Part shown: positions 1 to 64,000 of the stretch, piece after piece
Position numbering within the stretch: position 1 is the first letter of the stretch
Layout: every line of letters starts with the position of its first letter
IMG/VR virus record: IMGVR_UViG_3300047552_000255
Span: 4,138-68,137 of that record
Origin: a virus
DNA length: 64,000 bases
Reading direction: 5' to 3' (one strand)
The notes under the pieces: generated by a model
The model's database searches: none
What the model saw: the letters and a program-made list of their open reading frames with translations, nothing else
Told to the model about the DNA's origin: nothing
Translations under genes and position numbers: made by a program

Positions 1-452
1 TGGAACCCAAGGTGGGCCCCGACTTCATGCAGGAACACACCGCGCTCTTTGCCCTTGCGGATGCGATCGGCGATCAGAACGGCCTTGCCGTCGCGGGTCC
101 ACGCCACAGCGTCTTGGTCTTCGGCGATCTCTGCGTCGATGCCGTCAAGGTCGAACTCACTGTCCACGATGATGACGCGGCTGCCCAGAGACTTGGCGTT
201 CATGAACCCCAGCAGCGCCTCTTTCAGGGATTCTTCTGTGTGCACGTCCGTGGCGTCGAACATCGCTTCCTTGACGTTGGCCAGCAGTTCTTCCTTCTGC
301 GCCAGCAGGTCCTGTGTTGCTGACAGGTAATCACCTGCAATGTCACCGGTGGAATACTGATCCGCCAGAGCTTCGATCTGCTTGATCTCGGTCGGAGTGA
401 TGCCCATCGCTGCTGAGAAGCAGGCTTTTGTTTTGCCGTTAGACCGTGCCAT
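1..452 (-). CDS. Large ejection/polyvalent protein, allele A (5' part only, runs off the window), with zincin HExxH motif
   Basis: Missing from the ORF track because no stop codon lies in the window. Hand translation from ATG 452 gives MARSNGKTKACFSAAMGITPTEIKQIEALADQY...ERGVFLHEVGAHLGF, which aligns with the N-terminus and HEVGSH motif of 58857..63299. Confidence 0.85.
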   Translation of the reverse strand, partial: MARSNGKTKACFSAAMGITPTEIKQIEALADQYSTGDIAGDYLSATQDLLAQKEELLANVKEAMFDATDVHTEESLKEALLGFMNAKSLGSRVIIVDSEFDLDGIDAEIAEDQDAVAWTRDGKAVLIADRIRKGKERGVFLHEVGAHLGF

Positions 453-720
453 CGAGTATCTCCATCTGGACGAGTGCGGTGATGAACTCAGTTGCTAACA
501 TGTCATCACGTTTGATGCGTAATTGTCGCTGATATTCCCGATTCATCCTATCCACGTAGCCCTTCATATCGGGGGCGGATGATCGGTGCTTCTTGGCAGC
601 GCCAGAGGGCGGCTGCTCTTCTTTCTTCAGTTCGTCCAGCAGACCTTGGACGGCAAGCTGGATCGGCGAGAGCGGGAACCCCGCGCCCTGTAACGCTATG
701 CGGAGTGCATCAAGGCTCAC
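439..720 (-). CDS. Small hypothetical late protein, allele A (93 aa)
   Basis: Overlaps both neighbours. First 28 aa are identical to the copy at 63292..63594, and the C-terminus is homologous but diverged. Confidence 0.8.
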   Translation of the reverse strand: MSLDALRIALQGAGFPLSPIQLAVQGLLDELKKEEQPPSGAAKKHRSSAPDMKGYVDRMNREYQRQLRIKRDDMLATEFITALVQMEILDGTV

Positions 721-1126
721 GATGTCACCGTCGTTGTTGTACCGTCGCTGCTGATAGTCTGGTGCACCGAGCCTGCGTCGCGCGATGTGGCGGTCACTAC
801 CAGAGGCGAGGTCAGTCCGTGCACTGCGGCCAGCGCGTCGATCCAGTCGTCAATGCTGCCAGAGAGGATGTCGCTGGAGACGGTAGTTACCGTTACCGGC
901 CCGGTGCCAGAGATGGTCTGCACCACGTTACCCGCCGCACGCTGTGTCGCCGAGACAGTCAGGGGGTTGCCCGGAACCAGCCCGTGCAGCAGCGCGATCT
1001 CGTAGATCAGGTTCGCCCGTGCTTGGCTGATAGTGATCGTGCCGCCAGTGCCCGACGCGGAGCCAGAGATTGCAGCCAGCGTGACGCCGGGTAGCGAGCC
1101 AGTCGCCAGAGCGGAGCCGGTGGCCG
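635..1126. repeat. Direct repeat copy 1 (492 bp seen; other copy at 63509..64000, offset 62874)
   Basis: Manual alignment shows no indels and 16 substitutions, mostly synonymous. Confidence 0.95.
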
Positions 1127-1808
1127 AGCCAGACGGAGGTGTGAGCGTGACGCCGGGGATTGATACCGTAACCGCACCGGAGCCAGACCCTGTACCAGAC
1201 GGAGTGGTGAGTGTTACACCGGGGATGGAGCCGATGGCCGACGCGGTGCCCGAGGCTGCGCCTGACGGAGTGGTGAGCGTGACCCCGGCAATGGAGCCAG
1301 TGGCGAAGCCATCCGCGCCGCCAGAGGTCCCGCTGGCCGTACCAGTAACTGCCGTGAGGGTTACACCGGGGATGGTGACTGTACCGAGAGCCGTGCCCGT
1401 GGCCGAGCCCGATGGCGTGGTGAGCGTGACACCAGCGATGGTGCCTGTGCCCCGTGCAGTTCCAGATGCAGCGCCAGCAGGGGTGGTAAGCGTGACGCCG
1501 GGGATCGACCCGGTGCCCAGTGCCGTGCCAGACGCTGCACCGGATGGTGTGGTGAGAGTGACCCCAGCGATGGAGCCAGTCGCGTTGCCGTCAACCCCGC
1601 CAGATGTGCCCGTCGCAGAACCAGTGATCGCGGTGAGGGTTACGCCAGCGAGCGACCCGCCACCAAGCGCAGTGCCCGAGGCCGCGCCTGTGGGCGCGGC
1701 GAGGGTTACACCAGCAAGGGAGCCACTGGCGTTGCCGTCTACGCTGCCGCCTGCGTCAATCTGGAACGCATCTTCTTGCCACGCTCCTGATTGAAAGGCC
1801 GTGGTCAT
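717..1808 (-). CDS. Ser/Thr/Gly-rich repetitive virion protein (363 aa)
   Basis: N-terminal AFQ..AFQ motif, ten repeats of about 22 aa centred on GVTL, and a duplicated C-terminal HGL..PL.V.AT.R.AG.V.QTIS unit. Lies in the late operon. Confidence 0.75.
   Translation of the reverse strand: MTTAFQSGAWQEDAFQIDAGGSVDGNASGSLAGVTLAAPTGAASGTALGGGSLAGVTLTAITGSATGTSGGVDGNATGSIAGVTLTTPSGAASGTALGTGSIPGVTLTTPAGAASGTARGTGTIAGVTLTTPSGSATGTALGTVTIPGVTLTAVTGTASGTSGGADGFATGSIAGVTLTTPSGAASGTASAIGSIPGVTLTTPSGTGSGSGAVTVSIPGVTLTPPSGSATGSALATGSLPGVTLAAISGSASGTGGTITISQARANLIYEIALLHGLVPGNPLTVSATQRAAGNVVQTISGTGPVTVTTVSSDILSGSIDDWIDALAAVHGLTSPLVVTATSRDAGSVHQTISSDGTTTTVTS
1060..1740 (-). repeat. Degenerate coding tandem repeat of about 66 bp (10 units, GSI[A/P]GVTLT.PSG.ASG)
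   Basis: Recurring gtgagcgtgacgccggg-type words in the DNA and ten GVTL motifs in the protein. Confidence 0.85.
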
Positions 1809-1810
1809 TC

Positions 1811-2347
1811 CTACCTCTTGGTGAGCGTGACCTGAATGTCAGTCACGGCGTTGTGGTAGTGCTTCACCGCAAACTGTTGGGCCTCTTGCGCGCGCGGAAT
1901 CCAGTCGCCGTCCAGAGCGAAGCCGTAGCCGAAGTCGAAGTCGCACTTCATGTCGTACAGGCCGTGCGTGAGCTTGTTGTCGGTGCGCCACTTCTTGTTG
2001 AAGTACAGGAACGACTCCGCGCAGACCGGTGGCCATGCGTGGGTGAAATCCTGAATGGCGCGGTTGTGTCCAGCGTATGGCACCAGAATCGTGGCGGTCG
2101 CGCCCTTCTTCAGAATGCGGTGCAGTTCGTCCATGAACTTGGGGCGGTCGAGGCCGGGGATGTGCTCGAAGTAGTGCGAGCAGCGCACCTCGTCCACCGA
2201 GTTGTCCTTGAACGGCCAAGGGAACTTCTGCAAGTCCACCACCTTGTCCACGCTGGGTGTCTTCCACTTGTCCACGCCAATGAAGCCATCGGCTTTGTTG
2301 TCGCCGCAGGCCAGATCAAGTTTCACGGGTTTTGCTTTTGTTGCCAT
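1811..2347 (-). CDS. Class I SAM-dependent methyltransferase (type 11-like)
   Basis: Motif I KLDLACGD, followed by WPFKDNSVDEV..SHYFEHI and ELHRILKKG. Start moved to MATKAK. Confidence 0.85.
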   Translation of the reverse strand: MATKAKPVKLDLACGDNKADGFIGVDKWKTPSVDKVVDLQKFPWPFKDNSVDEVRCSHYFEHIPGLDRPKFMDELHRILKKGATATILVPYAGHNRAIQDFTHAWPPVCAESFLYFNKKWRTDNKLTHGLYDMKCDFDFGYGFALDGDWIPRAQEAQQFAVKHYHNAVTDIQVTLTKR

Positions 2348-2348
2348 A

Positions 2349-3083
2349 TCACCAAACCATGTCTGCGGGCCCAAACTTGCCCTCGTAATCGTAGTGGCCC
2401 ACCTTCACCGAGCAGTCAATCGCTGCGCGGTAGCCGTGCTTGAATGCGTCGTTCCAAAAGAAAAGGTCCTGTGTCGCCACGCCTTCAGTGCTGCTGGCCG
2501 ATGTCTTGAACCAAGGCTGGCGCAGCTTCTTGTCCTTGAACATCTCCATGCGCCACAGGTTGAAACCCATGCCTGTGCCGACGCACTCGACCAGCCCACC
2601 ATTGGGATCAGGCGGCAGAGGCTTGAAGTTCATCGGCTCCTTGGGGTTGCCCCAGATTTGCGGCTGCCCGCCATAGCCCTTGGTGTAGTACAGGCCGCCG
2701 ATGCAGGCGTACTCGGGGTGGGCTTCCATGCGCTCAAGCAGTCGCACATGGCCGTCAGGCGGAGGCATGTTGTCGTGCTCCATCGTCAGGATGTACTTGA
2801 ACTTCGACAATTCCGGGTGCTCCAGAATCATCTTGATGGTGTTCGTGTACGCCTCTCCCACTTCCTGCCCCAGCGCCCACAGCGTCACGCGCTTCTGGTT
2901 GGGCGGAGAGAACAGGTTCATGAAGGACGCGGCCACCTTGGTGGGCATCATTCCAAGCGCCGGGATCACGACGATGGTGGACAGGTCTTTGTACGCAGCG
3001 GCCTGCTCCAGCCGCTTGACCGTCATGGCGATATCGCGGTTGTGGAACCCTGTGCCGTCGAATTGAACGAGTTGTGGCTGCAT
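2349..3083 (-). CDS. GT-A fold (GT2-like) glycosyltransferase
   Basis: IVVIPA strand, YILTMEHDN (DxD-like), IGGLYY, GTGMGFNL and QDLFF..A.K.GY...ID..VK.GH, typical of phage GT2-like enzymes. Start at MQPQ, coupled by TGATG to the upstream ORF. Confidence 0.75.
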   Translation of the reverse strand: MQPQLVQFDGTGFHNRDIAMTVKRLEQAAAYKDLSTIVVIPALGMMPTKVAASFMNLFSPPNQKRVTLWALGQEVGEAYTNTIKMILEHPELSKFKYILTMEHDNMPPPDGHVRLLERMEAHPEYACIGGLYYTKGYGGQPQIWGNPKEPMNFKPLPPDPNGGLVECVGTGMGFNLWRMEMFKDKKLRQPWFKTSASSTEGVATQDLFFWNDAFKHGYRAAIDCSVKVGHYDYEGKFGPADMVW

Positions 3084-3235
3084 CAGTCTGTGTGGTTTGG
3101 CACTTCTGTCCAAGGTGTCCACATTCCCTTGAAGCATTGGCGGTACTGGAGGATCATCTTCACGCGCACGCGCCCACGGTGGGGCACTTCCACTTCGGTC
3201 AGCCTGAACTCAATCAGTCCGTCGCGGGTTTCCAT
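3083..3235 (-). CDS. Small hypothetical protein (50 aa), not in the ORF track
   Basis: METRDGLIEFRLTEVEVPHRGRVRVKMILQYRQCFKGMWTPWTEVPNHTD. Fills the gap exactly, with a TAAATG junction upstream and TGATG downstream. Confidence 0.65.
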   Translation of the reverse strand: METRDGLIEFRLTEVEVPHRGRVRVKMILQYRQCFKGMWTPWTEVPNHTD

Positions 3236-3487
3236 TTAGCAGACCCACTCGATGTCGGAGGCAATCAGCACCAGTGGGATGCCCATAGCTGCGATCTGTG
3301 CGTTCACGGACGGCACAAGTTGCTCCTGCACCTGCTGGCGGGCAGAGGTTGCAAGGTTCTGGCTGATGGGCGGGCACACCACAGACATGGTGATATCTTG
3401 TCCAGACTCACTGTCGAGCAAATGCCCCAACACTTCAAATACGCCACCAGTGCCGCCGGCAATGCCCGTGATGAAATACCGTGCCAT
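3236..3487 (-). CDS. Hypothetical late protein (83 aa)
   Basis: AAGGAG RBS and tight operon packing. Confidence 0.7.
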   Translation of the reverse strand: MARYFITGIAGGTGGVFEVLGHLLDSESGQDITMSVVCPPISQNLATSARQQVQEQLVPSVNAQIAAMGIPLVLIASDIEWVC

Positions 3488-3496
3488 GTCTACTCC

Positions 3497-4429
3497 TTAA
3501 ACTTCAAATTGGATGTACATGCGGTTCTGAGACACCGCGTTGGTCAAGCCGCTCATGGCGATGTTTGCAGGCAGGTTGCTCGACGTTGCCGAGTACACGC
3601 CCTGCGCGAAGTCGCCAACAAACGATGCGTTGCTCACCAGTGCAGTGGTGGCGTACAGCTTGCCGACTGACAAGTTGGTGTACTGCGAGAGTTCCTTCAT
3701 CCCGATACGCAGCGGAGAAGTTCCGACCGTTGTGGCTGAACTCATGCGCATAGCAAGCGCGTACTCTCCGCCCATAGTCAAGGTGGATGTGAACGGGAAG
3801 TAGAAGTGCTTGAAGCCAGACAGCGCGGACATGACCGCCGTCCCGCCAGAAGTTGTCGTGAAACTCGCCGCACCTTGGCTGATGGTGTACCCCGCAGCGG
3901 TGTTGCTGTTGAAGCTCGCTTGCAGGTACAGGCGAGACGACGCCACCAATTCGTACCGCGTGTTGTTTGTCCCCGTGCCTCGGCTGTACAGCCCGTAGTC
4001 ATAGGTGTGCGCCGCAACTTGCGAGTTGGTACTCGACACTGTTGATATTGACGCCCGGCGCTCAATGTTGTTGAAGCTGACGTTGCTCTGGCAGATGAAC
4101 CGCTGCAAGTAGAGGGAGTTTTGGCCCATCGTGGAGAACGCCGTGTTCGCACCCAACGGGAACAACTCCGCCCCACCCACCGTTGCAGCGCCGCCACCGC
4201 CACCCGCAGCACCGCTGAAGATGAGCTTGCTATTCGCAGTATCCGCACTCAGGGTGACGTTGTTGCCACCCTCGAAGATAACATCAGCGCCGCTGATCTG
4301 CGAACTGCCGAGCGTGTTGCCCGACAGGTTGTAGACCATCTGGTGGTTGCTATTCCAATCGCTTGGGCGAACGACGGACGTTGCCGTCCCGTCCGCAACC
4401 GTCTGCGAGTAGAAGTGCTTGATGGACAT
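3497..4429 (-). CDS. Putative virion appendage/fibre protein (310 aa)
   Basis: N-terminal VRPSDWN..H motif seen in phage structural proteins, a Gly linker and an S/T-rich beta-type C-terminal domain. Confidence 0.6.
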   Translation of the reverse strand: MSIKHFYSQTVADGTATSVVRPSDWNSNHQMVYNLSGNTLGSSQISGADVIFEGGNNVTLSADTANSKLIFSGAAGGGGGAATVGGAELFPLGANTAFSTMGQNSLYLQRFICQSNVSFNNIERRASISTVSSTNSQVAAHTYDYGLYSRGTGTNNTRYELVASSRLYLQASFNSNTAAGYTISQGAASFTTTSGGTAVMSALSGFKHFYFPFTSTLTMGGEYALAMRMSSATTVGTSPLRIGMKELSQYTNLSVGKLYATTALVSNASFVGDFAQGVYSATSSNLPANIAMSGLTNAVSQNRMYIQFEV

Positions 4430-4433
4430 CGTC

Positions 4434-4862
4434 TTATCGAGTGATGTACAGCGGTGTGCTGTAGGTGATCGAGAAGTTGCCAGCCGTGCAGGTGATCGTG
4501 CCTGCGAAGTCCACGAACGAGATCAGGTAGTCCGTGCTGGACGTACCGCTGTTCTTGTAGATGATCGCGCCCAGCGCCGAGAACGATGCTGTGGTCCACC
4601 CGTTGGTGATGTTGGTCAGCGTGATCGGCTGGCGGTTGTTTGTCGTGTCGATGGCGTCGAATGTGTACGCCTGCGCGATGCCGCCAGCGGTGTAGCCTGT
4701 GCCAGTAATCTCGTTGGTCACGTCAGCGCGGGAAACCCATGCGTCGATGTTCGCCTCCGACGGTACGCTGGACACCAGCAAAACCTTGAGTGTGTCGCTG
4801 CTGAAGTTGTGTCGTGCCTGCGCCAGATTGCGCGTGAGGTTGGTGAAGTTAACTGAAGCCAT
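4434..4862 (-). CDS. Putative virion structural protein (142 aa)
   Basis: DTLKVLL...TNEI.GTGYTAGG...A..AIIY...L..FVDF pattern of a widespread small phage tail-associated family; AAGGAG RBS. Confidence 0.7.
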   Translation of the reverse strand: MASVNFTNLTRNLAQARHNFSSDTLKVLLVSSVPSEANIDAWVSRADVTNEITGTGYTAGGIAQAYTFDAIDTTNNRQPITLTNITNGWTTASFSALGAIIYKNSGTSSTDYLISFVDFAGTITCTAGNFSITYSTPLYITR

Positions 4863-4872
4863 TGGTTACTCC

Positions 4873-5226
4873 TTAGTTGGCCTTGGCCCGGATTGATTTG
4901 ATGGTTCCATCAGCGTTGCGCTCAAACGTGAACGTCCAGTCAAGGACACGCTGCTGGGGTTGAACTACTACCTGCGCTGGCGGCACATTGACCACCGGGG
5001 CGGACGGCTGCTGCACATGCAGCTTGCTCATCATGTCGGCCAGAGCGGCGGTCAGCTTTTCGTGCCCGTTGTCTTCTGGTGGCGTGGGAGCCGCCCGTTT
5101 GGGCAAGCGGTAAACCCCTGTGCGCCCTGCGGCGTTGAACACTTCTCCGTTAGCGCGATGAACCGCCGCCCCCGACTCAAGGGCGTAGTCCTCCAGCATC
5201 GACGGGTCAAGATTCAGATCGGCCAT
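4873..5226 (-). CDS. Hypothetical late protein (117 aa)
   Basis: Pro/Val-rich APVVNVPP segment and C-terminal FERNADGTIKSI; in operon. Confidence 0.7.
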   Translation of the reverse strand: MADLNLDPSMLEDYALESGAAVHRANGEVFNAAGRTGVYRLPKRAAPTPPEDNGHEKLTAALADMMSKLHVQQPSAPVVNVPPAQVVVQPQQRVLDWTFTFERNADGTIKSIRAKAN

Positions 5227-5240
5227 GTTAGTGCGTTAGT

Positions 5241-8200
5241 TTACCCCAGACACTGCACGAGCGCCTCAAGTTTTTGTATCTTGGACTCGATGCGGCGTAC
5301 CTCCAGCTCGGCGTCCTTGATCTTGATGGTCGAGCCATCCGAGTTCTTCAGCTCCACCTCGATGGGCACCGGGATCGGGGAAATCTCCTGCGTGGCGGCG
5401 ATGGACAGCTTGCCGTCCACATATGCCTGACGCCACTTCTCCTGCTGCTCTGGCTTCAGATCAGCCCACTTACCCTGCTTGGCGGTATCTGCGTAAGTAC
5501 CCCACTGGTTGCCAGCCAGAACGAGCTGACCCTTGCGCTCACTTGCATCCACCCGCGCTTTACGCTCCTCAGGCGTCTCGACCTTCTTGGCCCTAGTGGT
5601 CGCGGGTTTGGCGGGCTTGGCTGGCACGCCTGCTACGCTGCCTGTTATCCGCCCGGTCTCTTGGTCGTTGAAGCCGCCCATTCGGTTGGAGATTGAGCGC
5701 AACTCGCCTTCCAGCAAACCCAGCTTGGAGAGCTTGGTGATCAGTTCTTCGCGGCTAAGCTCATCGTTCATGAAGTCAACGATGGCCCGCTGGCCCGCTA
5801 CGATCTTTTGCGGAAACCCGAGGTCCGCCGGATACTCGTACCGCTGCTTTACTTCGACGTCAGTGGCTTCGGAGCCTTTGTTGACGGCAGGGGTTGGTTT
5901 GCCGACCGGCTTTCCATTTCCTTGTTCGACTGTGCTTCCGCCTTCTGGTTTCGGCTGTGTCGCTGCGCTATCTCCTGCTGGACTTGCTTCAACGACGTTT
6001 GTTGCAGGCTGTCCTGATACGCGTTTAGTGCCGCCAGCATCCGCTTCACTGGCTGTGGATCGCTCGCTCTTGCCTTGAAGGTACCCATCATCAATTCCTA
6101 TTCCGGCCTGCTCAGCCGCACGTTGTTGTTCCTCGAACGGGGCAACATCCACGATACCACGGTCGGCCAAGTTTTTGTAAGCGGCGTACCACAGCAGCTT
6201 GCCCAGATCGTTGAGTTGAGAGAACTCAGCAGTGCCCGAGGAGCGCATGTCGTCCCAGTCGGCAGCAGCTTGGCTCATCACGTCGGGGTCAACGTGGTGC
6301 TTGAGCATCAGACGACGCTGGTCGGGTGTCGCAGCTTGGATGGCCGCAGCCACCTCGTCCATCTGGTTGAACCGCTTTTCGTCAACCGCGTCCTCAACAG
6401 AGTTGGCCTGAGTGGCTTGCACCATCTGCCCGGTGCCGTCCTCGTTGAACTCCATCGCGGTGACGCCGTCGTCCTTGGCCGCGAGGTTGCCCTGCTTGGT
6501 CATCTGCTTGACCGCAGTCATACCGAAGCCACCCATCTCGTTGAGGGCCTTGGTCACGGTCGAGCGGCTCTTCATACCTAGAGCGTCGGCGATCTGCTGG
6601 GCGTTCATGGGCTGGCGGGTAGAGTGACCTTCCTCGTCCAGACCGCGAGCCATGCGCAGGATGTCCCAATACTGCTTCTTCAGCGCCTTGATGCTTCCGT
6701 CTTGCCCGTGAACCAGAATGAGCTGGTCGCTGTGGCGTCCGGTCTTGGCTTCTTGCAGGGCGGTCGTGACCTTTGGGTCCGCGCCTTCCAGATTGTTGAC
6801 GGGAACCAGCCCGCCCTCGGGGTTCAGGATAGAGACCAGCGCCTTGCGGTCGCGGCCTTGGGTGTCCTTGCCGAACACCACCGGGGCGTGGGCTTGTGTT
6901 GCTACTGCACCTTGCCCTGCGTTGCTGGGAACGACTGCGCTGGATACCCCGCTTTGTGCATCAGTTCCAGTTGATACAGGTACGCCACTTGCTGCGGCGG
7001 TATTTGGAGCTGCTGCGCTAGTCTGCGCTGCTCCCGTGTCAGTCGGGGCGTCTTTACCGAGGAGGACATCGGCGGCTTGTTGGAGGTCTTGTACATGCGG
7101 AACGGCAGGTGGCGCAACCGGAGCAGCGGGTGCTGTGGTGGCGGCTTGAGCGGCAGCGGCGTTGTCGGCCACGGCCTGAGTAGTGACTTGCTTGTCTTCG
7201 GCCTTTTGCTTTGCGGCTTTCTCGGCATCTCGCTTGGCTTTCTCGGCGTCACGCTTTGCTTGGGCCTGCGCCTTGTCGAACGCACGCTGGGCTTCTTGCA
7301 TGTCGGAGCGCACAGCAGCAACGCCGGACTTGTCGCCCTCTTGGAGCGCCACGCGGATGCGGGCCGTAGCCTCGTCGTAGTTGTCCTGAGTCAGCACACC
7401 ATTCGCTACGCCGGAGCGCAGGTCTTCGTGCAGCTTGACCAGTTCGGCTGTGACCAGCCGCTTGCCCTTGCCGTCCACCGGGCTTACCTTGCCGTCCTTG
7501 CCGGGAGACAGGAATACGCCTTCAGCGTCGGACTGCTTTTGCTTCCATGCCTGCTCGTTGGCGGCACGCTTCTCTGACTCGGCCTGTGCGGCGGCTGCGG
7601 CAGCTTGTTCCTCGGGTGTCGGAGGGGGAGCTTGCGGAACCGGAGCCGGTGGCGGAATGGTGATAGGCGAGGCGGGCGGAGCCCCAGCGGGTGTGAGGTT
7701 CTGCCCGGTCAAGACGTTTGTAGACGCCCCACCCTCTACGAGCGCAGCGGGGGTGTTGGAGCGACGACCGTGTATGCCGCCGAACGAACCGAGCAGACCC
7801 TCGACCATACCCCCGGCCACGCCAGCGTTAAGGCGTCGAGACGCGGCTTCTTCTGGCGACACACTGCCGTTGTACCCCATCTCCATTTCGTTCTGGAGCA
7901 GTTCACTGGTAGCCCCGGTCGCCGCCTGAGACGCCCCGGACTTGCCCATGCGGGTGAGGAGGTTCCCGCTGAAACCGGTGCCGCGCTTGATACGCCCTAG
8001 CAGCATAGCCTCGGGCAGGGTTTCAGTGAGTCCGTATGGAACGCCACCTAGTAGTGCCGCGCCGCCCCCGTCAGGGTTTCCACCGTCTACCGACTCTTGG
8101 TACAGGGAGCCTACGCCTTGGGCGTAATTCATCGCCGCGCCGCCCATGATGTCGGACGCCATGCCGCGCCCCGCTTGGACGGCAGCTTTCTTGGCAGCGT

Positions 8201-8654
8201 AGCCTTCTGCGGCACCCATTGCACCGCCACCCAGCCACTTGGGGGCGAACGCCAGCCCACGAGACAAGGCTGTCGGTATAGCCACTTCGGGCATCACTGC
8301 ACTGGCGGCTACGGTCCCTGCGATATTGGGAACCTGCTTACCGACTTGATACATCAGCCACGCAGGCATGGAGCCGACGGACTGATCCTCGACACGCTCA
8401 AGGTCCGGGCGACCGTTGATCCGAGACTCGTACTGGTTCTCGTCAGCGCGTTGGTTCAGCCAGTCACGCGCACCTGTGGCCCCAACGGCATCCGACGCAG
8501 CAGCACCGGCTGAGTACATCAGCCCTTGGAAGTCGTCAACCCCGGACGACAAGCCCGCCGCGAGGGCGTTGCGCTTCTGCGGCTCCGGCAGGCGAACCTC
8601 ATGGACGTCGCGCCACGAGTCGCTGCTCGTTACATCTTTCCAGTTTCCTGCCAT
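5241..8654 (-). CDS. Large internal virion (DNA ejection) protein, 1137 aa, with an internal sigma-region-4-like HTH
   Basis: Follows the other ejection genes. Gly/Ala-rich hydrophobic N-terminal region, coiled-coil and low-complexity middle, and the HTH-like segment WDILRMARGLD...MNAQQIADALGMKSRSTVTKAL. Confidence 0.75.
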   Translation of the reverse strand: MAGNWKDVTSSDSWRDVHEVRLPEPQKRNALAAGLSSGVDDFQGLMYSAGAAASDAVGATGARDWLNQRADENQYESRINGRPDLERVEDQSVGSMPAWLMYQVGKQVPNIAGTVAASAVMPEVAIPTALSRGLAFAPKWLGGGAMGAAEGYAAKKAAVQAGRGMASDIMGGAAMNYAQGVGSLYQESVDGGNPDGGGAALLGGVPYGLTETLPEAMLLGRIKRGTGFSGNLLTRMGKSGASQAATGATSELLQNEMEMGYNGSVSPEEAASRRLNAGVAGGMVEGLLGSFGGIHGRRSNTPAALVEGGASTNVLTGQNLTPAGAPPASPITIPPPAPVPQAPPPTPEEQAAAAAAQAESEKRAANEQAWKQKQSDAEGVFLSPGKDGKVSPVDGKGKRLVTAELVKLHEDLRSGVANGVLTQDNYDEATARIRVALQEGDKSGVAAVRSDMQEAQRAFDKAQAQAKRDAEKAKRDAEKAAKQKAEDKQVTTQAVADNAAAAQAATTAPAAPVAPPAVPHVQDLQQAADVLLGKDAPTDTGAAQTSAAAPNTAAASGVPVSTGTDAQSGVSSAVVPSNAGQGAVATQAHAPVVFGKDTQGRDRKALVSILNPEGGLVPVNNLEGADPKVTTALQEAKTGRHSDQLILVHGQDGSIKALKKQYWDILRMARGLDEEGHSTRQPMNAQQIADALGMKSRSTVTKALNEMGGFGMTAVKQMTKQGNLAAKDDGVTAMEFNEDGTGQMVQATQANSVEDAVDEKRFNQMDEVAAAIQAATPDQRRLMLKHHVDPDVMSQAAADWDDMRSSGTAEFSQLNDLGKLLWYAAYKNLADRGIVDVAPFEEQQRAAEQAGIGIDDGYLQGKSERSTASEADAGGTKRVSGQPATNVVEASPAGDSAATQPKPEGGSTVEQGNGKPVGKPTPAVNKGSEATDVEVKQRYEYPADLGFPQKIVAGQRAIVDFMNDELSREELITKLSKLGLLEGELRSISNRMGGFNDQETGRITGSVAGVPAKPAKPATTRAKKVETPEERKARVDASERKGQLVLAGNQWGTYADTAKQGKWADLKPEQQEKWRQAYVDGKLSIAATQEISPIPVPIEVELKNSDGSTIKIKDAELEVRRIESKIQKLEALVQCLG

Positions 8655-8662
8655 GTTAAGCC

Positions 8663-10381
8663 TTATTGGATGTAGCCAGCTTGCTTACCTTGGGCGATTT
8701 CTGCGGGCGTGAGCGGGGGCATCTTGTTGCGAGCCCGCATACCGTTTACTTCTTCCAGAGTTCGGGGGCCTGTGGGCTCTGCGCCGTCATACCCGATGAT
8801 CACTCCGCCCCGACCACGAATCGGCGTGCCTTGCAGTTTTGGGCCAGCCATTGCTGCGGGCTTCGCGGTGCTCGGCTCGGCGGGCTTCTTCTGGGGCTTG
8901 GACATGCCAGCTTCTTTGACGCTGAGCATGCGTTCCCCGCTCGGGCCAACGTAGACATAACGCAGTTCACCTGCGTCGTTCTCCTGCAAGACCATCTGCA
9001 CGCCTGCTTTCGCGGCTTCCTGTTTGAGCGTCTTGTACTCGCCGATCTCCATGCCAAGCGGCATCTTCTCGCCGTTGTAGCCGTTGTACAGCGGCTGGCC
9101 GTTTTCCTTATCGACGTAGGTGTACGTGCCGTCGTCGTTCTTTTGCTGGATAACTGCACGCTTGAGTACAGACCCACCGGAGCCGCGACTGCTTCCATCG
9201 TTGAGGCTCAGCGGCTGGCCGTCCTTCACGTTGAGCACGTTGAACCGCGTGATGAGGGCGCGGCGTTTTTCCGCGTACTTCGGATCAGACGGGTCGAGGT
9301 TGCTCAACTCCTCTTGGATACCAGCAGCTTCCGTGCGGCGGGCCTTCTGATCGTCGATGACCCCGATCTGCGCGTTCTTGTAGTCGGCGTTGGTCTTGGC
9401 GTTAGTTGCCGCAGCGTTGGCCGTGATGCGCCCGTTCTCATCCGTAACGCTCTGGTGCTTGGTGTTGTTGCCGGTGTCCACAGTGCCTTTGAGAGACGCG
9501 TTGAACTTGCTGACCAGCTCGCCCATGTCCTTGCTTACCCCGGACAGCATAGTGAGTCCATCTTGAGCAAAGCCGCCATCCATCAGCGCGTGCGCCGTGG
9601 CGATCTGGCGGAGCTGGGCGGGGCTTACCTGAATGAACTCAGACTTGCCGTTCTTCACCAGCTTCAGTTCCCGGTAGCCTGTCGGCTTGCCCTTGGCGTC
9701 CAGTACGTCACCAGCGTCGTAGATAGGCAGTCCGGACATGCTCGAAGCGTTGAGGCCGGGCAGCATCTCACGAATCTGGTCGTCGGTCATCTTGCCGACC
9801 TTGCCGTACACATCTTCCTTGTCCAGCTCGCGGGACTTCGCATCCAACGCGGCAAATACGTCCGGCCCGGCCCGCTTGGCTGCTGCCAGTGTGTAGAGGG
9901 CTTGCAGGTTGTCGCGGGGGTTAGCCGCACGCGTCTGCACCGTGGGGCCTGTCATTGCACCTTGGCCCGTAGCCTGCCCTGCGTCGTTGTACTGCGTCGG
10001 GGCCTGCCCACTCACGTTGTACTTGGGGGCCATGCCCGGCATGGCAGACTTGCCGAGCATCGCAGCTTCCTCGTTTCCGAGACGAGCTGTTGCATCCACC
10101 AACCCTTTACCGCCGCTCGTGTTCAACACCTGCACGGACTTGTCGCTCATGCCGGACGTGTTCCCGGCCACCACGCCGTTGGTACGCAGACCAGTCAAGC
10201 CACGAAAGGCCTCGTCCTCGTTGGCCCGGTCGCGCATGCGGTTTGAAAAATCCATTGCCTGCCGGTCAGCTTCCGCCTGCGCACGTTTCTCTGCTGCGTC
10301 GCGGCGGTCGTCTTCCAGCAACTTGAAGTAGACGTCTTGGCCCCTGTCGAAGCCCTGAACAAAGCTATTGCCGAATCCCAT
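8663..10381 (-). CDS. Internal virion (ejection) protein, 572 aa
   Basis: MGFGNSFVQGF N-terminus, helical composition, and podovirus synteny after the nozzle and GNAT genes. Confidence 0.7.
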   Translation of the reverse strand: MGFGNSFVQGFDRGQDVYFKLLEDDRRDAAEKRAQAEADRQAMDFSNRMRDRANEDEAFRGLTGLRTNGVVAGNTSGMSDKSVQVLNTSGGKGLVDATARLGNEEAAMLGKSAMPGMAPKYNVSGQAPTQYNDAGQATGQGAMTGPTVQTRAANPRDNLQALYTLAAAKRAGPDVFAALDAKSRELDKEDVYGKVGKMTDDQIREMLPGLNASSMSGLPIYDAGDVLDAKGKPTGYRELKLVKNGKSEFIQVSPAQLRQIATAHALMDGGFAQDGLTMLSGVSKDMGELVSKFNASLKGTVDTGNNTKHQSVTDENGRITANAAATNAKTNADYKNAQIGVIDDQKARRTEAAGIQEELSNLDPSDPKYAEKRRALITRFNVLNVKDGQPLSLNDGSSRGSGGSVLKRAVIQQKNDDGTYTYVDKENGQPLYNGYNGEKMPLGMEIGEYKTLKQEAAKAGVQMVLQENDAGELRYVYVGPSGERMLSVKEAGMSKPQKKPAEPSTAKPAAMAGPKLQGTPIRGRGGVIIGYDGAEPTGPRTLEEVNGMRARNKMPPLTPAEIAQGKQAGYIQ

Positions 10382-10390
10382 ATCAGCTCC

Positions 10391-11491
10391 TTACAGCTTG
10401 GAGTAGTCCACGCCGTCAAACCCGTTCCATGCGCCAGCGATGTACGCATCGGGGCGGAACACCGCAACCTCATCAGCCATGACGCCGACGATTGTTGGCC
10501 CGCCGTCGATGAAGTTGTACGAATAAACATTGAGCCCGTCTGGGCGGGTGCCCAGCAGCTTCACGTTGGTCTTCAGTCGGCGGTCGGACAGGAACGCTGC
10601 CATCGACGCCATACCGCCTTGCGTTGCAGCGGCTTTTCCGAGCCCAGCAGCCAGCGCACCGGCACCTTGACCCAAGATAGCCCCAAACGGATCGGCCTCG
10701 GACTGAGAGAGCTTGTCCATGCCGAGCTTGTACTGGGACTGGGCACCATACATGCCAGTTGCGTTGGAGCCCATAGCCCCACCGAGACCGCCAGCGGTGT
10801 TCCAGCCAGAGTTCATGCCCGAGAGGCCGGAGTTGGTCAGGCCAAGGCCTGCGGCTCCGAAGCCAGCGCCAGCGCCAGTGGCTTGCATGCCCATCGTCGG
10901 GTAGCCGTTCAGTGCGCCAGCGGCGCGGTCGGTCAGTGCGTAGCCCTCTTGGCGAGCAGCTTCACGAACCTTGTTTCCTGCGTTGGCAGCGGCCACGGCC
11001 TGCATCAGGCTGTTGTCATTCATCGACGCGAGCGCCGCGCCGGAGTTCATGTTGATACCGCGAGAGGCCAGATTGCGGGCCGTCATGCCTTGGGCGTTGG
11101 CGAACGAGGCGTTCACACCCTGCATTGCTTCTTCGCCAAGCTGGTTGGCGCGGTCGCCCTCGTTGAAGCTCTTGGCGTCGGAGATCATCCGGTCTTGCAT
11201 GCCGGTGAGTTCGCCACGACGGCCCAGTGCCCACTCGCGGTCAGCTTGAGATTGATCCCACGCTGTCTTCGACGAGTCCAATCCAAACTGGAGCTGCTGC
11301 CGTTGCAGTGGTGCCATGTCGCGGGAGTTGGACATGATCTCTTTGATCGCGTCGTTCTGGACGCCCATCGAGTCGATCTGTGCTTGAACCAGACGCGGGT
11401 CTGGCGGAGGAGCCGAATTGCCGCCCTTGCCACCGCCGGGGTACAGGCGAATGCCTGACTGGTAACCGCTGTGTTTGTTAGGGATTAACAT
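10391..11491 (-). CDS. Internal virion protein with C-terminal S74-type intramolecular chaperone domain
   Basis: GGGKGG..APPPDP N-terminus, Gly/Ala-rich body, and SDRRLKTNV...YSYNF...GVMADEV...VDYSKL. Confidence 0.8.
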   Translation of the reverse strand: MLIPNKHSGYQSGIRLYPGGGKGGNSAPPPDPRLVQAQIDSMGVQNDAIKEIMSNSRDMAPLQRQQLQFGLDSSKTAWDQSQADREWALGRRGELTGMQDRMISDAKSFNEGDRANQLGEEAMQGVNASFANAQGMTARNLASRGINMNSGAALASMNDNSLMQAVAAANAGNKVREAARQEGYALTDRAAGALNGYPTMGMQATGAGAGFGAAGLGLTNSGLSGMNSGWNTAGGLGGAMGSNATGMYGAQSQYKLGMDKLSQSEADPFGAILGQGAGALAAGLGKAAATQGGMASMAAFLSDRRLKTNVKLLGTRPDGLNVYSYNFIDGGPTIVGVMADEVAVFRPDAYIAGAWNGFDGVDYSKL

Positions 11492-11897
11492 ACTTGCACT
11501 CCGAGCGTCGCATGACGTACAAAATCACATCGCCGCCGTCGCTGGCTGCGCCTTGAAGGGTGGCCTCCTGCCGGAAGCCGAGATGCTCATCAAACTTCCG
11601 AGCGTCCATATTCCATGCCTCCACGTACCCGCTTACGCGTGAGCACCCAAGCTGCACGAACGGGTACAAAAACGCGGCCCGCAGATACTCTTTGGTCATC
11701 CAGCGCTTGCCCGGAACGGCGGCAACGTGCATCCACACGTTGTGCTTGTTGTAGCCCTCGTAGATCACGCCGGCTATCAACTCCCCGTCTCGCTCCAAGC
11801 CGAGCGCCTGCATTCCGGCTACCATGTTGACTGAGGTGTACTGGCTTACAAACGCGTAAACCCGTGCTGGATTGTCCCAAACAATACGTGTAGCCAT
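11478..11897 (-). CDS. GNAT-fold acetyltransferase-like virion assembly protein (DUF2824-like)
   Basis: AGVIYE..., AFLYPFVQLGC.RV, and EHLGF.QEA.L GNAT motif. Canonical position between nozzle and ejection genes. Confidence 0.8.
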   Translation of the reverse strand: MATRIVWDNPARVYAFVSQYTSVNMVAGMQALGLERDGELIAGVIYEGYNKHNVWMHVAAVPGKRWMTKEYLRAAFLYPFVQLGCSRVSGYVEAWNMDARKFDEHLGFRQEATLQGAASDGGDVILYVMRRSECKYVNP

Positions 11898-11930
11898 CGC
11901 GGGGATTGTAAGCTAACACGTTAGACATGG

Positions 11931-12131
11931 CTAGGTCGTTCCCTGCAAGCGGGCGATGATTTCGTTGACCTTGGAGATGATCTGCGCGGTTGTGGCGGCG
12001 CTGTCCAGTGGCTTGATGACTGGCTGGGCCTGCGCGGTGATGTAGCTGGTGACGTCCTGAAGCGCCCGCAGTAGCTGGGCGTCGTTGTTCCCGTTGTACG
12101 GGGGGACTGTCTGGAACTTGCGGGATGCCAT
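11931..12131 (-). CDS. Small tail-associated protein (66 aa)
   Basis: Coupled to the nozzle gene; C-terminal IISKVNEIIARL. Confidence 0.65.
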   Translation of the reverse strand: MASRKFQTVPPYNGNNDAQLLRALQDVTSYITAQAQPVIKPLDSAATTAQIISKVNEIIARLQGTT

Positions 12132-13921
12132 CAGCTTGCCTTCAGTTCTTGGATGGAGTTCGCCAGCTCAATGCCCATGACTTCCCGCTGGCCGACGATC
12201 ATCAGCTCCCAGCCAAGCGACTTGAAGCCTCCGGGCAGAGTGTGCACCGTGTTCAGGTCCAGCTCTTTGGAGAACCGCAGCTCCGACCCGGCGTAGACGT
12301 ACAACGTCACCGTGGACAGCACCGAGGGTGTCAGCGCCTGCAAGGTGGAGTCGTTCAGGGCGATCTCGTTGAGCGCCCCGTGGTCGTTCAGGCCGGAGTA
12401 CAGCGCCCCAGTCGCAAAGGTGGCGGCGTTGGTGGCGGTGATGGCTGCGTTGGACGCAGCAACCGCAGCGGCGTACTGGACGTCGGCGGCGGAGTCTTCA
12501 CGACCAAGCACCTGCACGTATCCCATGTTCACAGGCTGCGGGGCCCGGAACAGCTTGGACTTCCATGTGTAGGTCATCGGCACCGTACCGGTCGGGTCCA
12601 GCGAGTACAGGGCGTTGTTGGTCGAGTCGATATACAGAAGCTGCCCGCTCAACGGCTCGATGGTTGCAGCAGACACGCCGATGTTCACGGTCCGCATTCC
12701 GCTCTGCTCGCGCGGGGAGAACACGAACCCCAGTTTGTTGGAGCCGGTATCGTAGAAACCGTAGTAGCGCCCCTCGAACACCGCCCCGGTGATGGTGTAC
12801 GGGTAGTAGGAGTTGAACTCTTGACGTGTAAGCACGGCGTCAGTTATCAAGCTGTCGCCACCAAGCCCGATGGACACGAGACCGTTGGAGCTGGCGTAGA
12901 TCGCACCTGTCTCGTCGCCCGCCATCGAACGCTTGGACACGCAGGGCTCAAGGCGAGGAATCTTCTGGAAGGTGAAGGAGTCAGGGTAGACGCCGGAGCC
13001 GACGTATGGGTTGGTCTGTGTTGCCACGGCCAAGTTGTTGCCGAACGCCCAGATCGCCACGATCTTCGACTCCAGCGCCTGCATGTACTTCACCGGCCAA
13101 GCGTGGGGGTAGCCCGGCTCGCAGAACCAGATTTCGTTCTCGCGGAACGCGGCCATCGTGCCCGACGGCAGGGAGACGATACCTTTGAGATCAGCCGACG
13201 GCGGTAGCCAGCCTACGGTCGCCAGCGGGTCGCCGGGGATGGCGGTGGACGCCAGTGTGTCAGTGTATGAGGCGGTGGCAAACGAGACTTGCGCCACGAG
13301 CTGGAACGTCGTGCCCGTCGTGCGGTACACCCGCTTGTAGACGTAGTTGCGCCCGGTCGTGCTTGGGTTGGTCGGGAATGTGACGGTGACGCCGCCTGTG
13401 GCCCCGAGGGTTGTCGTAGCTGACGGCGACGGAGCGGACTCCTCCAGCAGGACTGTGCCGAACTGGGTCACGTACGTGAAGACGTACACGTAGGTTCCGG
13501 CCGGGACGCTACCTGTAGTGTTGGCAAGGGTCGGCGCAGCGGTGGGAGCCGGAACCCCCATCTCGTACTCGGCCACGGGGAACGGGCCGATGCCTGCGCC
13601 GGAGGCCATCGTCAGGTTTGTCTTCTTCGGGGCCGTGCCGTTGGTGTAGTAGATGCGGTACTCGGAGTCCGAGATCGGGCTACGCGCCACGTCGGTATCC
13701 GTCGCCCACGACAGGATGTAAGAGCCGCCAGCAGGCCCGAGCGAGTAGATCGACTTGGCGCTGGTAACAATGGTGGAGGACGCCTTGGACGGCGTGTTCA
13801 GCGCCCGCAGCGAACCAGAGGTCACGCGCACGTTCGTGGCGACCTGTGCTGCCTCATCGGGGATGAGGTTCGGGGCTAGCTTGGGAGCCATCCCCTTGAA
13901 CGAGCTGATGCTGATTTTCAT
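12131..13921 (-). CDS. Tail nozzle / tubular protein B-like (596 aa)
   Basis: F.GMAPKL.P.L.P...AQ.A.N N-terminus, YVYVFTYVT.FG.ESAPSP, IWFCEPGYPHAWP, and YTWKSKLF. Confidence 0.8.
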   Translation of the reverse strand: MKISISSFKGMAPKLAPNLIPDEAAQVATNVRVTSGSLRALNTPSKASSTIVTSAKSIYSLGPAGGSYILSWATDTDVARSPISDSEYRIYYTNGTAPKKTNLTMASGAGIGPFPVAEYEMGVPAPTAAPTLANTTGSVPAGTYVYVFTYVTQFGTVLLEESAPSPSATTTLGATGGVTVTFPTNPSTTGRNYVYKRVYRTTGTTFQLVAQVSFATASYTDTLASTAIPGDPLATVGWLPPSADLKGIVSLPSGTMAAFRENEIWFCEPGYPHAWPVKYMQALESKIVAIWAFGNNLAVATQTNPYVGSGVYPDSFTFQKIPRLEPCVSKRSMAGDETGAIYASSNGLVSIGLGGDSLITDAVLTRQEFNSYYPYTITGAVFEGRYYGFYDTGSNKLGFVFSPREQSGMRTVNIGVSAATIEPLSGQLLYIDSTNNALYSLDPTGTVPMTYTWKSKLFRAPQPVNMGYVQVLGREDSAADVQYAAAVAASNAAITATNAATFATGALYSGLNDHGALNEIALNDSTLQALTPSVLSTVTLYVYAGSELRFSKELDLNTVHTLPGGFKSLGWELMIVGQREVMGIELANSIQELKAS

Positions 13922-14439
13922 TTTGCCGGGGCGCTGTTAGCCAGAAGTGTTGTCTTCTCTTGGCTGTTGCGGGTGGTGCCAAACCAGAACGCAATGGTCA
14001 CGCCCCAAGCGGTGCCGAGCTGGCCCAGCATGATGAGCATCACCTGCGAGTCGGACGCCTTGAACCAGCCTTGCAGCATGCCGAAAAGCGTCGTGAAGTA
14101 GCCCACCGTCACCATGAACGTGAGCGTCGCCGGGACGTACGAGCCTGTTGCCTTGAGCATGTCACGGGCAGAGTTTCTATCCGCTGCGTGTACTTTCTCA
14201 ATGTCGATGTCGTTCTGCTTGAGGAACTTCTGGAACTCGATTTCCGCAAGTTTCAGTTGAGCCACTTGGGCCGGGTCGAGCTTTCCCCCCTGAATCGCAT
14301 CCGTGACTGCCGAGACTGTCTTTTCAGATAAGCCCAGTTTATCAGCGACAAAGGAAGCAGCAACGCCGCCAAGAGGACCACCGAGAGCAGTCCCAACAAG
14401 AGGAGCAACAGTTCCGAGAAGTTTCTTCCAATCATCCAT
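13918..14439 (-). CDS. Holin (3TM gene-transfer-agent type)
   Basis: VAP.VGTALGGPLGG, DR.SAR, two C-terminal TM segments and FWFGT..S.EK. Confidence 0.75.
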   Translation of the reverse strand: MDDWKKLLGTVAPLVGTALGGPLGGVAASFVADKLGLSEKTVSAVTDAIQGGKLDPAQVAQLKLAEIEFQKFLKQNDIDIEKVHAADRNSARDMLKATGSYVPATLTFMVTVGYFTTLFGMLQGWFKASDSQVMLIMLGQLGTAWGVTIAFWFGTTRNSQEKTTLLANSAPAK

Positions 14440-14659
14440 TTAGACCTCCAAAAGATGACCCGTCGCGCGGGTCGTACTCTTCCACAAGCGTGTTCCACGT
14501 AACCCAGATACCGACGCCAACCCCACGCGCTTCGAGGTCACGACCTTCGTATGCGTACCGCTCTCGGATGTCCATCATTCGTCTGATAGCCAGTTCCATG
14601 AGCGGTGTGATACGTGGGTCGTTGAAGTCGATGTCGGCAAAGTTGACCAGTCGGCTCAT
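14432..14659 (-). CDS. Hypothetical protein in lysis region (75 aa)
   Basis: ORF overlapping the holin start. Confidence 0.55.
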   Translation of the reverse strand: MSRLVNFADIDFNDPRITPLMELAIRRMMDIRERYAYEGRDLEARGVGVGIWVTWNTLVEEYDPRDGSSFGGLNG

Positions 14660-14723
14660 AGCTTCATTGTTGTGCTGATGATCACGATGAAGATCAACAG
14701 GATCAGCAGTCCGTTAAACAGGT

Positions 14724-15131
14724 TCACATGTCCCTCACTTCGATCCAGACTTCTTCGCCATGCTCGATGGCATCCCTAATTTCAGAAAATACTCGTTCAA
14801 ACGCTGCTCTTGACTCGGTGAGAGAATTTCCGTCGCTTCCGATTCCAGTTCCTGTGAGGATGCAGCCGTGGGTCTGCTTGTCGGAATTTCCGGGGTGAAT
14901 CCTGACCCCCGTGAAGTTTTCAACACCAATAAGGAGAGGAAGATCACGCTGAAAGCGGTTGCTGAAAGTAATATCAACACGATAGCGGCCAGCAGGAATG
15001 GCAGTTTCTCCATAGATTTTTTCCTCTCGCACGACGTCTTCGAGCGTGTAGCACATGTCCACGCCGTCGATGTACATCTTCCCCAGCGTGCAGGACTTGC
15101 CACAGGCGGCGCGGATGACTTCGATAAGCAT
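14724..15131 (-). CDS. DUF5675-family putative endolysin/peptidoglycan enzyme
   Basis: T.G.MYIDG..CYTLED...KIYGETAIPAG.Y...S.RF...LP.L..V..F.GVRIH.GN....T.GCIL.G; near the holin. Confidence 0.8.
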   Translation of the reverse strand: MLIEVIRAACGKSCTLGKMYIDGVDMCYTLEDVVREEKIYGETAIPAGRYRVDITFSNRFQRDLPLLIGVENFTGVRIHPGNSDKQTHGCILTGTGIGSDGNSLTESRAAFERVFSEIRDAIEHGEEVWIEVRDM

Positions 15132-15163
15132 GGGTTTGTCCTTGAATATGGTTAGGTTTCGAC

Positions 15164-15571
15164 TCACTGCTCTGTCTGTTTGTCTGTTGCTCTACGACCC
15201 ATCGTCTGCTCCGGCTTGATGAGTTCTTCGATCTCTTCGCGCAGCGGTGCCGGGATGCTGATGTCGTGCAGGGTTAGCAGGTCCATCAGCTTGTGGACAG
15301 CCATCTCCAGCTTTGTGATCGTGCGTTGCTGCATGTGCACCTTGCGGTCCATCTTGTGGAACTCGCCGCGCAGAAGCTCCATCTCGACCGACATTGCCTT
15401 GATGGACTGGCGGAATGCTTCAAACTGCTCCGCTGTGGCAGCAGAACTCGTCTGACCGGCCTTCTCTGCCCGGAAGAAACTGATAGCCTTCATCCCGGCG
15501 ACCGCGATCAGGCCCAACGTGCCAGTTCCTGCGGCTACCTTCTCTAGAACACTCAAGTTTTCAAAGCTCAT
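15164..15571 (-). CDS. Membrane-anchored coiled-coil protein (lysis region)
   Basis: Start MSFENL; N-terminal TM then coiled coil ending GRRATD. Confidence 0.65.
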   Translation of the reverse strand: MSFENLSVLEKVAAGTGTLGLIAVAGMKAISFFRAEKAGQTSSAATAEQFEAFRQSIKAMSVEMELLRGEFHKMDRKVHMQQRTITKLEMAVHKLMDLLTLHDISIPAPLREEIEELIKPEQTMGRRATDKQTEQ

Positions 15572-15981
15572 TCCGCATCCGCCAGTGTGTGCGCCCCCAC
15601 CCATACTTCGCCAATACACATGGCAAGTACGGTGATGTCTGCTGCGCCTGAGGGGCGTACCTGATTGCCTGTGAAGCTGAAGAACGTGAACAGCCAGAGT
15701 GACAGGCCAAACAAAATGAACAGGAACAGGATGGGCTTCGGTATGCCCTTGGCGAGGTGGAATGCGATCAGAAACTTCGCGCAGGCGTAGAACCCGAAGA
15801 TCGCCGCCCATGCCTCCGGGCTGGCGAACTTGAGCATGGTGTCGTAGGCACCGCCCTCTGTGTGGGCAGTGATGAAGCCAATGGACAGCAAGCTGGCGAT
15901 GATCGCCATCATGATCCGCACTGCGGTCACGTCGGCCAGAACGATGCTGGCAATCTTGCGCTCAATGGGCGAAAGGATCAT
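15568..15981 (-). CDS. Multi-pass membrane protein (137 aa)
   Basis: Four hydrophobic segments; 4-nt overlaps with both neighbours. Confidence 0.7.
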   Translation of the reverse strand: MILSPIERKIASIVLADVTAVRIMMAIIASLLSIGFITAHTEGGAYDTMLKFASPEAWAAIFGFYACAKFLIAFHLAKGIPKPILFLFILFGLSLWLFTFFSFTGNQVRPSGAADITVLAMCIGEVWVGAHTLADAE

Positions 15982-16247
15982 GGCTTCGGATACTTGGCCT
16001 TGACAGCCAAGCAGGCGTCTTTGTATGCCTGAATCTGGGCGGCATCGTCCTTCACCAGACCGTCGATCAGGTCAATCAGCGGCGGGTACTCCGCGCGGCG
16101 CAGGTCTGCGTAGGTGGGCGCAGGTGGCACGGGCTTGAGGGCTTCAGCTTCCTCGTCGGTGATGGCAACGGAGCCAGCAGGGAGGAGGTTGATGAAGTTG
16201 TCATCGTCCAGAAAGTGGACGGTGTTGTCGGGGGACTTGTAGTGCAT
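15978..16247 (-). CDS. Tail fibre-associated small protein
   Basis: TYA.LRR.EYP...D..D...Y..AC.AVKAKYPK motif directly after the fibre gene. Confidence 0.75.
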   Translation of the reverse strand: MHYKSPDNTVHFLDDDNFINLLPAGSVAITDEEAEALKPVPPAPTYADLRRAEYPPLIDLIDGLVKDDAAQIQAYKDACLAVKAKYPKP

Positions 16248-16256
16248 GGTGATTCC

Positions 16257-17612
16257 TTATCGAAGTTCAGCCGCGCCACCAGACATAGTTCCTGTCCAGA
16301 GATAGCTGGCCCCCGGAGGCACAATCCCTGATGCGTGCCCGCGTCCGTTAGAGCCAGAACCGGCTCGCCCATATCCACACTCGGAAACACCTATTCCAGC
16401 CACGCGCAGGTCTAGCGTCACGGCGGAGTCCACGTTGTTGCCGATGAACCCCACAACATAGATGGGTCGCCCTGTGGTGTTGTAGTAGGTGGTGCCTGCG
16501 GAGCGAGATGCTGTCTGCCACGTCTGCCCGTAGCCCAGAGCCAGCATTGCTGCGGTTGCCTGCCCGCCAGCGCCCTGAACCGTAGAAGGTGCGGACGCCC
16601 AAGTGCCAGCCGTTGCCTGCGTGGAGTCGATGAAGCCAATGACTCGGTACGCCACGTTGGAGCGAGCGGTGGTCGAGTAGGCTACGTTGGCGGAGTCAGC
16701 GGCGGCGGATATGGCTGTCGTGCTGATCAAGCCGGTCTCATCCAACGTGATGCCGCCGGTTGTGGTGCTGACAGAGTTGTACTGGTTGATGACAGCCAGT
16801 TCGATGGTCCCAGCGTTGTTGATCGCAAGGACGTACAGGCGCGATGCGACTGCGTTGGATGTGCCGAGGGTCGCGCCGCTTGGGATAACCAGATCGGCAG
16901 GTGTGCTCTTGACAGTGGTGACAGCGCCGCTGTTGGCCGTGGTGCTGCGGAAGTCGAGCGTGAGCGCCGGGGCAGTGACCGTCATCGCGCTTGCGGCGAC
17001 AGTGGCACCAACGGCCTTGATGTCTGCGTACTGAGTGGTCGTAGTCCACGCGGGTGGGAGGTCAACGCCCTGAGAAGCCAGAACCTGCCCGGCGGTGCCA
17101 AGGCCCAAGAAGCCTGTGGTTCCGACAGCGGACTGGTACGGCAAAGCGCCGATAGCCCCGGCAGCGAGGTTGGTCGCCGTGGTCGCAGCAGTTGCCGAAG
17201 ACGCTGTTCCCGTCAGGTTTCCGGTGACGTTGCCAGTGACGTTGCCCGTCACGTTACCGACGAAGGACGATGCTGTTACAGGGCCGGTGAAGGTCGGGCT
17301 GTCCAGCGGGGCCAGCTCGTTGATCACGGCGGCGGTCAGGTTCAGGGAAACGCGGGTGCCAGCGCCGGAGGCGGCGAACGCGCGAGCGGAAGTGCCGTCT
17401 TGTGCCCGGTCGATGGTGAACACGTCTACAGCACGGGTGGTGACCTTGACAACTTCTGGGACGTTGCCGCTGTCGAGCAGGGTGACGTAGAAGTACCCGC
17501 TGGATGGGAACTTGCTGCCCGTACCGGCAGCCACAGTCATGGACGTGGCTACGTTGGTGATGTCTGCCGCCAAGGTCGTGACGGCGTTATTTGTAAGCTG
17601 TGCGCGAGCCAT
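16257..17612 (-). CDS. Tail fibre protein (451 aa)
   Basis: N-terminal anchor NNA.TTLA...EVVKVT.R..D..TI.RAQDGT.AR, GNVT repeats, and C-terminal GYGQTWQ...R..GTTYYNTTGRPI...IVPPGASY. Confidence 0.85.
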   Translation of the reverse strand: MARAQLTNNAVTTLAADITNVATSMTVAAGTGSKFPSSGYFYVTLLDSGNVPEVVKVTTRAVDVFTIDRAQDGTSARAFAASGAGTRVSLNLTAAVINELAPLDSPTFTGPVTASSFVGNVTGNVTGNVTGNLTGTASSATAATTATNLAAGAIGALPYQSAVGTTGFLGLGTAGQVLASQGVDLPPAWTTTTQYADIKAVGATVAASAMTVTAPALTLDFRSTTANSGAVTTVKSTPADLVIPSGATLGTSNAVASRLYVLAINNAGTIELAVINQYNSVSTTTGGITLDETGLISTTAISAAADSANVAYSTTARSNVAYRVIGFIDSTQATAGTWASAPSTVQGAGGQATAAMLALGYGQTWQTASRSAGTTYYNTTGRPIYVVGFIGNNVDSAVTLDLRVAGIGVSECGYGRAGSGSNGRGHASGIVPPGASYLWTGTMSGGAAELR

Positions 17613-17666
17613 TGGCTACTCCTGCGAAGTTATGCTAGTTTAACCGACTAACACGCTTACATCAAC

Positions 17667-18005
17667 TCAGATGTGTTTGCCGCGCCGGTCGAATGGGTCC
17701 AGAAAGTGCTTGGCGAACCAGACTGCCACCGTATGCCGCCAGTCGCTGTAGTGGTCCTTGTAACGGGTCAGGCGCTCGGACACGGTCATTTCCTTGGGTA
17801 GGTCAAGGAACAGCAGGGTGACAAGCACATTGGCTGTGAAGTCGATCATCAGCCCCAGCAGCAGGACGGAGTAGGCAAACGGCTTACAGACCCACGTCAG
17901 CTTGTCTTCTGCGTAGGCCCGGTCAAGGCTCATGACGGCCAAGAAGAACATCCACAGGACGCAGAGCAGGACGTAGTAGGCGGCGATGGTGTACAGGATT
18001 TCCAT
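17667..18005 (-). CDS. Membrane protein (112 aa)
   Basis: Two or three TM segments; LFLDLPKE.TVS.RL.RY...LDPFD..G.H. Confidence 0.7.
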   Translation of the reverse strand: MEILYTIAAYYVLLCVLWMFFLAVMSLDRAYAEDKLTWVCKPFAYSVLLLGLMIDFTANVLVTLLFLDLPKEMTVSERLTRYKDHYSDWRHTVAVWFAKHFLDPFDRRGKHI

Positions 18006-18007
18006 GT

Positions 18008-18364
18008 TTACTCCTTGGCTGTCAGTGGGTGGGAATACTCCATCGGGTCGCCGCCCGGCGGGATCATGTCCGGGTCGAGCAGTTCCCCGGCTGGGTCGCG
18101 CAGGGCGTGGATGCAGTACGCCAGCGTGTCGTCCTCAAGGGCCACCAGCGTGTGCAGCTTTCTGGCGCGAATGTAGATCATCTGGGGGGCTTTGAAGACC
18201 TTCTCCACACCCTCAACTGCCACACGCAGTGAACCCTTCGCCAGCAGCGTCAGGTGGTCAAAGTGGTGGTCGTGCGGCTGCTCAACGTCACCGGCCCGGA
18301 CAAAGTGCATCTGCCTTGTCCACAGGTTGGCAACGGTGCCTAGCTGGATGACTGGGTCGCTCAC
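18008..18364 (-). CDS. Cupin-fold protein
   Basis: H.H.FDH.TLLA.G and H.L.ALED.T..YCIH metal-binding cupin motifs. Confidence 0.8.
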   Translation of the reverse strand: MSDPVIQLGTVANLWTRQMHFVRAGDVEQPHDHHFDHLTLLAKGSLRVAVEGVEKVFKAPQMIYIRARKLHTLVALEDDTLAYCIHALRDPAGELLDPDMIPPGGDPMEYSHPLTAKE

Positions 18365-19077
18365 AGGGTCACCGCCGGGATCGCGTATCCGAGGGCCGGG
18401 ACAACCACCGAGTTCACCTCTTCAACCGTTGTGCATGCGTCAACCATCGACGCCAGAGTCTTCTCCTGTGTGAAGCAGGACTGAACGTGCTGGGCAACTG
18501 CGGCTGCAACGGCGCTCACCGCAGCCAGATCAAGCTGAACGAACACGCCATTCGCGTCCTTCCAGTCGATGGCCTGAAGCGCCCCGCTCTGCAAACTCAG
18601 CATGGCCCCGGTGATCAAGCCCTGAGACTCGCGGTCTGTACGCACCTTAGCACCGCCAACAACAATACCAGCCACCTCAACGGAGTACCGCCAGTTGGCG
18701 ATAGCGGCCTTCTTCAGGGTCTTGGCCCGCTCAAGCGAATCTGCTGGCAGCGGAACCGTGGACTGCCCCGGAGTCATCTCCTGACCGACAACAGACGCAA
18801 CAGTTGAGAACACCTGATCCGCAGTGGACGACAGGTTGCGCTCCATGTGTTCAAACCATTCCTTCTGGGCGAACTTCAGCACGTAGGCTTCGAGGTCTGC
18901 GCCAGTGGGTGCTGGGTACGGCAGCATGATGTTCACATCGCTGCGGCAGCGCAGGATATTCCCGTCGGCATCGACGGTGGTCGCCAGAGACGCCTCCGTC
19001 AGAAGATCGGTGTAGAAGCGCACTTCCACGCAGTTCTCTGCGGGGTTCGTAGAGATGTACTTGTATTTCAGGTTCAT
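18361..19077 (-). CDS. DUF4376-like tail fibre assembly protein
   Basis: True start MNLKYK. C-terminal R...E..GI.......TDRESQ..I......IDWK..NG.FV.L....HVQ.CF..E. Confidence 0.75.
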   Translation of the reverse strand: MNLKYKYISTNPAENCVEVRFYTDLLTEASLATTVDADGNILRCRSDVNIMLPYPAPTGADLEAYVLKFAQKEWFEHMERNLSSTADQVFSTVASVVGQEMTPGQSTVPLPADSLERAKTLKKAAIANWRYSVEVAGIVVGGAKVRTDRESQGLITGAMLSLQSGALQAIDWKDANGVFVQLDLAAVSAVAAAVAQHVQSCFTQEKTLASMVDACTTVEEVNSVVVPALGYAIPAVTL

Positions 19078-19865
19078 GTTGAAGTTCCCGTTCGTGTTCC
19101 GGTGCTGACCCATGTGATGTTTGCGGTTCCAGTGCCCCAGTTGCCGCGCGCGCCAGCAGAGCCGCCTGCTCCAGTTCCACCGCCAGAGCCACCCGAGCCC
19201 CCTGCGCCGCCGGGGCCGGAGCCACCAGTTCCGCCTGTAGCGCCGGGAGATGCGCCGCCGGGGCCACCAGCACCGCCAGTACCGGACCCCGGAGAGCCGC
19301 CGCCGTAAGAGGGCCATCCATACCCACCGACACCGCCGCCGCCAGTGTCTTTGCCGCCCGTACCGCCGCCACCGCCACCGCCGCCACCTGCTCCGGGCGA
19401 CCCAGCAGAACCGCCAGTGCCGCCAGTGCCCCCAATGAGTGTGCCTACGTTGTCAACAGTGCAGGCCACAGACACAGCAAGCGCAGTACCGCCAGTTCCG
19501 CCGTTTGTGCCGTACGAACTACCTCCGGGGCTTCCGGGCCAACCGCCAGTGAAATTGCCGCCACCAGCACCGCCAGCACCGCCAGAGCCATTGACCGCCG
19601 TACCGTTCGCACCAGTAGCCCCTGATACGGTGCCGTTGTTGACGAACTTGACGCCGTTGGGGAACGAGCCTGAAATCGTGAGCGCCGGGGTGCCGACTGC
19701 GGTTGAGCCGATGGTCCCTGATGGGAGTGTGCCGATGACGTATGTAGATGTGTTCCACCCAGCAGCAATCGCGGCGGTGCGGAAATCTACGTTGTTGGCG
19801 GCTGACAGGTTGAATGTGAAGTCGGACGTGCCAACGCCAAGCAACATCTGTTGGATGCCAGCCAT
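19074..19865 (-). CDS. Glycine-rich tail/fibre tip protein (263 aa)
   Basis: MAGIQQMLLG N-terminus with extensive GxG/GGxGG runs. Confidence 0.75.
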   Translation of the reverse strand: MAGIQQMLLGVGTSDFTFNLSAANNVDFRTAAIAAGWNTSTYVIGTLPSGTIGSTAVGTPALTISGSFPNGVKFVNNGTVSGATGANGTAVNGSGGAGGAGGGNFTGGWPGSPGGSSYGTNGGTGGTALAVSVACTVDNVGTLIGGTGGTGGSAGSPGAGGGGGGGGGTGGKDTGGGGVGGYGWPSYGGGSPGSGTGGAGGPGGASPGATGGTGGSGPGGAGGSGGSGGGTGAGGSAGARGNWGTGTANITWVSTGTRTGTST

Positions 19866-21635
19866 TTACGTCAGCCCCGCTCCAGAGGCGAACCAAGTGT
19901 TTGCAGCCTGCTTGCGGACAGTCATCATCCCGTACGCAGCGAGGGTGCGGTTCCCGGTGTTTGCCGTGCCAGCCTGACGCAACGTGCAACCAGTATCCTG
20001 CGTGATGGTGATCGACGCAGCCGAGGTGTTGGTGATGGTGAATGTCGCTCCAACAGCGATTGCTGGCTTCGTCGTGTCGGACGGGATAGTCACCCCAGCC
20101 GTTGTGTCAACGGAAGACCCGCGATCAGTGGCGTCAAGCGTGTAGGTTGCAGACTTCACAACCGACGGGACATCGCGCAGTCGATCAACGAACGCAGTGG
20201 TCGCCACGTTGGTTGTGGCATCCCCGTAGGTTTGGGTCGTGTATGTCGGTGCTGCGTGAACGTGGTCTGCGCGTGCATACCGTGTTGACGTTCCAACGGC
20301 GGCAGTTCCTAGTGCGGCTGGCGTGGCGGACGCTGCCTGCCCAAGAACGAATGCAGTGGTTGCAAGGGCCGTGGTGTTGGTGTCTACAGCTTGGGTTGTG
20401 GAAGCGCCAGAGAACGTGGTGGCTATCAGTGTCCCAGACATGGTCAGGGTATTGACAGCACTGCGGTAAAGGAACGTGTCAGTTCCGAAACTCATCCCGC
20501 CAGCTTGGGTGGTAGTGCTAGAGCCAACCCGCAGCACCGCAGATGCGGACGCAAATGCACCAGCACCAACCGCAATGTTCCGGGCAGCATCCCAGTCGTA
20601 CGGGACGCTGTACTCACTCCCCAGACCTTGATCCCCCCAACGCGCTGTCAGGCACTTCATCGTTGAGATGCCAAGCGGCACCGCAGATGTCATGGTGATA
20701 GTCAACCGCAGGTACAGATCGCCAGACGGCTGGTTCATCGCAATAGCACACGGCAGCGAATTGACTGGGTTGCCAGTTGATGTGTGGCGCACCGTCCAGT
20801 TCACGTTGTCGGCGGATGACTCAATGAGAACATCCTTGGTGGAACCGGGGTTGTAGGTGAACCCGATCAGGAACCAAGAAACCGAAGACCAAGCAACGCC
20901 TGTACTCCAAGTCCACCGAGCGGCTGTCTTTGTGACGCCGTCAATGATGTTGGCCCCTGCGCCTTCTTTCCCGGCGAAGATGGATGTGTTTAGTGTGTCA
21001 GCAGCCCAGACAGTTGTGAATGTCTCAAATGCTGGCGTCCCAAAAGCACGGTTGAAGGCCAACATGTCATGCCACACATACATCGGTAGCGGAAACATGT
21101 TGATGGCGTTGTTGCTGTTCGGGGCGCTGTAGAAGTTGCTGTTGAGGGCGCTGTTATACACAAGCCCGTAGTTGCCGACAACGAACTCGCTGGCCTCCAG
21201 CCTGCCAGAAGATGGCGTGTACTTCAGCTTGGTGCTGGACGTTTTTACGGTGTTCCCAGCTGCGGCTGTTGCAACCAGCGGGTAGTAGGCAGCAGCAGTT
21301 GAGTTGTCGTCTGTCGAGCTGAACGCGCCGCCAGTAGCTCCCTGCGGGATGCCGAGGTTCAGCGTCTGGTTCGGTGCTGTGCCCGTGACTGTCGCCGTTG
21401 CACTGCTGCCCGGAGTCAGGGTGCTGACAGTGCCAATCGTCAGTGTGTTCGCGGGGCCGTCTGCGCCATCATTGCCGGGCGCGCCTTGGATGCCCTGCGG
21501 ACCCTGCGGACCCATCGGGCCAGCCGTTACCAGCGACACCGTGGTGGAAACCGGGGTCTGTACCGCTACCAGCGACTGGGAGGACTGGACAACAACCGAT
21601 GCCGCAGTCTGGCTGACTACGACGAAGTCGGTCAT
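19866..21635 (-). CDS. Tail fibre protein with short collagen-like segment (589 aa)
   Basis: GPMGPQGPQGIQGAPG, TLNLGIPQG, T..ATTAFV repeats, YARADHVH and a conserved C-terminal ..W..SG.GLT domain. Confidence 0.8.
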   Translation of the reverse strand: MTDFVVVSQTAASVVVQSSQSLVAVQTPVSTTVSLVTAGPMGPQGPQGIQGAPGNDGADGPANTLTIGTVSTLTPGSSATATVTGTAPNQTLNLGIPQGATGGAFSSTDDNSTAAAYYPLVATAAAGNTVKTSSTKLKYTPSSGRLEASEFVVGNYGLVYNSALNSNFYSAPNSNNAINMFPLPMYVWHDMLAFNRAFGTPAFETFTTVWAADTLNTSIFAGKEGAGANIIDGVTKTAARWTWSTGVAWSSVSWFLIGFTYNPGSTKDVLIESSADNVNWTVRHTSTGNPVNSLPCAIAMNQPSGDLYLRLTITMTSAVPLGISTMKCLTARWGDQGLGSEYSVPYDWDAARNIAVGAGAFASASAVLRVGSSTTTQAGGMSFGTDTFLYRSAVNTLTMSGTLIATTFSGASTTQAVDTNTTALATTAFVLGQAASATPAALGTAAVGTSTRYARADHVHAAPTYTTQTYGDATTNVATTAFVDRLRDVPSVVKSATYTLDATDRGSSVDTTAGVTIPSDTTKPAIAVGATFTITNTSAASITITQDTGCTLRQAGTANTGNRTLAAYGMMTVRKQAANTWFASGAGLT

Positions 21636-21982
21636 CGGGTCACCTCTTTGCTCAGAGTCACGGAGCCTTGGACAAGGCGGGTCACGGTGCCATCGCCTGC
21701 CACCAGCTCAAGGTCATAGACCGCGCTGCTGAACGACATGGCGGCAGTGGACGCTGCGGAGATGACTGCCTGCACAGTCCCGGTTGCCGGGGTAATCACG
21801 ATGCCGCCGTTGGCGGTGGTCAGGTCTGCGATGGTGGTTGCCGCTGTGATGCTCTGGCGAATCTGCATGCGGCCTGTGTAGCCAGTGAGGTTGATCGCAA
21901 CCCCGGCGCTGTCAGTCCACTGGAACGACTGGTTGAAGGTCGCGCCCTGCTCAATAACCAAGTCTGCTTGTGCTGCTGCCAT
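21632..21982 (-). CDS. Fibre-attachment/BppU-like small structural protein (116 aa)
   Basis: True start MAAAQADLVIEQGATF; NLTGYT.RMQIR and YDLEL....V.RL..G.V.....VTR. Confidence 0.75.
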   Translation of the reverse strand: MAAAQADLVIEQGATFNQSFQWTDSAGVAINLTGYTGRMQIRQSITAATTIADLTTANGGIVITPATGTVQAVISAASTAAMSFSSAVYDLELVAGDGTVTRLVQGSVTLSKEVTR

Positions 21983-21983
21983 G

Positions 21984-22634
21984 TTAGAACTCGTTGAAGC
22001 GGACGGAGATGCTGCCCTGCACGCGACCGCGTGTGGAGATGCCCTTGGCCCGGTTGATGTAATAGCGGAACACGCGCTCTTGCTCCATCGCCTTGCCGTC
22101 GTCGCTGTAGAACTGAGCGGGCATGGCGTGAAGACGTTTGCGGGCCCCGGCCACGATGGCTTCGACCCAGTCGTTGAACAGGATGTCGTCGAGCGACGTC
22201 GCGCTGCGGGTGGGCTTGGTAGCCACACGAGCGGAGATCATGTTATCGGCGGACGTGTCGGGGACTGGGTACAGGCCGACGACTCCGGGGGTGATCTCGT
22301 AATACACGCTAGGCGCGCCGGTCATGGGAGTCGTGGTCCCTGCGGTTGCCACGTACGCCAGAACGGTGTCTATCTCAGTGGTGGCTGCGGGTTCGAGAAG
22401 TCGAGTGCCGTACCAGACCTTCTTGGTCACAACGACAGCGTGGTCGCTAGGCACGCTCATGTCGTACGTGCCCTGCCCTGCTACTGCCGACTGAGGGTCC
22501 ACAGTGAGCTGGGTGATGCCAGTCTCTTCGCAGAACTCGATGGCCGAGTCAACCAGTGCCTGACGCGCCAGCGGATCGGGACAGCCCGCGACCCACGGCA
22601 TCAGACGGGACATGAAGGTGTCGAGTGTTTTCAT
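21984..22634 (-). CDS. Head-tail adaptor protein
   Basis: L.P.V.GCP......AL..AIEFC..T and ..P.R....L.....W.E.I..GA..RL..MP; second gene after the capsid gene. Confidence 0.75.
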   Translation of the reverse strand: MKTLDTFMSRLMPWVAGCPDPLARQALVDSAIEFCEETGITQLTVDPQSAVAGQGTYDMSVPSDHAVVVTKKVWYGTRLLEPAATTEIDTVLAYVATAGTTTPMTGAPSVYYEITPGVVGLYPVPDTSADNMISARVATKPTRSATSLDDILFNDWVEAIVAGARKRLHAMPAQFYSDDGKAMEQERVFRYYINRAKGISTRGRVQGSISVRFNEF

Positions 22635-23320
22635 TTAGCGGTCGCCACACTGGCGGGTGAATATGGGAGCTGCTCGTTGTTCGGGTTCTGCTCCAAGAGC
22701 TGGTTCTTGAGCGCGTTGATCGAGCCCTCGAACAGAGCGCGGTGGGCAGCGGCCTTGGCACTGATGTCGCCGAACTCGGCGTCCTTGGTGAGCGCCCGGT
22801 AGCACAGGTAGTCCACCAAAGCGGAGACCGTGGCGTCGGCCAGTGTGATGTTGTCTGTTGTCGCTGCTACGAGCGCGGGGAGAGCCGCGTAGCGGAGCTG
22901 AACCTTGGCCCCAGCCACGGCTGGCGGGTAGACCTGAAACAGCTTGGGGAAGCGCGGGTCGTAGCAGTAGTGCTTGATCGTTGCCGACTTGGCACCGCTG
23001 TGCCAGTCTGGGTCGTAGGTGTCTAACATGTCAGACGACACGACCGTCATGGCCCGACCGGGGGTTACCCCATCGGAGCCGAGGTTACGCGCCACGCGCA
23101 AGATTTGGTGCAGTGTGGCTACGCTCGATGCGTCCTGCGACGCGCCTGCCGCCAGAGTGAACGCAGCCGATACGGGGTTCAACTCGGGGAAGATGATGAC
23201 AGCTTCTCGCTGGCCGTCCGAGAGCCAGCCGAGCATTTCAGGGACAGTCCAGCGGACGTTGCCCACGTCGTTGAGCAGGAACGCAGCTTTGTCGATGACG
23301 CTTTGGGCAGTGGTTGCCAT
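22631..23320 (-). CDS. Head-tail adaptor protein (DUF6682-like)
   Basis: LND...RWT..E...WL.DG.RE, F.VYPP and AL.DY..YRA..KD.E; start MATTAQ. Confidence 0.75.
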   Translation of the reverse strand: MATTAQSVIDKAAFLLNDVGNVRWTVPEMLGWLSDGQREAVIIFPELNPVSAAFTLAAGASQDASSVATLHQILRVARNLGSDGVTPGRAMTVVSSDMLDTYDPDWHSGAKSATIKHYCYDPRFPKLFQVYPPAVAGAKVQLRYAALPALVAATTDNITLADATVSALVDYLCYRALTKDAEFGDISAKAAAHRALFEGSINALKNQLLEQNPNNEQLPYSPASVATAK

Positions 23321-23334
23321 TGAGATACCCCAAG

Positions 23335-23367
23335 AAAAAGACCCCACCCGGTTAGCCGAGTGGGGCC
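23335..23367 (-). terminator. Intrinsic terminator after the major capsid gene
   Basis: Minus strand reads CCCCACTCGG-CTAA-CCGGGTGGGG-TCTTTTT. Confidence 0.75.
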
Positions 23368-23387
23368 CATTTTACACGCTAACGTGC

Positions 23388-24410
23388 TTAGCGCACAACC
23401 AGCACAGCGAGGGCTTCGGGCTTCACAACCTTGTAGCCGTAGATGTTCAGAGCACGGATGTAGTCACCGAAATCGTTAGGATTGCGGATGGTTTCCATCT
23501 TGGTGATCTGGCTGGCGAAGGTGATACCGGACTTGTGACCAGCCACAACCACGCGGCGCTTGTTAGCGTTGGTGGTAGCGGTGATGCTGGTCTCGTTGCC
23601 AGCGCCCGAGGTCCACACAGTGGCGTTAGCCGCAGCGTAGGGGAGCTGGTTAGTCACGTACACCGTGAAGCGGTCGATCATGCCGATCTTGCCGTTGCGA
23701 ACCACAGACTGGCTGTCACCCATGAATTGGGCTTGTGCCAGATTGGTGTTCATCAACAGGGCGCGGGTGGCCGGGTCGATCAGCAGGAAGCGGTCAGCTT
23801 CAGGCACGTTCTGCTCGTCCAGAACCGAAGACAGTTGCAGAATCTTCGTCAGGATGTTGGCAGCGTCGCCAGCGGTTGCGTTGATGGCGATGGGGGTGCC
23901 GGAGCTGCCCAGATCGTAGGAACCAGACTTCACACCAGCGGTTGCGCCTTGGTTGGCGGCAGCGGCGGAGAAGATGGTGTTGTAGATCACCGTCGAGTCG
24001 ATAGCGATCTTCATCTGCTCGCCAGCGTCAGCCGAGAACATGTCGAGCAGGTTCGGCTTGGCTTGGAAGTCCAGAACGTCGTTGATCTGGAAGGCGAAGG
24101 CCTTGCCCTTGTCGATCACCATTTCTTGGGTGTCAGGAGTCGGAACTTGGTAGTTCAGACCGGAGCCACCGACGGCGTAGTCCGACACAGTGATGGTCGG
24201 AGCCGTGTTGATGATGACCTTGTCGCCCATCGAACCGATTTCACCTTGCCAGTTGGTGTTGGCAATTTCGCCGAAGACGGTGGCGGCATAGAACTTGGCG
24301 TTCAGCTTGGCCGACCAGACGGCGGGGATGAAGTTACCCGAGTAGGGGGTAGCGGTGTTGAACGGAGCGGACGTCGGGAAGACGGCGGAAGAGTTGCGAG
24401 TTACTGCCAT
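23388..24410 (-). CDS. Major capsid protein
   Basis: FIP.VWS.KL...FY..TVF..I.NT.W.GEI...GD.V.I, LDEQNVP...RF and F.D.IR.L..YG.KV.KPEAL; AGGAG RBS. Confidence 0.9.
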   Translation of the reverse strand: MAVTRNSSAVFPTSAPFNTATPYSGNFIPAVWSAKLNAKFYAATVFGEIANTNWQGEIGSMGDKVIINTAPTITVSDYAVGGSGLNYQVPTPDTQEMVIDKGKAFAFQINDVLDFQAKPNLLDMFSADAGEQMKIAIDSTVIYNTIFSAAAANQGATAGVKSGSYDLGSSGTPIAINATAGDAANILTKILQLSSVLDEQNVPEADRFLLIDPATRALLMNTNLAQAQFMGDSQSVVRNGKIGMIDRFTVYVTNQLPYAAANATVWTSGAGNETSITATTNANKRRVVVAGHKSGITFASQITKMETIRNPNDFGDYIRALNIYGYKVVKPEALAVLVVR

Positions 24411-24434
24411 GATTTTCTCCTAAATGGCTGTGGG

Positions 24435-24800
24435 TTAAACGGCGCGGTGGAAGTCAGCACCGTTGGCGCTACCAACAGCGATGAAGACGGCTTGACCAGA
24501 AGCGGCCAAGGTGACACCCGCATTCAGGGTTCCGGCGCTGGCGATGGCCGAGATGGTTCCGCCCAGCGGGGGATAGATAGTCGTGGCAGTTGCAACCGTG
24601 TTGGTCACGATCACGATGGAGCCAGCGGGCAGCACAGGCAGGGCCATGCCGGAGGTAGCGTTGACCGTGGTGAGCACGTTCAAGCCGCCGGACAGGGTGC
24701 CGGATGCGATTGCGAGGGCCTGAGTCGTGAGAGACGCAGGGACAGTCACGGACTTTTCCGCGCCGCCCACGAACTGGACGGGAGACGAGACGTTTGCCAT
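24435..24800 (-). CDS. Capsid decoration/cement-like protein
   Basis: Ala/Thr-rich 121 aa between scaffold and MCP; IYPP.GG.I motif. Confidence 0.6.
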   Translation of the reverse strand: MANVSSPVQFVGGAEKSVTVPASLTTQALAIASGTLSGGLNVLTTVNATSGMALPVLPAGSIVIVTNTVATATTIYPPLGGTISAIASAGTLNAGVTLAASGQAVFIAVGSANGADFHRAV

Positions 24801-24837
24801 TTGTGTTTACTCCAAAATCGCCCCCGCCAGTGCCGAC

Positions 24838-25800
24838 TTACCTGATGCGGCCTTCGGAGAGAGCTGTGTTAATCACGGCCTCGATCTGCATGGCTTCTTG
24901 CTCACGACCCCGGTAGAGTCCTCGGCGAACGTCGTCATAAAACTTGTTCACGTCGGCCTGCGAGATCACCCGGTCCTCTTGCGGGGCGGGCTGAGAAGCG
25001 CCTGTGCTTTTCGGGCTTACCTGCTTGTCCAAGGGGTCAGGCTGCGGTGCGGCTTTAGTGGGCCCGGCGAAGGTGCGGAACACGGCTGCTGCCCGTTCTG
25101 CGTTAAGCGTCTCGCGTGCATGCGTCAGAGCGTTCTGTCGCGGCACACCATAGACAGGATCAGCTTCGGCCAGCCAAGCGAGGAATCGCTCGTCGGCGTT
25201 GATCTGCTCCCAGTCTGGGACCATCTTTGCCAGCTTGTCGAAGAACATCTCCTCGGCTGTCACCACAGTGTGTTGGGTCACCCCAGTCATCTGCTCTGAC
25301 AACTTTCTGATCTGCTCCTCCAAAGCCGACGCCTTGGTCTCAAACGCTTGGGCGGCATTACGGATCGCTCCGCTTGCTACCCGGTTCACCATGTCCACCA
25401 AGTCCTCGCCGAAGTTATCGACGTCCTTGGGGTCCACAACGTGTTTCGGTGCTTGCTGCTGCGGCTCGGGCTGTCGGGACAACTGCTCCATACGCTGCAC
25501 GGCGTCTGTGAGCTGCTTCTCCAAGTCCTTGACCTGTTTGTGCAGGGCTGGGACTTCAGCGTTGTACTTTCCTTGCAGAACCTTGTACCGCGCCTCGAAG
25601 GGATCGGCTTGGGGTGCTGGGTCCGGTACAGCGGGCGCTGCTTGGGGCTCCGCCACCTGTTGTGGCTGGGCTTGCTGTTGGGGTTCCGCGTTCTCGGCTG
25701 GCAGTAAAGACAGACTGCTTGGCTCTGGGGCTTTGTTGGCCTCGGCCAGCATCGCGTCTGCTGCATCAACTTGCGCTTGAACCTGTTTGGGCAATGCCAT
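24838..25800 (-). CDS. Capsid scaffolding protein
   Basis: MALP.QV, RYK.LQGKYNAEVP.L coiled coil, VPDW..IN.D..F..WL and C-terminal A..EGRIR. Confidence 0.85.
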   Translation of the reverse strand: MALPKQVQAQVDAADAMLAEANKAPEPSSLSLLPAENAEPQQQAQPQQVAEPQAAPAVPDPAPQADPFEARYKVLQGKYNAEVPALHKQVKDLEKQLTDAVQRMEQLSRQPEPQQQAPKHVVDPKDVDNFGEDLVDMVNRVASGAIRNAAQAFETKASALEEQIRKLSEQMTGVTQHTVVTAEEMFFDKLAKMVPDWEQINADERFLAWLAEADPVYGVPRQNALTHARETLNAERAAAVFRTFAGPTKAAPQPDPLDKQVSPKSTGASQPAPQEDRVISQADVNKFYDDVRRGLYRGREQEAMQIEAVINTALSEGRIR

Positions 25801-25874
25801 TTCTCTCTCCTAGCCGGTCTTTCCGGTGTTAGGTAAACACAACGCTAACGTGCTAACACGTCAACGGACAAAAA

Positions 25875-26084
25875 TCAGCGTTTCACCGCGCCCGGTGCTA
25901 CTTCAAGTAGCTTCACCATCTGTTGCAGTAATCCGGCACGCCCTTGAGCGCGGCGAAGCTGATCAACATCCGGTGTTTGGATAAGTGCCTCGACTTCAAA
26001 CGAGAGCTTCTGTTCAAGCCAGTCCCGAAATTTGCTGTTTCGGGCAAGGTAATCAAACAGCGCCAGCTCTTCGTCCTTAGTCAT
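25875..26084 (-). CDS. Small head-region protein (69 aa)
   Basis: L.RAQGR motif in the usual slot between portal and scaffold. Confidence 0.7.
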   Translation of the reverse strand: MTKDEELALFDYLARNSKFRDWLEQKLSFEVEALIQTPDVDQLRRAQGRAGLLQQMVKLLEVAPGAVKR

Positions 26085-26116
26085 TGGCGGATATATAACA
26101 CTAACGCGTTAGACCG

Positions 26117-26359
26117 TCAAGCAATATCGCCGCCGAGCAGATCATCAACATTCGCTGTGACTTCTGCCTTGCGTGCTTTCTTGGCCGGTTTAGCTTCCAC
26201 GTCAGTGATGTCCTTGAGCTGCGCCAACACTTCTTCGCCCTCGGGGGTCAGAATCATCGCGCCGCCGGGAACCTTGATGCCGACGTCTTTGTGACGCCAG
26301 ATCAGACGGTTGCCGAAGTATTCGGCCTTCTCGCTCAGGAACAGTTCTTCGTCGGTCAT
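26117..26359 (-). CDS. Hypothetical protein (80 aa)
   Basis: Coupled ORF; LTPEGE motif. Confidence 0.6.
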   Translation of the reverse strand: MTDEELFLSEKAEYFGNRLIWRHKDVGIKVPGGAMILTPEGEEVLAQLKDITDVEAKPAKKARKAEVTANVDDLLGGDIA

Positions 26360-26550
26360 TTCTTGTTGGTGGCGACAGAGCCACTGATAGCGGACACCGA
26401 CTTGCCAGTAGTCTTCAGAGCGTCCACGTTGATGGAGCCAGAAGTGTGGGGGTGGCTCTTGCCGTTACCGAGCTGGTTCGGAGCGCAGTAGCCGCCGTTG
26501 GATTCCACCGATTTGGAGGTGGCGCGGAGTTTGTTTACGTCGATAGACAT
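26356..26550 (-). CDS. Hypothetical protein (64 aa)
   Basis: AAGGAG RBS; internal near-repeat (SIDVNKLRATSKSV / SINVDALKTTGKSV). Confidence 0.65.
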   Translation of the reverse strand: MSIDVNKLRATSKSVESNGGYCAPNQLGNGKSHPHTSGSINVDALKTTGKSVSAISGSVATNKK

Positions 26551-26560
26551 GGATTTCTCC

Positions 26561-26701
26561 TTACTTTTTGAACTTGGCGAAGGGGTTACCCTTTGCCTGC
26601 TTGCGGTCCAGAGCTTCCTCTTTACGAGAACCCTCTTTCATGCCCTTGGGCTCCTTATCCTTCTTGGACTTCTCGAAGGGGAGCGGTTTCTTGGTAGCCA
26701 T
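26561..26701 (-). CDS. Small basic protein (46 aa)
   Basis: AAGGAG RBS, start MATKK; PFEKS.KD.E...EGS..EEA.D motif. Confidence 0.65.
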   Translation of the reverse strand: MATKKPLPFEKSKKDKEPKGMKEGSRKEEALDRKQAKGNPFAKFKK

Positions 26702-26830
26702 ACGGACTCCTTGGTGAAAATTGTAATCTGTTAGTGCGTTAGTGTACAGGTCAGTCTTTGCCCATGCGAGCAATCGACCAGCCCCAGTAAGCCAGAACGC
26801 CGTAGACGATCATGAGGATGGTGAGGAGAC

Positions 26831-27055
26831 TCATTTGTGCTCAAACCCGAAGCAGTGCTTCATTTCGTGAGCCACCAGCCAGTCGGGGGCTTCGCGCTCC
26901 ATTGCAACGTAGCACCTGTCTGCCATCACCAGAGCACATCCTGCCGAGTGGCCGCACTTGCGGTCTACCCATGTGATCGTTGTTGTCTCGCGCGGGTTGG
27001 TCAGTACCATGTCAGAGCAGCCGGTGAGCAGGAGGGCTAGGAGGATGGGCTTCAT
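26831..27055 (-). CDS. Small lipoprotein with HExxH motif (74 aa)
   Basis: MKPILLALLLTG-C lipobox; C-terminal VAHEMKHCFGFEH. Confidence 0.7.
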   Translation of the reverse strand: MKPILLALLLTGCSDMVLTNPRETTTITWVDRKCGHSAGCALVMADRCYVAMEREAPDWLVAHEMKHCFGFEHK

Positions 27056-29241
27056 AGCGAGAGGGCGTCCTCTGTCGCGTTTGGCAGGCGCGTGTTGTAG
27101 TACGTCAGCCTGCGCAGCGGCCCATTCAACTGAAGAAGGCCGGACTCCGAGCAACCAAGGTAGATGCTTGTCGGTGCAGCAGCCGTGTATCCAGTAGCCG
27201 CAACGCTTGCCTGCGCCCCTGCGTAAGAAGACCGAGCCTCAGTCGTGGAATACGCCAACACAGCTTTCTTCACGACACCAGCGGTAATCGCGCCTGTTGT
27301 TAGGTTGGCGTTCACGGTGCCATTGCCGACAACAAAGTTGCCGGGGAGTGAACTCTCTGTCGCCCGCATTGCCAGTCGATTGAGCCCAGTGTCGCTCACG
27401 GAGAAGGCGAGGTTCCTGTTCGAGTTGAAGTAGCTCACCGCGTACTCGACAACAAAAGTACCTGCCGTCCCGTTGAACCAACTGGAGAAGTTGGTGCCGT
27501 TCATCAGCGGAACATCCGCCGCCCGTGTCGCACTTGCAGCGCCAGTCACGATGATCGTGGACGCCGTGGATGCGGCTTCGAGTTGGGCGCAGTCTACGAT
27601 GTAGGTGGCACCGGATACGCGCGTTCCAGAAAGGTTCGCAGATGCACTGCACAGTGCCATCCGACCCAGCGTGAATCCACCGTTTAGCGTCACCGTCAAA
27701 GTGCAGCGATACCATCCGCCGCCCAGCGGTGTCATCGTGTTTGACGCAGCAGTGGCGACACCAAAAACAGTTGCCCCGCCTATCGCGCCTGTTTGGAGAT
27801 TGAACCAGCTATAACCGCCAGCCGCTGCGGTAGAGTCAGCAGCATCCAACCGAACCCACGGGCAGTTGCCGTACTTCAAAACCTGCGACACCGTTATTGT
27901 TCCGCCTGCTGTAAAAGCTGTGGCAGGATTTTGGAAGGTGTACGCCGTGAGAGCAGTCCCCTCAGTCATCAAACACGCCGTATTAGCCACCCCATCCAAG
28001 CCTACTTGCGTTCTCGCAGGGGTAACGTCAGTCTTCGTCCACGCCGCCTGCGTCATGTCACGGCTATGCAGCAGCAGGTTGGTTCTTTGTTCTTCGATCC
28101 ACAGGCCGCTGGGGGTGAAGGTGACTTCTTTGATCGACGCAGCGGCGACGGACTGAGTTGAAGCTACAGCAGCAGCAGCAAACAGGATATTCGACGCGGT
28201 TGTTACCGCAACGAAATACAGCGAACCATTGCCGTTCTGGGCGTTGGATACGGTGGTTAGGATTGTTCCGCCTCCGCCTCCGCCATCCCTTGCGTAAATT
28301 GCCGCAGTGCCAGTTGATAGGCTATACCCCGTCCAATCAACGCGGTACGTCTTACCGGGAACAGTGGCAAGATTCAGGTATACGCGGTTAGAGCTAGCAA
28401 CACCTGTTGATACGAACCCAGAGCCTGAGTTTACTGTTACGTTGTCGTACCCAGCGGGGGTAGTCCATCCGCCATTCGTCACCAACTCCCCACCCGTCAC
28501 ACCCGCTGGCGTTGCAGGGTCGTACATGAACCTCGGGCCGCTGGTGGACGTGCCTTGCGTGGGGCTGTAGGCGTTTGGAGAAGCACTCAACTCAAACTGC
28601 GGTGCAGACACATACAACCCGCTCACACCATCACCAGTGTAGGAAGGCGAAGGAATGCCGGTTGTGTTCGTGTCCGACACTCCAAATGTCGCGCCAAACG
28701 CAGCCCCTGCCTCAGTCAGAGTGATTGAGCAGCGATACCAACCACTGCCAATGCTTGTCATCACCGCACTTGGGGAACCTGCTGTTGCCCCAATAGTCCC
28801 GCCCACCAAGTCGAAGATTGCGCGTCCCGCAAGCGTTGCAGACTCACACAGGTGCAGGTAGCGGCGCTCACCAGCCTTGGCGTAAATGGAAAATGTGTAG
28901 GTTCCGGTCAGTGCAGTGAACGCTCTTCCGGCATTGTGTGCGCCGGTTGTCGCGGATTCAGTCAGCTTGAACGCAGTTCCGATAGGCGAGGCAGAAGCGG
29001 CTGTGACTGTGCAGTTTGTCTTCGCCCAGTATGCGTTTGTCAGGTCATCGCTATTGAGGGCCAAATTCACCCCCATCACCTCCATCAACCCAGACGAGTT
29101 GAACCGCGTTGCCGCAGGCGCTGCGTCTGCTCGTGTGAATGTGATGCGGGGGTCGAGGGTGCCTGTGAGGAAGTCGAGATTAAGCGCGGCATACAGCGCC
29201 TGCGCCACTCCAGTGAGGGGGAAGCCGATGCCGACGTGCAT
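27052..29241 (-). CDS. Head spike/fibre protein with carbohydrate-binding-like domains (729 aa)
   Basis: LDF....ITFTRA, duplicated NL.L.S.D.T..W.KT...GWYRC..T domain, GL.IEEQRTNLL and C-terminal lectin-like domain. Confidence 0.75.
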   Translation of the reverse strand: MHVGIGFPLTGVAQALYAALNLDFLTGTLDPRITFTRADAAPAATRFNSSGLMEVMGVNLALNSDDLTNAYWAKTNCTVTAASASPIGTAFKLTESATTGAHNAGRAFTALTGTYTFSIYAKAGERRYLHLCESATLAGRAIFDLVGGTIGATAGSPSAVMTSIGSGWYRCSITLTEAGAAFGATFGVSDTNTTGIPSPSYTGDGVSGLYVSAPQFELSASPNAYSPTQGTSTSGPRFMYDPATPAGVTGGELVTNGGWTTPAGYDNVTVNSGSGFVSTGVASSNRVYLNLATVPGKTYRVDWTGYSLSTGTAAIYARDGGGGGGTILTTVSNAQNGNGSLYFVAVTTASNILFAAAAVASTQSVAAASIKEVTFTPSGLWIEEQRTNLLLHSRDMTQAAWTKTDVTPARTQVGLDGVANTACLMTEGTALTAYTFQNPATAFTAGGTITVSQVLKYGNCPWVRLDAADSTAAAGGYSWFNLQTGAIGGATVFGVATAASNTMTPLGGGWYRCTLTVTLNGGFTLGRMALCSASANLSGTRVSGATYIVDCAQLEAASTASTIIVTGAASATRAADVPLMNGTNFSSWFNGTAGTFVVEYAVSYFNSNRNLAFSVSDTGLNRLAMRATESSLPGNFVVGNGTVNANLTTGAITAGVVKKAVLAYSTTEARSSYAGAQASVAATGYTAAAPTSIYLGCSESGLLQLNGPLRRLTYYNTRLPNATEDALSL

Positions 29242-29243
29242 GA

Positions 29244-29483
29244 TCAGAACAGTGCGATGATGTTGGACGCTGTGGTGCCGGTCGCCAGCACCCGACGCGA
29301 ACTCACCGGGAGGATGGAGCCCCCGTTGACCGAGGGGAACGATACAGTGACGCCTGCGTTGTTCTGGAGCGCCAGAGTGCCGCCAGTGCCGACGTAGAAC
29401 GCACGGGCCTGTCCGCCGGGCAGGTCAGTGGAGTCGTTGGGGGCGACGGTTGCGAAGTTATACGCGGGATGGGTCATGGGCAT
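29244..29483 (-). CDS. Head spike base protein (RcGTA Rcc01079-like)
   Basis: V.P.DS.DL...RA.YVG.GG.L.......V.F..V..G.ILP....RV.ATGTTA..I.AL; directly before the spike fibre gene. Confidence 0.8.
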   Translation of the reverse strand: MPMTHPAYNFATVAPNDSTDLPGGQARAFYVGTGGTLALQNNAGVTVSFPSVNGGSILPVSSRRVLATGTTASNIIALF

Positions 29484-29493
29484 GGTGTGCTCC

Positions 29494-31638
29494 TTATGCC
29501 GGTTGAGGGCTGAAGTTGTCTGTGATGGGCTGGCCGTCAGCCAGTGTCTGTCCGCTCTGTGGCCCGGCGCTCGCTTGCTGTGCGGGCTGTCCCTCGGGCT
29601 GCTGCATCTGGGAGGCAGCGAGCTGCTTCAAGCGAAGCGCCGAGAGCGAGGGGATCACGTCGTCGGGGTTCATGTTGAGGTTCTTGGCCGACTCGCGCAG
29701 TAGCGCCGCCCGGCCTTCCGGTCCCATGATCTGCATGTCGATGGGGTTGGACGTCATCTGGAGGAACTGCATGCGAGCTTGGTTAGCCGCGTCCTTGACT
29801 TGCAGCGAGAGCGCCCCGCGCGGCACGATGTTGAGGTCGCCCCGGAAGTTGAACTTGGTGTCGTACTGCATCTTCCAGTCGAAGAGGCGCTTCAGGACTG
29901 GCGACGTCACATGGATGTCCAAGCTGGAGACGAGCGACTTGATGACCTTGCTCGCGTTGCCAACCATCATGGACAGGCCTGACGCTGTGCGCCCGGCCCC
30001 CGGCGTGCCCTCGGTGCCCGTCATGTAGCGCGGGATGCCCGAATACTCGTCGGCCATCAGGCTGAACTTGTCGTACACGCCCATCAGCTCGGAGGCGTTG
30101 GAGCCCGGCTGGAAGAACGATATGGGGCTGGCGCTCGAACCCATCGGGTCGTTGTTGAACTGCCAGATTTTCCACGGGTATAGCTCGGTCACGTCCTCGC
30201 CCGGCGCGATGCGGTCCACGTTGACACCCACCTGCGGCCCCGAGCTGATGCCCATGTTGTTAGCCAGCGCCCGCGCGGCACTGTTGCACATGCTCTGGCA
30301 GTCCTCGATGAGGTCGTACAGGCTGTTATGCCAAAACGCTCCGGGGATGCGGCTGTAGCCGTCGGCGTAGTACGGACGACGCGCCAGCGGGTCAGGGTTG
30401 ATCACGGCCTTGATGGCGTACTCGCCAATCTGCCAGACCTCCACCGGGTACTCCTTGGCATCGTCCTTGATGTCCTTCATACCCCACTCGCGCAGCATCT
30501 TGCCCGAGACGTTGCCCCAATACTGGAGCGCGTCGATGAGGTCGTCGCCGCCCATCGCCATGACGCTTGAGCGCCCCTCGGCGTGGTGTTTCTGGATGTC
30601 GATGGCAAGCCACTCGCGCAAGCCCCCTTGGCCGTGGGTGTCGAGCACCGCACGGATGGCATCCTCTGAGTAGCCGTCAACACCGATCAGGGCAGACAGC
30701 TCGCCACGGCTTAGCCGGTGACGCTGGAACAGGAACGCATCCTGCACGTTCTTCGCCCACGGGGCGGGATAAATCATGAACGGATCAACCCGCTCCCACT
30801 TGAGGGTCTTGACCTCCTGCACGTCGGCCTTGCTGGAGCCGTCGGGCTGCTGCACCCACTGCAAGCGAGACTCGATGTTGACCACCGGCCCCTTCATGAA
30901 CGCAGTCTTGAATACCGTGAGGTCGTCCAGAAACTCGCTCAGCGCTTCGAGGTAGTTACCCTCCACCAGCGCGTCTTCGAGCGCGTCCTCGGCCTTGCTG
31001 GACTCGAACCGTGCGGTCTGCATGATCTGGTCTTCGGCCCGGTCGCGTGCGTCGCGCAACAACTGGCGGATGATGGGAACTTCCATCGGCATGCCGCTCA
31101 TCTCGGCTTGCATGACCGTCTGCTGCACCGCCTGCATGATCTGCGTGACGTCTTCTTGCGGCAGGTCTGGCTTGGGTGAGGGAGAGATGGTCCAAGGTTT
31201 CTCAGCGCCCGAGCCGATCATGACGTCGGCCAAGAGCGCCTTGGCCTGCCGCGCCTTGGTAGCGAAGAGCATCATGTAGATGGTGGAGCCGCCGTTGGCG
31301 TTGAGCTTGGCTTCCATCTCGGCGGAGTAGCGCCCGGCCTTGGCGCGGACTGCTTCGAGCATCTTGCGCTCGGGTTCGAGCTTGGCGATCTTGGCAATGC
31401 TCCAGTGCTTCTGCAACTGAGCGACGAGTCCTTGCACCAGCGGCTGGCTGGATTCCTGCATGGCACGCTGCGTCGCAGCGGCTGTGGCGTCCTCGGCCTG
31501 CATAGCGGCCAGAGACTTGACGGGCATGAGCCCACCCAGATTGTTGGGTGTGGGAGCTGCCGGGGCAGCGACGGTTGGACTTTCCTCGGGTTGAGGTGCC
31601 CACGAGAACGATGTCGGAGGGGTCAGACCAAGCGCCAT
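29494..31638 (-). CDS. Portal protein
   Basis: Follows terL; true start MALGLT; VDPF..YP.P, NSAARAL.NN...SSGPQV, DE.SG.P.Y..G and RTASG.SM. Confidence 0.9.
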   Translation of the reverse strand: MALGLTPPTSFSWAPQPEESPTVAAPAAPTPNNLGGLMPVKSLAAMQAEDATAAATQRAMQESSQPLVQGLVAQLQKHWSIAKIAKLEPERKMLEAVRAKAGRYSAEMEAKLNANGGSTIYMMLFATKARQAKALLADVMIGSGAEKPWTISPSPKPDLPQEDVTQIMQAVQQTVMQAEMSGMPMEVPIIRQLLRDARDRAEDQIMQTARFESSKAEDALEDALVEGNYLEALSEFLDDLTVFKTAFMKGPVVNIESRLQWVQQPDGSSKADVQEVKTLKWERVDPFMIYPAPWAKNVQDAFLFQRHRLSRGELSALIGVDGYSEDAIRAVLDTHGQGGLREWLAIDIQKHHAEGRSSVMAMGGDDLIDALQYWGNVSGKMLREWGMKDIKDDAKEYPVEVWQIGEYAIKAVINPDPLARRPYYADGYSRIPGAFWHNSLYDLIEDCQSMCNSAARALANNMGISSGPQVGVNVDRIAPGEDVTELYPWKIWQFNNDPMGSSASPISFFQPGSNASELMGVYDKFSLMADEYSGIPRYMTGTEGTPGAGRTASGLSMMVGNASKVIKSLVSSLDIHVTSPVLKRLFDWKMQYDTKFNFRGDLNIVPRGALSLQVKDAANQARMQFLQMTSNPIDMQIMGPEGRAALLRESAKNLNMNPDDVIPSLSALRLKQLAASQMQQPEGQPAQQASAGPQSGQTLADGQPITDNFSPQPA

Positions 31639-31690
31639 AGTTAGTCCATGAAGTTGGCCGAGTATATAACAGGCTAACCTGTTTGCAAAC

Positions 31691-33124
31691 CTAGCTGTAA
31701 ACGTACGAGCTGCGCTTGGGTGTCTGAGCCGCCCTTCGTCCCATGTTGGGGCCGCCGTGGTGGATGATGTTGTAGTGCAGCGCCAGATACTGCGCCGCGT
31801 CCGAAATGTGGCTGTGGTGGCTCTTGTCGGGGGTGAGCGTCGTCTGACCGCTGGCTGACTTCTTGTACCGGTAGCCCCACTCACAGGCCTCGATGAAGTA
31901 CGGGCACTCGGGGTCGATCAAAAAGGCAGGTCCACCGTCGATTTGGCGTGAAAACAGGCCCTCAACAGCGTCAATTCGCCTCTCCGGGTCGTTTGTGGAG
32001 GCCTTTACGACCCTGAAACCCCGGTTCTGGATGGCCTGCGCGATGGTCATTTCGTTGACCTGAGAGCGCTGAAAACAGGCCGGATCGACCACAAAAACGA
32101 TACTTTCGGGCCGAATTTGGGGAAATTTGCTCCGCAGCAGGGGTATTAGGAGCCTGTCGAGGTAGCTCTCCACCCCCATCGTCTGCTCCTCTGGCACGTA
32201 GCACTCGGCCAGCACGTTGACCCGCCCGCGCATATCGAGCTGCCCCACCACAGCCGCAGCTTGCAGCCCGTTGTCCATGCCCACAATCAGCGGATTCACG
32301 CTTGCCGAGACGGCCTTGAGCGGGTCTTTTGCTACGTGGAAGTCGCGCCTGAAGCTCGCTTTGTACACCGGCTGGCCCATGTTGCCCGGCCCGAAGTTGT
32401 TCTTGAGGTAGACGTCGATCCACCCCTCGGTGTTCGCAGCCAGTAGGTTGTCGTAGTAGTCGGCAGCGAGGTTGGACAGGTTTTCCGCGTCGGGGTTGAT
32501 GGAGCCGTCTGCGAGGATGGCGCTTGGCTGGATAAACACCTCGGTGTTCGTGGGCGGCTTGGTGATCAACTCGTGCCAGAAGCCCCCAAGAGGCGGCGGG
32601 TTGGTCGAGCAGATGACTCCGGGGTAGGTAACCCCGCCGGACGCCATATTAGGGAAGCGGGCTGTACGGCCTTGGAGACCAGCGAACACCTCGGGGTCCA
32701 CCTCACGGGACTCCTCCACCCAAGCGGCTGAGCACTCCACAGAGAGCAGGCGTCGCACGTCATCTGGCGTGTCTGCGGCCATCAGGACGAACTCAGTGTG
32801 CACGACGGTCCCATCAGGAATGCGCACCTTGATCTCAAACGTGTTGTCGGTCAGCCTCCACTGCCCCATCGGGTGGGGCGGCATCGTAACCATCCACTGG
32901 TCAATGAGGGGCTTGACGGTTGCCTTCAACTGAGCGGCAGTGTTGCGCAGCACGATGAACTTGGTGCGCCGGATGTTGTTGTGCGGCACCTGATTGAATG
33001 CGCGGTCGAGCAGGTCAAAGAACGCCACCGTGGACTTGCCCCCACCCACCGGGCCCATGATGATCTTGATGAACTTGCGGCTGGCAAGGAACAGGTTGCC
33101 CGTGGGGCTTGCGTTGTAGTTCAT
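31691..33124 (-). CDS. terL: Terminase large subunit
   Basis: Walker A IMGPVGGGKST, Walker B AWVEE, coupling motif STNPP, and RNase H-like IVGMD and SH..DA.QY. Confidence 0.93.
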   Translation of the reverse strand: MNYNASPTGNLFLASRKFIKIIMGPVGGGKSTVAFFDLLDRAFNQVPHNNIRRTKFIVLRNTAAQLKATVKPLIDQWMVTMPPHPMGQWRLTDNTFEIKVRIPDGTVVHTEFVLMAADTPDDVRRLLSVECSAAWVEESREVDPEVFAGLQGRTARFPNMASGGVTYPGVICSTNPPPLGGFWHELITKPPTNTEVFIQPSAILADGSINPDAENLSNLAADYYDNLLAANTEGWIDVYLKNNFGPGNMGQPVYKASFRRDFHVAKDPLKAVSASVNPLIVGMDNGLQAAAVVGQLDMRGRVNVLAECYVPEEQTMGVESYLDRLLIPLLRSKFPQIRPESIVFVVDPACFQRSQVNEMTIAQAIQNRGFRVVKASTNDPERRIDAVEGLFSRQIDGGPAFLIDPECPYFIEACEWGYRYKKSASGQTTLTPDKSHHSHISDAAQYLALHYNIIHHGGPNMGRRAAQTPKRSSYVYS

Positions 33125-33501
33125 GCTTGGTCCAGCAGGTTCTCGAGTGGCGGAATGACCAGAGCGGGGGTGGTGGGAGCAGGTGGCTCATCTGGTGAGC
33201 CAGTGACCTCTTTGATGGTCGCATCTTCGATAACTTCGGTCGCTTCTGGCGCAGCGCTGGGGTTGGTCACGCCGATGGTGACGTTGCCTCCGTTGATGGT
33301 CCAGCTCACCTGCATCATGGAGTCCACCTTGTCGGACTGATTGAGACCGTGCGCCTTGGCAACCAGCTCGACCGCTTTGCGCAGGTCGTCGATGCTGGCT
33401 TCGGCTTCGTTGCCCAGCCGCTTGAAATACTCGACGATGACCTGATCGCCACCGTCCTCCAAGTTCTTTTTGAACCGGTCTCGTGCTGTTTGAGTGCTCA
33501 T
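33121..33501 (-). CDS. Probable terminase small subunit
   Basis: Overlaps the terL start; helical N-terminus and acidic tail; start MSTQTA. Confidence 0.6.
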   Translation of the reverse strand: MSTQTARDRFKKNLEDGGDQVIVEYFKRLGNEAEASIDDLRKAVELVAKAHGLNQSDKVDSMMQVSWTINGGNVTIGVTNPSAAPEATEVIEDATIKEVTGSPDEPPAPTTPALVIPPLENLLDQA

Positions 33502-33704
33502 GCCCCATAGGATAACGCAACTAACACCTCCGGGCAACGCACTCCTTGCTAACCAGATGCCGCCTCGTGGGGTTAGCTAGCTAGGTGTCATTTACTTAAC
33601 AGGGGCTCAAAAACTGATTTCCACTGAGAGCCAGAGATAAGGCTCGGGGGCGGGGCCAGCCGCCCTTGTCCCACCCCCCGGCAGGCCGGATTTTCAACAA
33701 AAAG

Positions 33705-34280
33705 CGAGTGGTGTAGCGAGGCTGAAAGATAGCACTGCCAGACCTACCGAACGTTGCAACGCAAGCCGAAAGGTGGCGATACGGAAGATGTGCAACGTGG
33801 GCCGATTGATTAGTCGCGGGCTGGAGGAGCCGGGCGGTCATAGGGCACCCGCCCTTCAGTGTGGCGGGTAGGGGCTTGACGCTGGTGGCAGTGCGGGCTC
33901 GCAGGGCGCGGAGTGAATCGGTGGAACGGCTGGCAACAGCAAGTGTACTGAATGCACGAAACGAACCGATGGTCGCAAGGCTTGAATCGGGGAGGGTTAG
34001 CGTCTGGCGGGCAACATACGCGGGTTCATCAGTGAAAAGCGGTCGATAGCGCATCAAGCCCCCGAACCAAAAGCATATAGCGGCGCATGGCGCTGCAAGG
34101 GTCTATCGAACGGCATAGCGTGAACTATGCAGGCGCCGCAGGGGGCGCCAGTAATACCCTGATTGAAGCACGGCAAAGCCCGCGACGCTGGCGCGGTAAT
34201 ACCAGCACTTACACAAATCTGACTACGTCAGTTCCTGTTCACTCTACGCGGTGGGCAGTGGCGGACGGTGTCCGGCAACC
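33705..34280 (+). ncRNA. Candidate large structured non-coding RNA (about 570 nt, family unknown)
   Basis: More than 15 complementary stems found by eye, GNRA loops, G-U pairs on the + strand and a long-range pseudoknot pairing (see findings). Confidence 0.6.
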
Positions 34281-34302
34281 CTCAACAACCAAGGAGAATC
34301 GT

Positions 34303-34779
34303 ATGTTTACATTGGAACAATTCAACACCATCATCGCTAACATTGCCCGCGCTCAAGCCCGCGCCACGACCGAAATCGGCAAGGCTCTGCTGGCCGCGCT
34401 GTACTTCGCTAACGTGAACAAGGATGCTGGCGCAGCTAACGCACTGGTGAAGTGCCTGCGCAAGTCCACCAAGCAGCAGGCAATCCTCGACCTGCTGGAA
34501 AAGCACGGCAAGCTGGCTTGGATCAAGGCTGACAAGAAGTTCGAGTTCTTCGATGCCAAGACCCCGGACTGGAACGCTGAGACCGTGAAGACCCTGCGCG
34601 AGGTGTGCAACAACTGGGAATCCTTCAAGCTGGAAAAGGCTGCGGTCGAAGAGTTCGACCTGATGGAAGCAATCCGCAAGCAGCTCGACCGCGCCGAGTC
34701 TTACAGCAAGAAGGGCGTGAAGGTCAGCCACGCTGAGCTGGCCGAGAAGATCGCAGCTCTGCTGGGTGCAACTGCCTGA
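34303..34779 (+). CDS. First early protein (158 aa), unknown function
   Basis: AAGGAG RBS, start MFTLEQ, strongly biased codons, followed by a hairpin. Confidence 0.85.
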   Translation: MFTLEQFNTIIANIARAQARATTEIGKALLAALYFANVNKDAGAANALVKCLRKSTKQQAILDLLEKHGKLAWIKADKKFEFFDAKTPDWNAETVKTLREVCNNWESFKLEKAAVEEFDLMEAIRKQLDRAESYSKKGVKVSHAELAEKIAALLGATA

Positions 34780-34793
34780 ACGGGCGGGGTGCA

Positions 34794-34810
34794 GGGGGCG
34801 CAAGCCCCCC
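34794..34810 (+). terminator. GC-rich hairpin after the first early gene
   Basis: GGGGGC-GCAA-GCCCCC; no U-tract, so termination is uncertain. Confidence 0.45.
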
Positions 34811-34859
34811 TCATCGGTATGTGGGTTCACTGCATACCAATGGGTGAAGTGATAAATGT

Positions 34860-35215
34860 GCAAGTGTCAAGAGTATGGGGCAGTCAACTGTCAAGAGAAG
34901 AAAACCTGACTCCCTTCTACTCTTGATTGTTTTGATTCTCCAGATTCATATAACACCCTCCGGCGATGAGATACACGAGCCGAGTGTTATTTTCTGGTGG
35001 ACTGCACCCCGCTGCACTTTTCTACTCTTGATAGTTCCTCTCTCCCAAAAGGGGTGTAATAAGAATCAAGAGAATCAGAGAAGAACCCCAACTGTCAATG
35101 TAAGGAATCAAGAGAACAACTGTCAAGGGTAGGAATTTTATACCCCTGATTACATTGACTGTTGACGTGTTAGTCTGTTAGCCTAAGCCCCCTTTCCAAC
35201 TGTCAATCTAAGGAA
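34860..35215. repeat. AT-rich iteron-like repeat cluster (candidate replication origin or control region)
   Basis: CAACTGTCAA x4 (34885, 35089, 35117, 35197), TCAAGAG in four direct copies and two inverted CTACTCTTGA copies (34917, 35022). Confidence 0.65.
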
Positions 35216-35222
35216 CCCCATC

Positions 35223-36241
35223 ATGATGCAGTTTTCCCTGTACCTAGCCGCACTCGGTTACCAGTTCGCCGCAGCCACTCTGATAAAAATGGCAATCGAC
35301 TACGTCGAGGTTGGCTATGGTCTCAACCCGTGGATTGCCCTGCCCTTGGCAGTAGTTGCGGGTGCCGCATCCCTGTTCACCGTGTACCACTCAACCCAAC
35401 TGGAGGACTGACATGCCCGGAATCCAACTGCCCCTGCCCCTTGTGTACAACCTGCCCTACGTGGGCGACGACACCGGGTGCCACATCTGGGACTTCGATG
35501 CTGCCGAGCCCGATGACTTCGCCGACTTCGTGGAGGTAGTGTGACCACGACTACTAGGAGGCCACTACTAGGCGAACGTGCGGCCCACGAGTTGCAAGAC
35601 GCAACCGATGTGGCCTACCACAACCACGTCAAGACGTGCGCACTGCAACTGCGCTGCATGCCACTGGGCAAGCAAGTGTTTGCCAGACTGCGCGATGCAG
35701 TCTACGGCCCAAGGCAGCACAGCCACCACACCACGATAGTGGTGCGCACAGAACCCGACCAACGAATGCGTGTCAACCTGTTAACAGGTGAGACAATGCG
35801 CGCCCACTAACCACAGGAGCCCCCGTCATGATGAGCCCCGACGATTTCACCCGCAACCTGCGCCGCGAGATTGGCAAGCACCTGACCCAGTCCGAGACGC
35901 TGCGCCTGCTCAACAAATGGGAGGAGCGGCACCAGTGGCTTGCCACTGCCCGAGCACGCCGCGAGTCCAGACAGGACTGGTTGCGCCAGTTGCGCGACGA
36001 CCAAGAGGACGGCCAGATTGCGCTCATCGTGTGGCAACGCGACTGCGACATGTGCGAGGGCACGAGCAGGTACGTCCTGCCAGCCGATGCCAAGACGCTG
36101 GACGCGTTCATTGACGGCATCTTTGCTAGCGCCGAGGGGCCGGTGCGCTACCACATTGACAAGCCCAGTGCGTACTTCGAGTCCGAGTTCAGAGACCGGG
36201 CGTTCGAGGCCTATGAAGATGGGCACCCGCACTGCATCTAA
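35223..36241 (+). CDS. Cluster of small early genes (35223..35411 membrane protein; 35413..35544; 35541..35810; 35828..36241)
   Basis: Co-oriented ORFs with RBSs or overlaps; the last has an RDCD.C...DRA.EAYEDGHPH motif. Confidence 0.65.
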
Positions 36242-36483
36242 TACGAGAGCATCCGGCGCTCATGGTTAGCCGTAGGGCTCCAGTGTGGCGAACAACCCCC
36301 ACTGGTTAGTAGCTGGCCCTTGAAGACCCCACTGGTCAGGTTAGTAAAGCCCTACGGGGCCCAATGCGGGGGATGAACTCCGCGCCTGCGTGTGTATCCA
36401 CGAAACCGAACCCGACCTGCCCGCGTAACAGGCACGTACACCGGGGGCGCGTTAGCCCCTGTCTTTTTTCTCAGGAGAACATC

Positions 36484-36714
36484 ATGGGATATTTCAGCGA
36501 CCTCGATGCCCATCATCAGGACTGGATCAACACATACTTGCTCGACGCAAGCGACGCCGAGGAGTTCGAGTTCGATGTTGAGTGGCTCATCCACTGCAAC
36601 ACGGCACGCATCGAGGGCTTCACCCCACTGACACGCGAGCAGTTCTACGCGGCGGCTCGGGCCGCGCTTGCCAAGATTGATGCGCTATTCCCCACAATGC
36701 GGGCAGCGACCTGA
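36484..36714 (+). CDS. Hypothetical early protein (76 aa)
   Basis: AGGAG RBS; start MGYFSDL. Confidence 0.7.
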   Translation: MGYFSDLDAHHQDWINTYLLDASDAEEFEFDVEWLIHCNTARIEGFTPLTREQFYAAARAALAKIDALFPTMRAAT

Positions 36715-36825
36715 CAAGCTAGGGTAAATACCTAGCTGATTCCACTGAATGTGACGTGTTAGTACGTTATACTTCAGGTTAACCCAACTGACTAACAGGG
36801 CAGTACAGCCCACAAGGAGATCGAC

Positions 36826-38922
36826 ATGGCAACACGCCGCACATCTGCGACTGCACGTCGCTTGGTAGAAGGCACGGCCTACGAGGTGCCAGTAGCCCGG
36901 ACTACTAGGAGAGTCACGCGCTCGCTCAGTGCTGTTAGCCGCACCAAGGTGCAGACTAACGTGTTCTCGAACGGGCAGATGGTGCCCGTGGCTGGCACAG
37001 TGACCCCCACGCCCAAGCAGAAGCCCGTAGTGGGTAGCTTGGTGACCCTCCATGCGACCCGCCGCACCCGAGTACCCGTGGGCATGTTCGGCTCCAACGG
37101 CTGGGGCTACACCCAGAACTACGGTCGCGGCACGCTGTATCTGGTGGTGGATGTCAGCACCGACGGCAAGTTCCTGAAGGTGTCCCCGTTCTTCAACACC
37201 ACGACGCACCGGTTCAATCTGGTGCAGGGCATGACGGGTGCGGGCTATACGTGGGACTTCAACTACAACCCCGGCGGACGCTGGGATGGTTACGGCAACT
37301 ATGTGAACGGCGACGCCACAGTCACGCAGTCTGTGGTCAATCAGCACATCTACACGAGCCGTGGGTTCCATAGCGCCCAAAGCCTGAGTGACTACTCGTA
37401 TGCCCGCGCTAGCTCTATCGAGCAGGTGTTCGACGTGGAAGACGTCAACCCGATGGCGTTCGTGGCGCACTGGAACGTGACCAAGAAGCGTGCGTATGGT
37501 TCGTGGGTTGAGCGTATGGCTGCACTGGACACCCGTGTGACCAAGTCCCTCGACTACTACCGGCCCCGTCGTCGTGAGTATCGGCGCGAGCAGGCTCGCA
37601 TCATTGGTCAGAGCATCAGCAAGGCCATCGAGTGTGCGTTGGAGCGCGACGACTCCAACATGAGCTACTACATCACGCGCATCGCTTCGGGCTTTGCCAA
37701 CACCCAGAGCGAGTACCAGCCCACGCTGGACGAGATCATTGCCCGCATCAACGCAGCGGCGGGTGTCGAGATTAGCCGTGCCGACGGCTGCGGTCACTAC
37801 CACACGGGCACTTCCGTGGAAATGCAAGGCGTGTATGGCGTGAGCCTGCACTGCCCGCACTGCGCAGCTAACGCTGTTAGCGCGTTGACTGGTAACGGTG
37901 AGACCATACTGGTGCCGCCGACGTACCGTCTGCACACATGGAGTGATGGCACACAACGTGTCATCCGTGAGCCCGGCGTTATCAACGGTCGCCACTCAGG
38001 CAAGTCCATCGTGGGCTTCGTGCCGAGCCTCGTGGGGGCCAAGCGTGATCAGATGATCACACTGGGTATGGAGCTGGAGATGCAAGCCTTCGGCGGCACT
38101 GACCGGGAGATGACTGCCCGCCAGTTGCGCAACCGCATCACGCTGATCGACGAGGCAACACGTCGCAAGTACGTGCACTTCGAGGAAGACGGCAGCACTG
38201 GGCCCGGTGGGTTCGAGATGGTGACAGGCTTCACCGACTTGGGCACGCATGCAGCACTGCTCAAGCAGATGTTCGAGAACGCTGACGGCACCAGCCCGTG
38301 GAAGGGTAAGCTGCGCAGCCACGATGCCAAGGGTGGTTCGTGTGGTATCCACGTCCACATCCAGAAGCCCAAGCATCTGGTGCACGCATCCAAGATGCGC
38401 TACTTCATCAACCACTCCGGCTCGCAGAAGCTGGTGTCTGATGTGGCACGTCGCTACAACGACGGGTTCGCTCGCATTGACAATGCGCTGTGCCGTAGCA
38501 CGCCGCAGAAGCTGGCGGTGCAGGCTGTCAAGGACGTCAAGTACGGCACGACTACTAGGACGACGGCGAACCACGAGCGCATGGCGCTGTCCCGCATCAA
38601 CGGGGGCAACCGCTACGAGGCGCTGAACTTCCAGAACCAGCACACGGTGGAGTTCCGCATCTTCCGTGGCACTGTGGTGTACCAGTCCATGATGGCGTGC
38701 CTTGAGTTCACTCAGGCAGTGTGGCGCTTCACACGGGACACGGCAGCAACGTCGCTGACTGTGGACAACTTCGTTGCGTGGATCAACCGCAACGATAACC
38801 GCAAGGACACCCGCAACTTGCGTCTGTACCTGTCTCGCAAGGGATGGGCCGATGTGGCTGTGCCCAAGGCGCAACCCAAGCTGGCTGTGGCCGCTGTGCC
38901 AGAGCAGGCTGAAACAGTTTAA
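36826..38922 (+). CDS. Amidoligase (COOH-NH2 ligase, amidoligase_2-like) with long N-terminal extension
   Basis: G.ELE, E.DGS, FEMVT, SCGIHVHI, RY.ALNF and TVEFRIFRGT motifs; C..H...CPHC Zn-knuckle upstream; AAGGAG RBS. Confidence 0.85.
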   Translation: MATRRTSATARRLVEGTAYEVPVARTTRRVTRSLSAVSRTKVQTNVFSNGQMVPVAGTVTPTPKQKPVVGSLVTLHATRRTRVPVGMFGSNGWGYTQNYGRGTLYLVVDVSTDGKFLKVSPFFNTTTHRFNLVQGMTGAGYTWDFNYNPGGRWDGYGNYVNGDATVTQSVVNQHIYTSRGFHSAQSLSDYSYARASSIEQVFDVEDVNPMAFVAHWNVTKKRAYGSWVERMAALDTRVTKSLDYYRPRRREYRREQARIIGQSISKAIECALERDDSNMSYYITRIASGFANTQSEYQPTLDEIIARINAAAGVEISRADGCGHYHTGTSVEMQGVYGVSLHCPHCAANAVSALTGNGETILVPPTYRLHTWSDGTQRVIREPGVINGRHSGKSIVGFVPSLVGAKRDQMITLGMELEMQAFGGTDREMTARQLRNRITLIDEATRRKYVHFEEDGSTGPGGFEMVTGFTDLGTHAALLKQMFENADGTSPWKGKLRSHDAKGGSCGIHVHIQKPKHLVHASKMRYFINHSGSQKLVSDVARRYNDGFARIDNALCRSTPQKLAVQAVKDVKYGTTTRTTANHERMALSRINGGNRYEALNFQNQHTVEFRIFRGTVVYQSMMACLEFTQAVWRFTRDTAATSLTVDNFVAWINRNDNRKDTRNLRLYLSRKGWADVAVPKAQPKLAVAAVPEQAETV

Positions 38923-38944
38923 TAACCAACAAAGGAGAGACCTT

Positions 38945-40033
38945 ATGTGTTTGCTTATCGTCCAGTCGAAAGACACCGAGTTCACCAACGAACACCTCGC
39001 TGACTTCTACACCCGCAACCGTGATGGTATCGGTGTGATGTGGGCAGAGGGTGGCTACCTGCACCAAGAGAAGATCATCCCGCGCGATGTGAACGATGCT
39101 GTGGACTTCTACAACACGTACGCTCGTGGTCGGGATGCTTGCGTGCACTACCGCATGCGCACCCACGGTGACATCGACTACGACAACTGCCACCCCTACG
39201 AGGTGTTTGGCTTCACCGAGGAAGCTGAGATGCCCATGCTGCTCATGCACAACGGCGTGCTGCACACGGGTAACTACGCCGACACCAGCAAGTCCGACAC
39301 GTATCACTACATCAAGGACTACCTGCGCGTGTTGCTCGCTGCTGACCCCTCGCTTGCGTTCACACCTGAGTTCAACGAGATCATCGGCAAGCACATCGGC
39401 AACAACCGGTTCGCCATCATGAACCATGCCGGGCAGATCGCTGTGATCAACAAGCACCAAGGCGTGACGTTCCAAGGCGCGTGGCTGTCCAACGAGTACG
39501 CATGGTCGGCTCAGAAGTACCTGCCCCGCAAGGCAACGTACTACACCCCCAGCATGACGAGCAAGTGGGGCAACTGGAACCCGACGACGCAGAAGTTCGA
39601 GGAGCCCGCAGCAAAAAAGTCGGGGAGCCCGGCCAAGGTGGCGAAGGTCGGGAAGAAGCGCAAGCAGTACGCCAGCATGGATGGAGCGAGTACGAGCAAT
39701 GGTGGCAAGAAGCCTACGGGTTTGACCAAGACTGAGAAGAACTCCGTCAATGGCGTGAGCGTGGACTGCGACTATCTGGACGACGTGCTGGAGATTCGCT
39801 CCATGCTGGATGCGTTCTACATCGAGAACGGCACGACCAACAAGCAGATCGAGTGCATGATCGAAGAGATGGGCGTGACCAAGGCGTACTTGGCAGTGGA
39901 ACTACTAGGTGACGGGCTCATCAGCGAGAAGATGTGGGACATCGTGAGCACCAACCGCACAGAGATGAAGTGGTTCCGTGACCAGCCCATGTCCAACTGG
40001 TATCCCGACCGCAAGGTCGAAAGCATCCACTAA
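38945..40033 (+). CDS. Class II (Ntn) glutamine amidotransferase
   Basis: True start MCLLI (Cys2 nucleophile); N.DG.G, HYR..THG, NCHPY, MHNG and SDT motifs. Confidence 0.9.
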   Translation: MCLLIVQSKDTEFTNEHLADFYTRNRDGIGVMWAEGGYLHQEKIIPRDVNDAVDFYNTYARGRDACVHYRMRTHGDIDYDNCHPYEVFGFTEEAEMPMLLMHNGVLHTGNYADTSKSDTYHYIKDYLRVLLAADPSLAFTPEFNEIIGKHIGNNRFAIMNHAGQIAVINKHQGVTFQGAWLSNEYAWSAQKYLPRKATYYTPSMTSKWGNWNPTTQKFEEPAAKKSGSPAKVAKVGKKRKQYASMDGASTSNGGKKPTGLTKTEKNSVNGVSVDCDYLDDVLEIRSMLDAFYIENGTTNKQIECMIEEMGVTKAYLAVELLGDGLISEKMWDIVSTNRTEMKWFRDQPMSNWYPDRKVESIH

Positions 40034-40198
40034 CCAGAGGGTGCATAACGATGCGAGCGAGACAGTGGGTGCATCTGCTTATTGCTCGTGGGCGCTCGGC
40101 CCCTCTGGTGGTGTGTACTTCTGCCGACGTCCCCTCCTTTACCCTGCGCCGGGCAGGGAATGCACAACCCGGCACCCCTAACATTTTTGGAGATTGAC

Positions 40199-41857
40199 AT
40201 GAAGATCGTATATCTGCTCTGGTACAGCGACGGGAAAGACAAATGGGTCGAAGCTGTCCACGCCAAGGAAGACGAAGCGTTCGCCCACATGCGGATGCTC
40301 AAGTCGTCCAGCGACAACGCAATCAAGTACCACTACTGGATTCAAGAGAAGGGGGTCATATGAACGAACCGAAGGTGCCACGCGGCTACACAGCCGAAGA
40401 ACTGGAGCGGGACAACCCGCACAACCAGTGGATGTATGAAGGCCGGGGCCGTGACCCCGTGCCTGAGAGCGCCGACGAGTGCGAGTTCGGCGACATGGAA
40501 TATCAATGGCGATTGTGGGATGCAGGACTATGAAGAAAGAAACAAGTGCGTTGGCTAACGAGTTAGCCGTCATGAAGAAGAAGGCGACGCGGGTCAACAG
40601 GTTCGCCAAGGACTTGGCTGTGCTGCCCGTGGAGTCCAACCTCGCACCGAAAGAGATGCGCCGAGCGGGTGGCTACGTGCCGCGAGCGCGCAAGAAGAAC
40701 GAGGCGCTGCCGATGGAGCACAACACGCTGTGGAACCCGGACACGTACCGCACCGGTATGGGGGACACGCCGCAAGCAGTGCGACCCGGCGCTATGGACT
40801 TCATGAAGTGTAAGAGCAAGGGGATCGGATGATTCACCGGCTGATCCTCTACGTGCTGCTGATTGTGGTCGTGGCTAACTCTGGCTTCATCGCCGGGTAC
40901 GCGAGCAAGAAGCAGGAGACCGAGAAAGAAGCTCGCTGCATTAACAGTGCATGCGAAGGTAAGTGCAAGACGAAGTTTGTTCGACACCAAGGATGTGAAA
41001 AATGAATGCAATGACTAACGCAATGACTGAAGCCGGTATGAAGCTGCCCACCGTGAAGTTCCGTATCTGGCACTGGCTCAAGGATCACCCTGAGAAGACC
41101 GCCGAGGACATCAAGAAGGCGCTGGGTCTGAACTACCTGCCCTACGAGGTGCTGCATGAGATGACTAAGGCTGACACCCTCAAGGTGTATGGCGACGTGA
41201 GCCGCAAGACGTCCATCCACGGACTGCACCCCAAGATCAAGCGTTACAGCGTGACCAACGCGCAGGAGTACGAGCCCCCACTGCGCAAGAAGCGCACGAC
41301 CAAGAAGGTCAAGACTATCGCGACGCAACGCGTGTTCGACTCAGCCATGCGTGTCATCGAAGCCAAGGCCGCACCGCGCATCGAGGTGGCACCAGCGCCA
41401 GCACCGGGTCTCACTGAGGCGGAGAAGTTCGCAGCGTTCCTTGAGTACAAGGCCCTGATGAAGGAGATGAAGAAATGATCAAGGAAGAAATCGAAACCCT
41501 GCGCGACTTGGAGCAGGACATCATCGCAGCCATCAGCGCAGACCTTGAGACGGGTTCGCACAACTCGAACAATGTAGCGCACGCGACGTTCGCCGCACGT
41601 TACCCCAGCCTGATGGGCGCGGTTGCTGCACTTGGCGCGTGGATCGACAAACAGGAGGACTTGGCATGAAGGCACTCACCGAGATATGGCGTAACGCGTT
41701 CACACCCCCCACAGCCAAGGAGCTGGCATGCCGGGAACTAGCCGACGCGCAGCGCATGCTGCTGCACTACCAGTCACATCAGGAGTTCTGCACCGCGATG
41801 GTTCAGTATGAGAGCGACCGCATCGCACGCTTGCAGCACTACCTGTCCAGCAACTAA
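40199..41857 (+). CDS. Run of small early genes (40199..40363, 40360..40533, 40530..40832, 40829..41005, 41002..41478 possible wHTH, 41475..41669, 41666..41857)
   Basis: Chain of ATGA-coupled ORFs. Confidence 0.7.
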
Positions 41858-41872
41858 CTACTAGGAGGCGCG

Positions 41873-42238
41873 ATGAAGACATCCGAACTGATAGGCCCCG
41901 CCCTTGACTGGGCGGTGGCGAAGTGTGAAGGGGTGCAGATTGGGCAACCGGCTGACCGCACATTTGAGTCTGAGTTCGCACTGATGCACGGGGAAGGCGA
42001 CATGAACTACTCAACCGACTGGGCCCAAGGTGGCCCGATCATTGAGCGTGAGGTAATCGCCACGTACTTGCGGCAGACGAACACACGCGGAGACCAAGTG
42101 TGGAACGCACAAGCTGGCGGCTGGGCGTTTAGTAGCGGACTAACTCTTACCGGCCCCACACCACTGATCGCAGCCATGCGCTGCTATGTGGCGTCCAAGT
42201 TGGGCGATGAGATTGACGTGCCGAAGGAGTTGCTATGA
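41873..42238 (+). CDS. NinX/DUF2591-like protein
   Basis: MKTSEL.G.ALDWAVAK.EG, YSTDWAQGGPIIERE and GPTPLIAAMRCYVASKLG. Confidence 0.85.
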   Translation: MKTSELIGPALDWAVAKCEGVQIGQPADRTFESEFALMHGEGDMNYSTDWAQGGPIIEREVIATYLRQTNTRGDQVWNAQAGGWAFSSGLTLTGPTPLIAAMRCYVASKLGDEIDVPKELL

Positions 42239-42522
42239 CAGACCTCGAAATAAACAAAGCCCTCGCGCTTGCGATTGGGTGGAAAGAGTTGGACATTTAT
42301 GACGATACGGTTGCCGTGTGGTACGGGGCTGGCATCTATGCTAACTGGCGCATCTTCGACTACCGCGACTGGGACGTGATCGGGCCGATTGCTGCTCGGT
42401 ATGACTGCTTTCCATACCAGTCTCAGGACGGGAAATGGGTAACCGATCAGTTTTGTCTTAAATACTTTGACACCCCGCAGAAGGCCATTGCTATGGCGGT
42501 GATTCAGGGAGCGAAGCGATGA
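42235..42522 (+). CDS. NinX-like protein (second paralogue)
   Basis: EIN..LA.AIGW...FDY..W..IGPI...DTPQ.AI..AVI. Confidence 0.6.
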   Translation: MTDLEINKALALAIGWKELDIYDDTVAVWYGAGIYANWRIFDYRDWDVIGPIAARYDCFPYQSQDGKWVTDQFCLKYFDTPQKAIAMAVIQGAKR

Positions 42523-42622
42523 ACACACTACTTGAATGGATGAGCGATCCTTCTCGCGTCTTCAACACAGTCTCTGTGTTTTTGGCGGGCGTTGTTGTGG
42601 GGATGCTGCTGGTGGAGTTGAC

Positions 42623-45511
42623 ATGAACGAACAGATCATTGCATGGGCGCGTGAAGCCGGTATCAACAACTCGCGCAACGGTGTGTTTTTCCAGTGCAAC
42701 TTGAATGACCTTGAACGCTTCGCAGCACTGGTAGCCGAGGCCGCTGCTCTTAAAGAGCGAGAGGCTTGTGCGAAGGTGTGTGAGACGTACGACGGATCGT
42801 GGTACGCGTACAGGAAAGGCGCTCAAGAGTGCGCAGCAGCCATACGCAACAGGGGGACAGCATGACATTTGAAGAATGGTGGAGCGATGCCATCTGGGGC
42901 AACGAAGACTTTAAGCGGTGCTGCGAAATAGCGTGGAACGCTGCTGTGGAATCAGAGCGAGAGGCAATAGCTAAGTGGTTTGAAGACTACGCAGATGCGC
43001 CGTACTTGGCAGCGCAGGTACGCAACAGGGGGACAGCATGACACCAACAAACGAACTGCGCTTTGTGGAGCGCGAAGTATTCGGTGACGACAAGTGGGAG
43101 CGCAAAACAATCCGCGTCTTGCAGCAGAAGTGGACAAACAATGCGCCACGATGGGATGTTGAAAAACAGATGATTGTGCCCGACGAACAATGGCGCGATG
43201 TGCCGCTTGAGAAGGAGGAAACATGAGCAAGATTCTTGAACTGGCTGATGCGTATGCCTGCACATACAAACCATTCGGAGAACCCAATGAATGCCGCGCA
43301 GACCTAGCTGCTGCTGTGGCTGCGATGGAGAAAGAGCTTGACGTGCTATCGAAACACGCTGGGTTGCTGGAGAAAGAGAACGAGGCGCTGACAGGGGAAA
43401 GGGACTTTGCCACACAAAACTGCGACCTGTATTTCAATGATGCGTTGACACTCCGCGCAGAGAACGAGCGGCTGAAGGACACGCTGCAATTCGTGGAGCG
43501 TTGGGCCGTACATCACGGAACAAAACCACACATGACGGCAGAGCAGGCACTTAGCTGCATTCAGCACCACCCTGCAATAACCGCCATCACCAAGAGCTAT
43601 GCTGACGGCAAGGTGCCTGATACCCACAATCCCTACGCAGAGGTAGAGCGGCTGACAGCACAGCTAGACAACGCGCAAAAGTGGATAGCCGCCACGGGAA
43701 CTGGTGTCGAACGTGACCGACTCATGGCAGAGAACGAGCGGCTGCGGGATCTTGCGAGGGAAGCGGCTAACGCGATGGAAGATTTGCGTGTTGGTGGAAC
43801 CGCTCCTGAAATCATCAAGGACATTCGCGCAGTTCTTGCGCAATCAGCACTGAATAGACGCTGCCCATTGTGCAACTACCAGCATGGACACGCTATAGGG
43901 TGCAAAAACAATCCGGTCGACATTGCATTAAGCGAAGACGCTGCCAGAGCAGCACTGGGGGAAGGTAAATGAAATCCACACAACTACTCTTGATTGTCGG
44001 GGCTGTGTATGCGGCTCCACACATTCACCCGAATGTATCGGTTGCGTTCGGACTCTTGTTGATGGTACTGGCGATTGTTATAGAGGTGCTGACATGATTG
44101 AAGCACACGCCGCAATTTGGGGAGAGAAGACATGAACATCATGGAACTGGCTGATACATACGCAGCGCTCTACAAAATTGAGACAGGGCATCAGACAATA
44201 CGTGCCGCACTCGCTGCTGCTATTGATGCGCTGGAGAAAGAGCATGTCCAGCGACTGCTACGCATTGAGAAGGAAGTCGATGCGCTTGTCGCAGAGAACG
44301 AGCGGCTGCGGGGGGCGTTGGCGAAAGACATCGAAGAGTGGGGAAGCTATGCGTCTGAGTATCTACACAAAAAGCACGACCTACAAGCCGCCATCGACAC
44401 TACCCGTACAAAACGGGAGCCAAAGACATGAATTGCTCAAAGAAAACCTGCAACTGCAAAGAGGAACCGAAGTCACGGTGCATCTGGTGGGACGAACCTG
44501 AACAAGAGACAGCACTGATGGACGCATGGATTGCTGGCTACTACCACGCCGGTTACACGCATGACCGCGCTTACGCCGAAAAGCTGGCTAGGGAATACGT
44601 TGACGCTGCCCGTGCAGCACTGGAGAAGCCATGACTGAACCTATCGCGTACTACGACTTCCAAGAGCGCGGGTTCTACTGGGCAAACAATGTTGTCCACG
44701 GCCCTGTGCCTGTGACCGTGAAGGTTGATCCCATGCCGCTATATGCAGCACCAGTGACCAAGGTGGAGCCGGTGGAGCAGACACGCAGCCAAAAGTTGAC
44801 CGCCGCTGGATTTACACGCAGGAAAAAAGGGTTCGGCAAGGAAGAAGATGACGAACACCGCTGCGGTGGCTCCGGATGTGATGGAAACTGCTGTGTGCCG
44901 GTGACCAAGGTGGAGCTTGTGGCGTGGGAATTCAGATACAAAGAATCGAACAAGTACACCGCGAACTATGGTGAGTGGGGCGAGTGGGAGCGTCTTGTTC
45001 CGCGCAATCCATTGGAAACAATAGAAGGCCGCGTAGCTGAAATGCGTCGGTACATAGCTGATGGGTACAACTATGAACTTCGCGCTCTCTACACCCACCC
45101 AGCACTAACAGCCAAAGGTTCATTCGCATCGCACACAGCGGAAGGGCAAGGCACGCTACACGCAGCAAACCTAAGACAAGCCAACCGAATCGCGGAACAG
45201 GACGCTGTGCTGCGGATGGCGCTTGACGTGCTTGAGGACAACAGGGACTGTGTGGACGAACGAAGTGCGCCACAGTACATGGAAGCACGGTACGACCCAA
45301 CCATCGCCGCTATCAAGGAGCAACTGAAATGAAACTCAAATACTTTTTCCCGCCGCTTGTGTTCATCCTGTCGTGGGCGTTCTGCACACTGATCTACTGG
45401 GCCGGTGGTAATGACTTTGAACGTGGCGGAGCGTTGCAGGGGTACTTGGTGTACTCCATGCTGGTGTCTATCGCTATGACTGTTCCTGTGGTTGGGATGG
45501 TGCTGACATGA
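42623..45511 (+). CDS. Mosaic run of small accessory genes (42623..42865, 42862..43041, 43038..43226, 43223..43972 Ea22-like, 44132..44431, 44428..44634, 44631..45332, 45329..45511)
   Basis: ATGA-coupled ORFs with shared modules (EREA.AK, AENERL, PVTKVE, ARAAL) and lower GC. Confidence 0.7.
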
Positions 45512-45825
45512 AAGTCAACTGCATGATCTTCTGCAAGCTGATCAAGCTGCTGCACGAGGGCACGCGCTCCTGCAAGGAGCTGGCCGACGAGACGGGGCTG
45601 CATGTGCTGACCGTGTACCAGTACACCAAAGAGATGCACCGCCAAGGCCTTGTCCACATCGCCCTGTGGGAAATGAACGACTACGGACGCCCGCAGATCA
45701 AGATTTATATGTGGGGGCCGGGCAAGGACGCCAAGCGGGCGACTATCTCACGCGCTGAGACATCGCGCCGGTACAAAGAGCGCAAGAAACTGATGGCCGT
45801 CGTCAACTCAATGGTGACCGCATGA
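45508..45825 (+). CDS. Winged-HTH DNA-binding protein
   Basis: SCKELADETGLH..TVY.Y...MH..GLVHI..W. Confidence 0.75.
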   Translation: MKVNCMIFCKLIKLLHEGTRSCKELADETGLHVLTVYQYTKEMHRQGLVHIALWEMNDYGRPQIKIYMWGPGKDAKRATISRAETSRRYKERKKLMAVVNSMVTA

Positions 45826-46010
45826 GGTGCCCCGAGTGCAACGCGCCAGCTAACGTGTTAGAGACACGGGACTCACCCAACGGACGAACCCGGCGTCGGT
45901 ACGAATGTTTCAACTACCACAGGTTTACTACCTATGAGCAACCCGCCAAAGAAAGACAAACCAAACTTCGCCGCGTGGAGTCACACCAACCTAGCGAACT
46001 TCGCCAGTGA
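45822..46010 (+). CDS. NrdR-N-like Zn-ribbon protein
   Basis: MRCPEC....VLETR......RRRYEC.N.HRFTTYE. Confidence 0.75.
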   Translation: MRCPECNAPANVLETRDSPNGRTRRRYECFNYHRFTTYEQPAKERQTKLRRVESHQPSELRQ

Positions 46011-46122
46011 CGCGTACGACAGACTGCAAGAGCAGGAGTTCGCGCTTGAACAGATACGCCTTGACCTCAAGGACGCGATGAAGCTGGTGCGCCAGCAATT
46101 TAACAAGGACGACTGGAAATGA
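45934..46122 (+). CDS. Hypothetical protein (62 aa)
   Basis: PNFAAWS..NL..FA motif; coupled to the polymerase start. Confidence 0.65.
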   Translation: MSNPPKKDKPNFAAWSHTNLANFASDAYDRLQEQEFALEQIRLDLKDAMKLVRQQFNKDDWK

Positions 46123-48026
46123 AAATCGCAACACTGGACTTCGAGACATTCTGGAGTCAAGACCACAGCCTGACCAAGATGCTGCCGCTGTCTTACGTCA
46201 TGCACCCCGAGACGGAAATCATCTCCTGCTCCATCAAGATGGACGACGCCGACACGGACGTTTATTTCGGCGAGGCGCGAGTGCGGAGCGCACTGGAACA
46301 GATCGACTGGTCTGACGCTATGGCACTGGGCCACAACATGTCGGCCTTCGACGCAATGATTCTGGCGTGGCGCTTCGGCATCCGCCCCAAGATGTGGGGC
46401 TGCACACTGGCAATGGCCCGGCCCATTCACGCGATCACCGTGGGCAACTCGCTGGCTAAGCTGGTGCAGCACTACGCGCTGGGTGTGAAGGACAACGCCG
46501 CGCTGCTCAACACCAAGGGCAAGCACTTGAAGGACTTCACGACCGACGAGCTGCGCGACATGGCCCGCTACAACAAGGCCGACACCGATCAGTGCTATGC
46601 CCTGTTCAAGAAGCTGAAGCCCCACTACACCGCTGCCGAGATGTGGCAGATCGACGCGACCATCCGCATGCTGACCGAGCCTGCGTTCAACGTGGACACC
46701 GAGCTGCTGCGAGACGCACTGGTCAAGGAGCGCAACCGCAAGACGACCGCACTACTGCAACTGGCAGAGCTGCTGGACATGGACATCGACGGCGACACCA
46801 GCAAGGTCGAAGACGAGGTGCGCGTGCAACTCCTGTCTGCTGCCAAGTTCAGCGACATATTGACCCAGCGCAACGTGCCCATCCCGATGAAGCCCAGCCC
46901 CACCAACCCTGACAAGGAGGTGCCCGCGCTTGCGAAGACCGACCAAGAGTTCCTCGACTTGCAGGAGAGCGACGACACCGTGGTAGCTGCTGCCGCCCGA
47001 GCCCGCCTTGCTGTGAAGTCCACACTGCTGGAGACGCGCATCGAAGCGTTCCTCGAAGCCAGTGCAGCAACTCAGGGGCGACTGCCTGTGACGCTCAACT
47101 ACTGCGGAGCCACGACCACCGGGCGCTGGAGCGGCTGGGCATACAACCCCCAGAACCTGCCGCGTGTTAGTGGCAAGCTGTCTGACGCACTGCGCAACTG
47201 CATGGTGGCCCCCGCCGGGCACGACGTTGTTGTGGCTGACCTTTCTGGCATCGAGTTGCGGGTCAATATGTTTCTGTGGAAAGTCCCGTATGCGATGGAG
47301 CTGTTCAAGGCGCCGCCCGACAAAGCTGACCTGTACCGCTACTTCGCAGCGCACGACCTGTACAACATCGAGGAGTCAGAAGTCAGTAAGGTTCAGCGTC
47401 AGGTGGGCAAGGTCGCTCACCTTGGACTGGGCTTCGGTGCTGGCGGTGCTACGTTCCAGAAGGTTGCCAAGATGATGGGCGGCGTGGACATGACGCTCGA
47501 CGAGGCCAAGGACGTGGTGTTCAAGTACCGCGACGCGCACGTTGAGATCGCCCGAGGCTGGCGCACCTGCCACGACTCGCTCATGGACATCTACGAAGGC
47601 AACGAGCGGGCTATCGACCCGTGGGGTCTGTGCATAACCTGTGAGCACGGCATCCGCCTACCAAGCGGGCGCATCATCCGCTACCCCAAGCTGCACATGG
47701 AGTCCGATACCAAGGGCAACAACGAGTGGTGGTACGGCGAGGGGCGTCACCGAGCACGCATTTATGCCGGGAAGGTTACAGAAAACATGGTTCAGGCACT
47801 GGCGCGGGACGCGATGGCGGACTACACGCTTCAGTTCTTCATGGAGACTGGCTACCGCCCTGCCCTGCTGGTTCATGACGAGTGGGTCGGCGTGCTGCGG
47901 GACTCCAAGGCGCAAGACGGGCTGGACACCTTGCAGAAGATCATGCGTACCCCGCTCAAGTGGTGGCCCGAGCTGGTGACGTGGTCGGAAGGTGACATCG
48001 CGCCCAGTTATGGTGCGGCCAAGTGA
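46119..48026 (+). CDS. Family A DNA polymerase with 3'-5' exonuclease
   Basis: ExoI LDFET, ExoII GHNMSAFD, TTGRWSG..N.QNLPR, motif A ADLSGIELRV, motif B RQVGKVAHLGLGFG and motif C VHDE. Confidence 0.95.
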   Translation: MKIATLDFETFWSQDHSLTKMLPLSYVMHPETEIISCSIKMDDADTDVYFGEARVRSALEQIDWSDAMALGHNMSAFDAMILAWRFGIRPKMWGCTLAMARPIHAITVGNSLAKLVQHYALGVKDNAALLNTKGKHLKDFTTDELRDMARYNKADTDQCYALFKKLKPHYTAAEMWQIDATIRMLTEPAFNVDTELLRDALVKERNRKTTALLQLAELLDMDIDGDTSKVEDEVRVQLLSAAKFSDILTQRNVPIPMKPSPTNPDKEVPALAKTDQEFLDLQESDDTVVAAAARARLAVKSTLLETRIEAFLEASAATQGRLPVTLNYCGATTTGRWSGWAYNPQNLPRVSGKLSDALRNCMVAPAGHDVVVADLSGIELRVNMFLWKVPYAMELFKAPPDKADLYRYFAAHDLYNIEESEVSKVQRQVGKVAHLGLGFGAGGATFQKVAKMMGGVDMTLDEAKDVVFKYRDAHVEIARGWRTCHDSLMDIYEGNERAIDPWGLCITCEHGIRLPSGRIIRYPKLHMESDTKGNNEWWYGEGRHRARIYAGKVTENMVQALARDAMADYTLQFFMETGYRPALLVHDEWVGVLRDSKAQDGLDTLQKIMRTPLKWWPELVTWSEGDIAPSYGAAK

Positions 48027-48130
48027 CCTCTGATCCGCACGCTTTGTAAAGATGTGCCCTCATTCGTACATTCCCACTGGAAAGTGAAGGATAAAGGTGT
48101 AAAGTAATATACGAGCTAACGGAGTAGTCA

Positions 48131-48781
48131 ATGGATGAACAAACCAAAGCAGACCTGATAACAGCAGCCAACCTGCTGATCAAAGCACCTAACGCGCACA
48201 GTCTATTTCAGACCATGCTGGACACAGCACCACTGATGGCCCGGCACAAGGAGTTGCGCCTGACCGGGGATGCTGCGGCGCTCAATCCGCTGGCGCTACT
48301 CAAGGTAGCTCAACCCGATGTGTACGACGGGGTCATCGAGCTGGTGGAGCGCAAGCGAGCCGAGGCCGGGTACGAACCACTGGAGACGGCACAGGACGAC
48401 AAGTTCGACAAGTCAGCCTACATGCAACTGTTCATGGAGCAGAAGCGACTGCGCCAGCGCAGGGCGGCGGACGTCGAGAACTTACAGCGTGCTGACCGGG
48501 ACAAACTGGTGGGCCGGGCCCGACTCGACTTCATGCAGCGACAGTCAGCTCTCTGGAAGACAGAGCGAGACGCGTTCCTACAACGAGCCCGAGAAGCTGC
48601 GGCACCGAGGCGACTGAAGAAGGACGACATCGCGCTGGTACTGGAGACGTTCTGGAAGAAGGTTGACGAGCGGCTCGACGCACTGGAAGACGCAGCCCGT
48701 AGTGGTAGACACAGCGGCAGCAGAGGTGCTGCATCGCTGGCGGAACTCGAAGCAGTTCTGCGCCACGATCCTTACAAATAA
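48131..48781 (+). CDS. Hypothetical protein (216 aa), moron-like
   Basis: Own AT-rich upstream region and GGAG RBS; FDK..YM..FM..KR.R motif. Confidence 0.7.
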   Translation: MDEQTKADLITAANLLIKAPNAHSLFQTMLDTAPLMARHKELRLTGDAAALNPLALLKVAQPDVYDGVIELVERKRAEAGYEPLETAQDDKFDKSAYMQLFMEQKRLRQRRAADVENLQRADRDKLVGRARLDFMQRQSALWKTERDAFLQRAREAAAPRRLKKDDIALVLETFWKKVDERLDALEDAARSGRHSGSRGAASLAELEAVLRHDPYK

Positions 48782-48812
48782 AAAAAAACGCCCCGCCGGT
48801 TAAGGCGAGGCG
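48781..48812 (-). terminator. Intrinsic terminator oriented on the minus strand
   Basis: Minus strand reads CGCCTCGCC-TTAACC-GGCGGGGCG-TTTTTTTT. Confidence 0.7.
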
Positions 48813-48932
48813 AATCCCAACTAACAAAGGATGACCGGGAGAAACCAAACAACCGATCACGAATAGTCTATCACACCTCGGGTCGGTGCTAACACGTTAA
48901 CGAAATACCGTGCGATATGGCACAATAACCCC

Positions 48933-49607
48933 ATGACAAAAGGAATCCTACCGTGGTCTTACAGCAGCTTGACTGCCTTCGAGACATGCCCACGACGCTT
49001 CAAGCTAACCCGCATCACCAAAGAAGTGGTGGAGGCGCAGACTGAGGCCACACTGCATGGCAACGAAGTGCACAAGGCACTGGAGAACCACCTCAACGGT
49101 GACAAGCACCTGCCAGACAAGTACGCGGACTATCTGCCTCTGGTGGAGCGCGTTAAAGCCACGCCCGGCAAGCGGTTAGTCGAGTACAAGTTCGCACTAA
49201 CGCAGTCGTTCAAGCCCACCACGTTCTTCGCAAAGGATGCTTGGGTGCGCGGAGTGATCGACGTTGGTGTGGTGCAGCCGACGCACGCCATCGTGCTGGA
49301 CTGGAAGACGGGCAAGCCCAAGGACGACCACGACCAGCTCAAGTTGTTCGCAGCTACTGCGTTCGCCACTCACCCGTTCGTTGAGACGGTGAAGACAGGC
49401 TACGTCTGGCTGGCGCACAACAAGATCGACTCGAAAGAATTTACCAAGGACGACGTCGCTGGAATCTGGCAGGAGTTCCTGCCCAGAGTGACGAGACTGA
49501 CTAAGGCAGCAGAGAAGGACAACTTCCCGCCGAAGCCATCGGGGCTGTGCACCAAGTGGTGCCCGGTGACCAAAGATCAATGTGAGTTTTCAGGAAGGAT
49601 TAAGTGA
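48933..49607 (+). CDS. PD-(D/E)XK (Cas4/RecB-like) exonuclease
   Basis: WSYSSL..F..CP, G..VH.ALE, RG.ID, DWKTGK, QL..FA and C.KWCP. Confidence 0.88.
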   Translation: MTKGILPWSYSSLTAFETCPRRFKLTRITKEVVEAQTEATLHGNEVHKALENHLNGDKHLPDKYADYLPLVERVKATPGKRLVEYKFALTQSFKPTTFFAKDAWVRGVIDVGVVQPTHAIVLDWKTGKPKDDHDQLKLFAATAFATHPFVETVKTGYVWLAHNKIDSKEFTKDDVAGIWQEFLPRVTRLTKAAEKDNFPPKPSGLCTKWCPVTKDQCEFSGRIK

Positions 49608-49780
49608 TGTTTCCACTAGCATCCATGACACACGAGGAGCTGATTTTGTTTTTGCAGACACGCGGCAACATGACCGATGCCGAAGCCACGCTGCTGGATC
49701 GCCTGATCATGGCGATGGATGAGGTCGAAGCCCTGTCCAAGCAGGTGCGCGATCAGTCTGACTTGTTGCTGAGCTGCTGA
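49607..49780 (+). CDS. Hypothetical protein (57 aa), not in the ORF track
   Basis: TGATG-coupled ORF MFPLASMTHEELIL... Confidence 0.55.
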   Translation: MFPLASMTHEELILFLQTRGNMTDAEATLLDRLIMAMDEVEALSKQVRDQSDLLLSC

Positions 49781-49782
49781 TC

Positions 49783-50064
49783 ATGGGCATGACACCAGAA
49801 GGCAAGGTCAAGGCCGCAGTCAAGAAGTACCTCAAGGAGCGTGCAGTCTGGTACTGCATGCCGATGGGCACGGGCTTCGGCTCGTCCGGGGTGCCTGACT
49901 TCCTGTGCTGCAAGAACGGTCTCTTTATCGCCATCGAGACCAAGGCACCGGGCAAGCGCGGCAACACGTCGGTGTTGCAACGCCAACAGATCGACAGCAT
50001 CCACTTGGCAGGCGGCATCGCAGTCGTCATTGACGACGTTGAACAACTCAGAGGAATCGTATGA
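49783..50064 (+). CDS. VRR-NUC domain nuclease
   Basis: TPEGKVK..V..YL, G.SGVPD and F.AIE.KAPG.....LQ. Confidence 0.88.
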   Translation: MGMTPEGKVKAAVKKYLKERAVWYCMPMGTGFGSSGVPDFLCCKNGLFIAIETKAPGKRGNTSVLQRQQIDSIHLAGGIAVVIDDVEQLRGIV

Positions 50065-50279
50065 CAGCAAGATCAAGACAGGTCGGCGGCGCTCACTACG
50101 CCAAGCACAGCATCCAGCCGTGGGATGCAATGGAGCAGTGGATGTCCAACGAAGAGTTCGCGGGCTTCCTGCGCGGCAACGCGATCAAGTACCTCGCACG
50201 CTGCAAAGACAAGGGCGGCGTCGAGGATGTGAAGAAGGCCCAGCACTACATCGAGAAGCTGCTGGAAATTTTAGGCTAA
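50061..50279 (+). CDS. DUF3310 (T7 gp1.7-like) protein
   Basis: QVGG.HY...IQPWD...GN.IKY..R...KGG.ED..KA.HY. Confidence 0.88.
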   Translation: MTARSRQVGGAHYAKHSIQPWDAMEQWMSNEEFAGFLRGNAIKYLARCKDKGGVEDVKKAQHYIEKLLEILG

Positions 50280-50294
50280 CTACTAGGAGCTGCC

Positions 50295-50588
50295 ATGCCA
50301 TCGTCACCGGGTTACAAACGAGACTACAAACAGGAATGGTCTTCCGCCAAGAAGCGCGGCGAGGACACTGACAACGCGATGCGCCACCGCGCTCGCTACA
50401 AGCTGGAGAAGGAAGGCAAGGTCAAGCCCAACGACGGCAAAGACGTAGGCCACCTGACCGCTGTGAAGCGCGGAGGAACCAACTCCGACAGCAACTTGCA
50501 GGTTCAGAGTGCTGCTGCCAACCGCAGCTTCGCTCGCAACAAGGACGGCTCCATGAAGTCTGAGACGTCCAAGAAGGAACGCAAATGA
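50295..50588 (+). CDS. HNH-like small protein (degenerate active site)
   Basis: RDYK.E...R..AR......G.V...DGKDV.H....GG.N...NL.V.S...NRSF.R. Confidence 0.7.
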   Translation: MPSSPGYKRDYKQEWSSAKKRGEDTDNAMRHRARYKLEKEGKVKPNDGKDVGHLTAVKRGGTNSDSNLQVQSAAANRSFARNKDGSMKSETSKKERK

Positions 50589-50842
50589 CCAAGACCGAGA
50601 TCGCGCTGCTGGCGGTGTACCGCATGCCCGCCGTGCGGCTTGATGACATCTGCGAGAAGTACCTGAACATGACACCGAGGCACGCCAACGAGCGTGCGGC
50701 CATGAACATGCTGGGCATCCCGACGTTCCGCATTGGGGTGTCGCGCAAGGCCCCGCGCATGGTGCACATCGAGGACTTGGCGCGGTTCATCGACGCCAGT
50801 GCAGCCACTGCAAAGCAGGACTGGGAAACTTCGCAGGTGTGA
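50585..50842 (+). CDS. PrtN-family (pyocin activator-like) protein, probable excisionase
   Basis: T...LLA.Y..P.V.L..IC..Y......P.FR...S.KAP..VH..DLA.FID; next to attP and int. Confidence 0.8.
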   Translation: MTKTEIALLAVYRMPAVRLDDICEKYLNMTPRHANERAAMNMLGIPTFRIGVSRKAPRMVHIEDLARFIDASAATAKQDWETSQV

Positions 50843-50884
50843 CACCAGTGCGCCAACACGGCGCTAGCCCGCATTAAACTTAAC

Positions 50885-50915
50885 AATCCGTCCAATCCAT
50901 CATCGGGGCAACACT
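50885..50915 (-). other. attP core matching the 5' end of dusA (tRNA-dihydrouridine synthase A)
   Basis: Minus strand GTTGCCCCGATGATGGATTGGACGGAT encodes VAPMMDWTD, the conserved DusA N-terminal motif. Lies between the prtN-like gene and int. Confidence 0.85.
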
Positions 50916-51010
50916 TACACGATGTAAGTCTGAAATGGATGTTTCACGAGGTGTTCCACGGTCAGTTGGCTTACACATTGTTAGTTTTAATCCGGTATAT
51001 TGCGCTATAC

Positions 51011-51061
51011 TTTGTGACGGTAATTGTGACGATCCCAACTTGTCACACCGCTTGTCACACA
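51011..51061. promoter_or_regulatory. Putative integrase arm-type sites
   Basis: TTGTGACG x2 then TTGTCACAC x2 (inverted relation); related GTGTGACAC at about 50837. Confidence 0.6.
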
Positions 51062-51071
51062 GGAGAACCAC

Positions 51072-52130
51072 ATGGCAGTAATACGAGAAAGAGCAGGCAA
51101 CTATCAGGCCATCGTCCGGGTCAAAGTGGACGGCCACCTGTACAAGGAAGCCCGCACGTTCCGCACGGAGCGACTCGCCAAGGACTGGGCCAGCCGACTG
51201 GAAGCTGACCTCAAGGTCAATGGCGTTGCGCAACGCGTGAAGGGTAACACCACACTGGGCAGCTTGCTCTTGATGTACCTCGAAGCGCTCAACGCAGTCA
51301 AGCCGGTGCGCCGTCAGATGTCATGGGAAATCAACCGCCTTGCAGAGGAGTTCAAAGATGACAAACTCACATCCATATCTTCCAAGCGACTGGTCAACTT
51401 CGGGGTCAAGCGAGCCCAAGCCGGAGCCGCAGGAGCCACAGTCCTCCACGACCTCGCAACAGTACGAGCGTGCCTCGGCGCAGCAAAACCAATGTTCGGA
51501 ATCGCTGTTAATGCAGAGAGCGCAGAAGCTGCAATTGCAGCTCTACAACGCGTTGGAGCAGCCGCTCGAAGTAAGAGCCGCGAAAGACGCCCAACAAGCG
51601 AAGAACTGCTGGCCCTACACCGAGAGTTCGAGCGCATATCATCCCACCCCAGCACCCGCATCCCGATGGCAACGATTCTCAAAGTGGCTATCGCGTTTCC
51701 GCGCAGGCTGGGCGAGCTGATGGACATGCGCTGGGAGGACTTCACTGGCGACCAGATCATCCTGCGAGACACCAAGCACCCGGTGGCCCCGCGCACGGAG
51801 ACAGTACCAGTGCCTGAAGACGCTGCCTCAATTTTTGAGTCACTGCCCAAGATCGACGAGCGCATGCTGCCGTACAACCCGGAGTCGGTGAGCGCGTCGT
51901 TCGAGCGGGCATGCAAGCGGCTGAGCATCGAGGACTTGCGGTTTCATGATCTGCGCCACGAAGGCATCACCCGGCTGTTCGACGCGGGGCTGAGCATTCA
52001 GGAAGTCTCCATGATCTCCGGGCACAAGAGCTGGGGCATGCTCAAGCGTTACACGCACCTTGCCCCCAAGGCCATAGCTGATAAGCTGCGCGGCACGTCG
52101 CGGCTCAACGAATGGAGGGACACCCTCTAA
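51072..52130 (+). CDS. int: Tyrosine recombinase/integrase (dusA-associated type)
   Basis: R..YQA.VR N-terminus; catalytic R (PRRLGE), K (DTKHP), H..RH (FHDLRHEG), GH..W..LKRYT; AGGAG RBS. Confidence 0.92.
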   Translation: MAVIRERAGNYQAIVRVKVDGHLYKEARTFRTERLAKDWASRLEADLKVNGVAQRVKGNTTLGSLLLMYLEALNAVKPVRRQMSWEINRLAEEFKDDKLTSISSKRLVNFGVKRAQAGAAGATVLHDLATVRACLGAAKPMFGIAVNAESAEAAIAALQRVGAAARSKSRERRPTSEELLALHREFERISSHPSTRIPMATILKVAIAFPRRLGELMDMRWEDFTGDQIILRDTKHPVAPRTETVPVPEDAASIFESLPKIDERMLPYNPESVSASFERACKRLSIEDLRFHDLRHEGITRLFDAGLSIQEVSMISGHKSWGMLKRYTHLAPKAIADKLRGTSRLNEWRDTL

Positions 52131-53680
52131 TGCTAGTCATCAAGGAACACAAGAAGCTGCTGCTCAACCTCAACGACCCGGACAGGGTGACCACCGTCAT
52201 CCCCACAGCCAAGGCGGTCGAGGTCAAGGGGCACACACTGGTGTCGGTTCCCCACCGCATGGAGGAGGTGCGCGTGCTGCGCAACATGGGGTTCGACGCC
52301 CCGGCTCCGATGGGCAGCTACTACGACTGGCCGGGCATGTACAAGCCGTTCATCCATCAGAAGGTGACGGCGGAGTTTCTGACCATGAACCCCAAGTCGT
52401 TCTGCCTCAACGGCATGGGCAGCGGCAAGACCATGAGCGTGCTCTGGGCGTTCGACTACCTGAAGAAACTCGGGATGGTCAACCGCATGCTGGTGCTGGG
52501 CCCGCTGTCCACACTGGAGCGCACATGGGGCGACGAGATATTCAAGCACTTCCCCGAGCTGACATTCACCGTGCTGCACGGGACACGCGAGAAGCGGCAC
52601 AAGCTGCTGGCTAACGACTTCGACATCTACATCATCAACCACGACGGCATCAAGTCCAAGGAGACGGTGCAGTTGCTGCGCGAGCGCGAAGGACTCGACG
52701 TGATCTGCGTGGACGAGGTGGCGAGTTTCCGCAACGCATCGACCGACCGCTGGAAGTCGCTGTGGGCCATCTGCAAGGACAAGGACTGGGTCTGGGGCCT
52801 TACCGGCACGCCGACCCCCAACGCACCAACCGACGCATGGGCGCAAGTCAGGCTGATCTCCCCGACCCGAGTGCCCAAGTATTTCGGCGTGTTCCGCGAG
52901 CAGGTCATGCGCCCGCTATCCAAGTTCAAGTGGACCCCCCGCGAGGGATCGCTGGAAGTGGTACGGCAGGCCATGCAGCCGTCGGTGCGGTTCTCCCGTG
53001 AGGAGTGCATCGACTTGCCGCCGACAACGCTCATGACCCGGCAGACGGAGCTGACGCCAGAGCAGCGCACTGCGTACTACCAGATGCTGACCAAGATGAA
53101 GGTGGACTTCGCTGACGGGCAGGTGACTGCTGTGAACGAAGCGGCGAAGCTGACCAAACTCTTACAGATTGTCTGCGGTACGGCGTACACACAGGACGGC
53201 GAGGTGAGCATCCCCAGCCAGCACCGCATCAATCTGGTCAAGGAGATCATCGAAGAAGCCGGGGCCAAGGTCATCGTGTTCGTTCCCTTCACCGGGGCGC
53301 TCAACGCGGTGGCCGAGGAGATCGCCAAGGACTTCAGCGTGGAGCTGATCCACGGCGGTGTTAGCAAGACCGAGCGTGACCGCATCTTCGGAGCGTTCCA
53401 GAAGACCAAGGAGCCGAGGGTGTTAGTCGCCAACGCTGCGGCCATGAGCCACGGGCTGACACTCACGGCGGCTAACACGATAGTATGGTTCGCACCCATC
53501 AACTCGCTGGAGATTTACGAGCAGGCCAACGCCCGCATCGTGCGCCCCGGCCAGAAAATGAACACCCTGATCGTCAACATCGAAGGCTCCGACTTGGAGC
53601 GCAAGATGTACGCCCGGCTCCAGCACAAGGGCAAGATGCAGGGACTGCTGCTGGAACTTCTGAAAGGAGAAAGTGAGTGA
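52130..53680 (+). CDS. SNF2-family (SF2) helicase
   Basis: GMGSGKT, VDEVA, LTGTP.PN, HGLTLTAA and EQANARI.RPGQ; TAATG-coupled to int. Confidence 0.92.
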   Translation: MLVIKEHKKLLLNLNDPDRVTTVIPTAKAVEVKGHTLVSVPHRMEEVRVLRNMGFDAPAPMGSYYDWPGMYKPFIHQKVTAEFLTMNPKSFCLNGMGSGKTMSVLWAFDYLKKLGMVNRMLVLGPLSTLERTWGDEIFKHFPELTFTVLHGTREKRHKLLANDFDIYIINHDGIKSKETVQLLREREGLDVICVDEVASFRNASTDRWKSLWAICKDKDWVWGLTGTPTPNAPTDAWAQVRLISPTRVPKYFGVFREQVMRPLSKFKWTPREGSLEVVRQAMQPSVRFSREECIDLPPTTLMTRQTELTPEQRTAYYQMLTKMKVDFADGQVTAVNEAAKLTKLLQIVCGTAYTQDGEVSIPSQHRINLVKEIIEEAGAKVIVFVPFTGALNAVAEEIAKDFSVELIHGGVSKTERDRIFGAFQKTKEPRVLVANAAAMSHGLTLTAANTIVWFAPINSLEIYEQANARIVRPGQKMNTLIVNIEGSDLERKMYARLQHKGKMQGLLLELLKGESE

Positions 53681-53776
53681 AAGTTGTCACCCTAAATCGA
53701 AAATTTATTTCCGCCGCAGCGAAGTTAGTCTGTTAGTTATGATATACTACATATCCCAACCAAGGAGAAACCAACC

Positions 53777-54154
53777 ATGATCGACCAGATCGTTGAAAAA
53801 TACATCGCACTGCGCGACCAGAAAGCGCAGTTCAAGGCAGAGTACGAAGCCAAGGTCGCCGAGATCGAGCAAGCGCTGGATCGCATCGAGCGCCACCTGC
53901 TGGAGAAGATGCAGGAGCAGGGCCTGAAGTCAATGCCCACTGCTGCCGGAACCGCCTACATCCAACACCGCACCGCCGCCACCGTGGCCGACTGGGACTC
54001 CCTGCTGGGGTTCATCCGCCAGAACGAAGCGTGGACGATGCTGGAGAAACGTGTTAGCAAGTCAGCCGTGGAAGAGTACAAGGCGGCTAACGACGAGATG
54101 CCCCCCGGCATCAACTGGAACGAATCCATTGTTGTCAACGTAAAAAGGAGTTAA
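53777..54154 (+). CDS. Conserved phage replication-region protein (125 aa)
   Basis: YI.LRD coiled coil, V.DW..L..FI and LEKRVS.....PPGI; AAGGAG RBS. Confidence 0.75.
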   Translation: MIDQIVEKYIALRDQKAQFKAEYEAKVAEIEQALDRIERHLLEKMQEQGLKSMPTAAGTAYIQHRTAATVADWDSLLGFIRQNEAWTMLEKRVSKSAVEEYKAANDEMPPGINWNESIVVNVKRS

Positions 54155-54182
54155 CATCATCGCCCCAACTAAAGGAAACCAA

Positions 54183-54437
54183 ATGCCCAATCCTCCCATG
54201 ACCCCGGAGGCAAGGCGGGAGCTGTTAGACCACCTGACACGCGCCTGCGTCCTCTGGACTGAAGATGTAATGAAGGGCTACTTCGACGACCCCCGCGACA
54301 CCATGTCGCAACAGATGGTTCTGGAGGCATACGCCGGGGCCATCACCACAATAGCTAACCGGCTACCCAACCGCAAAGCAGTCCTGAAAACTTTTCTGAT
54401 CGAACTCCAAGACCTCGTTAACAAGGAACCAAAATGA
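54183..54437 (+). CDS. Hypothetical protein (84 aa)
   Basis: AAGGA RBS; coupled to the next gene. Confidence 0.6.
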   Translation: MPNPPMTPEARRELLDHLTRACVLWTEDVMKGYFDDPRDTMSQQMVLEAYAGAITTIANRLPNRKAVLKTFLIELQDLVNKEPK

Positions 54438-55384
54438 GCGCAATCATCCCCTTCGACGGCTCCGCCAAGCTGCCCGCCTACCTCTCCAAGCCCAACCCCC
54501 TGCTCGCCGAAATCAACCGCGACGTGGTGGGCGCTGGCCCCGCGTTTACCGTGCTCTCCATCAAGGGCAAGGTGTTCACGCTGGTTCGCGGCAGCGAGAA
54601 GAAAGTCCTGACCCGCGAGATCGACGGTGAGGAAGAAGCAGTGCAGTCGCTGCAAGTGACCGTGGTGCGGGCCAACACCAAGAGCCGCGTGTTCTACGCC
54701 AAGGCCTACACCGAGGGCGAGAGCGATGGCTCCAAGCCCACCTGCTTCAGCCACGACGGCGTTGCACCCGACCCCTCTGCTTCGGACAAGCAGTGCAAGA
54801 CCTGCCAAGGTTGCCCACAGAACGTCTGGGGCGTCAAGGACGGCAAGGGCACCGCATGCTCGGTCAACACCCGACTGGCTATGGTTGACCCCAACAACAT
54901 GGGTGAGCCGTTCCTGCTGCGCGTCCCGGCAGCATCCCGTGCTGGCTACGCCGAAGTGTGCAAGGCAGCGGCAGCTCGCAACATCCCGTACAACGCGATG
55001 GTCCTGCGTATGTCCTTCGACAAGGAAGCCCCGGCTCCCAAGCTGGTGTTCAAGATCGCAGGCCTGCTGGACGACGCGACCTACGAGAAGGTGAGCGCCC
55101 TGTACGAAGACGACCTGACCAAGGGTATCGTCGGTGTGCACGAAGCCGCCCCCGCGCTGGCTGCCCCCGAGGTAGACACGTCCGAGCTGGACGCAGCGAT
55201 TGCCGCCAAGGCAGCAGTGAAATCCGCCAAGGCCACCACGCCCAAGGCACCCGAGGTTTCCGCAGCGGACCTCGACGACGTGGTTGAGAAGCCCAAGAAG
55301 GCCGAGAAGCCCAAGGCTGAGCCTAAAGCCCCCGCAGGCCTGATGTCCGAACTGGACGCGCTGCTGGGCAACAAGGACGACTGA
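54434..55384 (+). CDS. Putative ssDNA-binding/annealing protein
   Basis: LSIKG..F, P.C.S.DG..PD, C..CP.N..G....G.AC, L.VP.AS and acidic C-terminal tail. Confidence 0.65.
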   Translation: MSAIIPFDGSAKLPAYLSKPNPLLAEINRDVVGAGPAFTVLSIKGKVFTLVRGSEKKVLTREIDGEEEAVQSLQVTVVRANTKSRVFYAKAYTEGESDGSKPTCFSHDGVAPDPSASDKQCKTCQGCPQNVWGVKDGKGTACSVNTRLAMVDPNNMGEPFLLRVPAASRAGYAEVCKAAAARNIPYNAMVLRMSFDKEAPAPKLVFKIAGLLDDATYEKVSALYEDDLTKGIVGVHEAAPALAAPEVDTSELDAAIAAKAAVKSAKATTPKAPEVSAADLDDVVEKPKKAEKPKAEPKAPAGLMSELDALLGNKDD

Positions 55385-55396
55385 CCCCCGATACGT

Positions 55397-55434
55397 CCAG
55401 CGCAAGCTGGAGCCGGAACCGTAACCGGCTTTTT
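55397..55434 (+). terminator. Double hairpin / intrinsic terminator
   Basis: CCAGC-GCAA-GCTGG followed by AGCCGG-AACCGTAA-CCGGCT-TTTT. Confidence 0.65.
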
Positions 55435-55453
55435 CCCACTCAGGAGTTTCCAG

Positions 55454-55738
55454 ATGATCGACTTTTCGGTGCCCATTAAAGCCGGGCTCACACAAACCGA
55501 ACTAGCCAAGGTGTTAGGTGTTAGCCGAGTGACGCTCAATATGTGGCTGCACGGCAAGATGAAACCGCACCGGCTGCACGCCAAGGACATCGAGAGCCGC
55601 ATGGAGCTGGTCATGCGTGCCATCAACCTCAATCTGATCCCCCCGAAACCGCGACGTGGCTCGCGTGATGCTGCCATAGCGGTCGCTGTGGAGAAGGCGA
55701 ACATCCGCCCACTGGGCGAGCTGTTGACTGAAGCGTAA
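55454..55738 (+). CDS. XRE/Cro-type HTH regulator
   Basis: AGLTQTELAKVLGVSRVTLNMWLHGK..P. Confidence 0.88.
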   Translation: MIDFSVPIKAGLTQTELAKVLGVSRVTLNMWLHGKMKPHRLHAKDIESRMELVMRAINLNLIPPKPRRGSRDAAIAVAVEKANIRPLGELLTEA

Positions 55739-55759
55739 TTTTTTCTTGTCGGGGGACAG

Positions 55760-58700
55760 ATGCTAGATACATTCTTCGGGGACGTGCTCCCCGCCACAGG
55801 CTTCTTTGCTCTGTGGGACAAAACAACAAAGCAACACCAGTGGTTCGGCTCACAAGACGAGCTGCTGCAACACACCCAAGCCGCCATCGACGGGCAGGTT
55901 CAGGGCATGTATTTCGCCACCGCCGGGTTCGCAGAACAGGCCGCAATCAACGGCAACAAGGACGCCCGTACACAGGCCAACGTCACAGCGAAAAAGTGCT
56001 TCTATCTGGACTTGGACGCAGGCGAAAAGAAGTTCGCAAAACATGGCGCAGAGAAGGTCTACGAGACGCAGAAGGACGCCATCCGTGGCGCGGTGGAGTT
56101 CATCAAGACAACCGGTCTGGCTCCGACCTACCTGATCTCCAGCGGCGAAGGCCTGCACCTGTACTGGGCACTGGAAGAAGCCATCGAGCCGCACCTGTGG
56201 ACCCCCATAGCACGTCGCCTGTCCAAGGTGTTCCGCCAGCACGGTCTGAAGGAAGACCCGGCGGTCACGTCCGATAGCGCCCGCATTCTTCGCCCGATTG
56301 GCACAGTGCACGAAAACGGAAGCGAAGTTAAGCCTCTCCTGAATCGCGGCAGGCTGTACGATTTTGACACGTTTTCCAGCTTGGTGACTAACCTGTTAGT
56401 TGATGAAGACGAAGATGTTTTCGATGCGCCGACAAAGAAGTACGACACGTCCATCAACAGCGACGTGGTCGTCGAAGGCCCACCCAAGTCACTCAAGAAG
56501 ATCATCCCGCAGTGCGCCGCAATGAAGGAAGCTGCGCGGGTCAAGGGCAACGTGGAAGAGCCGTACTGGCGTGCCATGCTGGGCGTGGTCAAGTACACCG
56601 TCGAGGGTGACGAGTGGGCCCACTTTCTGAGCAGCGGCCACCCCGACTACAGCAAGCGCGACACGCAGTTCAAGCTGGACAACTGGAAGACCGGCCCAAC
56701 CACATGCGCTGAGTTCGCCAAGCGTTGCAGCCACTGCGCCGGGTGCGAGCACAAAGGCAAGATCAAGTCGCCTATATCACTCGGGGTTATGAACAACCGC
56801 GAAGTTGAGGCACTTCCAGAAGAAAAGAAACCAGAGGCGGCCAAGCCCCCTGCCCCAACCGGCGCACCGTGGGACGAGTCCATACCTGCTGGCTTCTCTG
56901 TAAAGAGCAGCGGCGACACGCACACCCTGATCTACAACATGCCCGTGGAGTCCAAGGACGAAGACGGCGAGGCGATCACGATCTACGTCAAGGTGCCGTT
57001 CACACACGACATCTTCTGGTTCGGTAGCTGGTCGGACGCCGCCCACACTGACGACTCTGCGCAGGTGTTCCTGCACAAGTGGAACAAGCGGGAAGTGCAG
57101 ACCTACACGCTGGATCAGACCCTACTGGCGAATCAGCAAAAGTTCCGCGAGTTTCTCGCTGGCAAGTCCATCCACACCACATCCCACAAACACGCCCCCA
57201 AGGCGCTTGAGGAGTACGCAAAAATGCAGATCGCATCCGTCAAGGCTCTGCGCGACATGCCCAAGATCAACCGCCGCTTCGGCATGTTCATCGACAGCAA
57301 TGGGCGCATCAGCGCCGCGCACGGCGACAACGTCATCACCCATTCGGGTGAGATTCACAAGGCCATCCTCTCGCACGACCTGCGTGAGACCGCCAAGGCA
57401 CTGGAGATCAACCTGCCGACCACGACCGAAGCGAAGTACGACGCGGACGTCTGGGACGCAGACCTGTACCCCAAGGCGCAGCGGTATGTGGAGTTCATGA
57501 AGAAGTATTACGGCGACGAGCGGCTGGTGAAGTTCCAGCTTGCCGCCATGCTTGGTCTGGCCTCGCCCCTGATGCCCTTCGTGACCGGTGAATACGTGAG
57601 CGGTGAGACCCTGCCCCCATGCGGCCTGTCGGTGTCCCTGTACTCGCAGGATTCCGGCAAGGGTAAGTCGCATGTGATGAAGGCTGTTGCGCTGGCGTAC
57701 GGCAAGCCCTCCGCGCTGTCTGGTGACGGTAATGCAGACACGGCGACCAACGTGTATCGCTTGGTGAAGCTGGGCCAGATGGGCAACTATCCGGCGTTCT
57801 TCGACGAGATGGGCAGCACTCCTGCCAACGACATCGCTGCGCTGGTCAGCGCCATTGCCAACGGCCAGAGCCGTGGACGCGGCACCAAGGAAGGTGGCCT
57901 GCGTGAGGGTGTGCGCTTCGCGCTCGTGGCTCTCATGGCTACCAACAAGAGCGCCCGTGAACTGGTGACCGAGTCCTCCAACGTGAGCAACGCCATCCAG
58001 CTCCGCCTGTTCGAGCTGAACGTGGACGACATCCAAGAGTTCGACAACGACCTCAAGAAGCAATACTCCGCAGACTGGGCAGATGTGCAGTCTTGCGCTG
58101 GAGCCTTCGGTGCTGTCATCGAGCGCACCCTGTGCAAATACAGTGCAGCGGATGTGAATAAGCTGGTGACAACCTACGTCAACCGGGCAAGCGAGCTGAC
58201 CGATGCCAAGCAGGCAGAGCGGTTCCAGTACCGTGGGCTTGGTGCGCTGCTGGCGCTCAACGCGATCCTCAAGTCGCTGAACCTTGTGATGTTCGATGTC
58301 AACGCGCTGATCGAGGCGTTCCGTCAGGCCAACGCACTGGGGCTGGCATACGTGGTGGAGAACACCATGCCGACCGAGGGCACCCACCTGCTGAGCATGG
58401 CGCTGCACGACCTGACGGCCAACACTGCGGTGACACTGAACGAGACACGCCGCTCACGCTATGTGACTGCATACGATGAGCCTCTGGTTCCGGTGCCGCA
58501 CGTTGTGCATGCCCGCCATGTGGTGAGCCACCGGGTGACCTACGTTTCCAGCGACGCACTGCGCGACTGGTGCCAGAAGCACAAGGTATCGTTCAGCAAG
58601 ATGATGCACGACGCACGCCACTCTGGCGTACTCAACCCGGTCTACCCCGGTCGCAAGGTGCCGTCTGCTTCGTTCAACCTGCTCAAGGGAATGCGCGGCA

Positions 58701-58867
58701 GCACTGAGGCGATGGTGACCTGCTACTGCGTCAACGTGCTCAAGCTGGCACAGGTGACCGGCGAGACGGTTGAATACGATGGCGTGCCCACTGACAACGT
58801 GGTGCACCTGAACCAGCCGGAGCCGCAGCAGCCCCCCGAGGGAGGCGATGCTGCCGTCAACCAGTAA
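55760..58867 (+). CDS. Primase-helicase (AEP/RepB-like primase + Zn finger + DUF927-like ATPase)
   Basis: FYLDLD, SSG.GLHLYW, D.ARILR..GT, TC......C..C.H, Walker A SGKGKS and FFDE. Confidence 0.88.
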   Translation: MLDTFFGDVLPATGFFALWDKTTKQHQWFGSQDELLQHTQAAIDGQVQGMYFATAGFAEQAAINGNKDARTQANVTAKKCFYLDLDAGEKKFAKHGAEKVYETQKDAIRGAVEFIKTTGLAPTYLISSGEGLHLYWALEEAIEPHLWTPIARRLSKVFRQHGLKEDPAVTSDSARILRPIGTVHENGSEVKPLLNRGRLYDFDTFSSLVTNLLVDEDEDVFDAPTKKYDTSINSDVVVEGPPKSLKKIIPQCAAMKEAARVKGNVEEPYWRAMLGVVKYTVEGDEWAHFLSSGHPDYSKRDTQFKLDNWKTGPTTCAEFAKRCSHCAGCEHKGKIKSPISLGVMNNREVEALPEEKKPEAAKPPAPTGAPWDESIPAGFSVKSSGDTHTLIYNMPVESKDEDGEAITIYVKVPFTHDIFWFGSWSDAAHTDDSAQVFLHKWNKREVQTYTLDQTLLANQQKFREFLAGKSIHTTSHKHAPKALEEYAKMQIASVKALRDMPKINRRFGMFIDSNGRISAAHGDNVITHSGEIHKAILSHDLRETAKALEINLPTTTEAKYDADVWDADLYPKAQRYVEFMKKYYGDERLVKFQLAAMLGLASPLMPFVTGEYVSGETLPPCGLSVSLYSQDSGKGKSHVMKAVALAYGKPSALSGDGNADTATNVYRLVKLGQMGNYPAFFDEMGSTPANDIAALVSAIANGQSRGRGTKEGGLREGVRFALVALMATNKSARELVTESSNVSNAIQLRLFELNVDDIQEFDNDLKKQYSADWADVQSCAGAFGAVIERTLCKYSAADVNKLVTTYVNRASELTDAKQAERFQYRGLGALLALNAILKSLNLVMFDVNALIEAFRQANALGLAYVVENTMPTEGTHLLSMALHDLTANTAVTLNETRRSRYVTAYDEPLVPVPHVVHARHVVSHRVTYVSSDALRDWCQKHKVSFSKMMHDARHSGVLNPVYPGRKVPSASFNLLKGMRGSTEAMVTCYCVNVLKLAQVTGETVEYDGVPTDNVVHLNQPEPQQPPEGGDAAVNQ

Positions 58868-61800
58868 CACCTGCGGCCTTCTGCAACTTCTGTTCGCGCT
58901 TGGCTTGAGTCTGAGGATACTTGAGCAGCGTGGACAGGGGTTGTACCTTGAGGGCGTCGGTGCTGTCGTTGAACAGGTAGCGCAGTCGGTTCTTGCCTGA
59001 CTGCAAGTCCATCCAATCCTGACGTAGCTGGGTCAGGCTGTCTTGGTCTTTGTCCTCAACTGCACGGGCGTAGTCACGCTGGATTTCCTTCGTGCGGTCT
59101 TGGTAGAACTGCCCGATCTCGTACTGCTGGCTGCGCAGCCAGTCCATGCGCTTCATCTCTGAACTCGGCATGCCGAGTGCGTCCAGCGCCAGAGCGAACC
59201 CGTTGACGTCTTCGGGCTTGAACATGAGGTCGCCGTTCTTGAGCGTGAAGCCTTCGTTGGCAATCCGAAACGCCTTCATGGCATCAGCCGCGCCCTTGGG
59301 CATGAACTTCTCAACGCCCTTGTAGTATTCGCCCCGCTGGAGCATTCCCACGCCGTCGGCGAACTTGCCACCCAGACCAGCGGCAGGCCCGGCCAGACTC
59401 ATGCCAGTCTTTGCAAGACCCGATGCGCTTGAGAAGTCCCACTCGCCGTACGGCAGGATGCTGAAAATCTTGTCGTCGCCCAGCTTGGCCGACATGTCCA
59501 GACCGGCAGCAGAGAGCGGCCCGTGCAGCAGCATGTTTGCCATCGTCTCGTCGCCGATCAGCTCGCGCAAGCTGCGCTCCAAATCTGGCGGTTCCTCGTC
59601 ACCACCCAGAGCGCCGAAGATCATGGACACGAGGTTCATGAGCGGCAGGCCCAGAGCGCCAGCGGCGATGCCGGTGTGCGCCATCTTGTATGCCAGCATG
59701 CGCCGACCGATGGCACGCTCCTTGGGGTCTGAACTGCGGAACGCTTGCTGGAACGCCTTGGCGTACAGAGCGGCCATCATGAACTGGTACTTCTTGTACT
59801 GTGTCACGATCTTGGGCAGCTTCTTGAGCAGGAGCGGGGAGCCCACGCGGGAGAAGTCACCCTGAGTGGATTGCAGCATGCGCAGTGCGTACTGCTGTGC
59901 TTGCTCCTCTGACCTGCCCTTGGCGATTGCCATGTTGTACGCAGCGGTTGCCGACGACACACGGTTCACGATTTCAACGCCCCGCGCCACTTGGTTGAGC
60001 TTGTGCAGCGCACTGCGAGCTAGCTTGGTGGACTTGTCGATGCCGCCGATGCCGGTGCGGGTAGCCTCGAAGTGCGACATGTCTTCGTTCATACCGACGT
60101 CCAGCACGCCCATGTCCATCGCCAGTTGCAGCGCCTTCTTCAGGCCGGGGCTCTGAATCTTGTTGATGTCGAACTTGTTGCCGATGCCAGCGCGGCCAAC
60201 CATGCGGTAGCCGTCGATCAGGTGCCGCCATGCGCCGGAGTAGTCGCCGAAGTCTGCTGCCAGCTTGGGCAGCGACACCATGATGCCCTGCGTGAAGTTG
60301 GTAACGTGGTAGCCGACGCTGGTAGCGAGCTGCCATGCGCTGGTGCCAGCCATCAGCCGGTCTTGGATCGGCGTCTCTTTGTAGTGCAGCATGTCAGCGT
60401 AGTGCTCGGCTACGGTGTTCACTGCGTCCTGATGCTCACGCTCGCCCAACGAGTTGCGGGCTTGCCCCTGCATCTTCTGGAACGCTTCGCTGATCGTGGC
60501 TCCATGCTCCACGTTGGCAAGGAAGCTGCTCTCTGCACGGGAGTGCGCGAGGAACGAGCGCATCATGTCAGTGTCGTAACCGGCGCGGTTCAAGCGGCGC
60601 AGGCCTGACATCCGGGCGTTGTGCTCGTCTACATATTGCAGCATCATGTCGTTGATCATCTTGACAGCGGCGCTGCGCTCGGAGGACTCCATGTCAGGGT
60701 TGATCTTCATGGCTGCGAGGATGTCCTGCACCACCTTGTACGGCACGGGCTGGTCTTCCTTGATGCGGGCCGAGCCCTCGAAGTCGTCGGTGAAGTCGAA
60801 CCGGCCACCGTTGGCCTTGTTGTTTGCCCACGCGAACTGCCGAGCCTGACCCTTGGTGTCGAACTTGGACATCACGTAGTGCGTCGGGTCGGCCTTGAGT
60901 TTCTCGACGAGCTTGTCGTCTTTCGCTTCTTCGGCGTCGCGCAGCTCCTTGGACTTGAGCACTGCGACGTAGTCACCGAAACGCTTGAGCGGGGCGTAGG
61001 GCCCGTCGATCTTGGCGTACCCCGAGAAAATCTTGTCGGCCCCCAACTTCTTGAGTAGGGCGTCGCGCACCTTGCGCATCTTCTCGCCGTGGGCAAACAC
61101 CTCGCGGACCACTGCTTGCTCTTTGTCCGTCAGTTGGTCGTACATGCTCTTGAGCACCGGGTCCACCGTGACGTCTGTCTTGAACGTCGGCGTGTAGCCC
61201 CACTTCTGCTCGTACGTCGAGCGCGAGATGAAGTCGTTGATCTTCTGGGTTCCGCCGGGCAGCTTGTCTGCCATGTGGGCGATCTCCTCGGCTTCGCGCT
61301 CGTAGCGGGTGCGCTGCGCCACGACGTCCTGCACGGACTTGTACCACTCGCCGATGGCGGGCACGGTGTTCTTGTACCGGTCAACGATGTCGTGCAGGCC
61401 GAGCATGGACAGGCCCAGCTTCTTCACGAAATGCGAAGCACTCTCAGCTAGGATGGCCGAGCTTGCACCGCCGACACGCCGGGCGGCATCGCTCACAGGC
61501 GCAGAGATGGAGAACTGCATCGGGCGCATCGCGTCGATCTGAGCCTTGGATGCCGTGGGCATGGTCTCGGTGAGCGTAGCCCAGTTGCCCTTGCTGTCCT
61601 TCTTGAACGCTTCCAGAGCACGATCTGATAGAATGCCCTTGGACGTGGGGGTCTGCACGTTAGGGGCCCCGTCACCGGGGTTGATGGCAATTGACGCCGT
61701 ACTCTGTAAATCGTGTAGCCGACCCATGTCCGCCTTACGCATGTAGAGCACTCGCCCATCGCGCAGCGCAGTCGCCACCACTTGAGCAGACTCTTCCCCG

Positions 61801-63299
61801 CCGAACAGAGTCTTGACCTCAGTGATCTTGAACTCCCCGGTCTTGCCCTTGGTCATCGCCATGAACAGCGGGTTCCCCGCCTTGTCCCGCGAGTCCAGAA
61901 TCATCACGACGCTGTTGTTTGTCTGGATCACTGCGCGGGGTCGGGTGAGGAGGTCGCCCAGAGCACCGATGTCACTGACCGTGATCTCGGGGTGCTTGTT
62001 GAAGATGTGGCGCACGTTGCCGTAGTCCATCACCACCGGGCTGTAAAAACCCAGCATCCGCATCACGGGCGGGGTCACCTGCGCGATACCGGCCATCGCT
62101 GGCGCGTTGCGGTTTTCCTTGGCGAGCTTGGCCCACTGCGCCACGCTCTGGTTCTGCTTGGCCGGGACAGATGTTGGGGGCAGGCCCAGCTCTGAGAACT
62201 TGGGCACCGCGTCACGCGGGTTGCGCTCCTTGTCTCCAGCCGAGCGGTTGTCGATCATCGCCTGTGCGGCGCGACCGTAGGCCATGTTGACCAAGTCCTG
62301 TGCGGTGATCGTGTCGATGTCACCAACGAAGCGGGCGATGGCCTTCTTGGCAAAGTCCATGACCTTGGCGAACCAGTTGCCCAGCTTGGTGTTCTTCTTC
62401 ATCTCCGCTTCCGGGTTCACCCCGGCGCGGACGGCTTCTTCAATAAAGTACGCAACCAGCTCGGACTGCTGCTGGCCCGGCGCAACGCTGGCGTTGCTGA
62501 CCCGGCGCATGGCGGCTTGGGCGATCTTGTTTTCCTGCGTCCCGCTGGTCTCCTGCGCCCACTCCACGATCTTGAACGCCAGAGCCCGGTGCTCTTCGTC
62601 AGTCAGGTCGCCTTCAAGGCCGACGTGTGAGCCAACCTCGTGCATGAAGATGGCACGCTCTTCGCCGGGCTTGATGAAGTCCGAGAACAGGTAAGCCTTG
62701 CCGCCCCACACCAGACCCTGCGCGTTGCCCTTCTTGCCCTTGCGTTCGGCTTCGTACTGCTTGCGCACATCGGCAGGCAGCTCACTGGGGTTAGCCAGAA
62801 CTTGCAGCAAGTCGGACTTGATCGGCAGGAACTTGAAGACGGCCTTCTTGACTGCCTCGACCGTGTTGCCGGAGGGGCCAGCGGATTCGCTGCGGGACTC
62901 TTGTCCTTGGGTTGTTTCGTAGAACGCTCCGATGGTGGCACCGGCAGCGACCTTCTTCTGGTCTTTGGGGGCGTACGCCAGCCAGCTTTTTCCAGTCGAG
63001 TCGAAACCTTGAGCGTCAAATTCACGGGCCACACCATCCCCTCCGACCACTTGCTGGGCCCCTTTTGCGGGGTCGAATGCGGTAGGAGCGGCGCTGGCTG
63101 TCTTGGCCTTCTCGACCATCGCCTTGTAGATGGCGTCGCGCAACTGCTTGGCCTCGGCGATCATGTCCTGCGCGGCAGCGGCGTAGTCCGCGTTGGGGTT
63201 CGTCGAGTTGTACTTTTCGGCCAGCAGCTCCAAGCGCTCAATGTCCTTGGGTTTGAGGTCAGCTTTGGCAAAGCATGGCGAGTTCGAGCGTTTAGCCAT
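58857..63299 (-). CDS. Giant ejection/polyvalent protein, allele B (1480 aa): zincin HExxH + PBECR-like RNase-fold domain + helical body
   Basis: ERAIFMHEVGSHVG...SELVAYF.E; NVRHIFNKHPEI....L..LL..P..V.......V..L...D..G.P......I..VKT.F; Y.PL.RFGDY; convergent with the primase gene. Confidence 0.8.
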   Translation of the reverse strand: MAKRSNSPCFAKADLKPKDIERLELLAEKYNSTNPNADYAAAAQDMIAEAKQLRDAIYKAMVEKAKTASAAPTAFDPAKGAQQVVGGDGVAREFDAQGFDSTGKSWLAYAPKDQKKVAAGATIGAFYETTQGQESRSESAGPSGNTVEAVKKAVFKFLPIKSDLLQVLANPSELPADVRKQYEAERKGKKGNAQGLVWGGKAYLFSDFIKPGEERAIFMHEVGSHVGLEGDLTDEEHRALAFKIVEWAQETSGTQENKIAQAAMRRVSNASVAPGQQQSELVAYFIEEAVRAGVNPEAEMKKNTKLGNWFAKVMDFAKKAIARFVGDIDTITAQDLVNMAYGRAAQAMIDNRSAGDKERNPRDAVPKFSELGLPPTSVPAKQNQSVAQWAKLAKENRNAPAMAGIAQVTPPVMRMLGFYSPVVMDYGNVRHIFNKHPEITVSDIGALGDLLTRPRAVIQTNNSVVMILDSRDKAGNPLFMAMTKGKTGEFKITEVKTLFGGEESAQVVATALRDGRVLYMRKADMGRLHDLQSTASIAINPGDGAPNVQTPTSKGILSDRALEAFKKDSKGNWATLTETMPTASKAQIDAMRPMQFSISAPVSDAARRVGGASSAILAESASHFVKKLGLSMLGLHDIVDRYKNTVPAIGEWYKSVQDVVAQRTRYEREAEEIAHMADKLPGGTQKINDFISRSTYEQKWGYTPTFKTDVTVDPVLKSMYDQLTDKEQAVVREVFAHGEKMRKVRDALLKKLGADKIFSGYAKIDGPYAPLKRFGDYVAVLKSKELRDAEEAKDDKLVEKLKADPTHYVMSKFDTKGQARQFAWANNKANGGRFDFTDDFEGSARIKEDQPVPYKVVQDILAAMKINPDMESSERSAAVKMINDMMLQYVDEHNARMSGLRRLNRAGYDTDMMRSFLAHSRAESSFLANVEHGATISEAFQKMQGQARNSLGEREHQDAVNTVAEHYADMLHYKETPIQDRLMAGTSAWQLATSVGYHVTNFTQGIMVSLPKLAADFGDYSGAWRHLIDGYRMVGRAGIGNKFDINKIQSPGLKKALQLAMDMGVLDVGMNEDMSHFEATRTGIGGIDKSTKLARSALHKLNQVARGVEIVNRVSSATAAYNMAIAKGRSEEQAQQYALRMLQSTQGDFSRVGSPLLLKKLPKIVTQYKKYQFMMAALYAKAFQQAFRSSDPKERAIGRRMLAYKMAHTGIAAGALGLPLMNLVSMIFGALGGDEEPPDLERSLRELIGDETMANMLLHGPLSAAGLDMSAKLGDDKIFSILPYGEWDFSSASGLAKTGMSLAGPAAGLGGKFADGVGMLQRGEYYKGVEKFMPKGAADAMKAFRIANEGFTLKNGDLMFKPEDVNGFALALDALGMPSSEMKRMDWLRSQQYEIGQFYQDRTKEIQRDYARAVEDKDQDSLTQLRQDWMDLQSGKNRLRYLFNDSTDALKVQPLSTLLKYPQTQAKREQKLQKAAGVTG

Positions 63300-63594
63300 C
63301 GAGCAGCTCCGTATTTAGCAGGGCCATGATGAACTCCACGGCGTCCTGATCGTCTTGATGTAAGCGTGTTAGATTGTATTCGGCCTGCGCCCTGCGGTCA
63401 CGGGCTTCTTGCTGGCGCTTGAGGTTCTCGGACAGGTAGTCCCGCTGCGGGTGTTTGCCAGCCCGGCCAGCGTCGAGCATCGCCTGATACGCCCCGGAGC
63501 GCAGCTCCTCCAGCAGACCTTGGACGGCAAGCTGGATCGGCGAGAGCGGGAACCCCGCGCCCTGTAACGCTATGCGGAGTGCATCAAGGCTCAC
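63292..63594 (-). CDS. Small hypothetical late protein, allele B (100 aa)
   Basis: Start equivalent to position 720; identical N-terminus to 439..720 and a divergent C-terminal part. Confidence 0.8.
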   Translation of the reverse strand: MSLDALRIALQGAGFPLSPIQLAVQGLLEELRSGAYQAMLDAGRAGKHPQRDYLSENLKRQQEARDRRAQAEYNLTRLHQDDQDAVEFIMALLNTELLDG

Positions 63595-64000
63595 GATGTC
63601 ACCGTCGTTGTTGTACCGTCGCTGCTGATAGTCTGGTGCACCGAGCCTGCGTCGCGCGATGTGGCGGTCACCACCAGAGGCGAGGTCAGCCCGTGCACTG
63701 CGGCCAGTGCGTCGATCCATGTGTCCACGCTGCCAGACAGGATGTCGCTCGATACCGTCGTGACCGTTACCGGCCCGGTGCCAGAGATGGTCTGCACCAC
63801 GTTACCCGCCGCACGCTGTGTCGCCGAGACAGTCAGGGGGTTACCCGGAACCAGCCCGTGCAGCAGCGCGATTTCGTAGATCAGGTTCGCCCGTGCTTGG
63901 CTGATAGTGATCGTGCCGCCAGTGCCCGACGCGGAGCCAGAGATTGCAGCCAGCGTGACGCCGGGTAGCGAGCCAGTCGCCAGAGCGGAGCCGGTGGCCG
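63509..64000. repeat. Direct repeat copy 2
   Basis: Matches 635..1126. Confidence 0.95.
63591..64000 (-). CDS. 3' end of a second copy of the Ser/Thr-rich repeat protein (partial)
   Basis: Near-identical to 717..1126; protein differs only as SIDDW vs SVDTW. Confidence 0.9.
   Translation of the reverse strand, partial: ATGSALATGSLPGVTLAAISGSASGTGGTITISQARANLIYEIALLHGLVPGNPLTVSATQRAAGNVVQTISGTGPVTVTTVSSDILSGSVDTWIDALAAVHGLTSPLVVTATSRDAGSVHQTISSDGTTTTVTS

Follow-up and report, generated by a model that had tools for sequence, protein, structure and literature searches.

An apparent genome restart in a 68-kb freshwater phage contig, probably an assembly path through two sister phages

Comparable systems

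Over-length or wrap-around contigs arise in the assembly of circular or circularly permuted phage genomes, when these are entered via the side branch of a related strain. The record analysed here, a single contig of 68,137 bp from a freshwater metagenome, resembles such contigs in that its period equals one genome, that it ends one k-mer into sequence already used, and that its leading extra DNA appears to stem from a second genotype. It differs from them in that the overlap is non-identical (18 differences in 499 bp), and in that the side branch would be no close strain variant but a sister phage that is clearly distinct and has a different integrase. I refer to the two presumed phages as A and B, and to contig positions 4138-68137 (64,000 nucleotides) as the window, whose numbering is used below unless stated otherwise. 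Tandem double lysogens, that is, polylysogeny at one attachment site, show a unit A, an attP-like junction and a unit B in one stretch. These need a single integrase specificity and equal copy numbers, whereas here the integrases are unrelated and the depths differ.

Polyvalent proteins of phages and conjugative elements are described by Iyer et al. (2017, PMC5512222) as giant multidomain proteins with a zincin-like HExxH motif and variable inner domains, encoded among virion genes. Both alleles A and B agree with this description, being large and multidomain with HExxH and polyvalent-associated domains (LPD39 in A) and encoded with virion genes. Compared with the single gene of 2821-2872 aa in relatives they are short forms (1386 and 1480 aa), and their injection and processing are putative. 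Integrases, islands and prophages associated with dusA bring a replacement 5' end for this gene, by a mechanism set out in Farrugia et al. (2015, PMC4482086); as in those elements, a replacement dusA 5' end is found here beside a tyrosine integrase gene, with the site in its un-integrated attP state. A giant virion protein of the 'DarB-like' type also occurs in podophages with genomes near 60 kb (Pseudomonas phage Skulduggery, Agrobacterium phage Atu_ph08, Erwinia phage PEp14 and Sinorhizobium phage PBC5). These resemble the present unit in genome size and share the C-terminal half of the giant protein, 26-29% identical across roughly half of allele A, and Rhizobium phage RHph_TM3_14A is linked by its portal (37% identical). 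All are distant relatives only; megablast of window positions 1-20000 and 44000-64000 against 50,697 phage records gave no match.

The 62,874-bp repeat and its surroundings

Comparison of the contig with itself (blastn) yields one long repeat, a gapless direct repeat of 499 bp with 96.4% identity and a period of 62,874 bp (window 628-1126 versus 63502-64000, contig 4765-5263 versus 67639-68137), and a repeat search matched 628-927 with 63502-63801 at the same spacing. The sequence-only reading had described a genome that restarts as a different allele, with 16 substitutions and no indels between 635-1126 and 63509-64000, 11 of them in 846-888 and nearly all synonymous. Exact counting agrees, with 18 differences over the full repeat, and only 2 of 136 codons in the 3' end of the fibre-like gene are altered (I/V and D/T). 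A simple exact circular overlap is ruled out, as that reading had also held, since the two copies are not identical and the left one lies inside the contig, starting at contig position 4765 and not at position 1; entry from a second genotype would account for such an overlap, in agreement with the depth data given below. The last difference between the copies is at 63873, exactly 127 bases from the contig end at 64000, and 127 is what I take to be a common largest k-mer length of assemblers. One period holds a complete genome, with the terminase, portal, major head protein, DNA polymerase, SNF2 and primase genes each present once, and the true unit is likely 62,874 bp.

The features on which the argument depends are as follows.

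1..452, minus strand: 5' part of polyvalent allele A (N-terminal 150 aa); the gene as a whole (1386 aa, P0001) spans contig 429-4589, with 3.7 kb upstream of the window
439..720, minus strand: small gene, allele A, 93 aa, with a GTG start (720) overlapping the fibre-like gene's stop; the first 28 codons equal those of allele B
628..1126: repeat copy 1, with the letters of the phage A variant at 798-999
717..1808, minus strand: gene of a 363-aa fibre-like repeat protein, containing a 66-nt tandem array (1060-1728); it comes first in the block that would be common to both phages
50585..50842, plus strand: small DNA-binding protein of the PrtN family (PF11112, E 1.5e-17), candidate excisionase
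50843..51071: intact attP-type region carrying the element's own dusA 5' end
51072..52130, plus strand: tyrosine integrase of phage B (PF00589, E 9e-16; PHROG 1, integrase)
52112..53680, plus strand: SNF2-family helicase, by profile matches
55760..58867, plus strand: DUF927-type primase/helicase, which ends the series of early genes and converges on polyvalent allele B
58857..63299, minus strand: polyvalent allele B, 1480 aa (P0002)
63292..63594, minus strand: small gene, allele B, 100 aa when counted from the GTG (63594) homologous to the allele A start
63502..64000: repeat copy 2, phage B variant, ending with the contig

The polyvalent genes close the block of virion genes on the minus strand. 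That they are diverged homologues, as proposed earlier, is confirmed by alignment (27% identity over 820 aa, 34% over the zincin region). Allele A begins MARSN..CF and has HEVGAH near residue 141, allele B begins MAKRSN..CF and has HEVGSH near residue 219, and the extra length of B ahead of the zincin motif, put at about 80 aa before, was measured as about 78 aa; LHEVGxH is conserved across an alignment of 13 sequences (A2). In allele A an LPD39 domain (E 4e-16, 59.6 bits), a C-terminal PLxRFG 'tail-700' domain (417.7 bits) and a match to the DarB-like PHROG 10089 were found, besides an ART-PolyVal match below the Pfam cut-off; allele B has a PLxRFG domain (229.8 bits) and a MuF_C match that is near the threshold, though below the Pfam cut-off. 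With both alleles, phmmer gave 0 matches among PDB sequences at E up to 0.1.

The small genes share 28 identical codons, after which the identity stops abruptly, again as first noticed, and they are 50% identical overall. Both copies keep the gene order and the junction of small gene and polyvalent gene, GCCATCGAG (CTCGATGGC on the minus strand). No Pfam family matched small gene A, and the fibre-like protein gave just a weak CAP_GLY match in Pfam, without an assigned stretch, and no PHROG match.

The attP-like site that had been placed near 50900 is borne out by a minus-strand mini-frame at 50880-50978, which reads MCKPTDRGTPRETSISDLHRVSVAPMMDWTDC and ends in ...VAPMMDWTDC before a stop, 93 bp upstream of the integrase start; this motif I take to be the N-terminus of DusA. 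The integrase at 51072 itself has only general Phage_integrase and PHROG 1 matches. To the left of allele A lies not a primase but the C-terminal end of a second integrase (L001 3-380), which aligns with the first over 37 aa at 30% identity and is unrelated to it; its full-length relatives have P4-type arm-binding and central domains, and a 57-base exact pattern taken from it matched nothing in metagenome contigs. The upstream flank (4,137 bp) consists of this integrase gene end and allele A, with no host DNA, dusA gene or second terminase, and no host DNA was found within the whole 68 kb.

Depth in the source sample, related loci and competing explanations

Runs X1 and X2 are from one sample and X3 is from another study; the fraction of sampled words of the allele A locus that was present is 0.98, 0.95 and 0.13, respectively. 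Contigs of these runs were compared with window 44001-64000, their depths being contig means from another assembler and thus a rough test, and the contigs showing neither read pairs nor single molecules. An independent contig of 18,057 bp spans 45482-63538 without a difference, at depth 58.9 in X1 and 49 in X2, and as it runs unbroken across the attP, the DNA on both sides of 50900 is of one genotype. The stretch 63509-63671, shared by both phages, has depth 78.3 in X1, where a 151-bp contig, which differs at 14 letters and at each of them agrees with copy A, has depth 23.4, a value given by this one contig in this one run, the variant being absent from the contigs listed for X2. Contigs of 4,146 bp (X1, depth 75.7) and 4,400 bp (X2, depth 61) lead into the shared DNA and extend 3,908 bases past 64000, which would correspond to window 1127-5034. 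In both X1 and X2 a loose end at 63502 equals window 598-627, i.e. small gene A. Both junctions, that of A and that of B, are therefore seen in independent contigs of the source sample, at unequal depth. X3 holds B-type pieces, with 35 of 42 matched pieces at least 99% alike and a 323-bp piece that spans the breakpoint of B without a difference. The longest run records with a piece on window 44001-64000 have 56,558, 51,020 and 65,971 bases, and are absent from the listed pieces.

The relatives compared are 80 IMG/VR loci and L082, the one useful locus of three found by scanning genome contigs, a phage-like contig of 62.7 kb in a MAG labelled Geobacteraceae, for which binning is weak evidence of the host. 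SNF2, Gam-like, p316 and primase genes converge on a polyvalent gene in 30 of the 80 loci. The dusA-like integrase is found upstream of SNF2 in L002, L006 and L024. In L007, L009, L023 and L082 the P4-like integrase lies between primase and polyvalent gene, and L005 retains a remnant. Both layouts were never found in one locus among the 80 and L082, and they are alternatives in related phages. Allele A has its best relatives in L007 and L082 (56%), both of the A layout, and allele B in L002 (57%), of the B layout; a related-locus search with allele A alone found no relative among viral contigs or metagenome contigs. The contigs of the relatives measure 55-67 kb, e.g. 62,745 bp in L082, which matches the 62,874-bp unit, and those of about 60 kb have one polyvalent gene per locus.

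The apparent restart is, I believe with good confidence, the result of a metagenome assembler that entered the 62.9-kb circular map of phage B from the rarer sister phage A, via the stretch shared by both. The contig is most likely a 'stick plus loop' walk of the assembly graph through a mixed phage population rather than a single physical molecule, and the real part of the observation is most likely the co-existence of two related phages only. A strain-chimeric assembly had been listed among the alternatives of the sequence-only reading, and is now favoured by the unequal depths, both junctions in independent contigs and the 127-base end distance. Two related temperate, podovirus-like phages would share one freshwater sample. 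Phage B, the more abundant, would have a 62,874-bp circular map, with its dusA-type attP and integrase gene ahead of SNF2 and with allele B beside the primase; in phage A, the less abundant, the P4-like integrase would directly adjoin allele A. The walk would start in phage A at the integrase end, pass allele A and small gene A and traverse the shared block on A's variant letters, then complete one lap of the phage B circle past allele B and small gene B, re-enter the shared block on B's variant letters and halt one k-mer (127 bases) beyond the last difference. The assembler probably behaved in this manner, and window 1127-45481 would then belong to B or to both phages.

Alternatively, the contig could represent two related prophages placed next to each other or in tandem on the same bacterial chromosome, with the attP-like site at about 50900 as their junction, 1-50900 being phage A and 50900-64000 phage B, but this is improbable. 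The repeated order of integrase gene parts and polyvalent alleles, two of each, would agree with it, a tandem junction would likewise show an intact attP, and A-B tandem lysogens mixed with free phage B would yield identical depth sums. However, the integrases are unrelated and so would not use one common attachment site, and the depth of the A variant in X1 lies well below that of B, not at the 1:1 that one molecule predicts. The SNF2, Gam-like, p316 and primase genes occur once, as do those for the DNA polymerase, terminase, portal and capsid, and the 18-kb contig passes 50900 unbroken, which argues against the proposed division of the window. In A-type relatives the integrase adjoins the polyvalent gene and is not located between exonuclease and SNF2, so that phage A has no reason to open at 50900. 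Of the second int/terL set and the attL/attR that were to be looked for in the flanks, the 4,137-bp flank has just the end of an unrelated integrase, with no host gene, and the two layouts were not found together in any locus of the relatives.

Slightly less probable still are mixed concatemers or recombinant A-B heterodimers formed on co-infection, where a minority of real molecules would carry A and then B. Both phages are in one sample and have a common block able to recombine, but no observation requires such molecules, and the contig end fits the graph walk. A real duplication inside one phage genome of more than 68 kb with two polyvalent genes, also listed before, has both copies in one deposited contig in its favour, but is the least credible of all, as the two variants differ in depth, each locus of the relatives of about 60 kb has a single polyvalent gene, the contig stops 127 bases beyond the last difference, and a single duplication cannot explain proteins 27-34% identical next to 499 bp of 96% identity.

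The shared block and its meaning

With the graph walk through phages A and B as the preferred reading, the near-identical block shared by both is best explained, within that same well-favoured account, as starting in the small gene at codon 28 and extending into the fibre-like and transferase genes, with a right-hand limit probably at about window 5034. Of the proposal that the ejection protein is exchanged as a cassette at a defined breakpoint, one part stands, since a single sharp breakpoint exists at codon 28. The other part does not: beyond the other flank of the polyvalent gene the neighbours differ (integrase versus primase) and homology does not resume, and with alleles that track their own backbones, a cassette swap of the polyvalent gene alone is ruled out. 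For these reasons the shared fibre block, and not the polyvalent gene, looks like the exchanged piece. Candidate contents are the fibre-like repeat protein, a methyltransferase and a glycosyltransferase; tblastn of these, of the small gene and of the 310-, 142- and 117-aa genes gave a match in none of the 80 related loci. At the site of this block, relatives carry one giant, unbroken polyvalent gene, and the block may therefore be a mobile insert that split it. It is a tentative suggestion, with somewhat less than an even chance, that two temperate phages from one freshwater community, clearly different from each other, very recently swapped a host-surface block of at least 0.5 kb, probably about 4.4 kb, with one crossover at codon 28 of the small gene, and that this block may be such an insert.

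The finding serves mainly as a caution: the record is most likely not one genome, and its 68.1 kb, two integrases and two polyvalent genes should not be counted as properties of a single phage. The underlying biology is best read as ordinary phage mosaicism between two co-occurring sister phages, which carry a near-identical fibre/glycosylation block beside very different polyvalent proteins, predicted to be injected. The pair of phages A and B would be a convenient natural test of which module sets the host range, and which counters host defence.

The repeat and the unit it delimits

The record consists of one contig of 68,137 bp, and the window spans its bases 4138-68137. In a blastn comparison of the whole contig with itself, the only long self-repeat pairs contig 4765-5263 with 67639-68137 (window 628-1126 and 63502-64000, copies A and B). 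The copies are 499 bp long, gap-free and 96.4% identical, with a period of 62,874. By exact count they show 18 differences, 16 of them in 635-1126, and these 18 change 2 of 136 codons at the 3' end of a fibre-like gene. Identity is lost abruptly inside a small minus-strand gene, the first 28 codons of which are the same in A and B before the two diverge, leaving 50% identity overall. Between the adjoining polyvalent alleles A and B, identity is 27% across 820 C-terminal residues and 34% in the zincin region, and HEVGAH (A) and HEVGSH (B) stand about 78 residues apart in register. The sequence-only reading had described this repeat and its alleles, and all elements of that description were borne out: coordinates, substitution counts, the breakpoint at codon 28 and the diverged alleles.

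Eleven of the 16 differences are packed into 43 bp (846-888), the flanking DNA being otherwise identical, a cluster that suggests a short gene-conversion tract derived from a third, more distant homologue rather than even divergence.

The 62,874-bp unit is a complete podovirus-like temperate phage, and each replication and virion gene is present once only in the contig.

Main features of the contig (window coordinates except where marked)
contig 429-4589, minus: polyvalent allele A, 1386 aa
23388-24410, minus: major head protein
29494-31884, minus: portal
31691-33124, minus: terminase large subunit
minus-strand block: tail and fibre proteins, internal virion proteins
46119-48026, plus: DNA polymerase
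48933-49607, plus: exonuclease
50585-50842, plus: PrtN-family protein
between the PrtN-family gene and the tyrosine integrase: 229-bp gap
51072-52130, plus: tyrosine integrase
after the integrase, plus: SNF2 helicase, then Gam-like protein, then 316-aa protein
55760-58867, plus: DUF927-type primase, converging on allele B
58857-63299, minus: polyvalent allele B, 1480 aa

Both alleles carry the conserved C-terminal PLxRFG domain (417.7 bits in A and 229.8 bits in B, at a cut-off of 100 bits) and match the 'DarB-like' PHROG 10089. Allele A also matches LPD39 and, below threshold, ART-PolyVal, and allele B matches MuF_C slightly below the cut-off. They fit the polyvalent proteins as characterized by Iyer et al. 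2017 (PMC5512222).

Within the 363-aa fibre-like gene, a 66-nt unit encoding 22 Thr/Ser/Gly/Pro-rich amino acids occurs seven times at 1060-1728, spaced at either 66 or 147; on the right, the contig breaks off shortly after this array has begun.

Junctions and depths in independent assemblies

Sampled words of the allele A locus (contig 1-6000) were found at fractions of 0.98 and 0.95 in two runs, X1 and X2, of a single freshwater metagenome sample, possibly the source, and at 0.13 in a sediment run from another study, X3. I compared independently assembled contigs from X1, X2 and X3 with window 44001-64000. One 18,057-bp contig of X1 (depth 58.9) equals 45482-63538 with zero differences and spans the DNA polymerase, attP, integrase, SNF2, primase, allele B and small gene B; the same contig is present in X2 at depth 49. 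In both of these runs a contig enters the shared DNA at 63502 from sequence equal to window 598-627, in small gene A, and in X3, where 35 of 42 pieces are at least 99% alike, one 323-bp piece crosses the B breakpoint without difference. As run contigs span the A and the B breakpoints, both junctions are real, the B junction in another study too.

The depths are additive (about 59 + about 20 = about 77), not equal. The shared stretch 63509-63671 stands at 78.3 in X1, and a 151-bp contig at 63642-63792 stands at 23.4 and carries 14 other letters, which on checking against the copies are those of copy A. A 4,146-bp contig (depth 75.7) covers 63763-64000 and extends 3,908 bases beyond the contig end; in X2, a 4,400-bp contig (depth 61) covers 63509-64000 with the same extension.

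On the reading I prefer, the assembler probably entered from phage A, crossed a block common to both phages and then went once round the 62,874-bp circular map of phage B, halting on re-entry. The copies differ for the last time at 999 (63873 in copy B), and the contig end at 64000 is exactly 127 bases on, just the distance at which a k-mer graph walk stops after the last word with a variant letter has been used; k = 127 is a common largest k-mer setting.

Contigs of X1 and X2 also diverge from B at 61248 and 52622-52623 into unlike sequence, and 25 of 45 X1 pieces have 90-95% likeness; these loose ends and pieces show further relatives or alleles (polyvalent gene, SNF2) in the sample. Separately, 44155-44646 is a variable spot among the early genes in the population, where several X1 and X2 contigs skip 49-404 bases and depth runs from 50 to 131.

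Two integrases and two backbones

The 229-bp gap holds a minus-strand mini-frame reading ...VAPMMDWTDC and then a stop, a motif that I take to be the DusA N-terminus. According to PMC4482086, elements with dusA-associated integrases carry a replacement 5' end of dusA, which the mini-frame fits. The dusA site near 50900 has the form of an un-integrated attP.

Upstream of the window, 4,137 bp of contig complete allele A and also encode, on the plus strand, the last 125 aa of a second tyrosine integrase. This left-flank gene is not a primase. Its alignment with the 51072 integrase covers no more than 37 aa (30% identity), and the two are unrelated; in a full-length member of the left-flank type, arm-binding and central domains of the P4 kind are present. 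The sequence-only reading had proposed looking in the flanks for a second integrase and terminase and for attL/attR beside host dusA, and this flank yields the unrelated integrase fragment and no host gene, dusA or second terminase. Because only 48 bp (contig 381-428) separate the stops of the left integrase and allele A, and 1 bp in the related locus L007, integrases of this type would have to use an attachment site that is either upstream of their gene or overlapping with the gene's end.

A profile of allele A homologues (93 proteins found, 13 aligned) picked up 192 IMG/VR relatives; 80 of these were retained, representing 79 distinct loci, and an allele B search added 1 locus. A further useful locus, L082, lies on a contig of 62,745 bp that had been assigned to a MAG. 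By tblastn of 26 window proteins against 80 IMG/VR loci, exonuclease, SNF2, Gam-like protein, 316-aa protein and a primase converging on the polyvalent gene keep the same order in 30 of the 80. The 51072-integrase homologue lies directly upstream of SNF2 in L002, L006 and L024 (B layout), and a left-flank integrase homologue lies between primase and polyvalent gene in L007, L009, L023 and L082, with a remnant in L005 (A layout); in L004 a distant (34%) homologue of the 51072-type integrase adjoins the polyvalent gene. None of the related loci inspected has both layouts. The best relatives of allele A are L007 and L082 (56%, A layout), and that of allele B is L002 (57%, B layout). From the alternative layouts, and from best relatives with the matching layout, it follows that two different backbones have contributed pieces to the contig, and each polyvalent allele goes with its own backbone.

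There is a small probability that a minority of molecules link A and B, or that tandem lysogens occur mixed with free phage B. Tandem prophages at dusA with a junction near 50900, as first preferred from the sequence, are disfavoured, since the two integrases are unrelated, the contig has no host DNA, replication and virion genes are each in single copy, the 18,057-bp contig crosses 50900 unbroken, the A and B depths are unequal, and the phage A layout leaves no attachment site between exonuclease and SNF2.

The shared block and a possibly split giant gene

The sister phages have at least 499 bp in common. As the summed-depth contigs, one in X1 and one in X2, each terminate 3,908 bases beyond 64000, the shared block probably measures about 4.4 kb and reaches about window 5034, a limit inferred from contig ends. 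By tblastn, the block genes have homologues in 0 of the 80 related loci. In the relatives L082 (5468-13933) and L002 (5522-14140), homologues of p366 and p572 are followed immediately by a single giant polyvalent gene (2821 and 2872 aa). At that position, window 439-8654 has instead a 1137-aa protein, nine small genes in a block of roughly 4.8 kb (fibre-like, methyltransferase and glycosyltransferase genes among them) and the 1386- or 1480-aa allele. The N-terminus of the 1137-aa protein matches the N-termini of giant relatives (P0012, 53%; P0045, 44%), and the block may have split the giant polyvalent gene. All this is ordinary mosaicism and, as a side observation, deserves a separate look.

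What the first reader, a model, noticed from the sequence alone, without database searches (positions are those of the whole stretch)
8047..50288. Strand-polarised ACTACTAGG nonamer, eight copies, even inside genes
Seen in sequence: ACTACTAGG at 35550, 35564, 36901, 38551, 39901, 41857 and 50279 on the + strand, and at 8047-8055 on the - strand. Every copy is co-oriented with local transcription. Inside CDSs it forces codons rare for this genome (ACT ACT AGG; CTA CTA GG), and at 41857 and 50279 it merges with the AGGAG RBS. A rough base-composition estimate gives well under one expected copy, and CTAG is normally avoided in Proteobacteria. Inference: a dispersed functional site resembling mycobacteriophage stoperators, an RNA-binding or antitermination box, or a nicking/Chi-like signal. 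It is distinct from the GTTAG motif.
Basis: partly seen in the sequence, partly recalled or inferred. Interest (0 to 1): 0.72.

Follow-up and report, generated by a model that had tools for sequence, protein, structure and literature searches.

The report
Private strand-specific DNA word in phage
This uncultured freshwater phage writes one exact nine-letter DNA word eight times along its genome, its relatives each do the same with different words, and the layout looks most like the programmed single-strand nick sites of a few known phages, whose purpose is still unknown.

Summary
ACTACTAGG occurs 8 times, exactly where stated. About 0.1 copies are expected, and it is the most enriched word in the 68-kb phage record. 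All 8 copies lie on the sense strand. Seven lie in the early arm, six of them in its first 8 kb. Copies sit in two reading frames and between genes, so the signal is not a protein motif.

The word is rare in 401 Burkholderiales genomes, so it is not a host Chi- or KOPS-type word.

The new result concerns the relatives. Each related phage contig carries its own exact 9-12-mer with the same layout, for example GGAACGGTAAA, AGCACTGGTCA, GCAGCACTCA, and GCGCACTCA in the cultured Rhizobium phage RHph_TM3_14A. In 8 genomes, 43 of 43 early-arm copies are sense. Late-arm copies split 4 sense to 4 antisense, which argues for a signal read from DNA rather than from RNA.

My best reading (0.35) is programmed nick sites like those of phage tf, phiKMV and T5. 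A small conserved HNH-like nuclease (50295-50588) is only a weak candidate enzyme. The stoperator idea is a live rival (0.2). A primase-polymerase start word (0.12) and an RNA signal (0.08) are less likely. No nick was shown. This scan has noted comparable strand-specific words in other phage groups.

The parts
8047..8055 (-). Copy of ACTACTAGG. It is the only one in the late arm. It lies sense, in frame A CTA CTA GG, inside the 1137-aa virion (ejection-type) protein gene 5241-8654.
35550..35558 (+). First copy of a tandem pair, 1.46 kb from the start of the early arm. It lies 9 nt after the GTG of the 89-aa ORF 35541-35810, which has no family match.
35564..35572 (+). Second copy of the tandem pair, 5 nt after the first.
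36901..36909 (+). Copy in codons 26-28 (T T R) of the 698-aa amidoligase-domain gene 36826-38922. It is about 120 nt downstream of a promoter-like ACGTGTTAG...TATACT site at 36754-36775.
38551..38559 (+). Copy (T T R) in the same gene, in a stretch that does not align with homologues.
39901..39909 (+). Copy (L L G frame) near the 3' end of the 419-aa ORF 38774-40033. I confirmed homologues in relatives but found no family name.
41857..41865 (+). Intergenic copy. Its first A is the last base of the TAA stop of ORF 41639-41857. AGGAGG follows, and the ATG of the NinX-family gene 41873-42238 starts 7 nt after the word.
50279..50287 (+). Intergenic copy. Its first A is the last base of the TAA stop of the DUF3310 gene 50061-50279. 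AGGAG follows, and the ATG of the HNH-like gene starts 7 nt after the word.
50295..50588 (+). 97-aa HNH/beta-beta-alpha-Me-like nuclease gene. It is a weak candidate for the enzyme that reads the word.
34087..58867 (+). Early/replication arm, all genes on the + strand. It holds 7 of the 8 copies, 6 of them in its first 7.8 kb.

Best explanation
ACTACTAGG is a phage-private recognition word. It is read from the DNA, one strand at a time, by a phage-encoded factor. The most likely reading is that each copy marks a programmed single-strand interruption (nick) in the sense, non-template strand of packaged DNA. Such nicks are known at the 9-mer TACTRTGMC of Pseudomonas phage tf, and in phiKMV-like and T5-like phages.

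Shown: the word, its strand bias, its layout, the equivalent words of relatives, and its rarity in host-order genomes.

Inferred: that the sites are nicked; that the sense strand is used in the early arm because a break there would not stop RNA polymerase on freshly injected DNA; and that the small HNH-like nuclease (50295-50588) may be the enzyme. The biological purpose of such nicks is unknown even in the model phages.
For: (1) Enzyme-like exactness. There are 8 exact copies and only 3 one-mismatch sites, against 4.4 expected for the two together. Every TACTAG in the record lies inside the word. The flanks are not conserved. Copies use two reading frames and intergenic DNA.

(2) Same design in relatives, with other words.
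- G001:C121 (portal 70% identical): GGAACGGTAAA, 5+1 copies. All 6 copies in a 3.2-Mb MAG lie on the phage contig.
- G006: AGCACTGGTCA, 5+1.
- G009: GCAGCACTCA, 6+1.
- G014 (partial contig): GAACGGTAA, 4 copies.
- G005: ATGATAGGT, 6 copies.
- G007: AGTCATAAGC, 5 copies.
- Cultured Rhizobium phage RHph_TM3_14A: GCGCACTCA, 9 copies on one strand, none on the other, and 2 one-mismatch sites.
- Tally: early arm 43 sense and 0 antisense in 8 of 8 genomes; late arm 4 sense and 4 antisense.
- The first site lies 1.0-2.8 kb from the arm start in 7 of the 8 genomes (62 bp in the partial contig G014). Most gaps are about 1-2 kb (range 0.45-3.9 kb), and the last gap is usually 4-8 kb.

(3) Words are written into variable protein segments by substitution, not insertion. 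In C121 the word codes R-N-G-K in a DNA polymerase loop where 7 homologues differ.

(4) Match to the tf paper (PMC3517423, abstract and passages read). That phage has a 9-mer with 11 exact and 3 variant sites. All lie on the top strand. Only 3 further one-substitution sites exist, and they are not nicked. Relatives use a slightly different word.

(5) Not a host word. It occurs 0-6 times per genome in 5 Burkholderiales genomes that hold related prophages, against 11-42 for the reversed control. Of 401 genomes of that order, 234 have any copy, typically 0-3 per strand against 10-40 for the control.

(6) Hint of a physical discontinuity. In one other freshwater metagenome (X5, a 97-98% identical strain), 3 of the 8 listed contigs end 0, 1 and 3 nt after copies of the word, at 50287, 36910 and 41868. 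The post-hoc binomial P is about 2e-4 over the 64 listed ends.

(7) Candidate enzyme. The 97-aa protein keeps D-x-H...GG...N-L...N-R. It has weak HNH hits in PHROGs and Pfam. One cluster member is named HNH endonuclease by NCBI. Its best PDB rows, by sequence and by fold, are HNH nucleases, though none is significant. Among the first 12 full contigs, 8 of 8 with a word have the gene at E<1e-10 and 0 of 4 without a word do. Small phage HNH enzymes are known strand-specific nickases (abstracts of PMC3592412, PMC4027164 and PMC8845596 in the listing).
Against: No nick was observed. Only assembled contigs were available, and they cannot show molecule ends. The contig-end coincidence is post hoc, comes from one run, and rests on 32 listed pieces with 407 unlisted. 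Strain branching at mosaic junctions could also produce it.

In tf-type phages all sites lie on one strand. Here 1 of 8 copies is on the other strand, and the same holds in C121, G006 and G009.

The HNH link did not replicate in the second sample:
- G003 has the gene but no word.
- G004 has the gene and a word (TGATAGGTG, 7 copies), but the copies are antisense and in tandem pairs.
- G002 lacks the gene but has a two-strand word.
- That sample alone gives 1 of 2 against 1 of 4, P 0.6. Combined with the first it gives 9 of 10 against 1 of 8, P 0.002, but kin are not independent.

HNH identity does not cleanly follow word similarity. G009 and TM3_14A have near-identical words and 55% HNH identity, the highest of their shared proteins. 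G004 and G005 share a core word but have only 48% HNH identity, lower than G004 with G003 at 62%.

The window's HNH has many 70-84% identical metagenomic relatives, which fits poorly with a private specificity. The 3 closest that I could fetch lie on contigs of 4-9 kb and have no copy. One (L184) has the variant ACTACTACG at the same spot.

Characterised small HNH nickases read 3-7 bp (abstract of PMC8845596), not 9-12.
Confidence: 0.35

Rival explanations
1. Stoperator-like sites. A monomeric phage regulator, either an immunity repressor or an early-to-middle switch protein, binds the asymmetric word on duplex DNA. It blocks or modulates transcription that runs through the early arm. Each phage has its own word because the protein and its sites co-evolve, as immunity specificities do.
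For: The phage is temperate in kind. It has a tyrosine integrase (51072-52130), and a PrtN/excisionase-type gene directly upstream of it (50585-50842). All early genes, including the integrase and an HTH_3 protein (55454-55738), run one way, as in Cluster A mycobacteriophages.

All 8 window copies are oriented with transcription, as are 43 of 43 early-arm copies in 8 genomes. Sites start 1-3 kb downstream of the arm start. In the window they follow two promoter-like sites (35165 and 36754). In C121 one copy lies about 30 nt upstream of the -10 of the conserved promoter-like site.

Passages of PMC6550527 describe 13-14-bp asymmetric sites, bound by a monomer, oriented with transcription, whose consensus differs between phage groups and co-varies with the repressor.
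Against: There are only 8 sites, with 1 in the late arm, against 20-30 spread through the genome in Cluster A phages.

In relatives, 4 of 8 late-arm copies are antisense. All 9 copies of RHph_TM3_14A are on one strand whatever the gene direction.

No copy overlaps a sigma-70-like promoter in the window. A separate ACGTGTTAG/CTAACACGT motif sits at the promoter-like sites and looks like the ordinary operator set.

Six of the 8 copies lie inside ORFs. The total lack of degenerate copies is unusual for operators.

tblastn with the window's integrase finds a homologue in only 3 of the 8 word-bearing full contigs (G000, C121, G009; G014 is partial and not counted) and in none of G005, G006, G007, G011 and TM3_14A. 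This was one query at E 1e-3, so divergent or serine integrases could be missed.

No repressor was identified.
Confidence: 0.2
2. Start words for the phage primase-polymerase. The 1035-aa AEP primase-polymerase/helicase (55760-58867) begins DNA synthesis at this template word. It would do so on the strand that becomes single-stranded, either the lagging-strand template or the non-template strand exposed by early transcription.
For: The gene is present. It matches phrog_2478 'DNA polymerase/primase', phrog_8841 'DNA primase/helicase' and DUF927. The words are strand-specific and spaced about 1-2 kb apart in the first part of the arm. The orientation fits a lagging-strand template for forks leaving the divergent region near 34 kb.

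Sequence-specific initiation by AEP enzymes (pRN1 ORF904, phage NrS-1) is recalled from memory, not checked in a paper here.
Against: G009 and TM3_14A have near-identical words, but their primase-polymerases are only 21% identical, the lowest of 9 shared proteins. Homologues of the enzyme also occur in contigs without a word (G008, G012, G013). Sites cover only the first third of one arm, too few to prime a 63-kb genome. Late-arm copies are on either strand.
Confidence: 0.12
3. RNA-level signal in early transcripts. This could be a cleavage site for a phage endoribonuclease (compare T4 RegB at GGAG), a binding site for a translational regulator, or an antitermination box.
For: All window copies would be in mRNA. 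Four of the 8 continue as AGGAG, and two overlap the ribosome-binding site of the next gene. In a distant relative (G011) a 17-mer containing ACTAC..TAGG lies in intergenic DNA, mostly 9-17 nt upstream of 8 start codons.
Against: Exact late-arm copies in relatives are antisense in 4 of 8 cases, and far too many to be chance, so they would not be transcribed in the sense direction. No common secondary structure surrounds the 7 loci folded. There is no Rfam match in the window. The complement of the word is not found in a complete Burkholderiaceae chromosome, G002 (0 forward, 0 reverse), so pairing with a host rRNA or tRNA is unlikely for that host type. No RNA run was available to test this.
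Confidence: 0.08
4. Host-directed polar word, of the Chi type for RecBCD/AddAB or the KOPS type, collected by the phage to protect or orient its DNA.
For: It is a short, strand-polarised, over-represented word. Its orientation is symmetric about the divergent region, as expected for a replication-related polarity. Lambdoid phages rich in Chi are described (PMC12315714, abstract only, in the listing).
Against: The word is rare in host-order genomes. It occurs 0-6 times per genome in 5 genomes with related prophages. It is absent from 167 of 401 Burkholderiales genomes and far below the reversed control in nearly all the rest. C121's word occurs nowhere else in its 3.2-Mb MAG. Each relative uses a different word. 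The phage also encodes a Mu Gam-like protein (53777-54154), and Gam proteins are known, from recall, to shield DNA ends.
Confidence: 0.02

Closest known systems
Localized single-strand interruptions of Pseudomonas putida phage tf and LUZ24-like phages (consensus 5'-TACT/RTGMC-3'); also phiKMV-like (CGACNNNNNCCTA/CTCCGG) and T5-like phages
   Same: An asymmetric word of about 9 nt is kept exact, with very few one-substitution variants anywhere in the genome. There are 8-14 copies with strong strand bias. Copies lie inside genes as well as between them. Related phages use a shifted word. The function is unknown. (PMC3517423, abstract and passages; the window and relatives.) The window's word also contains TACTA, the first five letters of the tf consensus; this may be coincidence.
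   Different: No nick has been shown here. One copy per genome is on the other strand in the window and in three relatives. The words differ completely between relatives rather than by one letter. The phages are unrelated to tf, T5 and phiKMV: the nearest cultured relatives by portal are Rhizobium phage RHph_TM3_14A (37%) and HMO-2011-type phages (about 25%). The window phage is temperate in kind.
Stoperators of Cluster A mycobacteriophages (L5, Bxb1), bound by a monomeric immunity repressor
   Same: Short asymmetric sites without dyad symmetry, oriented with transcription, dispersed beyond promoters, with a phage-specific consensus. The genome plan is similar: integrase, DNA polymerase and regulators all lie in one long one-way arm (PMC6550527 passages).
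   Different: The word is 9 bp rather than 13-14 bp. There are 8 sites rather than 20-30. Nearly all lie in one arm and mostly inside genes. There is no promoter-overlapping copy in the window. Orientation in the late arms of relatives is mixed. No repressor is identified.
Small phage HNH nicking endonucleases (N.phiGamma and relatives)
   Same: The 97-aa protein downstream of copy 50279 has the HNH-type core. Such small phage enzymes are strand- and site-specific nickases (abstracts of PMC3592412 and PMC4027164 in the listing).
   Different: Known examples read 3-7 bp and sit next to the terminase, for cos cleavage. This one lies in the replication module. It has no CxxC zinc site in the alignment. 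Its link to the word is statistical and did not replicate.

Membership tests
Phage localized-nick (single-strand interruption) sites, tf/phiKMV/T5 type | Conserved asymmetric consensus at every site, with few near-variants elsewhere in the genome | tested here: met
   8 exact copies and 3 one-mismatch sites, against a chance mean of 4.4 for the two together. All TACTAG hexamers lie inside the word.
Phage localized-nick (single-strand interruption) sites, tf/phiKMV/T5 type | All sites on one DNA strand of the genome | tested here: not met
   Window: 7 on + and 1 on -. Met in RHph_TM3_14A (9 and 0), G005 and G007. Not met in C121, G006 and G009, each with 1 copy on the other strand.
Phage localized-nick (single-strand interruption) sites, tf/phiKMV/T5 type | Physical nick with ligatable 3'-OH/5'-P ends in virion DNA | not testable with these tools
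   Only assembled contigs were served. There is an indirect hint: 3 listed contigs of run X5 end 0-3 nt after the word (P about 2e-4, post hoc).
Phage localized-nick (single-strand interruption) sites, tf/phiKMV/T5 type | Phage-encoded nicking enzyme | tested here: inconclusive
   An HNH-like 97-aa gene is present. Its association with words is 8 of 8 against 0 of 4 in the first sample and 1 of 2 against 1 of 4 in the second. No activity was tested.
Stoperators (Cluster A mycobacteriophage type) | 20-30 asymmetric 13-14-bp sites spread through both arms | tested here: not met
   The word is 9 bp with 8 copies, 7 of them in one arm. The definition is taken from PMC6550527 passages.
Stoperators (Cluster A mycobacteriophage type) | [quoted passage not shown] | tested here: inconclusive
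   Window: 8 of 8. Relatives: early arm 43 of 43, but late arm only 4 of 8. G004 has 7 copies antisense.
Stoperators (Cluster A mycobacteriophage type) | A cognate monomeric immunity repressor, and a copy acting as operator in the early lytic promoter | tested here: inconclusive
   No repressor was identified. The HTH proteins at 45508-45825 and 55454-55738 are candidates only. No copy overlaps a promoter-like site in the window. C121 has one copy about 30 nt upstream of a conserved -10.
Host Chi / KOPS-type polar words | High density of the word in the host chromosome | tested here: not met
   0-6 copies per genome in 5 genomes with related prophages. Of 401 Burkholderiales genomes, 167 have none and nearly all the rest are far below the reversed control. 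The true host is not known.
Single-subunit phage RNA polymerase promoters (T7 type) | A phage RNA polymerase gene, and a promoter of about 20 bp conserved beyond the core, placed upstream of genes | tested here: not met
   No RNA polymerase family turned up among the about 50 window ORFs scanned across six family-library scans. The flanks of the word are not conserved. Six of 8 copies lie inside ORFs. In the two intergenic copies the word overlaps the ribosome-binding site, so a start downstream would lose it. Not every ORF was scanned.
Template recognition words of AEP primase-polymerases | An AEP primase-polymerase is encoded, and its specificity follows the word | tested here: inconclusive
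   The gene is present. G009 and TM3_14A share a near-identical word, but their enzymes are only 21% identical. Homologues also occur in wordless contigs.

The most novel reading that the evidence does not exclude
A whole lineage of aquatic and soil podovirus-like phages carries a previously undescribed self-marking system. The lineage includes the Burkholderiales phages related to this window, Rhizobium phage RHph_TM3_14A, and probably marine HMO-2011-type relatives. Each phage writes a private, exact 9-12-nt word on one strand. It places 4-7 copies at roughly 1-2-kb steps through the first 8-16 kb of the early arm, often with one more in the giant ejected-protein gene. A fast-evolving phage factor reads the word from the DNA. 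The factor need not be a nickase. It could be the ejected polyvalent protein acting on incoming DNA, marking it as self or opening it for early transcription or replication.
Probability: 0.25. Interest if true: 0.8.

Novelty: new variant of a known kind. Interest (0 to 1): 0.6.

Why it matters
Site-specific nicks in phage DNA have been known since T5, yet their purpose is still called enigmatic (PMC3517423). They are documented in only three phage groups. If these words are nick sites, they add a large, environmentally widespread and partly temperate lineage. That lineage includes a cultured member, Rhizobium phage RHph_TM3_14A with 9 copies of GCGCACTCA on one strand, in which the question can be tested at the bench.

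The comparative pattern is new information whichever reader turns out to be right. Every relative has a different word, but the placement is the same: 43 of 43 early-arm copies on the sense strand. This constrains the function to something tied to the first-expressed part of the genome. Such words are also easy to compute and could serve as a lineage marker. If the word is instead a regulator site, it would extend stoperator-like control beyond actinophages.

Tried and rejected
Nearest relatives. megablast and blastn of the early region against 50,697 phage records gave no match. A scan of viral contigs for relatives of the 698-aa protein found none. The 23-nt tandem-pair stretch is not in viral contigs. 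The pattern word-N(1-30)-word gave 83 viral loci. None is related to this phage (only one weak tail-protein hit), and most are coding tandem repeats.

These are portal homologues at 84-85% identity (P0002, P0003) and HNH homologues at 80-84% on 20-55-kb contigs. As a result, the test of conservation at synonymous positions in close relatives could not be done properly.

Sequencing runs. No RNA holder was listed. All runs are kept as contigs. X3 holds the same strain, and one 365-nt contig spans the copy at 39901 without change. Parts without cover say nothing.

A cluster of 4 copies in 11 kb of a 36%-GC genome (G250) proved to lie in repeated coding sequence with no homology to the phage.

The literature search for the word itself returned 82 papers. 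The 20 listed are on unrelated topics, and none describes a phage signal. A search for 'HMO-2011' plus 'nicks' gave 1 unrelated paper. A T5 preprint searched for the genome nickase gave nothing relevant. From these three searches I found no published description of these words. Supplements were closed. Fig. S2 of the tf paper and Fig. S1 of PMC6550527 (stoperator counts and orientation) were not seen and may refine the comparisons.

Other blanks:
- An Atlas look-up of the 1137-aa protein gave only unnamed viral clusters.
- The AlphaFold model of the HNH-like protein is mediocre (pLDDT 69.7) and Foldseek gave no significant match.
- There are no Rfam families or tRNAs in the window.
- There is no common fold around the sites.
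- A wider co-variation analysis over 72 sequences was too noisy to use.

Not every private word in the relatives is the same kind of thing. G011's 17-mer is intergenic and promoter-like. G002's word is on both strands. G004's copies are in tandem pairs on the antisense strand. GTTTAAAC palindromes dominate some marine loci.

G008, G010, G012, G013, G415, G417 and G418 show no clear word. G416_C19 duplicates G010. G419, G420 and G421 are partial and were left out of the counts.

Full report
**What is there.** The window is 64,000 of the 68,137 bases of a single virus record. Seven copies are on the + strand and one is on the - strand. Shuffles that keep dinucleotide content give a mean of 0.12 copies and never more than 1. 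Markov models of order 1 to 4 expect 0.03-0.05 copies per strand. It is the most enriched 9-mer in the record. The 4,137 bases outside the window add no copy.

The word has sharp edges. All eight TACTAG hexamers of the record lie inside it. Allowing one mismatch adds only 3 sites, no more than chance. The flanks do not align.

The copies lie in two reading frames: T-T-R three times and L-L-G three times. Two more lie in intergenic spacers, where the first A closes a TAA stop, AGGAG follows, and the next ATG starts 7 nt after the word. In coding copies the word forces the rare codons CTA (4.2% of Leu) and AGG (4.7% of Arg). ACT is merely the least used Thr codon, at 15%. So the signal is selected at the nucleotide level, not through a peptide.

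**The genome around it.** The record is a tailed phage. It has a portal, a large terminase, tail proteins and large virion proteins on the - strand. A single one-way + strand arm (34087-58867) holds small unknown ORFs and an amidoligase-domain protein. After these come DNA polymerase A, a PD-(D/E)XK nuclease, a VRR-NUC-like protein and a DUF3310 protein. The arm then holds a small HNH-like protein, a PrtN/excisionase-type protein, a tyrosine integrase and an SNF2-type helicase. It ends with a Gam-like protein, an HTH_3 protein and a 1035-aa primase-polymerase/helicase.

Seven copies lie in this arm, six of them within its first 7.8 kb. The eighth lies, again in the sense direction, in the 1137-aa virion protein gene.

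The last 500 bases of the record repeat window 628-1126 at 96.6% identity, a period of 62,874 bases.

The phage comes from freshwater metagenomes. Contigs with related portals sit in MAGs and genomes mostly labelled Burkholderiales. The nearest cultured phages are distant: Rhizobium phage RHph_TM3_14A at 37% portal identity, and HMO-2011-type phages at about 25%.

**Not a host word.** In five genomes that hold related prophages or phage contigs the word occurs 0-6 times, while its reversed control occurs 11-42 times per strand. In 401 genomes of the same order, 167 have no copy. Nearly all the others have 0-3 per strand against 10-40 for the control. That tally includes three unpublished genomes, on which no claim rests. 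A local cluster in one low-GC genome proved to be repeated coding sequence unrelated to the phage. A host Chi- or KOPS-type reading is therefore excluded for the genomes searched.

**The relatives.** The exact word is absent from all 59 related loci first fetched. I then fetched whole contigs and ranked k-mers by enrichment. Most relatives turned out to have a word of their own with the same layout.
- G001:C121, the closest full genome (portal 70%), carries GGAACGGTAAA. Five copies are sense in the early arm and one is sense in the 2660-aa virion protein gene. These are the only six copies in the 3.2-Mb MAG.
- G006 carries AGCACTGGTCA, 5+1 copies.
- G009 carries GCAGCACTCA, 5 in the early arm and 2 in the late arm.
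- G014, a partial contig, carries GAACGGTAA, 4 copies. It has the same core as C121 but at different places.
- G005 carries ATGATAGGT, 6 copies.
- G007 carries AGTCATAAGC, 4+1 copies.
- The cultured Rhizobium phage RHph_TM3_14A carries GCGCACTCA nine times, all on one strand, with no reverse copy and only two one-mismatch sites.

Over these eight genomes the early arm holds 43 sense and 0 antisense copies. Which strand carries the word is an independent yes/no per genome, and it is sense in 8 of 8. The late arm holds 4 sense and 4 antisense copies.

The first site lies 1.0-2.8 kb from the start of the arm in seven of the eight genomes. The exception is the partial contig G014, at 62 bp. Gaps range from 0.45 to 3.9 kb, most of them about 1-2 kb. 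The last gap is 4-8 kb in five of the eight genomes.

Positions are not conserved between relatives. In C121's DNA polymerase the word is written into a variable loop by substitution, not insertion.

Four contigs (G008, G010, G012, G013) showed no clear word. A second batch of ten sequences was mixed. G004 has TGATAGGTG 7 times, but antisense and in pairs. G002 has a two-strand word. G003, G415, G417 and G418 have none. One sequence duplicates G010, and three are partial.

Marine viral contigs that share the small HNH gene also show one-strand words, such as ATGACCGACC with 5-6 copies, mostly outside long ORFs. So the phenomenon is broad, but probably not uniform.

**What the pattern says about mechanism.** Late-arm copies are far too many to be chance, and half are antisense. 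A signal that must be in mRNA does not explain them. This points to the DNA.

Within the early arm the strand is always the sense strand, so the process is directional there. The exactness, the sharp edges and the scarcity of near-variants look like an enzyme's recognition site rather than a set of operators.

The closest documented case is phage tf. It has a 9-mer, TACTRTGMC, with 11 exact and 3 variant copies, all on the top strand. All 14 are nicked. Three further one-substitution sites are not nicked, and related phages use a slightly different word (PMC3517423, abstract and passages). That paper also cites phiKMV-like and T5-like consensus sequences, and states that the function of the nicks is unknown.

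One hint of a physical discontinuity exists. In another freshwater metagenome that holds a 97-98% identical strain, three of the eight listed contigs end 0, 1 and 3 nt after copies of the word. The chance of this is about 2e-4 for the 64 listed ends. The window was chosen after seeing the data, 407 pieces were not shown, and strain branching at module boundaries could give the same result.

**A candidate reader.** The gene that starts 7 nt after copy 50279 encodes a 97-aa protein with the core D-x-H...GG...N-L...N-R. It has weak HNH matches in PHROGs and Pfam. A relative is named HNH endonuclease by NCBI. Its best PDB rows, by sequence and by fold, are almost all HNH nucleases, but none is significant, and the model is mediocre.

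With a profile of this family, 8 of 8 word-bearing full contigs have the gene and 0 of 4 wordless ones do. The second batch did not repeat this, at 1 of 2 against 1 of 4. The combined 9 of 10 against 1 of 8 (P 0.002) ignores relatedness.

HNH identity follows word similarity in one pair. G009 and TM3_14A reach 55%, the highest of their shared proteins. It does not in another pair: G004 and G005 reach only 48%, below G004 and G003 at 62%, and G003 has no word.

The window's HNH also has many 70-84% identical relatives. The three closest I could fetch are on short contigs without the word. One (L184) has ACTACTACG at the same place upstream of the gene. I therefore keep the HNH only as a weak candidate.

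**Rivals.**
- **Stoperator-like control** fits the one-way, temperate-type genome plan and the early-arm orientation. The Cluster A literature describes just such asymmetric, transcription-oriented, phage-specific sites (PMC6550527 passages). Against it: there are few sites, almost all in one arm. None overlaps a promoter in the window. A different motif occupies the promoter-like sites. Orientation is mixed in the late arms of relatives. Five word-bearing relatives have no detectable homologue of the window's integrase.
- **A primase-polymerase start word** fits the strand logic. However, the enzyme is only 21% identical between two phages with nearly the same word, and it also occurs in wordless contigs.
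- **A T7-type promoter** is ruled out. No RNA polymerase family was found among the ORFs scanned, and the flanks are not conserved.
- **RNA-level readings** are disfavoured for the reason given above. There is also no common fold around the sites and no Rfam match.

**Verdict.** It is one instance of a lineage-wide habit of keeping a private, exact, strand-specific word in the first part of the early arm.

I commit to programmed nick sites as the most likely mechanism, at 0.35. A regulator-binding (stoperator-like) site stands at 0.2, a primase-polymerase start word at 0.12, an RNA signal at 0.08, and a host Chi-type word at 0.02. The rest is left for something not yet described.

I found no description of these words in three literature searches. 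Earlier notes of this scan report comparable strand-specific words in other phage groups. Those notes are unchecked leads, not support.

The decisive experiments are simple and can be done on the cultured Rhizobium phage.

Noticed in passing
window 35165-35200, 36754-36775, 45853, 54049 (+); 11913, 25853, 48889 (reverse form): A second motif family, ACGTGTTAG / CTAACACGT. At 35165 and 36754 it is followed by GTTAGCCT or GTTATACT and looks like promoter plus operator. C121 keeps the same arrangement (ACGTGTAAGCACGTTATACT) before its amidoligase gene.
   Followed up: partly
window 628-1126 versus the last 500 bases of the record: The record's end repeats this stretch at 96.6% identity, a period of 62,874 bases. 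The rest of the expected 5.2-kb overlap is not alike at the DNA level, so the assembly closes on a different allele or cassette.
   Followed up: partly
window 41873-42238: The NinX-family gene right after copy 41857 is a widely shared module. Contig depth there is 23-89 in three other metagenomes, against 0-10 in most other bins. Many foreign contigs begin to match at 41871-41885.
   Followed up: no
window 36826-40033; C121 51105-53692; G014 17706-21417; L004: The amidoligase-domain protein and the following 419-aa protein form a pair that is kept in several relatives at 25-43% identity. No other early-arm proteins upstream of the DNA polymerase are as widely kept.
   Followed up: partly
L184 3956-3964: A viral contig whose HNH-like protein is 72% identical to the window's has ACTACTACG, one letter off the word. 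It lies 9 nt before the HNH start, the same place as copy 50279. There is no other copy in its 7.2 kb.
   Followed up: partly
G011:C1 (L084-L086) 21105-36665: A 17-mer, TCAATCACTACCGTAGGG, occurs 8 times on one strand in intergenic DNA, mostly 9-17 nt upstream of start codons. It is promoter- or leader-like. It contains ACTAC..TAGG, which resembles the window's word with two extra letters.
   Followed up: no
L013 5361-5500; L033 7526-7650; L016 2437-3190; L021 659-950: Classical iteron-like arrays, with tandem or inverted 9-13-mers at periods of 15-24 bp, lie upstream of the terminase side in several relatives. They are probably replication origins or operator clusters. No such array was seen in the window.
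   Followed up: no
L190, L206, L217, L243 (ATGACCGACC); L233 (GCACCGACC); L213, L229, L249, L259 (GTTTAAAC); L261 (GTTTAAATG): Low-GC viral contigs that share the HNH-like gene have their own strongly enriched words. Some are one-strand words lying outside long ORFs, often preceded by ..AT as if after a -10 box. Others are the palindrome GTTTAAAC on both strands.
   Followed up: partly
G004 (L299 plus L274) and G005:C28: Two relatives share the core TGATAGGT but in opposite orientation relative to their early genes. In G004 it forms tandem pairs, one of them 8 nt upstream of a start codon.
   Followed up: partly
window 12000-50000: Cumulative GC skew rises steadily from about 11 kb to about 50 kb, across both the late and early arms. 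AT skew follows the transcribed strand instead, with A over T on the sense strand in both arms.
   Followed up: no

What the first reader, a model, noticed from the sequence alone, without database searches (positions are those of the whole stretch)
33705..34280. Candidate new large, pseudoknotted phage ncRNA between terS and the first early gene
Seen in sequence: about 570 nt with no credible ORF is almost continuously self-complementary. Outer stem GCACTGCCA 33732 / TGGCAGTGC 33886 encloses CCTACC 33743 / GGTAGG 33867. That in turn encloses ACGTTGCA 33751 / TGCAACGT 33791 (with an inner GCC-GAAA-GGT), CGATT/AGTCG, GGCT/AGCC and GGGCGG 33832 / CCGCCC 33849. The segment GGGGCTTGACGCT 33871 is complementary to AGCG(CA)TCAAGCCCC 34048-34062, outside that domain, which gives a long-range pseudoknot. 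A second domain, ATCGGT 33917 / ACCGAT 33965, encloses GCTG-GCAA-CAGC and GTGTA/TGCAC. Further stems follow: GGTC-GCAA-GGCT, TCGATAG 34043 / CTATCGA 34103, GCGGCGC/GCGCTGC, GCATAG/CTATGC, GGCGCC/GGCGCC, CTGAC/GTCAG, CTGTTCAC/GTGGGCAG and CGGAC/GTCCG. GTAATACC occurs twice. GNRA loops and G-U wobbles read correctly on the + strand, which points to RNA-level selection. Established knowledge: large ornate ncRNAs such as GOLLD and ROOL are phage-associated. I see no RNase P, tmRNA or intron hallmarks here. Inference: an early-expressed ornate RNA, or a very large structured leader of the 34303 gene, possibly an undescribed class.
Basis: partly seen in the sequence, partly recalled or inferred. Interest (0 to 1): 0.9.

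Follow-up and report, generated by a model that had tools for sequence, protein, structure and literature searches.

The report
Conserved pseudoknotted phage early leader RNA
The long gap before the first early gene of this uncultured freshwater phage encodes a roughly 590-base folded RNA leader with several pseudoknots that is kept in at least six distant relatives and matches no described RNA family.

Summary
Window 33538-34302 is the longest non-coding stretch of the window. Folding energy gives no support: z is -1.03 on the + strand and -1.40 on the - strand. Phages related through terminase do not share the sequence. The decisive evidence came from homologues of the downstream 158-aa gene. 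In 6 of 10 fetched upstream regions, a 560-610 nt non-coding leader aligns with the window's leader over its whole length, with z from 2.9 to 9.7. I placed thirteen helices by hand at homologous positions. They give 293 of 303 canonical cells, and 44 of 69 pairs carry a compensatory double change, against 15.5±3.0 in column shuffles and 6-9 when the partner is slid. A sequence-only alignment gave 48 of 48 paired cells. Rfam has no match. Expression and function are untested. My best guess is a cis-acting leader that serves as a protein-binding platform.

The parts
33710..34302 (+). Whole candidate leader RNA, about 590 nt, running from the conserved GGUGUAG 5' motif to the start codon of the 158-aa gene
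   Evidence: Non-coding by frame plot. Aligns over its full length with the upstream regions of L086, L093, L097, L099, L091 and L100. Leader lengths are 562-610 nt in the six lineages.
33713..33747 (+). P1, the 5'-terminal hairpin. It is weak in the window, at 4 bp: GUAG 33713-16 with CUAC 33744-47.
   Evidence: 6-9 bp in L099, L093, L091 and L086 in the same register, with 4 of 6 pairs showing double changes. The window copy has p=0.25 on its own.
33765..33774 (+). P2, a GNRA-tetraloop hairpin (GCC-GAAA-GGU)
   Evidence: A GAAA or GAGA loop sits at the homologous place in 5 of 5 sequences. 14 of 15 cells pair.
33848..33868 (+). Hairpin B: CCCGCC / 9-nt loop CUUCAGUGU / GGCGGG
   Evidence: RNAalifold found it on a plain MAFFT alignment, with pair types CG:3 UA:3 and CG:3 GC:2 UG:1. 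33 of 36 cells pair, and 4 of 6 pairs show double changes.
33917..33970 (+).
   Evidence: A 5-7 bp closing helix of different sequence encloses 40-42 nt in W, L093, L091 and L086, and 66 nt in L097 and L099. In the L099/L100 pair there are 2 compensatory changes on a sequence alignment.
34039..34052 (+). Hairpin D: GCG / loop GUCGAUAG / CGC
   Evidence: RNAalifold on MAFFT gave CG:3 GC:2. 19 of 20 cells pair.
34103..34109 (+). CUAUCGA, the distal partner of the hairpin D loop (34043-34049). Together they form a pseudoknot.
   Evidence: The partner follows the loop sequence in all five sequences. In L086 both the loop and the partner are a different sequence, yet they remain complementary. 32 of 35 cells pair, and 5 of 7 pairs show double changes.
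34080..34096 (+). Hairpin F: GCGGCGC-AUG-GCGCUGC
   Evidence: Present in W and L086 only. 14 of 14 cells pair, with 2 double changes.
34132..34161 (+). PK1, an H-type pseudoknot. Stem 1 is 34132-37 with 34144-49. Stem 2 is 34139-43 with 34157-61. Loop 3 is AGUAAUA.
   Evidence: Stem 1 is invariant in 4 of 4 sequences (20 of 20 cells). Stem 2 pairs in 20 of 20 cells, with double changes in 4 of 5 pairs. CM R2 aligns it in L086, L097 and L099.
34180..34206 (+). PK2, a second H-type pseudoknot. Stem 1 is 34180-84 with 34192-96. Stem 2 is 34187-91 with 34202-06. Loop 3 is UAAUA.
   Evidence: Stem 2 pairs in 20 of 20 cells, with double changes in 5 of 5 pairs. Stem 1 pairs in 20 of 20 cells. Its apparent double changes in L097 are probably a register shift in a GC repeat; only the C-G to A-U change in L091 is clean.
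34219..34231 (+). Hairpin H3: CUGAC-UAC-GUCAG
   Evidence: 15 of 15 cells pair in W, L097 and L091, and all 5 pairs differ on both sides. Absent in L086.
34235..34258 (+). Hairpin H4: CUGUUCAC / GUGGGCAG, with two U-G pairs
   Evidence: 42 of 42 cells pair in six sequences. On the MAFFT alignment A8 all cells of this helix pair, with 3 pairs changed on both sides. The natural variant 34255 G>A turns a U-G pair into U-A.
34262..34274 (+). Hairpin H5: CGGAC-GGU-GUCCG
   Evidence: 16 of 16 cells pair, with AU:2 GC:2 at the fourth pair.
34275..34302 (+). Unstructured C/A-rich spacer and ribosome-binding site (AAGGAG 34291-96) before ATG 34303
   Evidence: Unpaired in the MFE fold. Similar C/A-rich spacers occur in the relatives. 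No terminator-like site lies between H5 and the gene.
34303..34779 (+). Gene for a 158-aa protein (phrog_1448, function unknown). The leader always accompanies it.
   Evidence: PHROG hit at 5.4e-12. 12 protein clusters found. Model pLDDT is 87.4 with no PDB fold match.

Best explanation
Window 33710-34302 (+) encodes a real, evolutionarily conserved, highly structured RNA of about 590 nt. It is the 5' leader of the first gene of the rightward early/replication operon of a temperate, uncultured freshwater podophage.

Shown:
- The region is non-coding.
- The same leader, in length and in order of elements, precedes homologues of the 158-aa gene in six divergent lineages.
- At least 13 helices keep pairing through compensatory changes.
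- The fold contains a GNRA hairpin.
- It has a hairpin whose loop pairs with a distal segment.
- It has two tandem H-type pseudoknots with an invariant stem 1, a co-varying stem 2 and an A/U-rich loop 3.
- It has three terminal hairpins, followed by an open C/A-rich spacer and the ribosome-binding site.

Inferred:
- It is transcribed from the promoter-like motif that ends in GGTGTAG.
- It stays attached to the mRNA, because no terminator follows it.

Most likely mechanism (inference, about 40% within this explanation): the two near-identical pseudoknots are binding sites for a protein, most plausibly the product of the linked 158-aa gene. That would make the leader a ribonucleoprotein platform that sets translation or stability of the early message. 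The ribosome-binding site itself is not sequestered, so a simple riboswitch-type off switch is unlikely.

Second option within the same explanation (about 25%): the nascent leader modifies RNA polymerase so that it reads through the intrinsic terminator at 36442-36470 and through later ones.
For: - Non-coding. Frame-plot difference is at most 0.14 in the window's leader, with means of 0.07-0.13 across all six leaders, against 0.40-0.59 in the downstream genes. tblastx between the leaders finds nothing below E 0.1.
- Homology. Local alignment of the window leader to 10 upstream regions of gene homologues gave z 9.7, 4.8, 4.7, 4.6, 3.0 and 2.9 in six, spanning 33709-34305. The other four gave z of 1.9 or less.
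- Independent structure call. RNAalifold on a plain MAFFT alignment picked hairpins B and D with compensatory pairs.
- Covariance models. R2, built from the window plus L086, found L097 (E 1e-10), L091 (0.0044), L099 and L100 (0.022) and L048 (0.048). Each hit is full length and lies directly upstream of the gene.
- Covariation. Over 69 pairs, 293 of 303 cells are canonical. 44 pairs carry a double change, against 15.5±3.0 in 1000 column shuffles (0 of 1000 reach 44) and 6-9 when the 3' partner is slid by 1-3.
- Sequence-only alignment A8. 48 of 48 cells pair, the covariation score is 0.458 against 0.218 (1 of 500), and slid partners give 0 double changes.
- Strand. There are 8 G-U/U-G cells against 1 C-A cell. 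GNRA loops read on the + strand. The natural variant 34255 G>A turns U-G into U-A.
- Per-helix folding in tight windows gave Fisher p from 4e-3 to 8e-8.
- Linkage. Among 80 terminase-related loci, only L048 carries the gene, and it is the only one with the leader.
- A 7-bp, 6-GC terminator with a T-run lies inside the operon at 36442-36470.
Against: - Thermodynamic stability is at chance level on both strands.
- I set helix registers by hand for each sequence, so the counts lean towards the structure. Only rest on sequence-only alignments, and those cover few helices and 2-6 sequences.
- Only six lineages could be fetched.
- P1 is weak in the window (4 bp, p 0.25).
- Four apparent double changes in stem 1 of PK2 are probably a register shift.
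- Four more distant gene homologues (L088, L094, L095, L098) also have long non-coding upstream regions, but these could not be aligned.
- No transcript evidence.
- The 158-aa protein has no recognisable RNA-binding fold.
- The terminator count on the operon equals chance overall: 19 found against 19.1 expected.
Confidence: 0.72

Rival explanations
1. The RNA is a free-standing, trans-acting large non-coding RNA, an 'ornate' RNA in the sense of GOLLD or ROOL. It would be released from the leader by processing. It would then act on a host or phage target, or self-assemble, and would not regulate the gene behind it.
For: - The size is conserved at 562-610 nt.
- There are many co-varying helices and three pseudoknots.
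- It is phage-borne, with no Rfam match.
- The ribosome-binding site is not sequestered, so a cis function is not obvious.
Against: - No terminator or recognisable processing site lies between H5 and the ribosome-binding site.
- Linkage to one gene family is strict.
- Sequence conservation is low, at about 55-60% between lineages. The leader is not detectable by nhmmer, unlike the strongly conserved cores of known ornate RNAs.
Confidence: 0.15
2. The gap is a DNA-level control region holding early promoters, operators, an origin or a packaging site. On this view the inverted repeats are protein-binding palindromes or promoter copies in both orientations, not RNA helices.
For: - It is a divergent intergenic region next to terS.
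- A conserved DNA-type element lies just upstream at 33585-33677. It has a palindrome, promoter-like spacing and promoter-like motifs.
- Folding energy is at chance level.
Against: - Arms change sequence completely while keeping complementarity. This holds at 13 helices, including pseudoknotted ones with asymmetric loops, which dimeric DNA-binding sites do not explain.
- G-U pairs are tolerated on the + strand only, 8 cells against 1.
- GNRA loops are present.
- The element travels with the downstream gene and not with terS.
Confidence: 0.06
3. The leader is a ligand-sensing riboswitch or attenuator that controls the early operon.
For: - It is a long structured 5' leader.
- H-type pseudoknots with an A-rich loop 3 occur in some riboswitch aptamers (recalled knowledge, not tested here).
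Against: - No Rfam riboswitch matches, even at E up to 10.
- There is no terminator or anti-terminator alternative, and the ribosome-binding site is not sequestered.
- The size is far above that of known aptamers.
Confidence: 0.04

Closest known systems
Autoregulatory 5' leader pseudoknot of phage T4 gene 32
   Same: An H-type pseudoknot lies in the 5' leader of a phage gene and serves as a nucleation site for a protein. That this mechanism exists comes from passages of PMC10690425 read and from general knowledge. Here two H-type pseudoknots sit in the leader of one conserved gene.
   Different: - This leader is about 590 nt with 13 or more helices and two tandem pseudoknots.
- The linked protein has no detectable ssDNA-binding or other known fold.
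- Binding is untested.
Processive antitermination RNAs (HK022 put; eps-associated RNA, EAR)
   Same: The position matches: directly behind an early promoter, at the head of a long operon that contains at least one strong intrinsic terminator (36442-36470). That EAR contains a pseudoknot is recalled, not tested.
   Different: - Those RNAs are about 70-120 nt (recalled).
- No Rfam match was found.
- The leader tracks one gene family rather than the operon type, since terminase relatives with other first genes carry other leaders.
Large ornate phage- or prophage-associated RNAs (GOLLD, ROOL)
   Same: Several hundred nucleotides long, multi-helix with pseudoknots, carried by phages, function unknown. 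For these RNAs I saw only the abstract of 10.1101/2024.12.08.627333 in the listing.
   Different: - It does not match their covariance models at gathering or E-value thresholds.
- Sequence conservation is lower.
- It is fused to an mRNA rather than free-standing.
Candidate structured RNAs predicted upstream of phage genes in IMG/VR (PMC10690425)
   Same: The same data source and the same kind of object: cis-regulatory candidates within 25 nt of a start codon (passages read).
   Different: Their highlighted motifs (GP20, GP32) are much shorter.

Membership tests
Any Rfam 15 family | Score at or above the family's gathering threshold | tested here: not met
   0 matches in the 64 kb window. In 33450-34400 at E up to 10 there were only snoR28 (17.8 bits against 45) and RAGATH-28 (15.4 against 45.3). 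In seven relatives' loci the only rows were miRNA models, below threshold, on a hairpin outside the leader.
H-type RNA pseudoknot (structural class) | Order stem1-5', stem2-5', stem1-3', stem2-3', with a short loop 1 and a longer loop 3 | tested here: met
   PK1 runs 34132-37, 34139-43, 34144-49, 34157-61, with loop 1 of 1 nt and loop 3 of 7 nt. PK2 runs 34180-84, 34187-91, 34192-96, 34202-06, with loop 1 of 2 nt and loop 3 of 5 nt. All 80 cells are canonical in 4 sequences each.
H-type RNA pseudoknot (structural class) | Both stems supported by compensatory change | tested here: inconclusive
   Stem 2 co-varies, in 4 of 5 pairs for PK1 and 5 of 5 for PK2. Stem 1 of PK1 is invariant. Stem 1 of PK2 has one clean C-G to A-U change, and the rest is probably a register shift.
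GOLLD / ROOL ornate RNAs | Match to the family covariance model | tested here: not met
   No hit at gathering or at E up to 10.
GOLLD / ROOL ornate RNAs | Free-standing transcript that forms RNA-only multimers | not testable with these tools
   There is no transcript data (one search listed no RNA holder). No terminator follows the RNA.
put/EAR-type processive antiterminator RNA | Located in the nascent transcript just behind the promoter of an operon with internal terminators | tested here: inconclusive
   A promoter-like motif lies at 33690-33716. There is one strong + strand terminator at 36442-36470, but the overall terminator count equals the shuffles, 19 against 19.1.
put/EAR-type processive antiterminator RNA | Binds and modifies RNA polymerase so that it reads through terminators | not testable with these tools
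   Needs in vitro transcription or reporter assays.
T4 gene 32-type autoregulatory leader | Pseudoknot in the leader of the gene whose product binds it | tested here: inconclusive
   Pseudoknots are present, and the leader is strictly linked to the gene. Binding is untested. The protein model shows no known nucleic-acid-binding fold: Foldseek E is 0.46 or more and VIA Z is 6.0 or less.
Riboswitch | Aptamer plus expression platform (terminator or ribosome-binding-site sequestration) | tested here: not met
   No terminator-like site lies between 34232 and 34302. The last 17 nt, which include the ribosome-binding site, are unpaired in the MFE fold. No riboswitch model matches.

The most novel reading that the evidence does not exclude
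This is a new class of large (about 590 nt) phage RNA whose two invariant-stem pseudoknots recruit a protein, either the linked 158-aa product or host RNA polymerase. That would form an early-infection ribonucleoprotein that does more than tune one gene. Examples are processive antitermination of the 24-kb early operon, or protecting or marking the first transcript. It would then be a leader-borne counterpart of the ornate RNAs, and one with a testable protein partner.
Probability: 0.3. Interest if true: 0.85.

Novelty: new variant of a known kind. Interest (0 to 1): 0.72.

Why it matters
Large bacterial and phage RNAs with elaborate conserved folds are rare, and most have no known function. 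This one has a fixed genomic role: it is the leader of the first early gene, directly behind the early promoter. It also has a candidate protein partner encoded next to it, and two duplicated pseudoknot modules that can be mutated and restored. That makes its function directly testable by reporter assays, gel shifts and probing. The case also gives a method lesson. The folding z-score and terminase-based relatives both pointed to 'nothing there'. The homologues appeared only when I searched with the gene behind the RNA.

Tried and rejected
- **Rfam.** Nothing at the gathering threshold. Only noise at E up to 10.
- **Nucleotide searches.**
  - blastn of the gap against 50,697 phage records found no match.
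  - blastn and nhmmer of the gap against 80 terminase-related loci matched only the terS-proximal part, 33562-33750.
  - Five whole relatives' records gave nothing below E 0.29.
  - An earlier-findings look-up by sequence gave nothing.
- **Single-protein scans of viral contigs** with the 158-aa protein and with terS found nothing.
- **Protein-coding reading.** Rejected on the evidence.
- **ACGTTG(N)CAACGT as an operator.** The motif is not localised to the gap, so I dropped it.
- **GGTGTAG and TTGAC..GTGTAG scans of the window.** Uninformative.
- **Similarity to the second intergenic region 36245-36470.** Only short shared words, and no alignable homology.
- **A pattern built from PK1 and PK2 in viral contigs.** It returned the L086 record again plus one chance hit in coding DNA, L089.
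- **MAFFT alignments of single hairpins with unequal loops.** They misplaced the arms. I therefore gave registers by coordinates in a script.
- **Covariance models.**
  - R1, built from the window alone, found only L086.
  - R2 against 83 further loci gave six rows at E 0.026-0.85. The one I read, L024, lies in apparently coding DNA. The other five I did not read and left aside on score and position.
- **RNAalifold on the near-identical trio L099/L100/L048.** It chose a different global fold with no double changes. My helix, tested on the same alignment, has 2 double changes, but the shuffle control has no power with 2 distinct rows: 124 of 500 shuffles reach the observed value.
- **Sequencing runs.**
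  - No RNA holder was listed.
  - Four DNA runs hold leader pieces with 0-5 differing letters each, too similar for covariation.
- **The 158-aa protein.**
  - No homologue in 2 MAG genomes or in 401 sampled genomes of one bacterial order. That means not found in those searched.
  - Fold searches gave no trustworthy match.
  - The Atlas gave only phage hypothetical clusters.
- **Literature.** Two full-text searches surfaced no description of this RNA. The candidate lists of PMC10690425 are in supplements I could not open.
Full report
**Context**

The window is bases 4138-68137 of a 68,137-base IMG/VR virus record rated 100% complete.
- Structural genes run leftward up to an SU10-type portal or adaptor (29494-31884), the large terminase (31691-33124) and a small ORF at 33121-33537 in the terS position (no family hit).
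- A rightward module starts at 34303. It carries a family A DNA polymerase, an SNF2 helicase, a DUF927 primase-helicase and an integrase.
- The nearest cultured phages share only about 35% terminase identity.
- Metagenomes hold 615 terminase homologues at E of 1e-20 or better among the 8000 candidates scored.
- Two of the three genome-collection hits lie in MAGs labelled Thiobacillus and Pigmentiphaga. This is a weak hint of a betaproteobacterial host.

**The observation**

The 765-nt divergent gap 33538-34302 has no coding signal.
- GC by codon phase differs by at most 0.14 there, against 0.4-0.55 in the neighbouring genes.
- 33496-34321 is the longest flat stretch of the window, 825 nt against 390 for the next longest.
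- ORFs of 20 aa or more give implausible products.
- The 153-aa minus-strand ORF hits no family.

Their density, however, is what a 60% G+C sequence gives by chance:
- z -1.03 on the + strand and -1.40 on the - strand for the whole region;
- z +1.08 to -1.68 for + strand sub-windows;
- mean z -0.35 in 120-nt windows on both strands, among the least structured of 23 related leaders;
- perfect inverted repeats of 9 bp or more are slightly enriched, 3 against 0.65, with 4 of 100 shuffles reaching that.

Rfam gives nothing.

**First comparative pass: negative**

I fetched eighty loci through a terminase alignment. They share with the gap only its terS-proximal 100-150 nt. Iterated nhmmer finds that element, window 33585-33677, in 35 of the 80 loci.

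Behind it, relatives carry a promoter-like motif: GGTTGACGC, five bases, CCTATAGGTGTAGG. After that come 157-808 nt without coding signal (350-800 in 11 of the 12 loci scored), and these stretches are not alignable with the window.

Four freshwater runs hold leader pieces with 0-5 differing letters each. That is too close for covariation. One variant, 34255 G>A, converts a U-G pair of stem CTGTTCAC/GTGGGCAG into U-A.

**Second pass: through the downstream gene**

The 158-aa product of 34303-34779 (phrog_1448) has 11 other protein clusters at 42-68% identity. An alignment of them retrieved three viral loci and ten metagenome loci.

Both viral loci that I profiled have about 750 nt of flat frame plot before the gene.

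I aligned the window leader locally against the ten upstream regions that could be read:
- z 9.7 (L086), 4.8 (L093), 4.7 (L097), 4.6 (L099), 3.0 (L091) and 2.9 (L100), with the alignments spanning 33709-34305;
- four more distant loci (L088, L094, L095, L098) gave z of 1.9 or less.

L048, the only one of the 80 terminase loci that carries the gene, has the L099-type leader.

The six leaders are 562-610 nt long (L097 is cut at its 5' end). All have flat frame plots, with means of 0.07-0.13 against 0.40-0.59 in the gene behind them. None shows translated similarity below E 0.1. No Rfam model matches them.

**Structure**

RNAalifold on a plain MAFFT alignment of six leaders already picked two hairpins with compensatory pairs, B and D. 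Reading the sequences side by side gave a common order of elements:
- a 5' hairpin P1 starting in GGUGUAG;
- a GNRA hairpin P2;
- hairpin B with a 9-nt loop;
- a domain G closed by a 5-7 bp helix around 40-42 nt in four lineages;
- hairpin D, whose 7-8 nt loop pairs with a segment 36-104 nt downstream;
- hairpin F;
- two H-type pseudoknots, PK1 and PK2;
- hairpins H3, H4 and H5;
- a C/A-rich open spacer and the ribosome-binding site.

Folded in tight windows, each helix is the minimum-energy structure in most sequences. Combined p values run from 4e-3 to 8e-8. The windows were chosen after inspection.

With registers fixed by coordinates, 69 pairs give:
- 293 of 303 canonical cells;
- 44 pairs with a change on both sides, and 57 extra pair types;
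- column shuffles give 15.5±3.0 and 30.0±3.4, and 0 of 1000 reach the observed values;
- sliding the 3' partner by 1-3 gives 30-43% pairing and 6-9 such pairs.

These registers are hand-fitted, so the numbers lean towards the structure. Four of the double changes in stem 1 of PK2 are probably a register shift.

Two checks use alignments that were not fitted to the structure:
- On the MAFFT alignment A8, H4 and H5 give 48 of 48 paired cells, 4 of 12 pairs changed on both sides, and a covariation score of 0.458 against 0.218 (1 of 500). Slid partners give none.
- On the gap-free alignment of L099 with L100/L048, the domain-G helix has 24 of 26 paired cells and 2 compensatory changes. With two distinct rows the shuffle control has no power.

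A covariance model built from the window and L086 finds L097 at E 1e-10, and L091, L099, L100 and L048 at E 0.004-0.05. Each hit is full length and lies at the expected place. Chance hits of similar weak E also occur, so position carries part of that argument.

**Strand and molecule**

Eight cells are G-U or U-G and one is C-A. GNRA loops read on the + strand. The element is co-oriented with the gene and the promoter-like motif. Pseudoknots with asymmetric loops, and arms that change sequence completely, do not fit palindromic protein sites on DNA.

*Supported:*
- GCC-GAAA-GGT
- ATCGGT/ACCGAT
- TCGATAG/CTATCGA
- GCGGCGC/GCGCTGC
- GGCGCC/GGCGCC, conserved but not varying
- the two GTAATACC copies
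- CTGAC/GTCAG
- CTGTTCAC/GTGGGCAG
- CGGAC/GTCCG

*Displaced:* GGGCGG/CCGCCC, whose 3' arm instead forms hairpin B with 33863-68.

*Unverified:*
- The 9-bp outer stem.
- CCTACC/GGTAGG. CCUACC sits where the relatives have the 3' arm of P1.
- ACGTTGCA/TGCAACGT.
- GCATAG/CTATGC.
- The 33871/34048 pseudoknot. In L086 the homologous CCCCCGGAC block pairs locally. This comes from my reading and was not counted.

**Function**

No tool here shows function. No terminator separates H5 from the ribosome-binding site, and that site is unpaired. The RNA is therefore most simply a leader and not an on/off riboswitch.

Its strict linkage to one gene family, together with the duplicated pseudoknot module that has an invariant stem 1 and a conserved A/U-rich loop 3, suggests a protein-binding platform. 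The neighbouring gene product is the obvious candidate. However, its confident model (pLDDT 87.4) matches no solved fold convincingly, and the Atlas places it only among phage hypothetical proteins.

A polymerase-modifying, antiterminating role is the main alternative. One strong intrinsic terminator lies in the operon at 36442-36470, though terminator-like sites overall are no more frequent than in shuffles.

**Novelty**

No Rfam family matches. Two literature searches found no description.

I therefore rate it as an undescribed RNA family of a known general kind: a structured phage leader or large phage RNA.

**Limits**
- Only six lineages.
- Hand-set registers.
- No transcript data.

Noticed in passing
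window 33585-33677: An element of about 95 nt lies next to the terS start. It is conserved in 35 of 80 terminase-related loci. It has a palindrome of the GTGTTA-N6-TAACAC type whose half-sites change together, a TTGAnn-17 nt-nnTAAG promoter-like spacing, a GC-rich hairpin and an invariant GGTCCCACCCC. It could be a late-promoter/operator region or a packaging recognition site.
   Followed up: partly
window 33690-33716; L036, L010, L009, L004, L021: The promoter-like motif in relatives reads GGTTGACGC-N5-CCTATA followed by GGTGTAGG. The -35-like and TATA-like parts are too close for a sigma-70 promoter, and the layout recalls single-subunit RNA-polymerase promoters. No such polymerase was found among the ten large ORFs scanned. 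The RNA's 5' hairpin starts inside GGUGUAG.
   Followed up: partly
window 36442-36470 (+): A strong intrinsic terminator (7 bp, 6 G-C, T-run) lies inside the rightward operon, just before the ribosome-binding site of the gene at about 36485. This implies read-through control.
   Followed up: no
window 36245-36470: The second intergenic region shares short words with the leader, for example CTCCAGTGTGGCG against the hairpin B loop region CTTCAGTGTGGCG, and TGTATCCACGAAAC against TGAATGCACGAAAC. It is not alignable as a whole.
   Followed up: partly
window 33503-33580: In run X3, one contig replaces these 78 bases (the terS start and its upstream flank) with 142 other letters. In runs X4 and X6 the terS piece differs by about 10%, while the leader pieces differ by about 1%. 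These are separate short contigs, so they may come from different strains.
   Followed up: no
window 34860-35215: Interleaved direct and inverted repeats (CAACTGTCAA x4, GAATCAAGAGAA x2, TTCTACTCTTGAT x2) lie in a stretch with little coding signal behind the 158-aa gene. They look like iterons.
   Followed up: no
L093 2894-3023: A long, nearly perfect hairpin downstream of the gene homologue scores 32-36 bits against several miRNA precursor models. All scores are below threshold.
   Followed up: no
L002, L009, L018, L043, L065, L076 (leaders of relatives without the 158-aa gene): These unrelated leaders share a TTAACAA(TT) motif 97-214 nt after the conserved element. Other such leaders (L004, L009, L021, L022, L062, L065, L067, L076) carry a 5' hairpin whose loop holds GATC and whose stem co-varies. 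Other leader families may therefore also be structured.
   Followed up: no
L088, L094 (also L087, L095, L098): More distant homologues of the 158-aa gene (41-45% identity, lower G+C). Where upstream sequence was profiled or read (L088; L098 in part) the region before the gene lacks coding signal, about 750 nt in L088, and could not be aligned to the window. This may be a diverged branch of the same RNA.
   Followed up: partly
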